NCBI GenBank assembly: GCA_905178155.1
Contig: CAJINV010000008.1
Location: 2,795,303-2,859,302, forward strand
DNA from: Amoebophrya sp. A120
Taxonomy: Eukaryota; Protista; Dinoflagellata
Length of the DNA: 64,000 bases
Direction: 5' to 3'
The notes beneath the pieces are model-generated. The model was not told the DNA's origin. It did no database searches and saw nothing but the letters and a program-made list of their open reading frames with translations. This document shows positions 1 through 64,000 of the stretch, one piece after another (positions within the stretch are counted from its first letter, which is position 1; every line of letters begins with the position of its first letter). A program made the position numbers and the translations under genes.

Positions 1-1094
1 CCGCCCTGATTGGTTTTCTCGTCCCCCAAGAGGTTTATTCCCCCGCCCGCGGCGGCTGTGCCACTAGCTGCCCACAGTCGGTCATCCGCCTGCAGCTTTG
101 GCTGCATCAGGCTGCGGGCGGCGTCCTCTATGGTCAGCTGGGGCCGCTCCTGGACCGCGTGCTGCTGCTGCTGCTTCCAGTTCTCGACCCGACGCGCGAG
201 TGACACCAAACTCTCGTGCGGCTCGCTTGCGCCCGTTGCTCCAGTGTTGTCCTTTTTCCGCTGCCCGAAGACCGCGATCGGCGTGGCCGATTCCGCCTTC
301 TTCTGCTGCGCGCGCTCCTTCTGCTTTTCCTTCTTCCGTTTTTTCGCTTCCTCTTCCGTGATCAGGCTGTCGGGATCGCCGCCGTCGGCGCGTACCCGCT
401 TCACGGGCTGTTTTCGCAGCTCGTTCACTTCGGTCTGCCACTTTTGCGCCTGCTCCTCCCGCATCCGCGCGGCCCAGGAGGTGGACGAGGAGCTGGACGA
501 GGAGGCCTGCTTCGCATCGACCGACGGCGCCTCTTTAATATTATTTTCAGCTGCACTTCCTCCCTGCGGAAGAGAGGACTTATTCTCAGTTACACTCTGT
601 TTGCCGACCGTAGCGCGAGTCGCATTTTTCTGCTCGCTTGACGCCGCGCTAAAGACAGGCAGTTGTCCATGTTGTTCCATAATCTCAGCGCCCGGAGCTG
701 CTGTACCCGTGTGGCTAAGATTGTCGCCTGCAGCCCCGGCTTGATAAGATTGTGCTCTCATCTCGTCTGACCGAAGAGGGAGTGGCGTGGTGTTTGCACT
801 CGTCGTATCCTTACCATGTTTTCCCGCCGAAGCGGGTCCACCGACTGCGCTTGCGCTAGTAGTCGTGGTTGTACTACGACCCCCTCCTGGCTGCACGGCC
901 TGTTTCCACTTTTCTTTTTCCTTATCAGACATCTTTTGCCACTCGGAGGAAATCATTTTCTCGGCTTCGGCCTCCGTTCGCTGCTGCTCGTGGATCAGCT
1001 CGTGCTTTCGCGCGGCCCGAAAATTCAGCCGCGCTTTGAAGAGATTTACGCCCATTTTGACGGGGAAAATAAAAAGGTCGACTTTTACCACGCA
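1..1094 (-). CDS. Partial K/R-rich protein with HMG-box-like segment, running off the window start
   Basis: The minus frame reads ...KARLNFRAARKHELIHEQQRTEAEAEKMISSEWQKMSDKEKEKWKQ (HMG helix 2/3-like W..MS..EK..W) and appears open to base 1. A pyrimidine tract + CAG acceptor lies near 1095. Confidence 0.4.
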
Positions 1095-1653
1095 CTGGTG
1101 TAAGAGTAAGAAAGAAGTGACAAAATAAACTTAAACCACCTACTTACTACTTATCTTAGTATATGATATTGATGACGTCGCAGCACATGTTGTGTTGGAG
1201 TGCCATTGCCTACTACTTTTGCAAGAAACGAGTTAGGAGGGCGCGCCCCGACGCTATCAGAAGAGCGAGGAGCATTTCGAAAAACCGAAATCAACAGTCG
1301 GGTATCGTTTCTACTTACTCAATCGAGTGGAGGTTTGTCCTTCATCAAACTACTTCTTATTCCAAAAAGAGCGGACGTACTCTTTTTGACACGTGGCCAG
1401 CCTAGCCTTCTTTGACCGTGAACCAAAAGAAAAGTGTTAGATGCTGGTGCATCTTTTGTACTCACAACCAAGAGAACAGTATCGACTCTCAGTGAATACC
1501 TTCACCTCGTGCGCAGGTAGCAAACAAATACAGCGAAGTGCTGAATCGTTTTTTTGGAGGTTCTTGCCTAGAAGTCGTTGCTATAGCAACCACAATGACA
1601 ACGATGTCGCTGTATCCGGCTGTAATATCTTCGCCTGCGCTATGCAAATCTTT

Positions 1654-4600
1654 TTAGACTTGCTGTGTCAATTCCATCGGCTGCGGTGGATGACTTCGTG
1701 TAACGTCATTTCCTGATGTTTCCAGCGCGGCATTATTTGCATCACGCATCATCCACCCCCCTGCGTGCCTTTCCACGCCGCTCCGGGCGGCTTCATGCAT
1801 TCCCACAGAAGTAGCGGGAACATGATCATCTTCCACGGGCTCGTTATCACGACACTCTTCTCCTAGATCGGGAAAGACATCGTCTGCGGGCGGGCAAATC
1901 AGTTGCACGTTCACCAGCGCGTTCACCTTCAAGAACGACGGACCGCGCGGCGCGAATAGCGTGTTCGTGTTCGCAGATGAACTTTGCAGGTTTTGTAGGT
2001 ACAGATTCTGTTGCTGGGTGTGGCTAAAAATACCGGCTTGTCGAGGTCGTTCTCGTTGTTCGACAATGCTGCGGCTGGTACTGGCTTCGTGGCTCCGTCG
2101 AAGGAGAAACTCCCGGGTGGTCCGCCCCTGGCAGGACAAGACCAGATGGCAAATGCAGAAGGAGAACAGTAGTAACCCCAAGACCGCACAGGCGCCGCCG
2201 ATGAAGATGCCGAACAAAATGACCCCGTACTTCTTCCCGTAGTCGCTCGGGTGCTTGTGGTCAGGATCGTCACCCCCCTATCCTGAGCAAAAACGTACCC
2301 ACCCCATATTTAGAACTTGTGGCCATGCAAATCAGCACGCCCACCAAGTGTCTCATGCGGGTTCGCCTCAGAGCGCGGCGAGCCATTTTCTTTATTTTTT
2401 TCTAGCCAATTTTATAACTTTGCGATCATGCTCTACTAGAAAGGATGATACAGTGGATTTGCTAAAAATATGCGGGTCTACTAGCTGGGCGCGGCTCCCT
2501 TGCGTAGCTGAGCCTGTCATGGCCTGAGGCTGAAAACTCCCGAATTATTTGTGGTCTTGCAGACTTGGCTACGGGGTGGGACGTTTATACATTCGATACC
2601 CCACTCGTGTTCTCCTCGACTACCGTCCAGAGAAAGATTCCCACGATCACGGAAAACGCGAGCGCGGACAGGCTGGAGAGAAAGAGGTAGAAAAACGTGT
2701 AGTTCCGTTCCCCAATGCAGTTCCCAACAAAGGGACAGTGGTGGTCGAACCGGCGGACGCAGTGGTTGCAGTCGCTGCAGTGTCCGGCGCGCGGCGGCCG
2801 CACGATCTGGCACACCCGGCAAATCCGAAAGCCCTGCCGCATCTCGTCCACCGTCAGCGTCGTCGCGCAATGGAGTTGTTGCTGTACGGCCATGGGACGA
2901 GCGCCGGCGGGAGAGGCTGATGGTGCTCTTGCAACGTGCTTGGTAACCTTCTTGTCAGTCGCATGATCCTCCTCGGAAAAATTTCTATCTTCGCTTGCAG
3001 CACGTTTGGGGTCGTTGATGTCTGAAAGCGCCGCTGCTGCGTTGTCCATCATGCTTGTTCCATCCAGTAAAGCAACGCCCGCCGGTTCGTTTGTCCCGGT
3101 CGCAAGCCGGTCTCTCCGCAGGCGCAGATCGTGAGGTCTTCTCTCCACCGAAAATTGTGGTGCCGACGGAACTGATTCGCCCGCACGACGGACCCCCACC
3201 TGTGCCGTCACTTGTACTCCTTCTTGCACCGATGTACTACTTGCCGCAGTAGAGACCACCGATGTGACACTCCCCCGGGCGGAACTCGGGGCCGAAGTTG
3301 TTGTACAGAGCGCGCTTGTAGTCGCAGCAGGTTTGGCACCTCCACTGCTGATGGCCGCGGCAGTTGTACTAGTAGCCACGCCCCCGGCGTGGAAGGTCTG
3401 CAAGTGGTCGGGAGGCTTTGTCGTGCCCCGGGGCGTATTGGTGGTGCCGACTATAGCGTTTCGGCTGTTCTTCGAACTCGCTCCTCCACTCGTCGGGGGC
3501 GCATCTGCTGCTGACGTAACACAGGCTATTGCAGTTCTTCCCTGCTCTCCCGTGCCATTGGTGTTCCCTGACGTGGTGTGTCGGATGCGCCGAATCCCAG
3601 CGGCTAGCCTCGGGTTGGTTCCGAGGACAGATGAAGAAGCGGAAGCCATGGCGGTTTGCTGCACAGAAGTCGCTCCAGCTTTGTCTGTTTCGCTAGCGTC
3701 TTTCTGATCATGAGCTGGCTCCTGTTTTCTACTGTTGCCGTGAAACAACGCCTGCGGGTCCTCTGCGACGAGGCTCGGTTTTGCCTCTACTAGCGGCGTC
3801 CTCGCTTTTAACATCTCGGCACTGGAACAACTGCTGGTCCCCGAGGTCGAGTTCTTTGCGCTATCGCTTCTGTAGTTCAGTTGATTGTCTTCAAAACTTA
3901 ACTCCGTTTCACTTTGCAAGCTCGCCCTGTGGTCCGCGTCAAAAAGAACATGGCTCGATCTTCTACAATTTGTACCGCCCGCATCATCTTTGTTCAACAT
4001 CGTGTCAGGAGACAAAGTAGCTCCAGAATAAACCAGTGGAAAATGCGACTTCCTTGTGCCCGCCGGCAAAAACCACTTCACGGAGCCGGCCGGTCTAGTC
4101 GTTCCGCTCTGGTGCGCATGGGACGACGAGGTCATCCCGTTCATTGGTCCGGATACATCACCGAACCCAGCGCACTCACCGTCCCCCCGGTGGAAGCCGA
4201 TGAAATCATTCACCTCCTTTTCCAGCCCGGGAAGCAGATCCAGGATCTCCCGCCGGGGCAGAATCCCCGGGTCCGTGCAAGAGGTGAGTAACAGAAACGT
4301 TATCGTGCAAACCAACAGGAAAAACACGCACGCGGGCAGAAACCAGATGTGCGACAAGAGGTTGGTGGCTGCTGCTTTTAAAAGCATTTCGTTTATTCCC
4401 GCAGAAAGCTTGTGTTGGTCTTCTGGAGAAAGTTGTAGAAGGTCTAGTACAACTTCTGGTGTTGATCCAAGTACTCGCCCGGACGAAATCATTCCCCCAC
4501 TTGCCGTCGCAACAGGTCGACCTCCTGCGAAGAACGAGTCTTGATGTTCCATTATGCTCATCACCTGCTTGTCGTGTGTTTGTTGGTCTTGGTTCACCTC

Positions 4601-5254
4601 GTCGGGACGATCGACATAATCTTCATCCACCGCGATATTTGTGTGGAGGTCCTCGAGAGGACCACGATTGTTCCACACCACAGATGCTGAAGCGACATCC
4701 GTACCAGCGTACCAGAAATCCGGTCCAAGGACGAACAAAAACCAAAACGTCGGGACGAGGATGAAAAAGTACGCACAGGCCATGTACCCAAAATCCATTT
4801 TCGGCCCCGTCACGCACTTTCCGCGGCACAGCATCCGCGCGCCCTCCGGCAGGGGGTTCATCAAGGGTCTTGAGGCTGGCAGACGAGCACGAGGATCTTG
4901 TTCCTGCCGTCCACCCTGTTGTGATGACGATATCAAAGGGTCTTGGCCTTGCGCACGACCGTGGTTAATAGTGCCACTCGTATTCGTCGGGATTAAGTGC
5001 CAAATTTCGTGCAGCCGCATCTTGATGGAAAACAAACTTTGGCCAAAGTTATTGGGCGTGGGGGCAGTGGGTGCGACCACGTCGAGACATGGTCTAGTAG
5101 AGGCTGGGGCCGCAGGGCCGCGAGTTGCAACAGTAGAACTGCTCGTGGTCGGTAGCACGGAGACCGTATCCGCTCCGGATGACGACGATACTTGCCTCCC
5201 CTGGTGGATGAGCGGCTGCGTCGTGGCCCGGCGATTGGCACCAGACTGCTGCAT
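1654..5254 (-). CDS. DHHC-type protein S-acyltransferase (palmitoyltransferase) with long low-complexity insert; exons 5254-2599 and ~2273-1654
   Basis: [49 protein letters not shown] and TM helices; TTRE motif in the second exon. Removing introner 2279-2598 plus 5 nt joins ...[12 protein letters not shown]... in frame. Confidence 0.92.
2279..2598. mobile_element. Introner (TIR family D), 320 bp, in the DHHC gene
   Basis: Ends tatcctgagcaaaaacgtacccacccc / ggggtgggacgtttatacattcgata; flanks ccccc/cccca. Confidence 0.85.
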
Positions 5255-5831
5255 TTTTGTTCTACCTGCGGTCACGACACTTGCTCTGAATCAATATCGA
5301 GGTAGGAACAAAGTGAGTATTTGATACGGAGGAGGCTAACAAGAGGCTTTTTCACAAAATTTCAACAACAGGCTTCAACGTGCGAGTGAGTAAATTGCAT
5401 TTTTGCCACGCGTTGAAAGAGAGGGACACGCACCGATTGCTGAGGGCACAACTTTTGTGAAGCGTCCATAGCTGTGAAGGACCGATGGGGGGTGGGAAGG
5501 AAGCACGAGGACGAATTATTTTCATCACTATAAATATGGGATTGATAGTACGGGCGGCGCAGGAACTGTTAATTATGCGGGAAGAAGCTCAATGTCGACC
5601 ATTCATATGCATAGCAATAGATGACTTTCTCTTGTTCGTATTCGTTCTCTCGCAGGAAAACAAAAATATTTGTCGACATGCGTGCACATAGAACGTTCAA
5701 GTTCGAAAAAAAGCTGTAAAAGAGAGATGATAGATGAACACAAACGGTTCTGCTCTTATCATGCGCTGCTCCACCGGAACACTCCACCGGACGAGGAGCA
5801 CACCATGCCATCAAATACGATGCCAAATAAC

Positions 5832-8800
5832 CTACGTGGTGCCGCCCCATTGTGGATGTTGCAAGCCCACCACATTCGCCTGCGGGCCTCCTGCTGCTTC
5901 TGTTCTACTTGAGTAGCCGGCGTAAAAAGAATTCTGCTGGTATGAAGGTGGCGCTTGTACCAAATGAGGATAACCGTCAACGGGGGTAGTATATTGGGAA
6001 GTAGCACGCGATGAAACAAAAAACGGCGGACTACTAGTAGTCGCCGCCGATGGGGGCGGCGCAACACCTTGAGAGAAAGTCCTGAGTTTGAATTCGCAGG
6101 TGAAAGACGTGTCTCGCAACGTTTCGCCGGTGTATTTTTTCCCCGCTTCCTTCGACTGGGCACTCCCAACCATTCCCCGTGCCTCCTTCGTCCGGGTGTG
6201 TTCGTACCCGAAGGCCTGGTACAGCTCCGCGGCCCAGGGGAATTTGTCGCCCACCTGCTCCCACCCGGCGTTCGCCGCGATCGCGGGAATGTTCCAGTGC
6301 GTGTACGGAAATCGGTCCGCGAGGGTCACGTGCACGCGCGTCCGCTCCGGGTGCACAAAGGAATTGTGCGCGCACTTCCCCAGACTGGCGAAAAACCGAC
6401 CGAAAAGCTCCTGGTGCTCGGACAGGCCCCCGATCGTCCCCGCGGGCGCATTCGTCTGCTCCGCGCCTGAGTGCAGAAAGTTGACGATCACGTAGTCGAA
6501 AAAGTGGCCTGCCTCCGGCGAAAATTGCTGCTGGCACAGTTCGGTGATGAGTCTGTGGGGCCCATTTTCCCGTCTTTGGTGCACCAAGCCGTAAACGGGG
6601 ACCGTCGAAGTCGTGGTGCTAGTAGCGCCCCAGCGGTCGTTGTAAGTCGGCACCGTGGTCCAGCTCACTATTTCCTGCACCGGGGGATTCAGAGGCACAA
6701 AGTAGTCCGGTATGTGCAGCTGCGTGCAGTCCACGCTCTCGCCGACGACCACCCCGCCCATTCCCTCCACGTCCCGCTTGCATTCCTGGAGCCGCTGGCG
6801 AAAATCCCGCTGGCCGCCGAGGTCAAAGGTGGTCGCGATCAGGTTCTGCGCGTGTCGCGGGCCGAAGATCCGTGCCAGCGCCTTGGTGAAGGAAAAGTCG
6901 CCTTCCCCCACCAGGAGAATCTTGTGCTCCGGGGTGTAGGGGCAGACCGGCACTGCGAAATAAGGGGGATTTTGTCTGTTCTTTCCCAGAAGATGATGAG
7001 GCTCGTCCAGCGGGGAGCAGTTTTGGTTCTGGGTAAACAAAAAATGCGCAATCGGCAGCTTGTCCCGGTGGGGAAAGTCCTTTGTCGGGTAGCTATTGAA
7101 ATAAGGGTCATTGGCGACTTTCTCCGCCCGGAGCTTGAACAGAGCCCCCTCGGCGCACCCGGGCACTTCCTCCCGCCAGAGTTCGTAGGGCGGTTGGCCC
7201 CAGAATTCCTGTCGCTGATGAACGCGCAGGTAGCGCATGCCCCGTCGCTTCGCGCACAGCTGCTCCATCTCGCGGACGAAAGGAACCGCATTCTGGATCA
7301 AATTCTCGTTGATGCGAATCCACAGCGGCCACGTGCGCCCCTTCCCAGCAACAATAGGGTACTGGTGCGCTTCGTCGAGGCCTGTAGGTTGCAAAGTAAA
7401 ACTGGTGGAAAAAAAAAACTTCGTACGGCGACTTGTACACTCGACTATAAATCCACCGGTAAAAAGGAAACACTTGCTGGTGAGGAATAGCTTCAGATGT
7501 GTCACACGCGGAACTCGAGTTTGAAGCTCAACGCAAAAAAAGAATTAACCGGTCGACGGCCAACAGTCTAATTTTACACCGCTATCTCGTCGATATTGCA
7601 GATTTTATGAGCGGACAAATCATAATGATTTTTTTTCATATACCCTCCAGGATTCGTCTGCACCCGTTTTGCGTGATCAAGTTATGCGACAGGTGTACTT
7701 CCTCGACGAAGTAGCAGCCGCGCGTATCAAAAGCAAAAATCCCCCCTCCCCATATCAAAGTGGCAATCTGTGTTGCGGGATTTGTGTACACGAATCCGCT
7801 TTGTCTTGCAGTAGAGGACTGCAGGCAGATGCAAAGCCTGGAAGGGGCTGGCTGGAAGTGGGCGCGCAGCATGGCAGACGTCTGCCCTGTTGGCGCAGCA
7901 GCATTACCAAATATAGCCGCCGGGGCGGGGGTAGTGAGGTCGTGGGCGTTTTTTTGCCGACCGCCGCCTTGGCCGCGCCTTTGTTTTTTCTGGGCTCGCC
8001 ATACCGCCGTGAGTAACGTTATGCCGCACGGTATGGCGGCCACTTGGGAAACATCACAAATTTTGGCACATTTCCCAAATTCCTTTCCGAAAGCCAGCCC
8101 CGATGCTATGGGGCCGATCCGGGTGCCACGGGGGGCGCCCAAAAAGCGAAGAAAAACCGGGCCCATAGCATGCGGATTGGCTTTGCGCGTCTGGGGCGTT
8201 TTTTATTTTTCGCGTTTTTATTTTTCACGCCGGCGCTTTTTGCAAAGCTTCCCAGGCTCTAAAACCGGCGAAAAGGCGGCCGCTTTCGCGGCCGCCCAAG
8301 ATGCTCCGAAATCGCGGCCGTGCCATGCTGTTTCGCTGTTCTGATTTTGGGCGCGTTTTTTGCGCGCCCCTTTTTGGGCGCCCCAAATCGCCAGAAACCA
8401 AGGCGGCGGGCGCCTCGGAACGGCGCCCCTTTTGCCGGCTTCCCTGCGTCGCTTTATCCAGTGCGAATCGATAGTTTTCGACCGGGCTTGTTTGACTTCA
8501 AAGCCCCGGAGGCTTGATAATTGAAAATCTTTTATGTCAAAAAACGCTTCCGGCCGCTTGAAAACTGCCGGTCGTTTTTCACGGTAGGTGGCAAAAAAAC
8601 TCCCCGGTTAGAACCGTTCGGTGACCTCACTACATACAAATCGCCGGCGTAAAGCGGCGGAAGCTCTGGCTTTGCGATCTTGCAAGACAGACCTGATTTG
8701 TGACCCCAAATCAGCATCACAAATTTTCAAAAGGATGCCTTTTCGATATGGGGAGGGGGGATTTTTCCTTTTGATAGCGCGCGGCGGGGAAGTTCTTCTG

Positions 8801-9748
8801 CTGATTCAAGTAATAGGCAAGAAAGTACGCACCGAAATCTCCGATCTTGTTTTTGAACAGCAGCAGTTTCTTGACCACGATTTGCAGCTCCGTCAGCATG
8901 TGGAAGAGCTTCTGCGCACCCTGGTCCGAGATAAAGTTGGAGGACAAATCGAGCTCCTCGATGATGGCCAGGCACTCCCAGTGCGGAAGATCTTCCCGAT
9001 AATAAGTTTGCCGCAAGTGCTCGAGCTCGTTCCGAATGCGTGCCTTCCACTCCTCCACGAGGGACCAGCACGCGCCTTCCGCAGACCAGACGGACTCACT
9101 CACGGGCCCCGCCAGGCGGTCGTCATCCAAGGCACAGCCTTTCCCTTTGATCCGCACGTTCAGTAACGCAAGACTGTAGGCGTTCACCTCTTCCACCGTC
9201 GGAAAACTGATTTCTGGGTCCGCTCGAACAGTGGACCAGGCGCGCACAGTCTGCTGTGCATCTTCAGGTCCTGCTGGGTTTCTCCGGCTGCCGTGCGAAG
9301 AATAATTTTCCTGCTGTTCTTCGCGGCTGTGCCGATCCCCTCCCATGGCCGTGAACGGACCAGCCCCCGCGCGCGGCGTTGTCCTGGGCCGTCCGCCCCC
9401 GCGCCCCTTCTTGCCTTTCCCTTTGCCCTTCGTGGGCGAACTTGCTCCATTTTGACCGTTTCCGTCGTCGCGACGTCCTTCGTGGTGCGTTGTCGCGTTT
9501 TTGCCCTTCTTGCTCCCGGACTTATTGCCTCGGCTTCCGCCAGACGGCTTCCCGAGATTTGGTTTCATTGGACACGGCGGCAACTTCGGAGAGACCGGAG
9601 CTTTCTCGACATTATCGTTTGGCTCAGGAAGCAGAAAACTCGGCTGTTGAATCACCTTCACTCTTATCCATCTCACAATCAGGTAGGACAGGGCGGCCGC
9701 GAAAAGAAAGGAGTAAGACACCACACTTATTACATTTACACTTAGCAT
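5832..9748 (-). CDS. N-terminal TM + LRR protein fused to a DUF2431/Bmt5-like rRNA (uridine-N3) methyltransferase domain; exons ~9748-8777, 7719-7644, 7381-5832
   Basis: LRRs IEELDLSSNFISDQG, VKKLLLFKNKIGDFG and VEEVHLSHNLITQNG (the last after removing introner 7725-8776). A GT-AG intron at 7643-7382 joins ILEG-LDEAHQYP. DUF2431 motifs: ILLVGEGDFSF, LIATTFD, VDCTQL, FDYVIVNFLH, VHVTL, PYTHWNI, GYEHTRT. Confidence 0.8.
7725..8776. mobile_element. Long introner (TIR family B), 1052 bp
   Basis: Ends tatcaaaagcaaaaatcccccctccccatatc / gatatggggaggggggatttttccttttgata; perfect DR gcgcg (7720-7724, 8777-8781). About 130 bp at each end resembles the 322-bp copies at 46979 and 51031. Confidence 0.92.
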
Positions 9749-10353
9749 ACTGCGCAAGAGAAACTGCGAAGGAGAGGGAAAAGGGGAGATGAGGAGTTGC
9801 GTCACCCGTCGTTGCACAGTGAAAATACTTAAGATGTGAAAATTCACTACCGTCATCCAACTAGACACGATTCGATCGATATTGACACATCTCTACTTAC
9901 CAAAATTTCATCGATAACCTCAGTCTGAACGTAAGCACTTTCGCACCAAATTGCGCTTCGTGTCGTCTAGCTGATCGATTTGCTCTTTTACCCAGCCAAC
10001 GTGCGAAGTGCGTTTGTTTTGGTCAATCCTTGCTTGACCTTGCGTCAATGCGACCAACGTCTGAAAGCTTTTAGCGACCCTAGAAAATTTTGCCATGAGT
10101 CGTGAAACCTGCAGCCCACATCTAGTACCGGAATTACTGCATTCATCTGCACACAACTCATTGTCAGACTTGGGAGCATGGTCTATTTCCTATTACTGCA
10201 TCGAGCACCGCCATCGAGTCCATTAATCGCGACGTTCTGACTATATTCTCTAGCTCAAAAAAACCGTTGAGCACCACCTGACTGCCATTTTGTTTTTGTT
10301 CGCACGCTTAAAACAACTTGCTTTGGATGTCTACATATCTTCCACATCTCAAC

Positions 10354-11460
10354 CTATGGCTCGTTGTTCCTCGAGAACCCGGTTCCCGGTCTGAAAGAAG
10401 GAACAGACCCTCTCTCTTCACGAGCTACTTTACCCTTTCCGGTCAGCATACCGCTACCAATGACACCAAACCGGCAAGCTCCTCGTCGGGCTCTATGATT
10501 CGCCCCCATCGTGGTTCGCGGCAACGCATTGGAGAAAGGCGCGCTTTGGAGCTCCTCCGGTTTATTTTTAGAAGCTGCTGACGAGCGGTTCTCCTGCTGT
10601 CGACGAGGACTGTGCAGCCTAAGTTGCTCCTGCTTCTCCTCTTTCACGCCCGCTGGATTTCCTTGTTGACCACCCGGGTCGTCCTCTTCCGCCAAATTCG
10701 TAAAAAAGAGCGACTGGTACTCCTTGCGCAAGTCGTAGGCCAAAAAATCCTGGACGAAGGCGCTTCGTTCTTCACTGCTGGGGTTTGGTGCTGCGCAGCT
10801 GCCCACGCTTTTTATTGTCCCGGTCCTTTTGGTGCCTTCCAAAGTGGGATGAAAATCCACATCATGTTTGCTCGCTTCCGGAGTGGAAAGACCAAAAACG
10901 GAGCCGCGGTCTTCAGTGTCAGTTTTCGTCGCCGCTACAGGATGCACCGAGGACCACTGCGGGGTTGAAGAGAGAGGCCGCTGCTCGCGCTGAAAAAATT
11001 GCGCCTCAGAAATACTTGTCGCGCCGGCGAAACCATCCTCGCATTCCATCTTTATTTCCTGTGCGTTCGGCCCGATTTTCAGGCTAAGAGGCTGGGGCGA
11101 TACTAGCGTCATGCTACTCTGCGATTCTAGTTTATCTCCTGCGAGGTCTTCCCTGTCGTCTCGGTGCGGCCCCGCAACCGGATAATCAGAACACGTCGTT
11201 GCCCTGCTTTCCGTCTTTCCTCCTTTCGCTGTGTCGCCGAGAGTCTCTCCATGTCCACGAGATGGGGAAGCGGAGAAGCACAGGCACACCCGCGCGCTGT
11301 GCTTCCGTGTCGAACCGTCCTCTGTAATTCCGCTATCCGCGACCGGCGACGGAGAAGAAGAGGAGCAGAATGGAGAAGCGGAAGTGCTCGGAGTCGGGGC
11401 TGGGAGTGTAAATGGAATATAGAACGATAGCCATCGTGCTACCACCAAAAACACGACCAT
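10354..11460 (-). CDS. Hypothetical low-complexity protein (probably terminal exon of a larger gene)
   Basis: 368-aa ORF, S/E/Q-rich, no recognisable domain. Confidence 0.4.
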   Translation of the reverse strand: MVVFLVVARWLSFYIPFTLPAPTPSTSASPFCSSSSPSPVADSGITEDGSTRKHSARVCLCFSASPSRGHGETLGDTAKGGKTESRATTCSDYPVAGPHRDDREDLAGDKLESQSSMTLVSPQPLSLKIGPNAQEIKMECEDGFAGATSISEAQFFQREQRPLSSTPQWSSVHPVAATKTDTEDRGSVFGLSTPEASKHDVDFHPTLEGTKRTGTIKSVGSCAAPNPSSEERSAFVQDFLAYDLRKEYQSLFFTNLAEEDDPGGQQGNPAGVKEEKQEQLRLHSPRRQQENRSSAASKNKPEELQSAPFSNALPRTTMGANHRARRGACRFGVIGSGMLTGKGKVAREERGSVPSFRPGTGFSRNNEP

Positions 11461-12472
11461 GCATCATACAGAAAAAACGAGGGGAGCTGCACAAGCTTCT
11501 TTGATAAGTAGTTCCTTCGGAGGTAGAGAAGGGAAACGATCAGGCGAGCCAGGAACTGTCTATGTGCATCATAAAAAACCCGGAGCCGAACCAAAAAGAT
11601 GCGAGTAGCAAAACAATGAAAATAAATGGAGCACTGCTCCGGTGCTCAACATACCAGGACTGTTTGTGTTTCGCAACACCTCTGCTTTTCGCCCGGCGGC
11701 GCTGTGTTCTGGTTCTCGTCGACCACAAATCCCTTTCAGCGAGGGCGCTCCAACGCGATTCGGCTCAGGGTAGCCGGCGGTATCGTGGGTACTGTGCTCA
11801 TTCCCGTCTTTGCACCGCGGCGCGTCGCGGCCCCGAGAGTCGTCTACCTCTTCGTCGTGCTCATCAAAAACTGTTGTGAAGATATTCTGAAAAAGCGACG
11901 TCGTGTCATCCGGACTTCCGATATGGAAAAGAAAAGTGAACATAAGGTCGTCCCCTTGATGTGCGTGCTGTGGTCTGCCTCTGCGGTGTGGTCCGCACGA
12001 CACCTAGTGCTGCATGCAGTGAAAGAAAGGCATGACACAACTTCCCATGTCTATACGCACACAGCGCAGCCCGATGCGCGACGGGTGGTCAAGCACAAGC
12101 GGACACGAACTACGTCGATGTGTTCCGTTTCGTAAAAATCATGATTCAGTGGCTTGTTCCGTGACGGGACGGAAATTTGCTGCGCGCGGAACCCACCATC
12201 CGGTGGCGGCAGATCCAAAATTCTGGCACTCCCCGCAGGGTGCGGCAACTGGAGCTGTGGAAGAAGTGTTTTTTTAACTGCCCCCCGTTGCTGCAGTGTC
12301 TCCACCTCTTCACGATCTTGCGCCCCGTCTTTATCTCCACCAGGAGTGGCCGACTCTACTTCGAAGGCAACCTGTAAGGAAAAAAAGAGAGTTCTACTTG
12401 AAGATGAATCCATATTTTTTGTTTTTGTGACGCAGTTATATTTGCGCCGAATCGGCGGGAACTGCCTCAACA

Positions 12473-14035
12473 TCAGCCGCAGCAGCCACGTTCTTTCGAA
12501 ATACGTTCTTGCGAAACCCCAGAAGTAAGTACCTCCGATGATCCCATTTTCTGCAACACCTTCCTCGCCCCACTTCGGCTACAATTCAGGTTGAAGCCAC
12601 GTCTCTGCCGATTCGACCCACGTCTCTGCCGATTCGACGGAGACCAAGTCGGTCCGGTAGAGCTTCTGCAGCTCATGTCGCTCGAGTTGTACATGGAAGA
12701 ATCATCGCAAGTGCGCGGAACAATAGCAACCACTCGGTCCTTTTGCTTCATCGCGAGCCGCCGAGCGGTCGTCGGCCCGTCTCTTGATAATGCGAAGCTG
12801 AAACTTGGTTTTCTTGTAGTCTTCCGCGGCGTGTGAGTAGAAGCCGAATCTCTTTCAAAATCTTGAAAACCCTCGACCACGTCTGGGGCCGAGCAGTCAT
12901 TGGCGGTTCCCGTCCCCCAGACTGGGCCGACAGCCACAGCTACACGCTCATCTTGATTCCCCGCAGCAGGAGCCTTCTGGTCTTTCAAACTCGGAAAGAA
13001 ATTCTTCAGGTGCGGTGCGGCAGAAGAAACAACTTTCTCTGTAATATGGCAGGGCTGTGCCTGTGTTGATATCGGTAGCGCGGATGGCACCGGTGCAGGT
13101 GGTAATTGCGGAGATCCCTCATTGCAGCAACGTCTCTGGTGCTGGTCGCACTGAAAACTACAACTCGACCTCCCGCCCGCCGGACTTGGCCCACTCGCAG
13201 CGGAAAAAACCGCTGCTACAGGAGTGCCAGTGGGTTGCAGCTCCATTATTATACTAGAAGCGGGCACTACAAAATTCTCGTTGGTCCTCCCACGACATAA
13301 CGCTCTTTTCGACAACGATGGCGCTAACCCTACTTGGATTGGCTCGACGGGAACGCGGACGCTCTCCGCAGGAGCAGCAGCCTCGCTATTATCTTTTGTT
13401 GAAAAACATTCAAGACGTCGTGGCTGCACCAGCGCGGGTGTGCAAAAACCGTCTGCACTGCTAGGCTTCACATTCCTCTGTCCAGCTGCTGTCGGGGGTC
13501 CTCCGTTTTTTGCACCAACTGCACCACCAACCCGCCCAGATGGAAGGTTTTTACCCTTCATCCCCGCGGTCGACAGGTGCTGCTGCTCGACCTGCTCCCG
13601 GTACAGCTGCAAATTTATCTGCAGCTGCTGCGCCGTATTGTACTGGTGCCAGTACTTTTTGCTTTTCATCTGCGTCCCGCGCAGCGCAGGACGAACGAGC
13701 GGTCTATTGCTCGTGCTGTGGAAGTCCCCGCTTTCATGAAGTCTTGCCCCACCGCCGGCGGGGGGCGGCTGCAGTGGTACTCCGGGTCGTTGTTGATGCG
13801 GCAGCTGTACCGAACTCGGACTGCCGTCTGGATCGTGCCGGTCACCGTTGCCGCCTAGCTCGAGTGGCTCGAAACTCACAAACTCGCGGCACATGTGCTC
13901 GAAACTCACAAACTCGCGGCACATGTAGGTAGGAAACACAGCGGCCGGTTGCTTTGTGCATGATGCGGATGACACGCTAGTAGTTCTACGGTGCAAGGTC
14001 TCTATCGTAAAATGAGAAACACACGACCCGATCAT
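12473..14035 (-). CDS. Hypothetical P/Q/S-rich protein exon
   Basis: 520-aa ORF without a recognisable domain; contains exact in-frame tandem duplications. Confidence 0.4.
   Translation of the reverse strand: MIGSCVSHFTIETLHRRTTSVSSASCTKQPAAVFPTYMCREFVSFEHMCREFVSFEPLELGGNGDRHDPDGSPSSVQLPHQQRPGVPLQPPPAGGGARLHESGDFHSTSNRPLVRPALRGTQMKSKKYWHQYNTAQQLQINLQLYREQVEQQHLSTAGMKGKNLPSGRVGGAVGAKNGGPPTAAGQRNVKPSSADGFCTPALVQPRRLECFSTKDNSEAAAPAESVRVPVEPIQVGLAPSLSKRALCRGRTNENFVVPASSIIMELQPTGTPVAAVFSAASGPSPAGGRSSCSFQCDQHQRRCCNEGSPQLPPAPVPSALPISTQAQPCHITEKVVSSAAPHLKNFFPSLKDQKAPAAGNQDERVAVAVGPVWGTGTANDCSAPDVVEGFQDFERDSASTHTPRKTTRKPSFSFALSRDGPTTARRLAMKQKDRVVAIVPRTCDDSSMYNSSDMSCRSSTGPTWSPSNRQRRGSNRQRRGFNLNCSRSGARKVLQKMGSSEVLTSGVSQERISKERGCCG
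12599..12638. repeat. Exact 21-bp tandem duplication (cacgtctctgccgattcgac x2)
   Basis: Read directly; encodes SNRQRRG x2 on the minus strand. Confidence 0.85.
13867..13926. repeat. Exact 30-bp tandem duplication (gctcgaaactcacaaactcgcggcacatgt x2)
   Basis: Read directly; encodes MCREFVSFE x2 on the minus strand. Confidence 0.85.
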
Positions 14036-14169
14036 GATGATGATGAGAGATCACGAAGACGAAAGCGAAAATGAACGACAAAAACGCAAGATGAGATGAC
14101 TAGAAATGCTTTATTAGTAGTAGCTCATTCCTCCGGCTTGACAAGCTTCCAAATTCCTGCAGATACACA

Positions 14170-14913
14170 TCAATACCCGGACCTAAAAAATAGCAGCAAC
14201 TTCATCCTTTCTTCATGCCAAAGTACTGAAACGAGACTCACAGCAGGCCAGCTATAATTTCCATCATAAAGTGGCTCGAAAGAATTCTGTCGCCCCTGTT
14301 CAACCGCTCCGGGAAGCAGACCCAATTTGCTGAAAATCGGCTTCCCCAACGGCATCCCCGGGGGACAACGACAACCTGCAGTCTTCAACAATGCATTACA
14401 ACTCGCGCTAGTAGTATTCGGAGGCGGTGTCGTCCTCACCGGTGTCGGCAGCAGAGAGAGGCACGCCGGCGCAAAATTCTTCTCACAAGCCACGACACTT
14501 GTTCTTTTCGTTTGCAGCACATCACGACTAGCAGGATGCAAGGTCGCACCTTCCGTGCAGCTCCCGAACGTGGTCGTAGGAAGACCTCCGGACGAGGCGG
14601 TGGAGGACACTACAGCACCGCCCGGAGCGACTGGCGCACTTTTCTCGTCTGGTGGGAGATGAACAACGGGTGGCAACGTGCACGTAGAGACGCAACAGGC
14701 GGCGTCCTCCAACAGGTTCGTGTCTAGTTCCAAGAGCGGCCAGAGGCTCACCGGCTTCTCCATGGCGCACATGCGGCAAAACCGGTTCTTGCCGAACTGG
14801 TAGTCTCCACAGTAGGGGCAGTACCAGTCGCATCGTCGGTAAAAGCGTCCCCGCCCCAGGTTTGTCACGAAAAACACCAGCGCAACACACTTTGCCTCCT
14901 CCTTTGCAACCAA
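14170..14913 (-). CDS. Exon with RanBP2-type zinc finger
   Basis: DWYCPYCGDYQFGKNRFCRMC matches W-x-C-x2-C-x10-C-x2-C; exon boundaries uncertain. Confidence 0.6.
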   Translation of the reverse strand: MVAKEEAKCVALVFFVTNLGRGRFYRRCDWYCPYCGDYQFGKNRFCRMCAMEKPVSLWPLLELDTNLLEDAACCVSTCTLPPVVHLPPDEKSAPVAPGGAVVSSTASSGGLPTTTFGSCTEGATLHPASRDVLQTKRTSVVACEKNFAPACLSLLPTPVRTTPPPNTTSASCNALLKTAGCRCPPGMPLGKPIFSKLGLLPGAVEQGRQNSFEPLYDGNYSWPAVSLVSVLWHEERMKLLLFFRSGY

Positions 14914-14930
14914 AAGCGTAGCACACTTCT

Positions 14931-14955
14931 ATCATCATCATCATCATCATCATCA
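14931..14955. repeat. (ATC)n microsatellite
   Basis: About 8 ATC units. Confidence 0.8.
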
Positions 14956-16639
14956 GCGAGCACTAGGTCTTTCAACCCAACCTCCCAATTTTCCGGGCGG
15001 CAGGCGTTCCCGTTACTAACTTTGCCTCACCAGATTTGTCAGGCAGGGGCGCGTGCCCCATTTGCGCCTCCAGACGTTTCTCATGTGCAGCTCCACCAGG
15101 AGCATAGTAATCTAGTGCCGTTTTGGACTTTGATGTCAAGCCATAATCAGGATAACGTGATCGATTTGCGATCTGGCTGCACTAGCGAACCACGACTACA
15201 CTGGGAGCCCAAGCCTGGTGTCATGCGTAACGGCTAAACATTATCGTCGATTTGCGTAGCATAGTGTAGTAGTTCTCCTCTTGCCTACTGATGAAGCGGG
15301 GACGTAGTTCTTACTGAGAATAAGTCGCCCGGCCGCGTCATTCCCGGCCGCACGTTGCTCTTCTTGTTCCGCATGGTGTTCCCCTAGCTCTAGAAGGGTC
15401 GCACCAATCTCGCCGGATATATGACACCCCTTGGTCAAGATGTTGCGCTACCCGATCAATGCATATCAAGCAGAGTTGTAGATCACAAACAGTTCGGCCG
15501 TGCGCAGCCGATTGCGCACTTCGCTTGATGACATGAAAAGTCGCATGTTTATATTTTTAAACAGAAACCTCGAGCATCGTCTTCAACGGATTTACTACTA
15601 CTGGACTTTGTACCGAAGCGATCATGTAGAGCAGCTTGTGCCTTACAAGTGAAGCTTTGAGCTCACAAATAATTATAAATATAAATCGAAAAGATTTTTT
15701 GAAGCAAGGGTAAAGAGAAAAAACACAAGAAAGGAAAACAGCCTGGCTGTTGCTAACGCCGTCACTGCGACGACGAATGCGAGAACTGCGCTCCATCACC
15801 TCGTCCAGAAGTGTAAGCCAACCCCTGTGATAGAAAGGGACACAACTACGTAGAAAAACCCTATTGTCTGACAAAGTCATGAAGAATACAACTACCGAGA
15901 AACAGAAGGAGCAAGCAACAGCAAAACACAAACCAGGAGCATTTTTTCTCTTTTCAACGCCACGGATCTGATGAAAATGGACCAAGACGATTCAGCAGTT
16001 ACCGGATCGCCCTTTTTCATTTTGTCGTTGAGCCAAGTGCTGGAAAAACGTGATGAAGTGTGCATGTTCGTTTTCTTCGGTGATCCTTGTGGCGACGATG
16101 CACTTCTTTTGTATACGTAATAGATACTTTGGTCTTGACCTCCCTCAGGTGTGTATTTCTTTTGCCATCTTTTCTCTCAGGCTGGGGAAGGATAAGTTGA
16201 ACAACAACAAAAGACCAACCATGCCTCACGAATCCACCGAATACCAGAGGGCGGTAACATTGTACCACTTTGGCCTTTCCGTCGCAGCAACGAACCTTGG
16301 CGAATAATCGCTTCGTCAGAGCCTACAACTATTACGCGTTTTTACTGCTAAACAGCCTCCAACGGCGTTTGTTATAACAAGGAAATATGTCGTCGGGGGC
16401 TGTTCACTGTTGAACGTGAAAGGGGGGTACTACTATAGCAACGTGATGTAAAAAACCACAATACTTCGGCTTTCCACATTGTTCTCTTTTCGGGGTAGAA
16501 CCAAGTGACCAAGGCCATGTGCTCGTCGCCAACTGTCAATAAAATTACACTTCTAAATACGATGCTTGTGCTTTATTCCCAAAAACGTAGTGCCGTATGA
16601 TCTGCGAGCACTTCTGGCTCATACACAAAAACCACACTT

Positions 16640-19600
16640 CTATATGAAGATAAACACAATCGCGGTGACGAACTGGCGAAAGGCGCCTCGGAGGTCCTCA
16701 CAGGCCAGGTAGCTCTCGAACACCGAGCCGAGCAAAAACGCCAGCCAGAGGTTGAGCAGCCCGCCGTTGGCCGCGTTCAGGTTGAAGTAGAGCAGGAGCC
16801 CGACCTGCACCAGACCGGCCAGCCCCAGGGTGAGCCTCGTCCCCACGCGGAGAAACCGCCTCGACGCGGTCCCGCTCCGCGCCGCCCGCTTGTGGAAGAC
16901 CTTCGACCCCTGGAGCGCGCGGTGGATCCACTGCAGCGCGGAGAGCAGGGGGAGGACCAGGAGAAACGCCTTGACGGTAACCGAAAAGTACTTTGCGTAC
17001 CCCTCGTCCTGCGTGATGTGGCGGTAGAACCCGCCGCCGCAGTCGCCGATGTCCTTCTCCGCGTTGGTCAGAAGCGCGTCCACGGACTATTACAATGAAA
17101 AATGCCCCCTACCCCTGAACTTGGGAGCATTTGTATTGCAAACCTTTCCAAGTGAAACATTCGCCCTCTTGCATCTATCAGCATCACAGGTCTACGGTCG
17201 TGAATTATACCAAAAATTTGTATTGCAAAAGACACCAGCAAGAGCGGCGCCTGTCATGCAAGCGATGCGATACAAGACTAGATTCTGCATCCGAAAGGTT
17301 CATACTCCATTCATGCATGCCAGAAAGTTTTCATTTGGAAACTTCGCATCACAATGTTTTGCAACTTTGGGTTTGGGGGTGGGGGCATTTTTCCTCACAA
17401 TACGGACTGGAACCGCAGGTTCAAGTCGGCCTGCAGCTGCTCCCAGAACTGCGTCCACCCGTTCACCGTTCCCGGGATCCAACTGGTCTCCTCGTCGGTG
17501 AGAAAGGGGAGCGTGGTCAACAGGCGCAACCCCATGCCGCTCGCGAAGCTGTTGCAGAACTGCGGCTCGTTGCCGTTCCGGGACTATCAAATGTAAATAG
17601 GTTGGGGTGGGGCAACATGCAACCTGGTGCTGCTGACGCAACATCCTGTACTAGGTGGCACCAAAATTATTTGTGTTGCATGACTGCCAAAAGTTTTTGC
17701 CCAGTTTCGAACAAGTTGAGACGAGACCACTTCTCAAGATGCAGCATAGGCATGCTAAAGAACTTACAGAATGTGTCATGCAGCTAGGCCGTCCTTGCGG
17801 CGCATTGAAAAACGGCATGGCATCCGTTGCAATCTTCCAGACCCAATCATATTTGCAATGGATAGGGACAGGGAAGCGACGAAAGCGCCCAGCATGACCA
17901 TGTTCAGGATGGAGACCATGTCTTTGAAGCCCCAGTTCCACTGGAGCAGCAGCACTGCGTTCTCCTTGTCCGCGTGCGCTTCGACCTATATTAGGTTCAC
18001 CGATTTGGTCGTGCGAGCATCGCCAGAAGTTTGATGTTGTGCTTGTGGTGCAATTTTTGTGAAGCATATTAGGCTATAGGCAGCGGCAGCGCCCATAAGA
18101 GCAATTTTTCTCCTTTCACATGATAGACATGCATCAAACGGAGATGCGCGTGGGCACCATGCGTGTGTGACAGACGTCAAATAATAGCAGGCTGCATGAT
18201 GCGAGCGAAGCACGCACAACTTTTCAGCAAATCCCGACATATTTGCAATGCATATGGGCCTCGCAGTTGGAGTCACTGGACGTGCACTTGATGAAGGGGA
18301 AGGAGAGACGCAATAAAGCAGGAGAAGCAATAAATGTAGTAGCCTCTTCCAACTGTCTACTCGAAAGAGCTATGAAGAAAAGGCAAGAGACAATATTACC
18401 TGCTCTGGACTTACGCCGAGCATGGTGTGCAGGAAGCCGAAGACCAAACACAACAAGTGGTGCGTTTCGTAGTTCAGCTGGGGCACGCAGGACCGGAGGA
18501 ACTGGGAAATGACGATGCTGGATATTATCCCGTTCCACACCTGCCCGGTGCAGATCAGCATGAGTAGGGGTATGATCGGTTTCGTTAGGGGAAGCAAGAT
18601 GTCGAACTGCGTCGCCGTTGCCACGTCGAGTCTCGCTTTGTTGGGATAGTCCGCTTTCAGCCGGAGAATCTCCATCGTCGTCTATCAAACTGAAAAGTGC
18701 AGACACCTACCGTTGTCCTGGGAAGTGATAAAAATTTCTGCGGCAAACTTCTGACTACGTCCCACACACGCATTAACCTCCTGTTACGGCAATGCCGGTG
18801 GGCGTCGTGGGGCTCGATAATCTAATATTCTGATGCAAAATTTCCGAATGAAAACTTTCTGACTCTCTTATCGGACCACGAGTCTAGCAGGTTCTAGACG
18901 CTCGACGCATCTTCCAGAAAAAGCACTGCTGCTGCTGGGCTTTTGCTATTCTGCAAGAAAAACTTGTGCCGCTGATTCTTCCGCTGGAACAAAGTTTTGC
19001 AATTTAGTCCAAATATTTCCTCCTTCTGTGGTAGGGGCACTTTTCACGTTGATATCGTCAGTGTCGACCGGGGGATGATGACCGCCTGGGGCATGGGCTG
19101 TCCGTCGGGACCCACGAGAACCATCGGTGGCTGTTGTGGCGATATCGCGGGGGATTCCAGCTGTGTTGCGGGGTCGCCGGGGGGGCCTGTTAAGATGTGG
19201 AAGCGTGAGCATCAAGAAGATCATCATGTTTTGCATTATTTCCACAGGATCTTGCTGACGACCCGTGTATGAAGATGAAAGAAAATACAGCAGTTAATTA
19301 TGGAGAGAACAATGCACACACGGCGCTATACGGAACGCATCATTTCCCAGACTGTAATGATGAAGCAGATACCTGCGACCTCCGGTTCCACTGTCTCCTC
19401 TGTTGTTCTTACTTTTATCCTCTTTCTTATCGTCGTATCCACTTCTGCCTGCAGATGCCTGGTGCTCCTTTTTACTTTCGTCATCTCCGTTTGTTCTACC
19501 TCACCATCCTTCTTCTTCTTCTTGTCGGCCTTCGAAGCGGGGCTACCGCGGGGCGAGACGTTGTCCTCCTTCGAGTCCTCTTCTTTTTGCTTCGAGAGCC

Positions 19601-21919
19601 CTCGGAGCTCTTCGGTGAAGACCCACACCCGCAAAAACGGCAAGGAAAAAAACCGCAGGAGGGTCGGCAGTGGCCGCGAGATGGTTGCGCCGACGATGTA
19701 GAGGGGCAGGGCAAAACCTGAGGATCAAGGGATTTTTGCGGTCGTACGCGTCGACATCTTCGAGTAGATCGAAATGCTATATAAACTAAGTAACTTCCTC
19801 CCGAACGGTGCAAGTATCGGATTGCGCAAGCAAAAAATCATCCAGAAGAAGCAGCCGGCAACGTATTAAAAGTCTCACAACTTCTACCTGCGCTCACGCC
19901 CCAGGAAAACAGCTCTTTCAGCATTCGATACAGGAAAATAAACCAAAAGGACAGCGCCACAGTCGTGAGAAAACCCGCCTCGAAGGTGATCAGCTGTTTT
20001 TAATTATTGCAAGTAGATACTTCTTCCACGACTCTCTTCCAATTAGTTGCTGTACTGATGAAATTATTGTCGGTATTTCTAAAATACAATGACGGTCGGC
20101 ATTTCTGATACAATGATTGTCGGCATTTCTGATAAGTAGGTAGAAAATCAAAACCGCGCTAGTGTTTCCCGCCAGGTACGTTTCCTGTTCCCAACACTGG
20201 CGCGCATGGCCGAACCGCAGCAGGTTGTAACCCCGCGGAAAATTATATGAGCGTGCGAACACTTATGGCAAAGATATATACCGAGTAGAGAAACGCTTTC
20301 GTCGCCTCGTATATCTCCTCGACCGCCTGGTAGCTTGCGAACGCCTTCCACAACTCTCCCCAGTTGGTCGCGTCCAGATCTTCGCACCTTGCCTCCATTA
20401 CAACGTCCTCCTCGTCCGGTAGGGGTGGTAGCTTTTCCTTCTTTCGCTTTTTGTTCTTCCGCTCCCGTCGCAACTGCCGCCGCTTCTCCCCTATGCATTG
20501 CAAATACCGATCCGGGTCTGGATTCGCACCAAGGTGCGAGATTTCAAATAAACGTGGGGGCGCAACAAAAATAGAATTGGTGTAGAATTGTTCTTCGCAT
20601 GCGGTGAAGCTGCGTTTGTCATGCGGTGGACTTGGAATATCCGGCCCGAAAAACGTGTTTCGCGCGGCCTCATCCAGATGACCCAGACATAATATGCAAT
20701 GGATAACCTTGATCTCCAAAAACCGCACAAGCTTGTCGCGCGCGTCCGTGTGCCGGTTGAACAACGTTTGCCCTACCCGCTCCTCGCTGCTGGTCGGCTG
20801 TCGCTTTAGCGTCGACCGCAGGCGGTCGGGGTGGGTGCACAGGGAGATGGTCCGGAACGCGCGCTTTATGGAAGTGGTGGTGAACGTGGTCGGAAGCCCG
20901 AGAACGCTGCAAGGACTCTCGTGATACCTGTCGGGGTTTTTCAAGATCATGCTATCTTTGTTTAGTAGTATAAAACACAGGTTCCTGGTGTGCGCAAAAG
21001 GAACATGATCAGGACTATGCTTACAACTAAACAGCCTCCTCTTGCCGACGTCCTCTTCGCTGGTGGTGCTCCAGAAATTAGACCGCGTTATTTCGCTTTT
21101 CTACGTAAACGGATAGAAAATCTTTTTACCTCCATCGCACGTCGGAGAAGAAGTACACGGTGCCGACGAGAATGACCCACCACGGCAGCGGTCGCCAAGG
21201 AAAGAACCTCTGTTGCAGCCTTCTTAGAAAATTCCCACTGGGCTGCTGCACTACTGGAGGCACTGCTCCCGGGGGCCCTGCAGGCTGGTGTCCTTCGGGA
21301 GGCGTAGCTGCAGAAGAACTGTTCACGACCGCCGCGGCCGGAGCTGCGCCGTGGCTCGCCTCGTCGTTTGGCGTGGCGGACTATCAAATGCAAAAATGTC
21401 TGGGTCTGGAATGTAATGCGTATTTCAGAACACAGAAAAGTCTCTCATGCATACGCAGCAAAAGCTGCCCACTTTCTGTCAGCAAAATAGGGGACTTGTC
21501 ATGCGGATTCGGCATCGCGGAAGCTTCTCGAAACCTGTGATGCTAGAGCTTCCATGCCAGACCTTCTGTGTCATGCAAAAACAGCATGACTCTTCCAGAC
21601 CCAGACATTTTTACACTTGATACGGACGACCCGCTGCAACTCGCGGACGACGCACTCCGCGACCGGGAAGGGTCGGGAGTCGCTCCTCTAGTCTATCGCA
21701 AGAAAAAAGTGTTACAGTTACACATCGTGTTGCAGGCCAAGCAAGACAGACAAGCTCTGTCATGCCGGATATGCATAGGAGCCTCGTTTCATAGGTGTTT
21801 TCCCGTAGGATTTCTGCATTACCAGTTTTCTCTCTCATGCAGAGAGATTTGTGTTGCTGAATTGACTACAAATGTGTAACTGTAACACTTTTTTCCTTGG
21901 ATATAGTCGTTCCCGTCAT
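16640..21919 (-). CDS. Multi-exon DnaJ (J-domain) multi-pass membrane protein
   Basis: J domain SPCSVLGL...IKRAFRTISLCTHPDR (20710-20950) plus several hydrophobic segments. Six introners give in-frame joins (GTTRGAT, SSSATPN, EIK-EKRR, STLTTMEIL, ASLSRNGN, RFQSVDAL). GT-AG introns also present (e.g. ~21129-20953). The 5' end and junctions at 18.0-18.4 and 19.7-20.3 kb are unresolved. Confidence 0.75.
17088..17402. mobile_element. Introner (family C), 315 bp
   Basis: Ends tattacaatgaaaaatgccccc / gggggcatttttcctcacaata; DR cggac. Highly similar along its length to 34199-34504. Confidence 0.93.
17585..17864. mobile_element. Introner (diverged family A), 280 bp
   Basis: Ends tatcaaatgtaaataggttgggg / ttccagacccaatcatatttgcaatggata; DR gggac. 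Confidence 0.85.
18683..19054. mobile_element. Introner (family C-like), 372 bp
   Basis: Ends tatcaaactgaaaagtgc / gcacttttcacgttgata; DR tcgtc. Confidence 0.87.
20492..20705. mobile_element. Introner (family A), 214 bp, with decayed DR, read through by the ORF
   Basis: Ends tatgcattgcaaataccgatccgggtctgga / tccagatgacccagacataatatgcaatggata; sense flanks aaggt/gggga; 214+5=219 nt keeps the frame. Confidence 0.75.
21382..21622. mobile_element. Introner (family A), 241 bp
   Basis: Ends tatcaaatgcaaaaatgtctgggtctggaa / ttccagacccagacatttttacacttgata; DR cggac. Confidence 0.93.
21694..21903. mobile_element. Introner (singleton TIR), 210 bp
   Basis: Ends tatcgcaagaaaaaagtgttacagttacacat / atgtgtaactgtaacacttttttccttggata; DR tagtc. 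Confidence 0.9.
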
Positions 21920-23009
21920 CTGTAACCCCTTCTTGCGCGGTAGGGTCCAGCCGCACTCTGCGTCGATAGCAATACTTCACCTGGCCACGGGAAGGCGTAC
22001 TTCTAGCTGGACAAGCACACGACCAGCAGCGGGTGGATTTGTCTTACTGATACTGTTTGTGCCACCAGTCCCAGTTAGGAGGTACTCCCGGCCCATCGAG
22101 GTGTTGAGTTCATCTGGGGCGAATATCTTCGTCGCAAAACTAGTCCCGGCTGGTGTACAGGGTTCCTTTACGACGACCTCCCGGAGCACTAGCAGACAAA
22201 CTTCCGCGCGGCCGCGACATTCCCCTTAGGCGCGCTTTCTTGTGGCACATGGGCCGGAAAATAACCGTTCATGTAGTACAAGCAGGATGCCTAGTTCTCA
22301 AGCGAAGTGGACAACGAGATAAACAAAATGAATTAGAGCCAGGTTTAGGTTGCTTCTTTAAAGGAAATAACATCCCGGTAAAAAAAAAACGGAAAAATAG
22401 TGTTGCTGGTAGAACGATCTTGGCTTGAAATAAATTTGCTTGTCCTCGTATCGTCAAGTGAAAAAGAAAATTTAGAAAATAATTTATTTGAGCAGTGAGG
22501 TGGGAGTGCGAAAAGTTGACCACAGTGGCCAAAGTCTTGCAGTGAACCAAACGTGATCTCCGGTTGAGCATTTGACAGTCTGATCTTCCAGCGCGTTGCA
22601 AAATATCCGATGTTCAGCAGGCGCATGGTGACTCCTCCAAATCATCAGTGCTACAATTATTGAGTCTGCAATCGTTCTCTAGACAAACTAACAGATCACC
22701 AATAACCGCATAGAAACCATCGTGGTACTGATCTTGAATCGTGAAAACGGACTAACGGAAAGGGCTCGCCGGATCGTGAAACCGAAATTTTTAGTGTATG
22801 TAGAGAAAAACACCAGTGACAGACCGCAAACGCGCGCATCCAAGATGGCGGGGCATGAACAAGGAATTTCCAAGGAAGGAAAAACAGCAACCGGACCCGA
22901 CAACCGCTGACTGACCTCACTTTGTGACGCAGTGAGTAAGTCTCAAGACCATTTTTACGACATGCCTCCTGCTAAAAAAACCGCAAAGAACTAGAACTAC
23001 CGGGTTATT

Positions 23010-23768
23010 TTACGCATTTCGATTTCCTCGAAAGGAAACAGGTTCGACCACATCGCACATTGTTAGTTCCGCGAACAATCGTTCGCTTGACCTACGTCGT
23101 GATGTTTTGCGTTCTAAGAACATAAACTCCGCCGCACGCTGGTACAATCTCAAGCGGTCGCTTTGTTTCTCTTCGCAGTATACCTTCCTCGCCCTCCTCT
23201 CGCTGTTATTGCTGCCGTTCTTCATCCCCGAAGGCGCGCTCATTCTTACGCGTCGCAAGCGGCAAGTTCTGCTGTCACCGCAGGCGGTGCGATTGTGGTG
23301 CGGGTACGGTAGGGCAGCGAAGAGAAGGTATCCAGCAGTGCCATCCACTCGTCTACTACTCGGATTTACGATCCTCACCAATGGAATAGCGTCGACTCGA
23401 GCACGATGACCACCGGCCGAGATCAACATCTTCGGCGTTTCCCCGTCAAAAGACGGCCGGGGGTGTCCCAGCGAGGACAATGCTTCGTCGGTCCTCGTTG
23501 TTGCGTTGTCCTGTTCGTCGCCCACAAACAAGAACGAAGTTGTGCCCCCCGTCGCCGCGGCGCTCGCCAGGGCCTTGTCTTCCTCGTACAGGGCCGACAC
23601 GGTGGGCATGATGTCCAGTTTGCACACCGCTCGGAGTGAATGGTAGGCCCAGAAGTTGAAGGCGCACAGTGTGACGGCCCCGGACACCAACTGGTACACG
23701 CGCACCCGCGCCTCGGGGCAGCCCGGGTGCGTCACCTCCGCGTAGCGGCCACCCATCCCCGCGATCAC
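23010..23768 (-). CDS. Hypothetical protein (possible TM segment)
   Basis: 252-aa ORF whose 5' half has GC3-rich coding-like codons (YQLVSGAVTLCAFNFWAYH); no domain recognised. Confidence 0.4.
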   Translation of the reverse strand: MIAGMGGRYAEVTHPGCPEARVRVYQLVSGAVTLCAFNFWAYHSLRAVCKLDIMPTVSALYEEDKALASAAATGGTTSFLFVGDEQDNATTRTDEALSSLGHPRPSFDGETPKMLISAGGHRARVDAIPLVRIVNPSSRRVDGTAGYLLFAALPYPHHNRTACGDSRTCRLRRVRMSAPSGMKNGSNNSERRARKVYCEEKQSDRLRLYQRAAEFMFLERKTSRRRSSERLFAELTMCDVVEPVSFRGNRNA

Positions 23769-25225
23769 GTAGGCCGCGTATCCGACAAACGCGGTGGGTA
23801 TGCCATGCGAAAAAAATGCGAAAACAACGAACTCGCCCTGATCCGGCAGTCGAACAGACCTGGTCGACCGGGGCTTCGGGTCCTGGTGCTTTGGAGGAGC
23901 AGTCTAGTAATCAACACTTGTACAACGTGCACTGGTGTCAAGACCGAAGGACCAAGCGCAATAAGAAAATAAATGAGAATGCAACTACGCGACACGAGGA
24001 AACATTATCCGTTGTTGTATTGTCGAGTTGATTCCCCCGCACCCATGCCTTCCAAAAAGGACCCGAGCCGGTTGGTTGGCATGCACAAACAATCTACGAA
24101 TCAAAAGCAGTAGTTGTCAACTGCAAGCGACGTCGCTCCTTTCGTACCCTGGAGGCCGACGCAGTCCAGCACGTGATAGGGGAAGAAGTACGTAATCGGC
24201 CAATTGATCATGATTCGGCGGGGGCCCCGTGCTAAGGATAAGCCAATTCTGCTATGACGATTCCTTTATTTTTAACAAGACTTCTGTAGGTTTTCTCTTA
24301 ATATCGAGTGGTCCGCGTTCTAAAAACAGCTGCGGTTGAACAGATAACAAATACGCATGCGGGCTGTCGCATGCATCACGCGAGCCGAACTTGTGCATTC
24401 TGTGCGAGGGGGTCGTACACGAATACGAAAGACGAACGACCAGGGCGCTCGCGATTCTATCATTCTTGTTTAGTTTATGTGTAAGCTCGATGGCAGTTGG
24501 TGCAATTCAACGAGGTTTTATTTCTTCGACGAAAGCAGCGACAAACCACGAGAAGCGAACTTTCTATTTTTCGAGTCGCCGTCTGTGGCGAAGTGCGGCG
24601 GCGTAAATTTGCGGTGCACTTCCGCAAGATAAAAACACGGCTTGGTCTCGAAAACGGCTGCAGTTGTCAAACAGGACGAAGAGCGAACACGTATGCAAAA
24701 ACTGACGAAGGAGCCTATTTTTTAGTACAAGCTTCTGCGAACACAAAGCAGAGTTGTAGAGCTTGCGTTCACCGCCACGACTCACTTCCGTTCGGAGCAA
24801 GCTACTGCTCTGGTTCCTAAGATCGCCTTTCGGTTCGCGTACCGTGCCGCTTTCCGGCTCGCGTCGCAATAGGCGTTTTCCGCGGAGAATTCTCCCGAGT
24901 GTTCGGCGTCCACGCGGGCCCGGGTAGCATCAAACAACACCGCTTTCGCCGCGGGGAGCAGCGTCATCTGAAGCCTAGGGTGACGCTCCAAACTCTTTGT
25001 CACGAAGACTGCGGGCGCGACCTTGCTCATGTGGTGCTGCGCGCCGCTTTGGGATTCCGAACTCGTGCCTTCGCGGCTGGGTCGCCCCATGAATCCACGA
25101 GGGCCCGGGTCTGACGTAGTAGCTGAGAGCAGCAAGCCCCGCACTATCGGAGACGAGCGCGCGCGGCCGACGCCGCGGATTGCTCTATGCCGGGCACCGG
25201 ACGACCGGGCGCGGGCACCGGACGG

Positions 25226-26130
25226 CCGGAAAAAAATCGCCATTCGCGGGCCGCCGGCCGGAAAAAATCGCCTTCCGCGGGCTGCCAGCCGGAAAAAGTC
25301 GGCTTCCGCGGGCCGCCAGCCGGAAATAATCGCCATGGATGGCCGCTGGCCAGGAGGAATCGCCTTCTGCAGGCCGCCGGCCGGAAAAAATCGCCTTTCA
25401 CAGGCCACAAGCCGGAAAAAAATGCCACCCAGAGGCCGTTGGCTGGAAAAAATCGCCTTTTCCGGGCGGCCAGGCGGAATAAGTTGCCACTGAAAGGCCA
25501 TTGGTGGAAAAAAATTGCCATTCAGGTGCCGGTGGCCGGAAAAAATCGCCAATTCGGGGCCACCAGCCAGTAAAAATTGCCATCTTGGGGCTGTTGACCG
25601 GAAAAAATAGCCATTCGGGGGCCGCCAACCGGAGAGTCTTGTGATTTACGGTTCACTAACTAGCAAAAGCCTCTATGTCGGCACTGCTCGCCAGGAAAAA
25701 TTACCATGTCTGGGAATTTTCCATTTTTGAAACATGATGGCCGGAAAAAATCAATATCTTGGGGCTCTTAATCGGAAAAAATGTCATTTGGAGGCCAGTG
25801 GCCAGAAACAATGGACATCCAGGGCTGACCTGTACGAAAGAACTGTCATTGAAATGCTATATGCTAGAAAAAGTTGCCTTTTAGTGGCTATGTGCTTTCA
25901 AAAATTGCCATCTTGGGGCTACTGACCGCAAAAAATTCCAATCTATCCGCCATTGTCCAAAAAAAATTCAGACTGACAGGCAGTTCACTGGAAAAAATTG
26001 CCACTGTGAGCCGTTAGTCATAAAACATTGTCCTCTACAGGCAGCCAGCCAGAAAAAAATGCCATACGCGGGTGGCTAGCTGGAAAAGCTTCCCACTTGT
26101 CGGCGGCCTGCCAGAAAAAAAGCGTCATTT
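25226..26130. repeat. ~31-bp tandem satellite (ccggaaaaaatcgccattcgcgggccgccgg-like), decaying rightwards
   Basis: Units start at about 25226, 25258, 25289, 25320, 25351, 25381 and onward. Further clusters at ~26890-27090 and ~27870-28080. Confidence 0.88.
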
Positions 26131-28080
26131 GCGCATGCAGAGGAACCTGCTGAATGCGCTGGGTTTGATTGGCCGGCACGTGGCCAAGGTTGTGGTGATC
26201 TAGTGTGCTGGGTGGGCCTGTGGGTGCGCAGGGGCATGCGCCCTTGCCTAGGGTGGAGGGCTTCCGCTCCGGCGGTCCATGGAAGGCGATCAGGGGGGGC
26301 GTGCCCCCTCCTCCACTTGGGAAGCCCTTCCTGCTCCGGGCATTCCGCACGCATTGGCCCCGATTTGCCTCTAGGGCCATGCCAGGCTCCGTCACTGGTT
26401 GCCAGGGTGTGGCATTGGCATCTTGCTGCGATCCAGTCGCACAGTGCTACGCGGAAGCGCGACCGCGGGCCTTTCCGGCCTTTGTGCCATCGGTTCTGCA
26501 TGTTCGGGCCGCAGGAAAGGCTGCACCGTGGCGGTTTTTGTTTCCCCCCCCCCCCCCCTTGATTGGTGGTGGCGCATCAGTGCGCTTCCTATGCGCTGTT
26601 TTGGCTTCGGCCGTGATCCAGTTTGCGGGACTCGTTGCGCCCCGGTGCGATGTCCCCAGATGACTTGTCACCGGGGGGCGCGTTGTGCCGCGCCGGAGGC
26701 GGCGCCTTTGCGGATTCGGGTTCGCCCTTTGGTTCGCTTTCTCCTGGTTCCCCGCCGGCTGGGCGCGGCCCCTGATGCCGCTCCGGCGCCGGGTGCTTGA
26801 GCGAGTGCGATCTCGCTTCGGCGACGCCGTCGGACGCTGCGCGCTTTTGGGACCGGACGGCCCTACGACTGGGTCAGGGCGGGGGCCAATGAAAAGCCAT
26901 CCAAGGGCGGCCGGCCGCAAAACGTCGCCACTCGCGGGCCGCCGGCCGAAAAAAATCGCCATCCACGGGCCGCCGGACGGAAAAAATCGTCCATGGGCAG
27001 TGGGCCACAAAAAAATGTGATTTATGGGCGGTCAACCGAAAAGCATTGCCATCCGTGGGCAGCCCGTCCCCAAAAATCGCCAGTCGCGGGCAGCTTGGCT
27101 CAAAAACTCTGTATGTGCGTGAGTCTGCCGAATGCGTGGGGTTTCATTGGCCCAGCAATGGCCAACCTTGCGGCGCTCGGGTGTGCTAGGTGCTCAAGCG
27201 GATGCGGAGGGGCTGAGTTCTTTTCCCGGGGCGGGCGATCGTCGGCCCCGCAGTCGGCGAGAGGGTTGCAGGGCCTCCCCTGCTCCTTCCTGTGGGGCCC
27301 TCCGAGCGGTGGGGCTTCCAATGGCATGATCCGCTCGTGCCGGCCCCCGTTCAGGTCGGTACTTCGTGGGCACTGCGTCGGCTGGGGCGTATTGTGGTAA
27401 TCCGTCTGCGCCGGACCCTAGGAGGAGTCAAGCCCCACTCGGGGCATGCCCCTTGACGGGCTGCTTTCTATATCGGGCAGCAGGGAAGCCTGTGCGCCGG
27501 ATACTCGATTGCATCGAGGCCGATTTTTGTTTTCCCGCCCCCCCACCCTTTGTGCCGCCTCAGCTTGGACTTGGTTGCTGAGATCAGTTGTTGCTTTCGC
27601 CGTGATCCATTCTGCAGGACCCGTTGCACTCCGGTGACTTGTCCCCGCGCGGCGCGGCGCCTCGGGTGGCGCCTTGGCGGATTCGCGTTCGCCCTTTTGT
27701 TTGGGGTCTTGTGGGTGCCCCACCGCCGGTTCGCGGCGGTCGGTGCCGCTCCACTCTCCGGCTGTTCGCGTTCGGGCAAGCGCGATCGCGCTTCGGCGCT
27801 GCCTATGGGCACTGTGCTCATTTAGGACCCGACGGCCGTCCTGCGCCTGGCTCAAGGCTGGAGCCAATAAAAGCCATCGGCGGGCAGCCAGCCGCAAAGA
27901 GTCGCCATCCGCGGGAAGCCGGTCGCCAACAGTTGCAATCTGTGGGCAGCTGGCCGCAAAAAATTGCAATCTATGGGCCGCCGGCCACAAAAAATCGCGA
28001 TCTGTGGGCAGTTGGCCGCAAGAAATACGATCCGTGAGCGGTGGGTGGCAAAAAGTTGTGATCTATGGGCAGTCGGCTGT
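26130..28080. repeat. Two diverged ~1-kb tandem units, each ending in a 31-bp repeat cluster
   Basis: Homologous segments at an offset of ~990, e.g. 26606 ttcggccgtgatccagtttgcggga vs 27596 ttcgccgtgatccattctgcagga, and ggcggtttttgtttccccc vs ggccgatttttgttttcccgcc. Confidence 0.75.
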
Positions 28081-29407
28081 ATCTCTTTCCGTGGTACTGC
28101 GTTTCTCTTGTCGCAAGAGCCTGCGTATATTTTGCGGAGCATCGCGCAGAGCGCATTGGCCGTAGTTTGTTTTTCTGCCTATTGCTGCAAAAGTAGCAAG
28201 TACTACTTTGTGCCACTATTCATTGTACAGGATAATAGGAAATTCAACCTCGCACTTGCACAGCATGCGATCGACTGCTTCCCTGCTGCTATCGCAAAAG
28301 TGTGAATCAATGCGGTATCCGACGGTATGCGCGGAGCAGGAGGAAGTAGAACTTTGCTGCCTGGGCCGCTTTTCGCGAAGCGTCTTCGGCCACAGTAAAG
28401 CGATCCCGTTTTGTTTTGGCTTGATCTGGTATGCGTCGATTCTCCGCAGAGGCGTCGACCCGAATAGATGCAAGCAGATGCTAGTACCACTACACCACGT
28501 TGATCCCTCTGAAATAATAAGGTCGACTACTAGGAGAGCTGGCACAGTGCACGCGCAGTGCAATGGCAAACCCGCGAAGAGCCGGCTCTTTCATTCCAAA
28601 ACACGGCTTGGTTCCCCTTTGAGAGTTCATTGTTCCAACAGTCGATCCATGAAACTGCTAGAATTATAGACAAAAATATCACACCTTGAATAGTAAGAAA
28701 CAAAAGCTCGACATCGTGATCGTTATCACTTTTCGCTGCGACCCGGGTGCAGTCCCCGTTCATTTCACCCAGTCCCTTGGACGTTTTATTACTCCCCCCA
28801 GATATTAGCACCACCACCACCACCACCCTATTTTTTTTGTATGTGCCGCAGCCCCGCTAGGCATCCCTGATTTATCCTAGGATCCAGTCTTTTTGCCCCT
28901 TTTGCCTAGCGTAAGGGAGCCTTTGCCAAAACAACTTCTGTATGACAAACAAACCTCGAACAAAACCTTCAGTACACAAAATGATGCGCGCCCCGCTGAG
29001 ACAAGGAACGGGAAGACCCTCGCTGAGCAGATGATACTACGAAAAGCACGGCACCGGTGGCGCGCCAGTTTTCTGTCTTGTCGGCTGAAAGAAATGCCTT
29101 CGTTGGGAATTGCGCCAATTCCTCGCTAAACATGCGGAGCCCGCCGATACAGCGACTAAGCCTCCTGGTCGATAGCTGCACTAGCTCCGCCCGACCCCGC
29201 AACAGAAACTCCTCCTTCTCCAGAAGAATACAACTCCTGCGCCTGCCCAGAAGGTCCTCCTGCACTGCTGCTCCTGCGCCACGAGGAGTTGCTCCCTGAC
29301 AAGAGTTTGGTTCTCCGGCGAAGACCACCCGTGCCGGGAAAATAAGAATTTCTTCGCTCGCTCCCTAGTCTTACTTTCAGGCTGTCAGATACGCGTTGCC
29401 AGAAACG

Positions 29408-31842
29408 ATGGGGGGCTTCAACGACAAGGGCGGCGGGTCTTCCATTTACCCCTCCTACGGCAAAGGCGGTGGAGGCGGCGGCAAGGGCGGTGGGTTCGGG
29501 TATGGTGGAGGGAAAGGCAAGCAGCACGGGGGATCCTTCGGGGGCTTTCGGAGCAGCAACAAAAACAAAAACCCGTTCGGCGGGGGGAAGTACGGAGGCG
29601 GTAAGTACAACGACAATTATGGGAAGGACGGAGGTGGCGGCAAGTACAATGACAATTTCGGCGGGAAAAAGGGCGGCAAAGACGGCGGAAAAAGCTCAAA
29701 CCCCCTCGTGAGCAACCGGGAAATGTACTCTATCATTTTAAAGATTTTTGATAAATATCGATCTGACTAGTGACAAAGAATGAAGAAGCTCACACAACGT
29801 AAGTATCCGTAACGAAGCACGATGACACAGAACAAGTAAAGTATAACCGTTCCGGTTGTTCTTGTACAACTGAGTAAATATTTGAGAAGAAATGTTAGTT
29901 ACCCCATCGTCTCAACAGAAAAACGCTTGGCCACCAGAATTGCAACGTGCTGCAGCGAGTGAGCGCGCCGTTGCCGCGCAATATACGGCACTGGGACAGT
30001 GTGGACTGTCTTGCAATGCTGGACGGAAGAATAGTAGCGGGAAGCCGGGACAAGTCGATGTCGATATGGAGTGGCGAAACCGGGGCCGGCAAAAATCCGG
30101 GGGAGGAGCGCCTGTTCCTGAAACAGTTCAGCAGCGCCATGATGCATACCGGCGTCCAGTCGCTCTGCGTGGAGCCAGCGACCGGGTGGCTTTTTGTCGG
30201 GCTGTTCTCCGGACAAATAAAGGCCTTTCAGCAGAAACCCGAGATGGAACTCGTGCTCAAAGGTCACGAGAAAGCCGTGTCGCAGCTCTGTACTGATGTT
30301 TCTTCTTTTTTTTTTGCCAACCTACTTACTTCTCCGTACTATGAAAAGAAAGACTTCTTCAACATATCTTGTACACCGCAAGAAGTGATTTCGATTTTCA
30401 AACCACTTCTACTAACAGACGTTTACGACAAATTTCTGCTTTCCGTTTCCCACGACGAAACTTTCAAAGTGTGGGAGTTCAGTGACCAGAGCCGAACATT
30501 CGTCAACAACTTTTCCGCGCGGTCGCCAGTCGGGCCGCTGCACTGCCTGAGAACAATCGGCGCAGATCCCAGCAACACCAGAATATGGCTCGGGGGCGAA
30601 CGAGGTATTTTTAACAATGTGACCTTCATCTACAGGGAGAAGGATTTTTCCGATTCGTTTGCTTTCCCCAATTGGGTAAACTTCCTGTGCTCGTAACCTT
30701 TCAACGGCCCGGTTGTCATTTCCTTCTGCCACGCTTGCCATATAGTTTGAGTTTTGGCTTGTTTGTAGTTATGTTTAATACAACCGCGCATCAACAGTAG
30801 GAAGAGAAAAAGGTATAAAACTTGACCACGGGAATGATTCGCATCTTGCCTTGACGGGTGCAACTTGTCGTGGATGCTGAAGGAAAAAATTATATGCAGG
30901 CATCGCGTGCATCAACATGCAGCAACTCGTGTGCGAAGGCAATCTGGACACCGGCGGAGCGGTGGTGGGGCCTTTTTTCGTCTATCGCGAAGACCACGTT
31001 GTTGTCGCCCTGCGCACCGGGGTCATAAAATGCTACAGCACCCAGGGCCAGCCCGTGTTCGAAGCCGGGCCGAGCAGAAGCACAAAGCACGTCTACTGCA
31101 GCGAAATGATGAACGGCCCCAATGACACCATTGTCTTCCTACTCGGCGGAGAGTATTATACTCACTTTTTCATCATGTTCATGTTGATTGTTTTCTACTC
31201 ACGAGGACTCGCAGCATGATGGTTTCTTCGAATCTTCGCGTTTGGCTTTGATGTCGTACTTGCATCATCTTCACCTCGCTGCAAAGGTAGAAATTCATAC
31301 GCTCCCACGACAAATGCCTAATGTCTTTATCAATCAAGCGAAAGCGCACGACGCAATTATTTCGTCTGGTCTCGCATTACAGCCACGGCATGATCACCGC
31401 CTACACGGTCCCGGAGCTGGAGGTTATCGGCGACTTTTGCGTAAACAAGCAGGAGCCCTGCCGCGTAAAGTCCATCGCCGACTGCGGAAACAGCGAGATG
31501 TTCGCGGTGGGCCTCGAAAATGGCGAAGTCTACGTCTACAAGTGGGGTCCGGGGCTCGGACAGGCCGACACCGGCCCCGGTGGCCCGGACAACATGATAA
31601 GCGCGAACCTCTTCGGGGGCGGGGCGGGACCCACTAACGCTGCAGGAGATCCGATGTTGAACAATACCATGATCATGGGTGGCCAGCAGCCACAGCAGCC
31701 GCAAATTAACCCGTTCACCGGACAAGCGATAGGAGGGCAGCAGATGCAGCAACCGCAACAGCCCATGATGGGCGGCGGCGGCGGGCTGTTTGGCCAGCAA
31801 CCGCAGGGGTTCGGCGTCGGCGGCGATATTATGATGGGATAA
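29408..31842 (+). CDS. WD40-repeat protein with G/K-rich N-terminus and GGQQP/FG-like C-terminus
   Basis: HWDSVDCLAMLDGRIVAGSRDKSMSIW, LKGHEKAVSQL and FLLSVSHDETFKVWE. GT-AG introns at 29708-29937, 30605-30899 and 31152-31382, plus one atypical intron near 30296-30418. Confidence 0.8.
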
Positions 31843-33497
31843 CGAGTCAACCGTGGAACAACGGTGTTGATTTCGATACGCGCTGCTGCCCCGACATGCA
31901 CATGGTCATAAAGAAGCGACGGTATCGTGCTGCCCCTCTAGTTCATCCTGGTGGTTCTACGACGAGATGATAGAAGGAGTACAAAGAAATACAGTCTGAA
32001 AGCGCGCAGGAGGAAGAGCGACATGATCAAGATATGATCTCCCTCTCCTACCCGCGGCGACACCCCACTCGATCTGATTTTTCCATTGATTTACAAGCAG
32101 CGACACAGCGATTCGCATGACGAGAGCCGGGATAGTAGTAGCGCCTCCAATTCGGTAGTGTGCATCGCTCTTGAAAGAGCGGCCCCTCTCAACTTTTCAA
32201 CGGTTTACTATAGTTACTACAGTACTGACTCGCGCAAGGACGTCTGCATAGGGACCGCGTACAGCGCGGATTGAGTCGATGTTTGTCCTTCGGGGCGACT
32301 TTCAAATAAAAGAAAGAAAGCAAAAAGTGAAACGACAAAAGAATAGAGTCGATGCTGTGTGAGCAAGAATGATCTTGGCGTGCGCGGCCCTGATCGTGAT
32401 GGTGTGCTGCAGCAGCTCTGGTGGTTTTCATCCTTGTACAGCATTTAGAACAGCAACGCGTTCTACTTCGTTTCCATGTTTCTTTAGGCTCGTAGTTGTT
32501 TTTGGCTTTCGCAGAAGTTTGGAGAAAAGCCAGAGGCAAGGACCCCGACCCACCAGAGATTGCAATAGCCGGCTCATCGAATCGAAAATTTTTTCTTCTT
32601 CGGCTTCAGAGCCGGACTCCTACGTAATCCTTTTATGTCATATGTTTCACCGCCAAGCCGTGTGCTGTTGCTGAGAGTATACGAAGTTTCGCGGGAGTTT
32701 TCTCGTCATCGTTATGTACTACTACATGTAACAAGGAGGAGGCGCTACTGAGATTTCTGCGAAGCGGTGAGATACTGTTTGTTGTGTTTTGTGATCGGTA
32801 CCACGGTCTGCGACTGAATTCTAGTATTCATTTTCGTGTGCGTCGATAGCTGTGTTTGCCTTTTTTTATGGAGTGCGAATATCAATATTCAGTGGTTGTG
32901 GTCTCTTTAGTCGTCCGTTTGGTTCGAGTTTGACAGAGGTGTAGGTCCAACGAAGTGCAGCTGGAACTTTCTACGGCTCCACTCAGAAGTCTCGGGCACT
33001 TTTTACCATCCATGGTTGAGACGCGGCAACGAATTCATCAAATCGAGCGACTTATTCCCGCGGGCTGATGCATTTGCTTTTGGTCTGGTACTTTCTGCAC
33101 GCCACGTTATTTTGAAGGAAATTCGAAATACTGCCGTTTTCGCCGCCGTGTGGCAGTGACGTGGCCTTGCGTCTGCACTAGGAAGGCCACGTGGTGTGAA
33201 AGCGGAGGACGCAGGATCTTTCCATCAGGGATAACTACAGCATCCCAAATACTTTCTAAAGTTGCAGTGCCACCCCTGCATGCGAGGGTGTTGCGAAAAG
33301 AGCCTCTCCTACAGTACCAAATCCACCCCGCGAGCGAAAGTAAGTTCTATCAGTAAACTTGAGTTACAAAGGACGCATGATTCACTTCTTCAACAGCCGA
33401 AGTAGAGGCAAAAATGCTGGTAAAGTAATTTTCGAAAGGAGCACTTTGTCGATTGTAGTGGCTGCATGTACAACATCAAACCTAGGTTGCTTCCGGC

Positions 33498-36447
33498 GTG
33501 GTCGTACCGCAGACGAGCAGGGTAGCCTTCGATACGTCCACAGAAGTAATCTCGTCCGCAGTTCCCGGAGCACAAGCTCCAACCACTGACAATACCTCGC
33601 CCGTTGCGTCCACCACTTCGCAAAACTCGCCGCGGATGCAGGAAAGCTCCGCAAGCAGTGTGGCGGCCGGGGGTCCCGGCCCAGCTGCAGGAAGTGAAGT
33701 AGTTCCCGCGGCCACGACGACACCAGGTGGCGGACCACCACTGCCGCCACCAACTAGTACAACCGCGGGCGGTGTTCCGATTGCCGGGCCGACGAAGCAA
33801 GCCAGCTCCAGCCGCAAGGTGCCGGAGGGAGAGGGCGCGCGGTATCCTATGTAAAAACATCCCCACGACCCCAGAGTTGTCATGCAGATTTGCAATGACA
33901 AGAACATTTGTGATGCGCATCCCTATGATGGGCATTTCCAGTCGTGTTTTGGAATTTGTAATGCTGTAAACAGGATACGCATCTCGATTTGTGATGCGGC
34001 TGCCCCTGCTAACCTGCACTACACTACGGGCTGCAACTTGTCATGCGTGGCGTCCAAAACTTCAGGATCTGTGTTGCAGAGATCCCAACTTAACTATGGT
34101 GTGGGGACGTTTTTACTCAGGATACGCGGACCAGCAAACCCAGCTTGCACCACCTGGATTCCTACGGGTTCGAGTGCTCAGTGGACGATTCGAAATACTA
34201 TCACAATGAAAAATACCCCCACCCCCGAACTTGAAAGCATTTGTATTGCAAACCTTTCCAAATGAAACATTCGCCCTCTTGCATGTATCAGCATCACAGA
34301 TTTCCGATCGTGAATAGCAAAAATTTTTATTGCACAAGATCCCAGCAAGAGCGGCGCTTGTCATGCAAGCGATGCGAAACACGACTAGAATCTGCATCAG
34401 AAAGATTCATACTCCTTTCATGCATGACAAAAAGTTTTCTTTTGGAAACTTCGCATCACAAATTTTTGCAACTTTGGGGGTGGGGGGCACTTTTCATTGT
34501 AATAAGTACGAGGAGCGATTCACCACCAAGCGTGAACGGAGAAAGAACCGCTTCCCTGCAACGCTGCCGCCGCGGTTCTCCGAGGAGCTCCGCGCACTGT
34601 GCCGCAAGGGCGTACCCGACGACCGTCGGGCCGAGGTGTGGACACACTGTTTAGGCAGTGCGCTGAAGCAGAAGGCGAATAGTGGCGTATTTCAGCAGTT
34701 GACAGAGCTCGCGCAGCAGCAGGAGGAGGTGGCACCAGAGGACAGCACGGAAAATGCGAGCGGCAGTAGGAATGCACCAGATAAGACGAAAAATAACGAT
34801 CTTGTACAAGAACAAGCCGCGGAACAGGAAAGCAAGATAGACTCCGCCGCGACGGCAGTAGACGGCGCAGGCGATCCTGGAGGTGGGCGCGGGAGCAAGA
34901 ACTATGACGGCACAATTGCGGAAGGAGTTTCTACTCCTGCCGGTTCGCCTACAACTGCCGCCGCATCACAAAATCCTTCCGCAAGCAGGGGCTCAGTGAA
35001 TCCCGCCGCCTCGGCGGAGGCCGCCGCGGAGCCCAAACCTACAGCGAGTTCCTCGTCCGCAGTTACCGCGGCAAGCACGATGTCAAAGAAATCAAGCGGG
35101 CTGTATCAAAGGGAAAATAGAAAGTGCCTCACCAGCGGAAACGCGAACCTTCTCTGATGCAAAGTTTCTAATAGTGGGAACTTTTTGTCTTGTATAATCA
35201 AGGGACAAGAAGGACCCTGTTAGTTTGATGCAGATTCTAGAAGAGCAAAGCAGTTTGCACGAGGGAAGGCTTTAATACTGGTCCTTTTATTGCAGCACAG
35301 ATGAAATTTGAGTTGCCCACATGCGCAAGACTACTTAGCTCATCATGTTGCAATGTCGAGGCTTCTAAGAAGTAGTTCCGGGGTACTAGGGGCGCTTTGT
35401 TTCATCTGGATGGGCTGGATCCGGTGGTGAAGAACAGCATCGAGGTGGATTTGGACCGCACCTTTTCAAGACACAGCACGTTGTCGCAGTCCAAGGAGAA
35501 GATGCGCGCCGTATTGCAGGCGTTCGCGCTCCGGCACCCCAGCATAGGCTACTGCCAAGGTGCGGTTTGTAGTTTCTGCGTAAGAAGTGGTACATAACTC
35601 AGCCGAACAAGTGAGATATAGTTCTTTTTTTGAAGCTGCGCGGTAGTGTAACAATTACCGACCATAATCGATCCTATTGGTTGAACTTGAATTATTGCAA
35701 GGTCTGAACTACATCGTCGGTCGTCTGCTGCTCTTTCTCGAACCGGAGGCCGCGTTTTGGGCCCTCGACGTGATCTGCGAAGGCTACTACCCCTTCGCGC
35801 TGCCGCAGGAGCACAAGGAGTGGGAGCTGAAGCAGGCGGGGTATTACATACCCGGCATGCGACTTCTCCGCGCCGACTCGATGGCGCTGCGAAAACTGAT
35901 GAAGACCCGGGGTATCGCCGATGAGGCGACCTGGCACATCGAGCTGGACGTCGCCTTTCAGGCACCCTGGTAAGGTGACTTTTGACTCGATTGCGACGTT
36001 GCATACTTCTATTTCAGGATACTGTTACATAAAATTGAAATTCATTTTTAATTTCTTTGGGCAAGCTAGCAGCAGTACAAACATACTTCGGATGCTTCCT
36101 TGTCTGAAAATGTCAACCCAAACGAAATGCAAAACAGGTTTCTGACCCTGTTCGCCGGTCCCCAGGGGCTCCCGTCGGGTTCTCTGTACCGTTTCTGGGA
36201 CTGCCTCTTCGCCGAGGGGATCAAGGTCCTCTTCCGTCTGAGCCTCATCCTGGTCCGGCGTGCGAAGCTGAAGCGCGGCGACTCGCTGGAGGTGTGCCAC
36301 ACAAAACTGAAAGACGCTGTGAATAACGCCTGCGACCACAACGAACTGTTCAAGGAGTCGTTCGGATTGCGCAGGTTTAGTCGCAACGAGCTCCACGCCT
36401 TGCGGCAAAAGTGCTACGAGGAAGTGGCACAGACGGAGATCACGTGA
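33498..36447 (+). CDS. TBC-domain Rab GTPase-activating protein
   Basis: LDSYGF, LRALCRKGVPDDRRAEVW, IEVDLDRTF (R finger), GYCQGLNY (Q finger), WFLTLF and RFWDCLFAEG. Three introners plus GT-AG introns at 35560-35701 and 35970-36138. Start uncertain. Confidence 0.92.
33843..34124. mobile_element. Introner (family D), 282 bp
   Basis: Ends tatcctatgtaaaaacatccccac / gtggggacgtttttactcaggata; DR cgcgg. Confidence 0.9.
34199..34504. mobile_element. Introner (family C), 306 bp
   Basis: Ends tatcacaatgaaaaatacccccacccc / ggggtggggggcacttttcattgtaata; DR aatac/agtac; join gives DSKYEER. Confidence 0.92.
35104..35412. mobile_element. Old introner (family C-like), 309 bp
   Basis: Degenerate TIR tatcaaagggaaaatagaaagtgcc / ggcgctttgtttcatctggatg; perfect DR ggctg; join gives SGLDPVVKNSIEVDLDRTF. 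Confidence 0.8.
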
Positions 36448-37200
36448 GCGGGTTGTAGCTTGGAACCATCTGCAAGCACGCTGGGCGTTCGCTCCGTCTT
36501 CCACCAACAACTTCAACATGTTTAGCACGCTGCGTGGACATCAACTCGTTTGGAGGGCGATTGATGTAGTTGCTGGCCGACGTCGACGCGGTCTGTGATT
36601 CGACTTTTTTACCTCATGCCTGTGAAAACGGTGAAATTTTAAAAGCGTCCGTTCACCCCGGATGCAGCTGAACTCGTTTTACATAGGGGACGAGAAGAAC
36701 TCGCTTTTGCGCATTGACAAACGACTTCAGAGCGACTCGTCTACATACTTCTAGGCGCTTGACAACATACTTCTAGGCGGGATATTTTTTCAAACCGAAA
36801 ACATCGAGATGCTAACGCTGATCTGGTTGTAAGGGACAAGGAAGCCGGGACGAAAAGGGGGCAAATCATTGATTCAAAAACAAAAAGTCATTTCCTACAG
36901 GCTTCGTGTCTCGTAGTGACTGTGACATGCACTCATGGTCCTGATGATGAATTGATTGAAGATCATCGCCGGACGAAAAGTAGCGCGCAGATCCCATCGT
37001 TCTGGCTGTCAGGGAAGGGTGGTCGTTCTTGTTAACTACTACCATGTACATGTTATTGTTAAGATATGCTGACAAATAGCTGGCGGAAGGTAGCATTATC
37101 TCTTGCCTCAGTAGCAGGTCCAGGTCCTCCACTTCTAAGCATCATTCGATTTCATTTTGTTCTTTCTTTGCTCCGGCTTGGGATTGCGTTCGGAAAAGTC

Positions 37201-37866
37201 ATGCCCTCCTCCCCCGTCGCCTCTTCGCGAAACGTGGACCACACGCCAATAGCGGAGTCCGCGCCAGTGGAAAACCTCCCCCTGTCGGAGAGCCCGAAAC
37301 AACTGCGCGCCGCTCCTGCGTTTTCTACGCTCGCAAAGCAGCAGTGCGCTTCCTGCAAGCAGCGTGCAACGAACCTGGCGCGGTGCCGTCGAGGCTGCGA
37401 CTTGCCGGTGTTCTACTGCTCTATCGCGTGCCAGACCAAGCACTGGAACGCGCAACACAAGTTTGTGTGCAAGACGCCCGAGGAGCGGGAGCTGGAAAAG
37501 AAAAAATCCGAGAAAATCAAGAAGAAGCAGGAGCGGAAGATGCGGCTGGAAAAATATCGGATGTGCAAGGCGTGCGGGAACCCAAACTGCTGGAAGGCGA
37601 AGATGTACGAGAAGCTGGTGTATCCAAATTTTAAAGTAAGCACACGTCGAGGTCTGACAAGGAAGCTGCCATGCAGAATGGTGATAAATAAGTTGATCAT
37701 GCTTCATTTGGGTGCAGCCGAGCACGACAAGGTTTTTGGGCGCTTTTTCAGGTCGTGTAGTGCGCTTCGCGCACCCCTGCATTCTGGCATGATAAAAGAG
37801 GTCGCGCGCTTGTTCTACAGAACCTACGTAACACACCGACCCACGCTACATAAACGGGGGCGATAG
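37201..37866 (+). CDS. MYND zinc-finger protein (3' structure uncertain)
   Basis: CASC...LARCRRGC...FYCSIACQTKHWNAQHKFVC. Confidence 0.75.
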   Translation: MPSSPVASSRNVDHTPIAESAPVENLPLSESPKQLRAAPAFSTLAKQQCASCKQRATNLARCRRGCDLPVFYCSIACQTKHWNAQHKFVCKTPEERELEKKKSEKIKKKQERKMRLEKYRMCKACGNPNCWKAKMYEKLVYPNFKVSTRRGLTRKLPCRMVINKLIMLHLGAAEHDKVFGRFFRSCSALRAPLHSGMIKEVARLFYRTYVTHRPTLHKRGR

Positions 37867-39141
37867 ATAAATACACTAAGTGCGTGACTCCTCCCCCCTG
37901 CAAACTGACAGTCCATTGGAGCCCCGGGTTTGTACACCGTTCGGGACTATCTGGGTTGTTGGGGGGCAGATACGATATGACACTGACCGCAGACTTGTAT
38001 GATTTGTATGCCGGCGCGCGGCAGTTGTCGTGATAGTGCTAGATGAAGGGCATGCCTGCGTGTGACGGACCGGTAGAGGTGTAGTTCTGTTCAAAAGGTT
38101 GTAGTTCCGGATGCTGCGATAGTTTTTTGCCCGGTCGGCGCCACTAAAGCACACGCATAGACGTAGACGGGTTTGGGGCTATATTTACAAGGCAGCGCTA
38201 CTAGTACCAAGAAGACAAAACTTTTACACCAAAAGCACTAATACACTAATACGAGGATGATATACTAGACGGGGTTTAGGGTTATAAGTCTGTGATCAGG
38301 CTTGGCGCGCTATTAAAGCGTTTGCTTCATTACAAGACCACCACTACGGTGGCCCGCAGTGCCCACACCAGGCACCGGGAAGTGAAAGTTTTAGTAGTGT
38401 AGTACTTTGGCGGAGGTGCCTAAACACCCGAGTCGGGTACAAGTAGTCGTACTAGGCACAATGATTAGGTGCTACACTACTCGCCACGCACGCCCATACC
38501 ATACCATACAGATTTATTTACGAGACAAGCAACGCTATGCAGGTCCCACTTGTTTTCCAGGCCCAGACATGTTTGCAGTGCATATGGGCGCCGAGGAAGT
38601 TGCAGACTCCGATGAGGAAATGTTTGCCCAAGAAGTGGTGGCGTGAAGACGAAATGCACAAAGGACTGCTGAACAAGGAGAGATTTCGCAGATGAAGATG
38701 AATCCAACCACGCCGCTTCGATATTTATGATATATCTATCACCTACTTTTTATACAATGTTTTGGTCGGATGTCAATTGACATATGAAAATGTGCATGCC
38801 AGAGACCTTTTTGTTGGCCGTTCGCCCACGATTCTTGTATACTGCTCGGAGATAATTCATACCGGAAAGCACCTTGTACAATACAGCTTTTGGTTCGCGA
38901 TCTTACCAGATGCTTTTTGAAATGCAACTCTAGCCGTTGCTTGTAGTCGGCAATAAGTTCATCTTTCGAACTCGTTTCGCAATTGCTCCGCGAGAGTGAA
39001 AAATACACAGAAATAAGAATCGTTGGACTGTGCCGGCGCTCGAGGAGAGAAAGGCTGCTCGCGTATGTAGCTGCGGATGCCGAAATTCATTTTGTTCCAC
39101 CCGCTTTTACCTTGCTCGCGTTTCGTTAGTGGAATACAAAG

Positions 39142-41904
39142 AAAAACCAGGCGGCGGCAACTGGGCACCGACCCATCAGCCTCCTCTCAGCGGTAGTCAA
39201 GACCTTCGAGCGAGTTCTCCTGTGGAGAATCCTCGCACAGATCAAGACCAAAGACGCGGCCGGGCGCGAAACCTTCTCACGGTCGCAGCACGCTTTCCGC
39301 GCTCACGTTGGCTGCGAGCAGGAGCTTGCGGAAGTCCTCCACTGGAGTAGCACCCGTCTCGCCCGCGGGCTCCACGTAGGACTGATATCGACTGATATAA
39401 CTGGCGCATACGACTCCGTACGAGTGGGGAAGCTGCTCGACCGATGCAGGGAGAGCGGGATGAACGCGGCGTACGGAAAATTCATCTTGTCATGGATGAG
39501 GGGCCGGCGGTTTCGGGTCAAAATGGGGGAAGACTTCTCTACATATAGAGATGTACTCACAGGACTACCCCAAGGAGGCATCCTTAGTCCAACGCTCTGG
39601 AATCTGCTTATAGATGAGCTGCCCCGACGCCTACGCGGCGGCGACACGGGTCAGGGGAGCCACTTCGAGAGAGAAGTCTGCTTTTACGCGGACGATGGAG
39701 TACTCCTCGTGGCCGCAAAAACTAGGGCAGGCCTGGTGAAGGCGATGAACACGATGGCGGACCGCCTGAGGACAGAGCTGGCCAGCCTGGGGCTAACTCT
39801 CGACCCCGAGAAAACGAAGTGCCTGGTCTTCGACGCGTCCCTAGTCGGGAAGCAGGTGGCGGGGCGGGAACAGCGGCGGCACGAATTCCTTCGAGAGGGC
39901 CGAGGCAAGACCGGGCCGCAGGTCCTCGACTTGCCGTGGGAAGCAGCCCCCCTCCCGGGGCTGCCCTTTCCGCAAGTATCCCACCACCGCGTCCTGGGTG
40001 TTGAGGTGGACCACCTCTTCCACTTCGGCCGGCACGTCTCGAACACCATCGAGAAAATCCGCCGTCGCCTCCCGATCCTGAAAAGGCTCTCGAACTACGA
40101 ATGGGGGTTGGAACCATATGTCTTTGCACAGACGGCCCGGGCATTGATCACACAGACGGCTACTTGGGGGGTTGCCAGTTGGGGATCGTACTGCCCGACC
40201 GCGGTCATGAGGCGCATGAACACGGACGGCCTAAACCCGGCACAGAGACTGGTGGTGGCCAATACCAAGCTGATGCGACTGGAAAGCCTCCGCATCCTCT
40301 CCCAGTCAACAAGCATACAGAACGCGTACGTGCGGGGAGTCGCGCGATTGATCGACGCCACCATCAGGGGGCCTGAGACAAATCTGCGCCGGACGCTTGA
40401 CGCGACATTGTATGGCGCTCGGGGCCGCCAGGGGCGCAGGCGAGAAAACTGGAAGGTGCGGGCCACGGGGATCCCGATCCCGCGAGAGGACATCGAAGCC
40501 CAGGAAGACAACCAAATCCTTACGGCACTCAGCGACCAGACGTACACAGAGTACTACGATCGCCGGCAGGGGATAACTGGCACAGCAGCTGCCCAACACC
40601 CGCCCACAGGCAAAAGCTTCCACACATATGCGCCCGAACTCGGGGGCGAAGGGGACGCGCAACACCAGGAAGCCGGGTGGGTAGCGGAGGGGGTTGCGCT
40701 CCTGCGGAAAACCGGCTGGGACCCGCAGCTGGTGGAGCCCTTCAAAACCATCCCGATGATCGAAGCGGATAACATTCATTTCGAATGCCGGGACCCGGAT
40801 GCGCCGGAGCTCGCGCAGCGCTCCCACACACACATCGCAGGCGGGGGCATCCTCGTGGCCACCGACGGATCCTTCCAAGCGGGCAGGGGGGCGTGCGCCA
40901 CACTCGTCATGCGCTCCGGGCAAAGCGAGTGCAAGGCATACCGCCGATTCGCAGTGAAGAGCGCGTACGCCATGGAGCGCCTCGGCCTGGAGCGCGCCCT
41001 CAGCGATCTCACTGGGGAAACATGGGCAACGGAAGAAAACAGGGGGAAAGAGGTGCTCATTATGGTCGACTGCCTTGGCCTCCTTGAGCGCCTGGAGCGG
41101 CTCACGCACACTGTTCTCGATGGGTCGCAAAAGGACGTCGAGCTGGTGCAGCTGCTCGACGACGCCGCCAGGCGATACAGCAAAGTCACACTGGCCTTCA
41201 CCCCTGCACACTGTGGCATCGAGGCCAATGAGATCGTCGATGCGATATGTGGGGCCGCCTGTCCCGACGCACCGCTGGGGAACAACACAGACGAGAATCC
41301 GGAAGGGGAGCCTCTGTGCCACGAAGAAACGAAAGAGGCGGCCCGGGCAGTGCTGGAAAGCGAAGAAGAGGAAACGATGAGGCGACTGGCCCGTGCGGGG
41401 TCTGTCTCCGGCGAGGTTATCACCGATCTCGACCTCAACCGGAAAAAGCTCAAAGAACTCTACCGGGCGGCGCGGGGCGAAGGCAGGTGGCTGCAGCGAA
41501 TGGTGGGGGAGGTAGCGGGCGGCATGCGCTTCAAAACCCTCTGCGATCTCGGCCTCCGCCCCCGTATATGTTCCACCTGTGGGGAGACAATAGACTCGTG
41601 GAAACACATCCGGGTTTGCCACGAGTACACGAGGTTGGGACGAACCTCCGACGCGCAGGAGATCCTCGACTTCCTCCGCACAGTATGCGACGCCCGGGAA
41701 GGGCCTCTCGACGGCGGGGAACAAGACTCCGAGACAGAGGACGAGGCAGGGGCGGGGCAGGGAGAAGAACCCGCCGAGACCAGCACTACGTCCGACACCA
41801 CCAGCAGGGGCGCCGTGACGTCCAGCAGCACCATTCCCGACGGCGGTCCGGTCGGACGGCCGAGCACCCACCCGTGTAGTCCGTCTGCTCCGCTGTCGGC
41901 TTAA
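39142..41904 (+). CDS. LINE ORF2 remnant: reverse transcriptase + RNase H + C-terminal Zn knuckle; endonuclease missing
   Basis: HRPISLLSAVVKTFERV, QHAFR, DITGAYDSV, GLPQGGILSPTLWN, FYADD; RNase H ATDGS, IMVDC, FTPAHCGIEANEIVD; CSTC...WKHIRVC. The frame is uninterrupted from the TSD edge. Confidence 0.92.
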   Translation, partial: KNQAAATGHRPISLLSAVVKTFERVLLWRILAQIKTKDAAGRETFSRSQHAFRAHVGCEQELAEVLHWSSTRLARGLHVGLISTDITGAYDSVRVGKLLDRCRESGMNAAYGKFILSWMRGRRFRVKMGEDFSTYRDVLTGLPQGGILSPTLWNLLIDELPRRLRGGDTGQGSHFEREVCFYADDGVLLVAAKTRAGLVKAMNTMADRLRTELASLGLTLDPEKTKCLVFDASLVGKQVAGREQRRHEFLREGRGKTGPQVLDLPWEAAPLPGLPFPQVSHHRVLGVEVDHLFHFGRHVSNTIEKIRRRLPILKRLSNYEWGLEPYVFAQTARALITQTATWGVASWGSYCPTAVMRRMNTDGLNPAQRLVVANTKLMRLESLRILSQSTSIQNAYVRGVARLIDATIRGPETNLRRTLDATLYGARGRQGRRRENWKVRATGIPIPREDIEAQEDNQILTALSDQTYTEYYDRRQGITGTAAAQHPPTGKSFHTYAPELGGEGDAQHQEAGWVAEGVALLRKTGWDPQLVEPFKTIPMIEADNIHFECRDPDAPELAQRSHTHIAGGGILVATDGSFQAGRGACATLVMRSGQSECKAYRRFAVKSAYAMERLGLERALSDLTGETWATEENRGKEVLIMVDCLGLLERLERLTHTVLDGSQKDVELVQLLDDAARRYSKVTLAFTPAHCGIEANEIVDAICGAACPDAPLGNNTDENPEGEPLCHEETKEAARAVLESEEEETMRRLARAGSVSGEVITDLDLNRKKLKELYRAARGEGRWLQRMVGEVAGGMRFKTLCDLGLRPRICSTCGETIDSWKHIRVCHEYTRLGRTSDAQEILDFLRTVCDAREGPLDGGEQDSETEDEAGAGQGEEPAETSTTSDTTSRGAVTSSSTIPDGGPVGRPSTHPCSPSAPLSA

Positions 41905-42649
41905 CCGCCGCCTCGGGGGGGGGCGGGGGTACGGGTTAAGAACGATGCCCCACCACAGGCACAAACGCGAGATAGCAGTACCTATATTCCACGATAGTGA
42001 GAGCGATCCGTCTTCCAGCCTAAAAACCACAATCACTATGAATAAATGGCACTACAGAGCAGCAGTGGCGCGTGCCCTACCACAGGCACGGGCCAGGCAC
42101 GCGGTGCCATGCCGCTTACAAACCTTGTCATACAGAATTCCGTAGTGCGCTGTCCAAATACGATAACTACGAGGTGAGTCGAGCCACGCCGTGACTGCCT
42201 GCAAAGTGTTCTGCGAAAACAGGGAGGATTCACAAAGATCACAAAATGCGCGTTGACCGCGATAAGATCCTCAAGATCCGCTTCTGTTGTACACTGGCAC
42301 AAGATGTTGCGAAGCCGGCACGCCGCGCGCGCCCCTCCGACCCGTCCGCCATGCACAACACGTTCGCGAAGTAACCCGGCCTCGTAGTTGTCACCGCACC
42401 TTATCACGGGTGCTACGGGTCGTTGGCTCCACATAGCGGGTCGCGGCTCGGGGACTGGTGGAGTCACAGGTACCTCTACCCACCCCATGCACGTGGGGCA
42501 GAACCCGACGCTGTCACCGTCGGCCCGCACCCCCCGTCGCTAGCGGGCCACTACCACACGGAACCCGGCGCGGCGCGGGGAAGAGTCTGGGGGAGCTGTG
42601 AGGCACGAGACATCGTTCCCCCACACACATTCTAAAGTTCATCATCATC
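39142..42649 (+). mobile_element. 5'-truncated non-LTR retrotransposon (LINE, RNase H-bearing, I-group/Ingi-like)
   Basis: 14-bp TSD agtggaatacaaag at 39128-39141 and 42650-42663; (TCA)n 3' tail; RT+RNase H ORF. Confidence 0.93.
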
Positions 42650-43255
42650 AGTGGAATACAAAGTGCTGTGACATCGATGAAGGAAGGTGTTGACTAAACT
42701 GAAGATCATGGCCGGTTGAAAAAGCAGTACGTGGGTGCGACTGTAGAGAAGTCAAAGTGTTTAGCTCTGGAAGTAGATGAACGAAGTCTGGCCAGGCCGT
42801 GTACGTAAGTATGATAGATAATTACGCGCTCCACGTATACGAAACAAGAACAACCAACAAGCGCTTTATTCCCTCGCTGCTCTCGTTGAACAAAAGTAAG
42901 TACGCCCCTGCTGCGAAAGCTGTAGTTGTAATTATCGCAGATGCGTAAAGTTGACGTCGTCCTCCGCATAACGTTGCGTCAAACAGAACCATCATCTGGT
43001 ACCACATACTGCCAAATACTTACATCTTTCCATCATGTGCGTCCGGATTTTCATTCACCTTTGATGTGTAGCTATGCCTGCAGAGAACATGCGGAATTTC
43101 CAATAAATGTAGTGCATACAACGGATTTCTTGTTTTCCTGTCGTCATTGTGTTGGCTGCAACTCTGTTTGATGCAAAATCAACTGTAGACTTTTTTTTCG
43201 GGGTGAAAGTAGAGGGCAACTCACTTGTGTAGCTGGACCACAAAGCATAGCCAAG

Positions 43256-43980
<725 letters not shown>

Positions 43981-45568
43981 ACGAAGGGAGAACGAGTAGA
44001 GAAGACCGTATGCGTACAGTATAAATGGAATACATCAGGGGAAAGAAAAAACTGACACTTCCAGCAGATCACAATTTCAACAGTATCAACAACACTTGCT
44101 AATCGAATTCATCAACCTTGTTCATCAAAGAACCTCGAGTTTTAGAAAATCACACCGGTATTGTATGGCTGTAGGCTGACTCACCCGGCGATCTCTTTTT
44201 GAGACGCGCCCTCTTAATCCGATTTGAATAATGGCCAAAGAGCTTCGTTGCGGTACTCTCTAGAAATTACCTCAGTTTTTTACGCAGTTTTTTATTACTG
44301 TAGAACTATGTAGTTTCATTGTCCCGATAACAATGTATTGTAAGCATTTTTCACTACCTCCGGAAAATCAAATAGTGATTGGTCCCTGCTGAGGGTGGTA
44401 AGGAGCAGCTGGGCCGCTGGACGAGCAAAAATCGGCGAGCAGAGGACAAGGACACGACGGAAGCCACAAACAATATGTGCCGCCGGACCACCACGCGCGG
44501 TTTATTTCGCTAAACTACAAAAGGCGACGAGCAGAAGGCGCACAGATTCTGCCCGAATCGGACTTCATATCCATGAATTGCAATCGTCCTCAGACAAAAA
44601 TCGCATGAAACAAGCGTGAAGCGGCACTGCCAGCGGGTGGAGGAAAAAGTTGACGGGTGAAAAGGCGGTCTACTTTCGCCATTTGCACACCACGACCAGG
44701 CCTTGCACAGCTCTTGTGTGTTCTTCTTAGCACCTCGTGTGTTGATGGAGAAACTTTTATTTGACGTGGTTCTTTTTTTGGTTCCACTTCCATGTTCGTC
44801 GTCTTCCTGCTCACTTTTTTCGGTTGATTCGCAGTGCTACCTTGTTTGTACATCTTTCGCTCCGGTACTCTGTGTGTCGTGATGTTTTCAGATCGTCTTT
44901 CTTGGAAAGAAACACCACCCTCTTCAGGGTACTTACGTGATGACGATCCTGATCTTTTTACACCGGTATAATTATCTTTGCTCTAGTTAAATCACAGGGT
45001 AAAGAAACGCAACTTCCCGTTGGAAATTCGTTGTTTTCGTTGGAACAAGTACGTTGGACAGAATTTACTCTTTTCGTTTACTGCAATACCAGCCTGCTGT
45101 CTGGAAACCATCAAGAGGTTAAAAAGACATGTACAATATCAGTTTCTTAAGGAGCACGCAGATCCACATTCGTCGCATATATCCCCTCGTCGCTCGTAAT
45201 CGTGCAACCGTTGTCGTACTAGCAGGTAGCAGAAACTTATGAATAACTCCTCAATGGACAACTACCGCCACGAACCTCCTGCCTGTGAAAACAAGCCGCC
45301 TAGCAGCGGCCCCTTGTTGGGTAACATCCCGGGCGTCGTACAGACGTCCATCTAAGCTCCAGCATCTTTCCATCGTGACCGTTTCCGGTTGCTTGCGACA
45401 ATGAGATGGCGTAAAGGAAGCGACCGCCGGGGTTCACGTACTACAGGGCAGCACCGAGGGGCGGTCAACGCGAAGCGGGAAGCGACATCATCAACGTGGT
45501 AGCCACGCCAACAGTTAAGCAGGTCGATCGCGGTTTGTCGTCTTCGCAGACGTGGTTCGCGTGCGAAG

Positions 45569-48500
45569 ATGGACCTGCTTTCGCAAGAGGATGCCAACGG
45601 CGTCCGGATGTCGTGGAACCTGTGGCCCAATACGAAGGCAGATATGAATCGCATCGTCGTGCCTCTCGGCTGCATCTACTCACCGTTGAAACAGGTAGTT
45701 GTTCAAACTATAACACAGATTCCACAGTTCTTGCTGGGTACATCATGATCATCCATACGTAAAGTTAGATACACATACACGTGATAAGATATGCATGGCC
45801 CTCGTGATAACAAGTTTTGTATACGTACGAACTCCTGCGCAACAATGCACCAGGTCACCGACCTGAAGCTTGTCGGGTACGACCCGCTAGTCTGCAAATC
45901 GGGCACCAACAACTGCGTCGCGGTCTTCAACCCCTTTTGCTACGTCGATTTTCGTGCAAAGACCTGGACCTGCAATTTTTGTGGCTTCAAACAGCAGCTA
46001 CCGCCGTACTATGCAGAAAATATTTCGGAGTCCCAGCTGCCGCAGGAGAAAATGTAGAATTGGCGTAAGAGTAACTTGATTTCGAAAAATTATAAGTCTC
46101 AACACAGGAGCTTGTATGAAATTGAAATTAAAAAAGCAGACCAAATATAAAGATCAAGCGCAATGAAGAAAATCAAACACGTTATCGCGCAGGTCGCCGA
46201 CGATTGAATATCTCCTTCCGAACACCTCCTGCATGCCACCGGTTTTTCTCTTCGTGCTCGACACAGCGCTGAATAACCCGGAGGACTGGAAAGAGTTCGA
46301 GAAGGCCAAAGAAGCCTTGCAGTCGACTCTGCAGTCGATGCCACAAAATTCGCTGGTCGGGTTCATCACCTTTGGTGCCATGGTGCACGTGCATGAGCTG
46401 GGGTTCCAGGGCGAGCTCCTCAAATCCTACGCCTTCATGGGCACGAAACAGTACGTGTCACACAGAAAAAAGCTATTATTCAGACGGTATATTTGTATAC
46501 GCGAAGAAAAGAAAAACACATGAGAAGACTCGTAACAGGGTGGTTAGGCAGCTGTCGTGCAAGACAGATTTATATGATATTTTTGCACTACCAAAAATCA
46601 TGTGGTTATTAATGCTAGCTTTTTTTCTGGGATAGTACGGCACGCAGCAAATAGCCGGCATGCTCGGCGTATGGATTGCAAAAATGTCTGGGTCTGGAAG
46701 ATTCCCAGATTTGTCATGCAGGGTTTCCATGACCGATGAGGTCTGGTATGTAGGACATAGCATGACAGATTCTGCGAGACCTTTCCAATGCCTATCCTGC
46801 ATGACAAACTCCCTCCCGACTTGGTCAAAACCGGACGACTTTTGGTAATCATGCAACACAGATTTTTGCATGCTTCAGATTCAGCATGACGAGTTGCATT
46901 CTTCCAGACCCAGACATTTTTACATTTGATACGGCGTGAGCATGCGGAACGACCCCCGGGGGAACACGCGAACGGAGTTATTGAGAGGAAAAATCCCCCC
47001 TCCCCATATTGAAAATGCATGTTTCCGAAAATTTGTGTTGCTGATTTGAGGTCACAAATCACATCTGTTTTGCAAGAAGGCACGGGCAGAAGCTTCCGCC
47101 CCATTATGGAGGCGATTTGTCATGCTGTTGGGCCTAAAGGGAAGCCGCTCGCCATGCTGAACAACTAGACGCATACGCCCCTACCTAGCCTGGGGACCTG
47201 ACTGCAATGCTTTTCTGCAATACAAAGCTGATTTGTGTACTCAAATCCAGCGTCAGACATTTCCTTTCGATATGGGGAGGGGGGATTTTTCATTTTGATA
47301 GGAGTCGGCGAAGCGGTTTCTGCTGCCGATATCCGAATGCGAATTCGCGTTGAATAACATTTTGGAGGACCTCCGCACCGACCGATGGCCGGTGGAGGAG
47401 GGGCGGCAGCGGTGTCAGCGCTGCACGGGGGGCGCGCTCAACGTGGCGGTGGGACTCCTGGAGAACCTGTACGCGGGCCACGCCGGCTATGGAAGCGTCA
47501 GGTTTGAAATCGTCAAAGTTGAAATAATTTGTGATGCATAAAATGCGACACAAAAAGTGACTCTATTGCAGAGGACCCAAGGGAGGCAGATTATAGTCCT
47601 GGTAAGGGTCAAAAGTTGGACTGCTAACTAGCACGACAGAAGGCAGCTCTTTTGCCCTAAACCGCATGACAGACTCGCTTCCAGGACCGGGAAAATTTGC
47701 CATGCACCGACTACAAACTGCAGGCCTAACTGGTATCTGTTTTATGCATGACAAACTATTTCAACTTTGACGATTTCAAACCTGACACATCCACGCCGGC
47801 CGGATAATTCTGCTCGTCTCGGGCCCCTGCACCGCGGGCCCCGGCGCCATCGTGTCCCGGGACAAGAGGGAAAACATGCGCTCACATCTGGACCTGCAAA
47901 AGGAACAACCCAACGCAAGGTACAGTTACAGCAACGTGATTGTAGTGCTGCGTGTGCTGTTGCACTACCATGAAGGAATATTATCGCAGGGGGTAAAACA
48001 TAAATCGATCAGATCAGGTAGAAGTAGTACCGCGATCGATAAAAAAGATTCTGCGCAGCACGGTGATAAAAATACTATCGCGGAAGGACGAGTTCTTGTT
48101 GAGGAGTTCGATGCTACAAATTGATAATCATGCAAAATAAAGAACTTTAGGTATTGCAAAGGTGCCAGCAATTTCTACCTGTCTGTCGCGGCCCGCGCGG
48201 TTTCGACGGGCCACGCGATTGATATTTTCGCGAGCTCGCTGGACCAGGTAGGACTGCACGAGATGCGGTGTTTAGTGGAGCGCAGTGGCGGGCACATGGT
48301 CATGGCCGACGGGTTTTCGCAGCACGTTTTTCGCGATTCATTCAAGAAGGTGCTCTCCAAAACGGACTCCAGTGGCCAGTGTCTCGACATGGGCTTCAAC
48401 GCCCGGATCACCGTGCAAACGAGCAAGGAAATAAAAGTCTGTGGTGCGATCGGACCGGTCTGCAGCATGCAGAAAGCGCGTATTTAGATTTACTTTCCCA

Positions 48501-51500
48501 TGGTGAAGGGAGATGAGAAATTTGCTTCACAGCATATATACTTTTTCGAAGTAAAATTTCTGTCTTCGACACGCGTCACTCTCCTTTTTGTTTCCACACG
48601 ACCAGCACTGAAGAAGGCCTGAAATTTTTCTTGCCGCGCGACAACAATAAATAAGTCTCGCGTAGTTGTTTCTCCTCCATCGATTATCAGACCCGTCCGT
48701 GGCAGACACGCAGATATCAATTGCAGAAATGTCTGGGTCTGGAAGGATGCAAGGTTTGTCATGCTTATCTGGCATGACTGAAGAGTTTGTGATGCGGGTC
48801 CAAGAAGAGACCCTCTTGCTTGTCATGCAAACGCAGCTTGTCATGCGGAAAGCGCAACACTAAGCCGCGCAAAAATCTCTCATGTTGGCTGCGCATTACA
48901 GAAAATTCACTATTCACAAATCAGCATTTTACAACAAGTTTCCAGACCCAGACATATTTGCATTTCATAGCAGATCGGGGAAAGCAACACCATCACGTGG
49001 GCCACGAGCGCACTAGATCAGCAGTCCTCGGTAGCGTTTTACTTTGAGCTCGCAGACGACGGCGCAGACGGGAAGAAACAGAACAAACAGGGGCAGGCAG
49101 CCTTTCTGCAGTTTCAAACCCTGTACCACCATCCCAGCGGGAAGAAGCGACTGCGAGTGACTACGGTTGCACGTGCGTACTTAAGTATTTGTTCTATCTT
49201 TCCGGAACCTCTACGACCTGGTTGCGCTTTTTGGGACGTTCTATGTATGAGTGATGTTTTCCAGAACAAGGAAAATATAGGTCAGGCGAAGAGGAGGGGG
49301 ACGACCCGTGTATAGGTAGCCGGCTAACAAGCGTGCCTGTTTTTTATCAACCGCCCGTTGTACTGTTTTTTATCAACATGGTCGCAGGTATAGCGATCCA
49401 GAGTTGCTGGACATCGGCCAGGCGTTCGACCAGGAGTGCTATCCACAAAAAAAGACCCATCCCCATTCAATTTTTTGTCATGCAAAACATGCGTCGAAAT
49501 GCTGTGTTTGTCATGCAGAAAATGGATAGGGATCATTTGTTTTTCCCTGGATAAGTGCGCGGCGGTGCTGCTCGCCAGGTTCTGCATGCACCAGGCGGAG
49601 TCCACCGAAAGTTTCGACGCCTTGCGTCGGCTGGACCGCATGCTGATCCGGATCATCAGCAAGTTCGCCGCCTACAACCGCGGCGACCCGAGCTCGTTTC
49701 AGCTGGCGGAGGAATTCACACTGTATCCTGAGTGAATAAGTACAAACCCACCTCGTCCCCATAGTGCAGGATGGAATTTATTTTGCGCATCAGAGGCTCA
49801 GGCTTTTGCTGCATAAGTAACCGTGCTTAGCTACATGTCGCAGCCGCATCGTAAAGCGATCGTCTCGTCCGGATTGTAGCGTTAAAAAAATACAACTAGA
49901 AATAAACGGTCCTGCAGCTCATGAGCCTGTGCAACATGGAGGGCGTTTCATGCTTGCAGATTTGCGAAGACAAAAAACCGCTTGACCCACCTCCTCTGCG
50001 TGTCAAGCCATCTGCATGGGGCAGAGGGGAAGGCGCGAATGGTCCTGCAATTTTCCCTTCAGCATGACATCAACTCTGGGGCGGCGACGATTTTGCCCAG
50101 GATACACTGTTCCCGCAGTTCATTTTCTACCTGCGAAGAAGTCCCTTGCTTGAATATGAACATGAAAAGTGCCCCACCCCCAGAAGTGAGCATAATATTT
50201 CCATGATGCAAAGTTTCCAAATGTAAAGCTTTGGTCTTGCATGAGAGGTCTGCAAGTCTTCCTGATCCAGAGCGTAGGCGTTGAAAGCCGTCCGTACATG
50301 ACGAATTCTGTTGCTGCTAGGCCTTTATTTTGTGACGCAAACTTTAACTTTTGCCCATCTGCCTGGAACATTTGATATGTTGCTGGACTATGCAAGAAGG
50401 GGAACTACAGCATCATCAATGTTTGCAGTGGGAAGAAGAGCAGCTTTTGTAATGCGAACGCTTTCCCTTCGTGGAGTCGGGTCGCTTTTCCGCATGATAG
50501 GGAAACTTTCAACTGTTCCCCGGACGAAACGGCCTTCTACCGCGTGTGCATGCTGAAGAGCAACGTGGTGAACTCGCTGGTCATGATTCAGCCCGCGCTG
50601 ATGGAGTACAGCTTCGACAGTCTCGCCCCCGTGCCGGTGCTGCTGGACTCCCTGAGTCTGAAGAAAAACGTGATCTTGCTGCTTGACACCTTCTTTCACG
50701 TGGTGGTCTGGCGGGGGGAAACCGTGCTATTAAATGCAAAAATGTCTGGGTCTGGAAGGTTGGAACTTGTGATGCTACCTTTGGACTCTACAGAAAATCT
50801 GTATTGCATGAACAGCATAAGAGGCGCAATTTGTGCTACGCGGAGAGGGCATTTCTCATGCGGTATGAGCATCAGAAAACCCTCGCAGAGTCTCTGATGC
50901 TAGGGCATGCATCACAGACCTCAGTCATGGGTCATGGAAAATCTGCATGACAAACTTCTGCGCTCTTCCACATATTTGCAATCCATACGTGCAGGAGTGG
51001 TACAACCGCGGGTACCAGGAACTGCCGGAGTATTGAGAAGAAAAATCCCCACACCCCATATCGAAAAGGTATGTTTCCGAAAATTTGTGTTGCTGATTTG
51101 AGACCACAAATAGCGTCTGTCTTGCAAGAAGACAAGTGCAGGGGCTTCCGCGCCATTATCGAAGCGATTCAGCATGCTGCTGGGCCTAGGGGACAGCCGT
51201 TTGTAATGCTAAACAACTAGACCCAAACGCCCCTACCTAGGCCGAGGATCTGGCTGCGATGCCGTATTGCAAGACGGCGCGCATTTTTGTACAGAAATCC
51301 AGCATCAGAAACTTCGTCTCGATATGGGGAGGGGGGATTTTTCATTTTGATACGGAGTACGCGAACTTCAAAGAGCTCCTCATCGCCCCGGCGAAGGATG
51401 CGAAGGACATTTTGGAAGACCGGTTTCCCGTGCCGAAATTCGTGCAGACCTACGCGAACGGCTCGCAGGCGCGATTCGTGCTGTCCCGCGTGAACCCAAG

Positions 51501-51903
51501 CAAGACGCACACGCAGTTGAACGACTATTCGCAGGTGCCCCCGTATGCAAAAAGAAAGATGTTTCACTGGAAACTTGTACTGCGCTGGGATATGCAACAC
51601 GAAAACTGCTCTTCCTTGCGTTCCACGGGTTAGAATACTTGCAGCACAGGCTCTTCTATACGTTTTTTTACTCCAAGTACAGGAACTGAGCGAGGCAATC
51701 ATAGTTGTTGTTTCTCATATACACGACTGAAGAGCAGACCTTTATGTAATGATGCCATGTGCATCACCGTGCAAAATTAAAGTCGCCACAGTGAAGCAAT
51801 CTTTTCGCACGATACGACCGGGGACAGCAGCGCAACGGTGATAACGGAAGACATTTCGCTGCGGAATTTCATGGAGAGTCTCATCAAGTTCGCTGTCGCA
51901 TAG
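45569..51903 (+). CDS. SEC23: COPII coat subunit Sec23, interrupted by 10 introners and at least 6 other introns
   Basis: [132 protein letters not shown]. Confidence 0.97.
46456..46634. mobile_element. Introner (singleton), 179 bp
   Basis: Ends tgtcacacagaaaaaagcta / tagcttttttctgggata; DR gtacg; join gives TKQYGTQQI. Confidence 0.85.
46670..46931. mobile_element. Introner (family A), 262 bp
   Basis: Ends tatggattgcaaaaatgtctgggtctggaag / cttccagacccagacatttttacatttgata; DR cggcg. Confidence 0.93.
46979..47300. mobile_element. Introner (family B), 322 bp
   Basis: Ends tattgagaggaaaaatcccccctccccatat / atatggggaggggggatttttcattttgata; DR ggagt; join gives [10 protein letters not shown]. Confidence 0.93.
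47488..47795. mobile_element. Introner (singleton), 308 bp
   Basis: Near-perfect inner TIR gtcaggtttgaaatcgtcaaagttgaaata; DR ccggc (extends to ccacgccggc); join gives [11 protein letters not shown]. Confidence 0.9.
48715..48969. mobile_element. Introner (family A), 255 bp
   Basis: Ends tatcaattgcagaaatgtctgggtctggaa / ttccagacccagacatatttgcatttcata; DR gcaga; join gives DTQIGES. Confidence 0.92.
49440..49553. mobile_element. Minimal introner, 114 bp
   Basis: Ends tatccacaaaaaaagacccatccc / gggatcatttgtttttccctggata; DR agtgc; join gives FDQECAAVL. Confidence 0.85.
49724..50104. mobile_element. Old introner (family D-like), 381 bp
   Basis: Ends tatcctgagtgaat / attttgcccaggata; DR cactg; join gives [14 protein letters not shown]. 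Confidence 0.85.
50155..50499. mobile_element. Introner (family C, inverted relative to 34199), 345 bp
   Basis: Left end tatgaacatgaaaagtgccccacccc; degenerate right end ...cttttccgcatgata; flanks ttgaa/gggaa; join gives [13 protein letters not shown]. Confidence 0.82.
50728..50987. mobile_element. Introner (family A, inverted relative to 46670), 260 bp
   Basis: Ends tattaaatgcaaaaatgtctgggtctggaag / cttccacatatttgcaatccata; DR cgtgc; join gives GETVQEW. Confidence 0.9.
51031..51352. mobile_element. Introner (family B), 322 bp
   Basis: Colinear with 46979-47300; DR cggag; join gives LPEYANFK. Confidence 0.93.
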
Positions 51904-53313
51904 AGATGGCGTTTTTTTTGAAAATCTAGCCAGAGTTTTTGGATGCAAAAAAATTTTGCATTGTTCTTCACTTCAGTATCTTCCGTTTCGAAGAATCTAA
52001 CCTCAATCAGTTAGCAAATTCTGCTATGTTAACCATTTACTCGTTTGCGTTTTCAATACGATGAAAAATCTAACTCAAGATCTCGACAAAACTTTTTCAG
52101 AAAATATTTAACATGATTGCAAGGAGAAGCGGGTCAATTTTCGGTGTTGCTTTACTATTCAGGCCGCGAAAGCCAAAGCAAGACGGGTCAATGCATCCGT
52201 AGATGCGCAGTGTCTGCTCCTTAAGTCGATACCAGACGAGAAGACGCGGAATTTTTTGAGCTGCGGAGCAAAAATGCTGATCCTTATTAAGCTACGTAAG
52301 CAGTAGGCTCACCGAGCCATCGCAGCACTTCGCAATTCTATTCATCTATAAATAATGAACGTATTTTTAATTTTGCGAATGCGAGTTGATGCAGTTTGCA
52401 GTTGGCCGAACGCCAACCCCAAAGCCAGTACCAATTGCACATGTGCCGGAGCTGCTATATGAATACTTCGAAGTGGGTAACTGTAACTCCTTGTGTGGGA
52501 GGATGATATACTCCAAAGCGAGCGAGACCAAACGGCCTGCGCATATTCCTATCCTGTGAACTAGTACAAGGCTCTTGCGTAGTACTCGCACCGAGCGTGA
52601 TTGTGTTTTCGTGTCGCTTTTTCCGGCGGTCATCCTCTCAAGCGACGACGAGACAGCCATGGGAACCGTTTGCGCACTATATCCGATAAAAATTTTGTAT
52701 GCAAGATAACTTGTTCTGTGGAGCGTGTGTTAGATACACTCTTCTAGTCAGTATGCCATGTCTCTGCGCATGAGTAAGAGCAGGGGGAGTATTGGGAATA
52801 CTGAGTGAAGCAGCACAGGTTCTGCCAAAAATATGTCCGTGCTCTAGACTTTTTCCGATTCGTTTCTAGAATGAAAACATGTTCAACATGCAGAAATGCC
52901 TCAAATTTTATTAGAGACCTTTTCATGAATGTGATTGCTGGTGGCCACACTGCTAAAAAGTGCGCACGAGAGACGACGCCGATGATTTACTAGGCCTTTC
53001 AAAGTAGTCAGCACGACCGTCAAAAGACAGAAGAGAGCAGAGTCAGCTGCTGCAGCTCTGCTGCAGAGACAAAGCGTCAAAGCTGCACAAGTTTTGAACT
53101 TAAGCTCAGCACGCCAGGGCCGGCGCAACAAGATTCCGGATGCGCTGCGGTCCGTGGCGTAAACTGATATTGAGCGATTTGTGTCACTTCAATCTAAAGC
53201 TGCCTTAATAGGTCTTTCCGTTGCAGAAGGTGCGCGTGTGTCTTTGTGTCGTGCAGCAGCACTACTTGAAATACTTTGCTTGTTTGAGGTTCGCGTCTGC
53301 CCGTGAAGACAGG

Positions 53314-55358
53314 ATGTGGTCGCGCTCGTTGCGTATGCTTCCGATCGCACTGCTGCTGCAGGGCACTTCGACGGCAGCCACTGGCAGCTGCACCGCTAGC
53401 GAGATCATTCAGAGTGAAGTCGGCGGCTACGTGAACCAAGTCATGGCCGAGATGGTGCAGCGCGGGGCGATGTCCGTCGATGCTGCGATATCTATGGCGG
53501 GGAAAGTGAAGAATGATACTCGTGACGGTTTGCTGACGACGCCGCAGACCGCGATGCCGTCTCCGCTTCCGTACAAAGATGTGGCGTTTACCGCGGCTTA
53601 CGTTTTGCAGGAACTAAATACCCACTACCAGCCGTCGGACTGGCGCTGTACAAAGCAGGCCAGTCTGTTCGCTTCTGGGGCGCTCCTGGTGGTTCCGCAG
53701 CTGGTCCTGGAGGATTACCTCGGTTCCCAGCTACTTCCTTCTGCGGATTTCAGCTATTTGCGTGAGCCGGAAATGTGGACGCGCACCGTGGTGGCCGAGT
53801 GCATGATCCGGGAGGTTTTTTCGGCCGACACGATTGCCGAAGCGAATCAAAACGCCCTGTACCTCAACTCCGAGCTGTTGACAATGACGCGCGAGCAGTG
53901 GCTAGTGTGGGAAGCAGTGTCGGCCAGTACGCCCTTCGACGCGTCCGCTCTCACTGAAGATCTGTTTGAACACAAAATCCGCATGTATCAAGCCAAGTAC
54001 GGACCGGCGTTCGAGCAAATGACTTACAAGAGCGCCATCATCACTGTGGCCTTTCGGCAAGCACATGCCCGCAGCATCGGGCTCGATACCAGTACGGACT
54101 CGGAGATGCTGTACCAAAACGTGAAGTGGGCGAGTGACGTGATGGCAACCTACGGTGGAAATGCGCCCGCGCACCTGCGCAACATCCAAGTCGGCAGATT
54201 GGTGGAGACGCTTTCGCGTGCGTCGGCTTTCACCGCCTCCGCGGACCGGCGCAGTGTATCCCTGTACAATCAAGCAAACGGAATTTCATCCTTGAAGGGG
54301 TACGAAACTTACTACGCGGCCTTGAATTCCTTCTTTATCGTCAAGTTCGCCGACTTTCTCTTCAAAACCGTGTTTGCAGCCTCCTGTCCCCACTACCAAG
54401 ATTGGATCTCCACTAAATATCACTATGCATTGCAAATATCGGCTCTGGTCTGGAAACATGCAAGTTTGCGATGATCGTTCTGTGTGGCTGGACAGGAAAA
54501 ATAAAAAAAGGCATGTTTTATGACAGGAGGTAAATTGGTTAGACCCATTTGTTTCTTGCCGCGCTGCAGCAGAGAGGGGATCATTTGTCATGCCGTGACT
54601 ACAGATTCACTCTTTTTTTATGCTTTATTGCCTTTGATTTTGATAGCCGAAGAAGACGAACAGGCGCAGGGACGACAAGGCCCGAAATCTCCGATCTCAT
54701 GCGGAGTAAAGATAATGAAATGCAGCGGTCTTAGAGGATTGTGTTTGTGATGCTGTGCCATGCAGTGGAGACTTCTTTGGGCATGCTGGAGTACTACAGG
54801 CAAGGCTAGCATGAATAGCGTCTGCATCGTTCCAGACCCGGAGATGTTATCCTTGCAATGCATACCTTCATTACAAACTTGATTGCGCCGCTGATCAAGA
54901 AAGGGTCTGGAGTGGAAAACTACATGTGGTTCCGTGCCATGGCGTTGGAGGCGCGCGATTTGTGGGGAGACTACACAGCCTGCGGAGATAAACCGTCGAA
55001 GCCCCTCATCCCGAAAATCGAGCAGCTCATCAACCAGGGGCAGGTCGTTTCTGCCACAACTTCCGGAGCCGGTTCATCGGGAAGTAGTGACGGCACCGAC
55101 ACGAATAACATGAAGGACACGGCGATCGTTATCCTCGCGGTGTGCGTCGGTGTAGCCCTCTTTGGGATCCTGTTCGGCAGCGTGGCCGTGCTGAACCTGG
55201 TGAAGCTGACACGGCAGCACGGCACCGGGCTCAGCGGTGCGTCCGGCAAATCCAGCGAAGAATCGTCTACGAATTTAGCTACTGCAAAGCCCCTGGACTG
55301 CGCGAGCCCCGACTGTGTTTTGGTGAAGTTGCCGGCCACTGGGGAGGCGAAACAATAG
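53314..55358 (+). CDS. Secreted/type-I membrane protein of unknown family, copy 1 (exons 53314-54423, 54870-55358)
   Basis: Signal-peptide-like MWSRSLRMLPIALLLQGTSTA, S/G linker, TM AIVILAVCVGVALFGILFGSVAVLNLV. In frame after removing the introner plus 5 nt. Confidence 0.8.
54424..54864. mobile_element. Introner (family A), 441 bp, DR decayed
   Basis: Ends tatgcattgcaaatatcggctctggtctggaa / ttccagacccggagatgttatccttgcaatgcata; flanks atcac/ccttc. Confidence 0.8.
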
Positions 55359-56776
55359 TTGGACAAGATGGAGGAACAACACAGGCGAACGGGGCTGGCG
55401 TTCTCGAGTCAGCTCGTCGCGACGCGTGGTACTAATTTGTTCCTGGAACGCCTGATATGATTGTGCAATAGTAGCGCTTCTTGATCCTCTATTGCAGCTT
55501 TGTGATTTTTTTCTGCGCACTTCGTGCCGGCAGCCTATTCTCTTCTCTTAATCAGGTACTACGTTTGCAAAGGCAAGTGGATACCAGCCCGGCCTTCTTG
55601 ACGAGGAGTGCGACAGTCACCACGTAGTCTCTGTCCGCTGCCGCTTTCGTTCTCAACAAGAAAGCTTTCGCATTTATATTTTTGTTTATTCCTTCGTTTG
55701 TCCGTATGCCTACATGTAGATGTACATGCGATCTATGATAGGGGTAGCTCGTCTCAGCATAACTTTGCGTTTTTTCAAAATGGTTGAAAGTACAAACGTC
55801 GATAATAGGGTCCACGAAGCTTGGCCTTCTGTTGCATGTTCGGACTTTTTAGAAGGCTTGGAAATTTGTCATGTATAGTGTAGGCCGTCCTCCTACACTG
55901 TTATCGTTTATTCTTCAGGGTCAGATCAGTAGCTCTAGCTCCTGCTACACCTTTTATTTTTGCATGACTCTTCGCTGTAATTTCTCATGGTCAGTTCGGT
56001 AGCATCAGCTACTCCTTCTAGTTTTACCCTCGTTTTTCTCCTCCAGGGACGCTGGGAACCTCGCCACTGATGAGTTCACCAGGGTTCTTTGAGCTATTAT
56101 GGGTTTCGCTGTGCATTGTTATATTTTTCTGTGACACATCTGAGAAGGAGGAAACTTGACATGAATAGGGTTCGAGGTCGTTACTTTTTTTTTGCATCCT
56201 TGTCCCCGACGAAACATAAAAATGAACGCCAATCACACACCAAGACTCATATTATTTATAGAAAACTGCATTGCAGCTTGCCTAACGACCGCGCAATTAG
56301 TGTCGGCGGATCAAAATAGATCGCCCCACTGCTTAGATTTGGGCCTATGCAAAAAATTGTTCTGCAGATTCTGACTCACTTGCCAGAACAAAGCGCCACA
56401 TATTTTTTATGCGCGCGAGAGAGGACGCCATGGGCTTACTGGCCCTTTCAAAGTAGCTAGTACCCTTAAAAGGTAAAGAGGGCAAAGTCTGTCAGCTGCT
56501 GTAGCTTTGTATCTGTTGCAGAGAGAAAACGTCAAAGCTGCATAAGTTTGACTCAAGCCCAGGACTTCTCCAGGACCGGCGCAACAAGATTCCGGATGCG
56601 CTACGGTCCGTGTCGCAGACTGATATGGACGCATTTGATGTGCCACTTCAATCTAAAGCTGCCTTAGGTCTTTTAGGTACAGAAGGTGCGCGTGTGTCTT
56701 TGTGTCGTGCATCAGCACTAAGTACTTGCAATACTAATACTTTGCCTTGAGGTTCGCGTCTGCCCGTGAAGACAGG

Positions 56777-58814
56777 ATGTGGTCGCGCTCGTTGCGGATG
56801 CTTCCGATCGCACTGCTGCTGCAGGGCACTTCGACGGCAGCCACTGGCAGCTGCACCGCTAGCGAGACCATTCAGAGTGAAGTCGGCGGCTACGTGAACC
56901 AAGTCATGGCCGAGATGGTGCAGCGCGGGGCGATGTCCGTCGATGCTGCGATATCTATGGCGGGGAAAGTGAAGAATGATACTCGTGACGGGTTGCTGAC
57001 GACGCCGCAGACCGCGATGCCGTCGCCGCTTCCGTACAAAGATGTGGCGTTTACCGCGGCCGACGTTTTGCAGGAACTAAATACCCACTACCAGCCGTCG
57101 GACTGGCGCTGTACAAAGCAGGCCAGTCTGTTCGCTTCTGGGGCGCGCCTGGTGGTTCCGCAGCTGGTCCTGGAGGATTACCTCGGCTCCCAGCTACTTC
57201 CTTCTGCGGATTTCAGCTATTTGCGTGAGCCGGAAATGTGGACGCGCACCGTGGTGGCCGAGTGCATGATCCGGGAGGTTTTTTCGGCCGACACGATTGC
57301 CGAAGCGAAGCAAAACGCCCTGTACCTCAACTCCGAGCTGTTGACAATGACGCGCGAGCAGTGGCTAGTGTGGGAAGCAGTGTCGGCCAGTACGCCCTTC
57401 GACGCGTCCGCTCTCACTGAAGATCTGTTTGAACACAAAATCCGCATGTATCAAGCCAAGTACGGACCGGCGTTCGAGCAAATGACTTACAAGAGCGCCA
57501 TCATCACTGTGGCCTTTCGGCAAGCACATGCCCGCAGCATCGGGCTCGATACCAGTACGGACTCGGAGATGCTGTACCAAAACGTGAAGTGGGCGAGTGA
57601 CGTGATGGCAACCTACGGTGGAAATGCGCCCGCGCACCTGCGCAACATCCAAGTCGGCAGATTGGTGGAGACGCTTTCGCGTGCGTCGGCTTTCACCGCC
57701 TCCGCGGACCGGCGCAGTGTATCCCTGTACAATCAAGCAAACGGAATTTCATCCTTGAAGGGGTACGAAACTTACTACGCGGCCTTGAATTCCTTCTTTA
57801 TCGTCAAGTTCGCCGACTTTCTCTTCAAAACCGTGTTTGCAGCCTCCTGTCCCCACTACCAAGACTGGATCTCCACTAAATATCACTATGCATTGCAAAT
57901 ATCGGCTCTGGTCTGGAAACATGCAAGTTTGCGATGATCGTTCTGTGTGGCTGGACAGGAAAAATAAAAAAAGGCATGTTTTATGACAGGAGGTAAATTG
58001 GTTAGACCCATTTGTTTCTTGCCGCGCTGCAGCAGAGAGGGGATCATTTGTCATGCCGTGACTACAGATTCACTTTTTTTTTTATGCTTTATTGCCTTTG
58101 ATTTTGATAGCCGAAAAAGACGAACAACGACGACAAGGCATTGAATCTCCGATGTCATGCGGAGTAAAAATAATGAATTGCAGCGGTCTTGGAGGACGTG
58201 TGATGCTGTGCCATCATGCAATTGAGACTTCTTTGGGCATGCTGGAGTACTACAGGCAAGGCTAGCATGAATAGCGTCTGCATCGTTCCAGACCCGGAGA
58301 TGTTATCCTTGCAATGCATACCTTCATTACAAACTTGATTGCGCCGCTGATCAAGAAAGGGTCTGGAGTGGAAAACTACATGTGGTTCCGTGCCATGGCG
58401 TTGGAGGCGCGCGATTTGTGGGGAGACTACACAGCCTGCGGAGATAAACCGTCGAAGCCCCTCATCCCGAAAATCGAGCAGCTCATCAACCAGGGGCAGG
58501 TCGTTTCTGCCACAACTTCCGGAGCCGGATCATCGGGAAGTAGTGACGGCACCGACACGAATAACATGAAGGACACGGCGATCGTTATCCTCGCGGTGTG
58601 CGTCGGGGTAGCCCTCTGCGGGATCCTGTTCGGCAGCGTGGCCGTGCTGAACCTGGTGAAGCTGACACGGCAGCACGGCACCGGGCTCAGCGGTGCGTCC
58701 GGCAAATCCAGCGAAGAATCGTCTACGAATTTAGCTACTGCAAAGCCCCTGGACTGCGCGAGCCCCGACTGTGTTTTGGTGAAGTTGCCGGCCACTGGGG
58801 AGGCGAAACAATAG
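56777..58814 (+). CDS. Tandem membrane protein, copy 2
   Basis: Near-identical to copy 1. Confidence 0.8.
57887..58320. mobile_element. Introner (family A), 434 bp, duplicated with the gene
   Basis: Same site and TIRs as 54424-54864. Confidence 0.8.
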
Positions 58815-60232
58815 TTGGACAAGATGGAGGAACAACACAGGCGAACGGGGCTGGCGTTCTCGAGTCAGCTCGTCGCGACGCGTGGTACTAATTTGTTCCT
58901 GGAACGCCTGATATGATTGTGCAATAGTAGCGCTTCTTGATCCTCTATTGCAGCTTTGTGATTTTTTTCTGCGCACTTCGTGCCGGCAGCCTATTCTCTT
59001 CTCTTAATCAGGTACTACGTTTGCAAAGGCAAGTGGATACCAGCCCGGCCTTCTTGACGAGGAGTGCGACAGTCACCACGTAGTCTCTGTCCGCTGCCGC
59101 TTTCGTTCTCAACAAGAAAGCTTTCGCATTTATATTTTTGTTTATTCCTTCGTTTGTCCGTATGCCTACATGTAGATGTACATGCGATCTATGATAGGGG
59201 TAGCTCGTCTCAGCATAACTTTGCGTTTTTTCAAAATGGTTGAAAGTACAAACGTCGATAATAGGGTCCACGAAGCTTGGCCTTCTGTTGCATGTTCGGA
59301 CTTTTTAGAAGGCTTGGAAATTTGTCATGTATAGTGTAGGCCGTCCTCCTACACTGTTATCGTTTATTCTTCAGGGTCAGATCAGTAGCTCTAGCTCCTG
59401 CTACACCTTTTATTTTTGCATGACTCTTCGCTGTAATTTCTCATGGTCAGTTCGGTAGCATCAGCTACTCCTTCTAGTTTTACCCTCGTTTTTCTCCTCC
59501 AGGGACGCTGGGAACCTCGCCACTGATGAGTTCACCAGGGTTCTTTGAGCTATTATGGGTTTCGCTGTGCATTGTTATATTTTTCTGTGACACATCTGAG
59601 AAGGAGGAAACTTGACATGAATAGGGTTCGAGGTCGTTACTTTTTTTTTGCATCCTTGTCCCCGACGAAACATAAAAATGAACGCCAATCACACACCAAG
59701 ACTCATATTATTTATAGAAAACTGCATTGCAGCTTGCCTAACGACCGCGCAATTAGTGTCGGCGGATCAAAATAGATCGCCCCACTGCTTAGATTTGGGC
59801 CTATGCAAAAAATTGTTCTGCAGATTCTGACTCACTTGCCAGAACAAAGCGCCACATATTTTTTATGCGCGCGAGAGAGGACGCCATGGGCTTACTGGCC
59901 CTTTCAAAGTAGCTAGTACCCTTAAAAGGTAAAGAGGGCAAAGTCTGTCAGCTGCTGTAGCTTTGTATCTGTTGCAGAGAGAAAACGTCAAAGCTGCATA
60001 AGTTTGACTCAAGCCCAGGACTTCTCCAGGACCGGCGCAACAAGATTCCGGATGCGCTACGGTCCGTGTCGCAGACTGATATGGACGCATTTGATGTGCC
60101 ACTTCAATCTAAAGCTGCCTTAGGTCTTTTAGGTACAGAAGGTGCGCGTGTGTCTTTGTGTCGTGCATCAGCACTAAGTACTTGCAATACTAATACTTTG
60201 CCTTGAGGTTCGCGTCTGCCCGTGAAGACAGG

Positions 60233-62291
60233 ATGTGGTCGCGCTCGTTGCGGATGCTTCCGATCGCACTGCTGCTGCAGGGCACTTCGACGGCAGCCAC
60301 TGGCAGCTGCACCGCTAGCGAGACCATTCAGAGTGAAGTCGGCGGCTACGTGAACCAAGTCATGGCCGAGATGGTGCAGCGCGGGGCGATGTCCGTCGAT
60401 GCTGCGATATCTATGGCGGGGAAAGTGAAGAATGATACTCGTGACGGGTTGCTGACGACGCCGCAGACCGCGATGCCGTCGCCGCTTCCGTACAAAGATG
60501 TGGCGTTTACCGCGGCCGACGTTTTGCAGGAACTAAATACCCACTACCAGCCGTCGGACTGGCGCTGTACAAAGCAGGCCAGTCTGTTCGCTTCTGGGGC
60601 GCGCCTGGTGGTTCCGCAGCTGGTCCTGGAGGATTACCTCGGCTCCCAGCTACTTCCTTCTGCGGATTTCAGCTATTTGCGTGAGCCGGAAATGTGGACG
60701 CGCACCGTGGTGGCCGAGTGCATGATCCGGGAGGTTTTTTCGGCCGACACGATTGCCGAAGCGAAGCAAAACGCCCTGTACCTCAACTCCGAGCTGTTGA
60801 CAATGACGCGCGAGCAGTGGCTAGTGTGGGAAGCAGTGTCGGCCAGTACGCCCTTCGACGCGTCCGCTCTCACTGAAGATCTGTTTGAACACAAAATCCG
60901 CATGTATCAAGCCAAGTACGGACCGGCGTTCGAGCAAATGACTTACAAGAGCGCCATCATCACTGTGGCCTTTCGGCAAGCACATGCCCGCAGCATCGGG
61001 CTCGATACCAGTACGGACTCGGAGATGCTGTACCAAAACGTGAAGTGGGCGAGTGACGTGATGGCAACCTACGGTGGAAATGCGCCCGCGCACCTGCGCA
61101 ACATCCAAGTCGGCAGATTGGTGGAGACGCTTTCGCGTGCGTCGGCTTTCACCGCCTCCGCGGACCGGCGCAGTGTATCCCTGTACAATCAAGCAAACGG
61201 AATTTCATCCTTGAAGGGGTACGAAACTTACTACGCGGCCTTGAATTCCTTCTTTATCGTCAAGTTCGCCGACTTTCTCTTCAAAACCGTGTTTGCAGCC
61301 TCCTGTCCCCACTACCAAGACTGGATCTCCACTAAATATCACTATGCATTGCAAATATCGGCTCTGGTCTGGAAACATGCAAGTTTGCGATGATCGTTCT
61401 GTGTGGCTGGACAGGAAAAATAAAAAAAGGCATGTTTTATGACAGGAGGTAAATTGGTTAGACCCATTTGTTTCTTGCCGCGCTGCAGCAGAGAGGGGAT
61501 CATTTGTCATGCCGTGACTACAGATTCACTTTTTTTTTTATGCTTTATTGCCTTTGATTTTGATAGCCGAAAAAGACGAACAACGACGACAAGGCATTGA
61601 ATCTCCGATGTCATGCGGAGTAAAAATAATGAATTGCAGCGGTCTTGGAGGACGTGTGATGCTGTGCCATCATGCAATTGAGACTTCTTTGGGCATGCTG
61701 GAGTACTACAGGCAAGGCTAGCATGAATAGCGTCTGCATCGTTCCAGACCCGGAGATGTTATCCTTGCAATGCATACCTTCATTACAAACTTGATTGCGC
61801 CGCTGATCAAGAAAGGGTCTGGAGTGGAAAACTACATGTGGTTCCGTGCCATGGCGTTGGAGGCGCGCGATTTGTGGGGAGACTACACAGCCTGCGGAGA
61901 TAAACCGTCGAAGCCCCTCATCCCGAAAATCGAGCAGCTCATCAACCAGGGGCAGGTCGTTTCTGCCACAACTTCCGGAGCCGGATCATCGGGAAGTAGT
62001 GACGGCACCGACACGAATAACATGAAGGACACGGCGATCGTTATCCTCGCGGTGTGCGTCGGTGTAGCCCTCTTTGGGATCCTGTTCGGCAGCGTGGCCG
62101 TGTTGAACCTGGTGAAGCTCACACGGCAGCACGGCAACGGGCTCAGCGGTGCGTCCGGCAAATCCAGCGAAGAATCGTCTACGAATCTAGCTACTGCAAA
62201 GCCCCTGGACTGTGTGGGCGAGACGGTAAACCCGGACGCAGTTCTTGTGTCTATTTCGCGCGGGGAGCAGGCAAGCAAACCCATCAAGTAA
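60233..62291 (+). CDS. Tandem membrane protein, copy 3 (alternative C-terminal tail)
   Basis: Essentially identical to copy 2 until ...KPLDC, then VGETVNPDAVLVSISRGEQASKPIK*. Confidence 0.8.
61343..61776. mobile_element. Introner (family A), 434 bp, duplicated with the gene
   Basis: Matches 57887-58320. Confidence 0.8.
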
Positions 62292-63733
62292 GCCGGTCCA
62301 ATGATGTGAAAAGGAAACGCTTCTGTATAAGTATTTCGCTGTTTGACTGTAGACTGATGCATAGCACTGAATTGCAAAACGGTTTCACGTGTTAACGTCG
62401 TTGCAATTTTCACTACTCAACGTTGTTCATTGATCGACTTGTCTCTTCCTCGTATCTGAACGCGAAATACAAATACGCCAGAAAAGCAGGTCGCGAGAGT
62501 AGCATCATCCGGCGAGGATTCCGTATACCACAGATCAGTTTTGTCCATATCAAACGTTTGTAATCATGTACACGCTGAGCCGCACCCTGTGCGAATTTTC
62601 CTTCCGTTTCCAATGTCGTTGCAGTCTTCCCAGCGGCTTTTTTCGGAAACGCTATACCTGGCAGACCTGTCATACTTACTTGAACTTCTCGGAGCGACAT
62701 ATTCTACTGTTCATAGCATTTCATTCGAGGAGGAGGACAGTGCCTGTTACATAAACATGAAAACAAAAACTTTGATTCGTATCGAAAATTTTTCAAAAAG
62801 CATTTCATTGCGCGTAGCGCCATATGTCGCCTGATTCCCTCACTAATCACAAGGATTAAGTCCAGACTTCTATCTACTTTTTTTTTGCCGAAGTCTTGAG
62901 GCTGTTTTCTTTTCTTTTCGTCGTTTATGTGACGGTGAGAACGGCACCCACGACCCCGCTATGCTTTTCCGTGCGTGCTCCTATCACGACAGTCGCACGA
63001 AACGACAGCCAATTTCTCATGCGCCAAAACTTTATCTTGTTTAGTATTTTTTTTTGCCGATGATGGTGCAACAAGCCAGTGCAACTCATTCTTCAAAGAA
63101 ACCATAACAAAAATGAAAATGAATTCAAAGGTTTTTCCTGTTTAAGGTAGACTGAATATCCATAATTTATTTGAATTTTTGAGTGTTCAAAACGACGACG
63201 AACTGAAGCTGTAGTAAAACGCAAAGATGATGTGATGCGACTACTTACATGCTAAGGTCCGGCAGTAGGAGGACGGGGTTTCTAGCATGAAAACATGTTC
63301 AACATGCAGAAATGCCTCAAATTTAATTAGAGACCTTTATGAATGTGATTGCTGGTGGCGACACTGCTAAAAAGTGCGCACGAGAGATGACGCCAATGAT
63401 TTACTGGGCCTTTCAAAGTAGTCAGCACGACCGTCAAAAGACATAAGAGAGCAAAGTCAGCTGCTGCAGGTCTGCTGCAGAGACGAAGCGTCAAAGCTGC
63501 ACAAGTTTTAAATTCAAGCTCAGGACTCCAGGGCCGGCGCAACAAGATTCCGGATGCGCTACGGTCCGTGTCGCAGACTGATATGGACGCATTTGTGCCA
63601 CTTCAATCTAAAGCGCTGCCTTAGGTCTTTTGGGTGCAGAAGGTGCGCGTGTGTCTTTGTGTCGTGCAGCAGCACTAAGTACTTGAAATATTCATACTTT
63701 GCCTTGAGTTTCGCGTCTGCCCGTGAAGACAGG

Positions 63734-64000
63734 ATGTGGTCGCGCTCGTTGCGGATGCTTCCGATCGCACTGCTGCTGCAGGGCACTTCGACGGCAGCCA
63801 CTGGCAGCTGCACCGCTAGCGAGACCATTCAGAGTGAAGTCGGCGGCTACGTGAACCAAGTCATGGCCGAGATGGTGCAGCGCGGGGCGATGTCCGTCGA
63901 TGCTGCGATATCTATGGCGGGGAAAGTGAAGAATGATACTCGTGACGGGTTGCTGACGACGCCGCAGACCGCGATGCCGTCGCCGCTTCCGTACAAAGAT
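63734..64000 (+). CDS. Tandem membrane protein, copy 4 (truncated by window end)
   Basis: MWSRSLRMLPIALLLQG... start repeated. Confidence 0.8.
   Translation, partial: MWSRSLRMLPIALLLQGTSTAATGSCTASETIQSEVGGYVNQVMAEMVQRGAMSVDAAISMAGKVKNDTRDGLLTTPQTAMPSPLPYKD

Follow-up and report, generated by a model that had tools for sequence, protein, structure and literature searches.

A short internal motif, YYTGTSWTGC (most often TTGTCATGC), is confined to introners in the stretch of Amoebophrya sp. A120 DNA analyzed here (the window; 64,000 nucleotides). Its geometry, strand distribution and pattern of change suggest a protein-binding site on double-stranded DNA, probably one used in introner transposition; literature searches turned up no publication that describes it.

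Introners and Their Ends

The elements studied are non-coding, bounded by terminal inverted repeats (TIRs) with TAT ends and flanked by 5-bp target-site duplications (TSDs). They are the published introners of A120, with which they agree in host, inverted-repeat pattern, direct repeat, non-GT-AG removal and division into families. TAT is present at 34/34 ends of 17 clear window elements, and A at positions 11–13 in 32–33 of the 34; the calling script favored such ends. The TIRs of families A–D, which the preliminary description had called unrelated, share TAT and A at positions 11–13 and match the published A120 consensus; the description is thus wrong for positions 1–15 and right for positions 16–30. 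Held-out loci contain 241 perfect 5-bp TSDs versus 2 in reversed sequence. At 75% identity, 266 elements form 82 clusters, the largest of 51 copies. The window elements are listed below, without strand; + and - give the strand of a motif.

45569..51900, plus strand: Sec23 gene of Amoebophrya sp. A120; 17 exons, 5 GT-AG introns, 11 introners
2279..2598: e1, introner in a minus-strand DHHC gene, TAT ends, TSD with 1 mismatch; weak motif variants only, at +43, +73, +275
7725..8776: e2, introner, family B, TSD GCGCG, nested insert at ~7911-8640; motifs 7769+, 7802+ (33 apart), 8682-, 8714- (32 apart)
14831..15322: e3, degenerate introner, TSD AGTCG; motifs 14882-, 15219+
17088..17402: e4, introner, family C, TSD CGGAC; six motifs, pair 17219/17252
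17585..17864: e5, introner, family A-like, TSD GGGAC; 17672+, 17774+, both antisense to the host gene
18683..19054: e7, introner, TSD TCGTC; no strict motif, two matrix hits scoring at least 11
20492..20705: e8, degenerate family A-like element, TSD unmatched; motif 20617+
21382..21622: e9, introner, family A, TSD CGGAC; four same-strand motifs, pair 21536/21569
21694..21903: e10, introner, TSD TAGTC; motifs 21741-, 21758+, 21850+
33843..34124: e11, introner, family D, TSD CGCGG; six motifs on one strand in three pairs, 33878/33909, 33957/33990, 34039/34070 (31, 33, 31 apart)
34199..34504: e12, introner, family C; five strict motifs, pair 34422/34453, inward copies 44-45 bp from either end
37621..38584: e14, old introner, TSD TGGTG/TGGGC; RNA joint, no strict motif
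46456..46634: e15, degenerate Sec23 introner, TSD GTACG; one motif, 46559-
46670..46931: e16, Sec23 introner, family A, TSD CGGCG; 46712+, 46760-, 46799-, 46853-
46979..47300: e17, Sec23 introner, family B, TSD GGAGT; pair 47034/47066, 47118+, 47217-
47488..47795: e18, Sec23 introner, TIR without A-run, TSD CCGGC, right TAT damaged; motifs 47530+, 47664-, 47746-
48715..48969: e19, Sec23 introner, family A, TSD GCAGA; motifs 48757, 48788, 48821 (31 and 33 apart), 48839+, 48893-; Tandem Repeats Finder reports a 31-bp duplication around the pair at 48738-48795
49440..49553: e20, minimal 114-bp introner, TSD AGTGC; two TIRs and one pair, 49476/49509
49724..50104: e21, Sec23 introner, TSD CACTG; one antisense motif, 50062-; removed in RNA contigs
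50155..50499: e22, degenerate Sec23 introner; motif 50448+
50728..50987: e23, Sec23 introner, family A, TSD CGTGC; pair 50768/50800, 50909-, 50945-
51031..51352: e24, Sec23 introner, family B, TSD CGGAG; pair 51086/51118, 51202+
51544..51814: e25, old Sec23 introner, degenerate TSD; no strict motif, absent from annotated protein
54424..54864: e26, introner in a tandemly repeated gene; motifs 54586+, 54746+; tandem-gene copies at 57887-58320 and 61343-61776

A Motif Confined to Introners

Enrichment was counted over positions 1–55400, leaving out the tandem gene copies beyond; here, 26 introners occupy 9,090 bp and the DNA outside them 46,310 bp. TGTCATGC occurs 25 times in the elements and once outside (Fisher p 5e-19), and the looser TGTNWTGC 64 versus 13 times; the outside rate of the latter, 0.28/kb, is the chance level (0.23–0.26/kb). 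The seven canonical GT-AG introns shown by RNA (1,192 bp) hold no TGTCATGC and one TGTNWTGC, and a scan of the LINE ORF, the 31-bp satellite, the nested insert and four intergenic stretches of the window gave no motif. The motif is therefore not equally frequent in canonical introns or intergenic DNA, a comparison that the preliminary description had proposed, and the observation stands. All 18 sites it had listed have TGTCATGC or GCATGACA within 2 bases and lie inside TIR/TSD-defined elements, and the two copies it saw in the 114-bp element are indeed there, 33 bp apart. Of the variants that it pooled, TGTCATGC is strongly element-bound; the loose GTCTTGCA and GTATTGCA are weak alone, with 3/10 and 3/9 outside elements. 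Variants do recur in 34199–34504 (nine), at gaps of 5–48 bp, of which 5/8 fall within the claimed 15–35 bp.

Sec23 provides a control within one gene: TGTNWTGC is present in 10/11 introners, in 0/5 canonical introns and in no exon. The host is identified through Sec23, with one exon identical to P0001 of A120 at 108/108 residues and the whole 769-aa protein mapping to 45569–51900, bar one junction residue; P0001 contains none of the 11 elements. Young introners carry 3–4 motif copies each, and in the window the motif is found in 15/17 clear elements (9.8/kb) versus 5/9 of those with damaged ends or TSD (2.4/kb).

Elements defined by a script blind to the motif still carry it in 238/240 cases (170 loci, assembly JACKZZ01). 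It is also present in 11/11 elements of three TAT-ended families without the TIR A-run, so that the proposal of a cis-element common to the families is upheld and reaches families whose TIR likeness goes little beyond TAT and the 5-bp TSD. Beyond the end-based element mask, the held-out loci hold 88 TGTCATGC hits (0.45/kb, 15 times chance); many belong to further TAT-ended families, and the count speaks against the explanation preferred below.

Spacing, Strand and Conservation

How are the copies arranged? In the window, 20 same-strand pairs fall in the 30–34 bp band, all of them at 31–33 bp, or about three helical turns (4.3 expected, null maximum 12). The 58 held-out cluster representatives contain 53 pairs at 31–33 bp versus 8.2 expected, and the 21 outside the largest group contain 23 versus 2.7; the spacer between paired copies keeps its length, with its sequence poorly conserved. 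The best period is 10.4 bp (56 held-out representatives) and persists when 29–35 bp are excluded; when the set is reduced to 28 elements, one from each single-linkage group, the 31–33 peak alone survives and the broader 10.4 period falls short of significance (p 0.07); in non-A families a period of 16 fits equally well. An inward-facing copy lies 30–47 bp from at least one end in 44/58 representatives and from both ends in 23; other copies are scattered through element interiors rather than confined to the end regions. This spread, together with the weak wider period, counts against a transposition site.

Strand is independent of transcription: window motifs are 33 sense and 31 antisense, insertion orientation is 91:76 (p 0.28), and among 167 copies 13 lack a strong sense hit and 13 an antisense one.

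Within families, the motif core differs from the consensus in 0.051 of cells versus 0.175 for the other interior (12 clusters, 174 copies) and is thus 3.4 times more conserved than its neighborhood. Changes on terminal versus internal branches number 320:67 in the core and 2356:1013 in the interior (286 copies, p 6e-8): the core is rarely lost on internal branches. Its terminal-branch rate, 0.033, is under half of the interior's 0.078. It is comparable in magnitude to the frequency of TSD mismatches (0.043 per pair), from which the age of an insertion can be roughly gauged. With rising TSD mismatches this core rate stays flat (0.033, 0.033, 0.032), and motifs per copy stay level (3.9, 3.8, 3.9), so no decay after insertion is seen in the held-out set; the low, TSD-independent rate also weighs against the preferred explanation.

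Removal From RNA

Joints were taken from contigs of runs X3 and X4, presumed to be RNA from one sample; at least seven non-canonical removal joints fall in window elements, among 15 of 40 joints listed. RNA contigs start at 2599, on the flank of e1, and continue onward. Two old introners that lack a strict motif are still removed: e14 (964 bp), with a non-canonical 3′ end (joint 37619>38589, X3 and X4), and e25, by protein mapping, in which weak variants remain. Unlike an RNA splicing signal of the branch-point or enhancer type, the motif is neither tied to the sense strand nor, weak variants aside, present in every removed intron.

What Does the Motif Do?

We favor a role in transposition, in which the motif copies would be bound by a protein oligomer, either a DDE transposase acting through its DNA-binding domain or a host cofactor common to all families. 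The oligomer would contact motifs that lie along a single helix face and help to bring the element ends together; elements that lose the sites would seldom leave daughters, and in an inserted element the motif would degenerate, with RNA removal, which relies on the ends, continuing. One motif across families with different TIR interiors argues for one shared factor. Of the two options in the preliminary description, whose interpretation as a whole is partly supported, a subterminal or internal transposition site fits best because of the 31–33 bp spacing, the inward copies near ends, the transcription-independent strand and the motif-breaking changes on terminal branches. Against it, a search of 81 ORFs (69 of the 117 locus ORFs of at least 230 aa, and 12 from the window) found no transposase family, the cognate DDE transposase included, at E below 1e-5.

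The second option, a mark read in RNA, is disfavored by the lack of sense bias and by e14. In its broader form, in which a factor bound to DNA during transcription or to RNA of either strand marks the intron for an apparently U1-less spliceosome, it is unlikely, even though Farhat et al. (2021; PMC7789003) give the splicing mode of these introns as not known and U1 as undetected, and even though nearly every young introner has the motif and canonical introns lack it. Such a mark would also suit the 58/82 representatives with strong copies on both strands and the core, which stays conserved on terminal branches and does not change more as TSD mismatches increase; redundant copies could hide host selection. 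However, family 4, with all motifs on one strand, inserts 8:7; motif-breaking changes are in excess on terminal branches; the 31–33 bp spacing fits double-stranded DNA; left and right copies share the variable dinucleotide in 9/32 cases versus 8.8 expected, showing no co-adaptation for pairing; and predicted RNA pairing of motifs, 0.74, is not higher than with shuffled spacers (0.71). Longer odds attach to a chromatin or transcription factor of the host whose binding shields the insert or makes it tolerated, perhaps through silencing escape, polymerase passage or chromatin packing, so that carriers spread without the motif assembling a transpososome. The DNA-level features fit this just as well, and a motif common to families with different TIR interiors suits it, given that hAT transposase sites, in the available text, are element-specific (PMC3143072); but a general factor should have sites in the window's intergenic DNA and canonical introns, where the motif is at chance, and the inward copies lie at fixed distances from ends. 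A union of these ideas is more speculative still: one host DNA-binding protein reading helically phased YYTGTSWTGC pairs on the chromosome would aid transposition of all TAT-ended families and label the DNA it covers, so that a U1-less spliceosome excises that stretch during transcription; introns would then be set by a DNA mark, in either orientation, and not by splice-site sequence.

Could the motif be functionless? Descent from one ancestral transposon with ~31-bp tandem units, its copies kept by inheritance and slippage, would agree with the TAT ends and 5-bp TSDs common to all families, with the 204/266 elements that single-linkage chaining puts into one group and with the 31-bp duplication in e19. 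This passive history is improbable, being largely refuted by the 3.4-fold conservation of the core; moreover, spacers diverge while their length and the motif stay, and the interiors of 24–29 groups are mutually unalignable, yet most keep the motif. A compositional artefact, such as TG/CA-rich words left by CpG decay in repeats, is scarcely credible: the elements are mildly TG/CA-rich (1.27) and CG-poor (0.88), but when the interiors of the 17 clear elements were shuffled keeping 2-, 3- or 4-mers (300 shuffles each), TGTCATGC reached at most 7 (21 observed) and TGTNWTGC 12 (56 observed), which refutes it; spacing and conservation are non-random, and the window's other repeats lack the motif.

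Significance and Known Systems

With its fixed 31–33 bp geometry and signs of selection, the motif can be used to pull down its binders and can be targeted by mutagenesis. It tells the roles of the ends apart from those of the interior, speaks for the 1,954 reported families being one system with one serving factor, and can help to annotate introners and to trace their autonomous partners.

Non-canonical introns number in the tens of thousands in A120, and no enzyme is known to spread them and no machinery to remove them (PMC7789003). Farhat et al. (2021) found no transposase in A120 and argued against general transposase-mediated mobilization, which counts against the explanation preferred above. 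An A120 introner family with a Copia-like ORF and TIRs is reported in a later account (PMC12130899). The published introner elements, like ours, have non-GT-AG junctions, many families and no coding capacity (Farhat et al., 2021; Gozashti et al., 2025), and their inverted repeat reads TAT, seven looser bases, then As, with short direct repeats of 3–5 nt (PMC7789003; PMC12130899). The accessible text and supplements of both papers describe the terminal and direct repeats only, with no mention of an internal motif, 31–33 bp pairing or its conservation. Euglenid nonconventional introns are likewise MITE-like, TIR-bounded and removed without GT-AG; there the signal is described as an RNA structure formed by pairing of the ends, and the part of the source available describes no shared repeated internal motif (PMC11282704).

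Among transposons, IS3EU/GingerRoot elements share the TA..TA termini and usually have a 6-bp TSD instead of 5 bp; IS481EU ends in TNT..AYA, and Ginger2/TDD in TGTNR with 4–5 bp (PMC10045372; PMC2836005). A120 introners, ending in TAT, lack the TGTNR termini of Ginger1/Ginger2 (PMC2836005), and TAT..ATA with 5 bp is a combination found in none of IS3EU/GingerRoot, IS481EU and Ginger2/TDD; no transposase is linked to the elements studied here. The TA-/TNT-type ends and 5-bp TSD point to the integrase-related DNA transposon clan.

The TSD of hAT elements is 8 bp, versus 5 bp in A120 introners. It is a hAT enzyme, the Herves transposase, that provides a precedent for a transposition site: in the available text it binds short repeated subterminal motifs, CG/AATTCAT, and the reference list includes Ac, Tol2 and Tag1 (PMC3143072). 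As described there, hAT subterminal repeats resemble the A120 motif in being short, repeated, in both orientations, inside the TIRs and tolerant of variants; they are element-specific, whereas the putative A120 site is common to families that differ in their TIR interiors and also occupies the central part of short elements.

Introners of the window and their host

The inserts in the window belong to the introner elements described by Farhat et al. 2021 (PMC7789003) and, as elements, are already known. In the accessible portion of that paper, the A120 inverted repeat consists of TAT followed by seven looser bases and at least three As; U1 is reported as undetected, a transposase as absent from A120, and splicing and mobility are left open. 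A 769-aa Sec23 protein of A120 maps in 17 blocks on 45569-51900, and the exon at 48152-48475 matches a protein named Amoebophrya sp. A120 at 100% identity.

Features referred to in the text
45569-51900, + strand: Sec23 gene; 17 exons, five GT-AG introns, 11 introners
14831-15322: element e3
20492-20705: element e8, family A-like, TSD unmatched; a minus-strand frame (20243-21100) stays open across it, and it may be either spliced or kept as coding
37621-38584: element e14
51544-51814: element e25
11917-12126 and 17980-18254: probable old introners, each with a single recognisable TAT end
7911-8640: 730-bp GC-rich high-copy insert, nested in a family B introner (7725-8776)
25189-28077: three blocks of a degenerate 31-bp satellite that has phased A-tracts
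39130-41904: open frame of 924 aa encoding a reverse transcriptase domain (RVT_1), likely a non-LTR retrotransposon
52900-64000: tandem gene array, unit ~3,456 bp; near-identical copies, the same introner in each complete copy

Seventeen elements (the clear set) were identified by a motif-blind search for paired ends with 5-bp duplications; nine degenerate ones were added by eye, RNA joint or frame. The motif had already been seen in e3 and e8 when these two were added, so the clear set is the unbiased one. TAT opens all 34 clear-set ends, with G9 and A11-13 in most of them; the TIRs of families A-D, described earlier as unrelated, are therefore related at positions 1-15 and are indeed different at positions 16-30. 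The family A TIR pattern has 0 matches in viral contigs.

Among the 15 of 40 joints listed for contigs from two runs of one sample (X3 and X4), whose RNA nature is a guess, seven span elements with non-GT-AG ends and seven span GT-AG introns. Raw RNA runs X9 and X10, under the same species label, gave no joints and covered 2/30 and 4/30 bins; a second read set gave only repeat-driven DNA joints among the 15 of 125 listed. Where the TSD copies differ, the cut in the RNA contigs lies 1 base ahead of the first TAT and 4 bases past the last ATA (two cases only: an unambiguous joint, 37619>38589, and a contig piece starting at 51818, for window 51544-51819), so the splice dinucleotides would be supplied by target DNA. 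No RNA joint was seen for either old introner; excising 11917-12126 would restore a joined open frame, a hint that one intact end may be enough for removal. Nearly all 26 window elements apparently lie within coding regions, and the intergenic stretches checked contain none, a placement that may point to an insertion preference for exons.

An internal motif in the window's introners

The motif, counted as TGTCATGC and as TGTNWTGC, takes the form YY-TGT-S-W-TGC in an iterated matrix, with purines favoured on both flanks. The preliminary description had placed it at 18 coordinates, all correct within 2 bases and each inside an element. Over positions 1-55400, the 9,090 bp of elements contain 25 copies of TGTCATGC and the 46,310 bp outside contain one; for TGTNWTGC the counts are 64 inside and 13 outside, the latter at chance level; shuffles preserving 2-, 3- or 4-mers never attained the observed counts, and an artefact is barely credible. 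The 8-mer present in most elements is TGTCATGC (16/26). Its lone outside copy, at 12030 within 11917-12126, apparently belongs to an old, one-ended element that begins at 11922. CpG decay was rejected as a source of the motif.

The expected contrast with canonical introns, exons and intergenic DNA was borne out. In Sec23, the within-gene control, TGTNWTGC is present in 10 of the 11 introners (29 copies), in 0/5 canonical introns and nowhere in 2,304 exon bases; the LINE ORF, the satellite, the nested insert and four intergenic stretches have no motif. The motif is real, and apparently an undescribed cis-element of a known system. The nested insert itself has a DNA depth ~260 times single copy, no TAT-type TIR and no second copy in the JACKZZ01 loci fetched.

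Replication in assembly JACKZZ01

With a TIR-only pattern, a query that biases the set to family A, 170 loci totalling 373 kb (non-redundant) were drawn from assembly JACKZZ01, which represents the same or another strain; these loci have element families in common with the window (up to ~90% identity) and do not overlap it. Motif-blind calling gave 241 elements versus 2 in a reversed control, and 240 after one overlapping call was removed; TGTNWTGC is present in 238/240 and TGTCATGC in 198/240. Before missed elements were masked, the motif rate was 6.8/kb inside elements and 0.94/kb outside. An end-based mask left 88 matches in 197 kb, many of which were assigned to three further TAT-ended families with 5-bp TSDs that lack the TIR A-run (for example, L043:3339-3574, L029:2486-2792 and L061:963-1178); here the motif is present in 11/11 elements, for the most part as inward copies lying 42-44 bp inside the ends. 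A query built on the published A120 IR consensus would miss these three families. Strict exclusivity to introners is therefore established for the window only.

Spacing of motif copies

Copies on the same strand are preferentially 31-33 bp apart: 20 pairs versus 4.3 expected in the window (30-34 band), 53 versus 8.2 in 58 held-out representatives (one per cluster), and 23 versus 2.7 in the 21 held-out representatives outside the largest group; such a pair is present in 39/58. The spacer between paired copies keeps its length and not its sequence. This spacing likely corresponds to three helical turns. The best-fit period is 10.4 bp in all and in held-out representatives, and stays so once the main peak is excluded; when each single-linkage group contributes a single element, the main peak alone is firm (rest p 0.07), and in non-A families a period of 16 fits equally well. 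The distance of the first inward copy from the element end peaks at 33-34 and 41-45 bp, and the 114-bp element consists of two ends and one motif pair. The first 12 TIR bases are only weakly motif-like (mean score -8; interior 95th percentile -3.8). Two opposite copies can overlap in a 14-bp dyad; seemingly significant in the window (5 vs 0.4), this arrangement was rejected as only borderline in held-out representatives (8 vs 1.5, null maximum 8). The 31-bp satellite has a period equal to the motif-pair spacing, yet is motif-free.

DNA-level or RNA-level signal

What, then, reads the motif? A splicing mark, recognised during removal, is an unlikely reading, and a sense-strand RNA signal is unlikely given strand balance, the removal of e14 and e25, the lack of matched pairing and the one-strand representatives. 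The window holds 33 sense and 31 antisense copies (gene strands partly inferred). A codon model for host strand, right in 16/17 cases on the window, where it is partly circular, called 167/245 held-out copies, with an orientation of 91:76 (p 0.28). The family whose strong copies all share one strand has insertions at 8:7, 13 held-out copies are without a strong sense match and 13 without an antisense match, and strong copies are confined to one strand in 20/82 representatives. Removal of element e14 uses a non-canonical 3' end, despite the lack of any strict copy in its 964 bp; e25, absent from the protein, lacks a strict copy and retains weak variants. RNA pairing between motifs was rejected: left and right copies are unmatched for pairing, and pairing in folded RNA equals that of a shuffled-spacer control. 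A redundant or DNA-level role in removal is possible.

A passive relic is very unlikely. The six core positions differ from consensus in 0.051 of cells versus 0.175 for other interior positions (12 families, 174 copies). In trees of 286 full-length copies, 320 core changes fall on terminal and 67 on internal branches, against 2356 and 1013 for the interior (p 6e-8); the terminal:internal count is 39:0 for TIR positions 1-3 and 39:1 for positions 11-13. This tree count replaces a simple private-allele count because saturation confounds the latter. Motif-damaged copies thus rarely give rise to sub-lineages, in line with a motif required for movement. The core terminal-branch rate (0.033) is comparable in size to that of TSD mismatches (0.043; 54 in 1,255 pairs), and would be consistent with neutral decay following insertion; an objection to decay is that core rate and motif count are both unchanged across TSD mismatch classes. 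Since sampling is sparse, terminal branches also include unsampled transposition history. No same-site insertion pairs, from which post-insertion change could be read directly, were found among 316 held-out copies, and differences between tandem gene copies (0/12 core, 14/346 interior) are too few to judge. Differences between array copies 1 and 2 are concentrated in ~130 bp of introner, as in patchy gene conversion.

Relation to known systems

The reading we favour, as a reasonably probable one, is that transposition machinery would bind the motif on double-stranded DNA, with the Herves transposase on its subterminal repeats as a precedent. A single motif across families with different TIR interiors makes it possible that the binder would be a host cofactor common to the families; a host chromatin factor is quite unlikely. 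No transposase turned up when 81 ORFs were scanned against Pfam.

No description of the internal motif was found in main texts and article supplements, including the accessible text of PMC12005148, PMC11282704 and bioRxiv 2020.10.14.339549; figures, bioRxiv supplements, theses and subscription papers may bear on this. A literature search on subterminal sites listed no Amoebophrya paper. PMC12130899 reports, in its available part, an A120 TIR family that carries a Copia-like ORF, and no link to the present elements was found among the 22 of 58 A120 entries listed from its supplement. The combination of TAT ends and a 5-bp duplication is reminiscent of the integrase-related clan, as far as the accessible portions of PMC2836005 and PMC10045372 describe it, and matches no group listed there. 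As described in the accessible text of PMC3143072, the Herves transposase binds short subterminal repeats.
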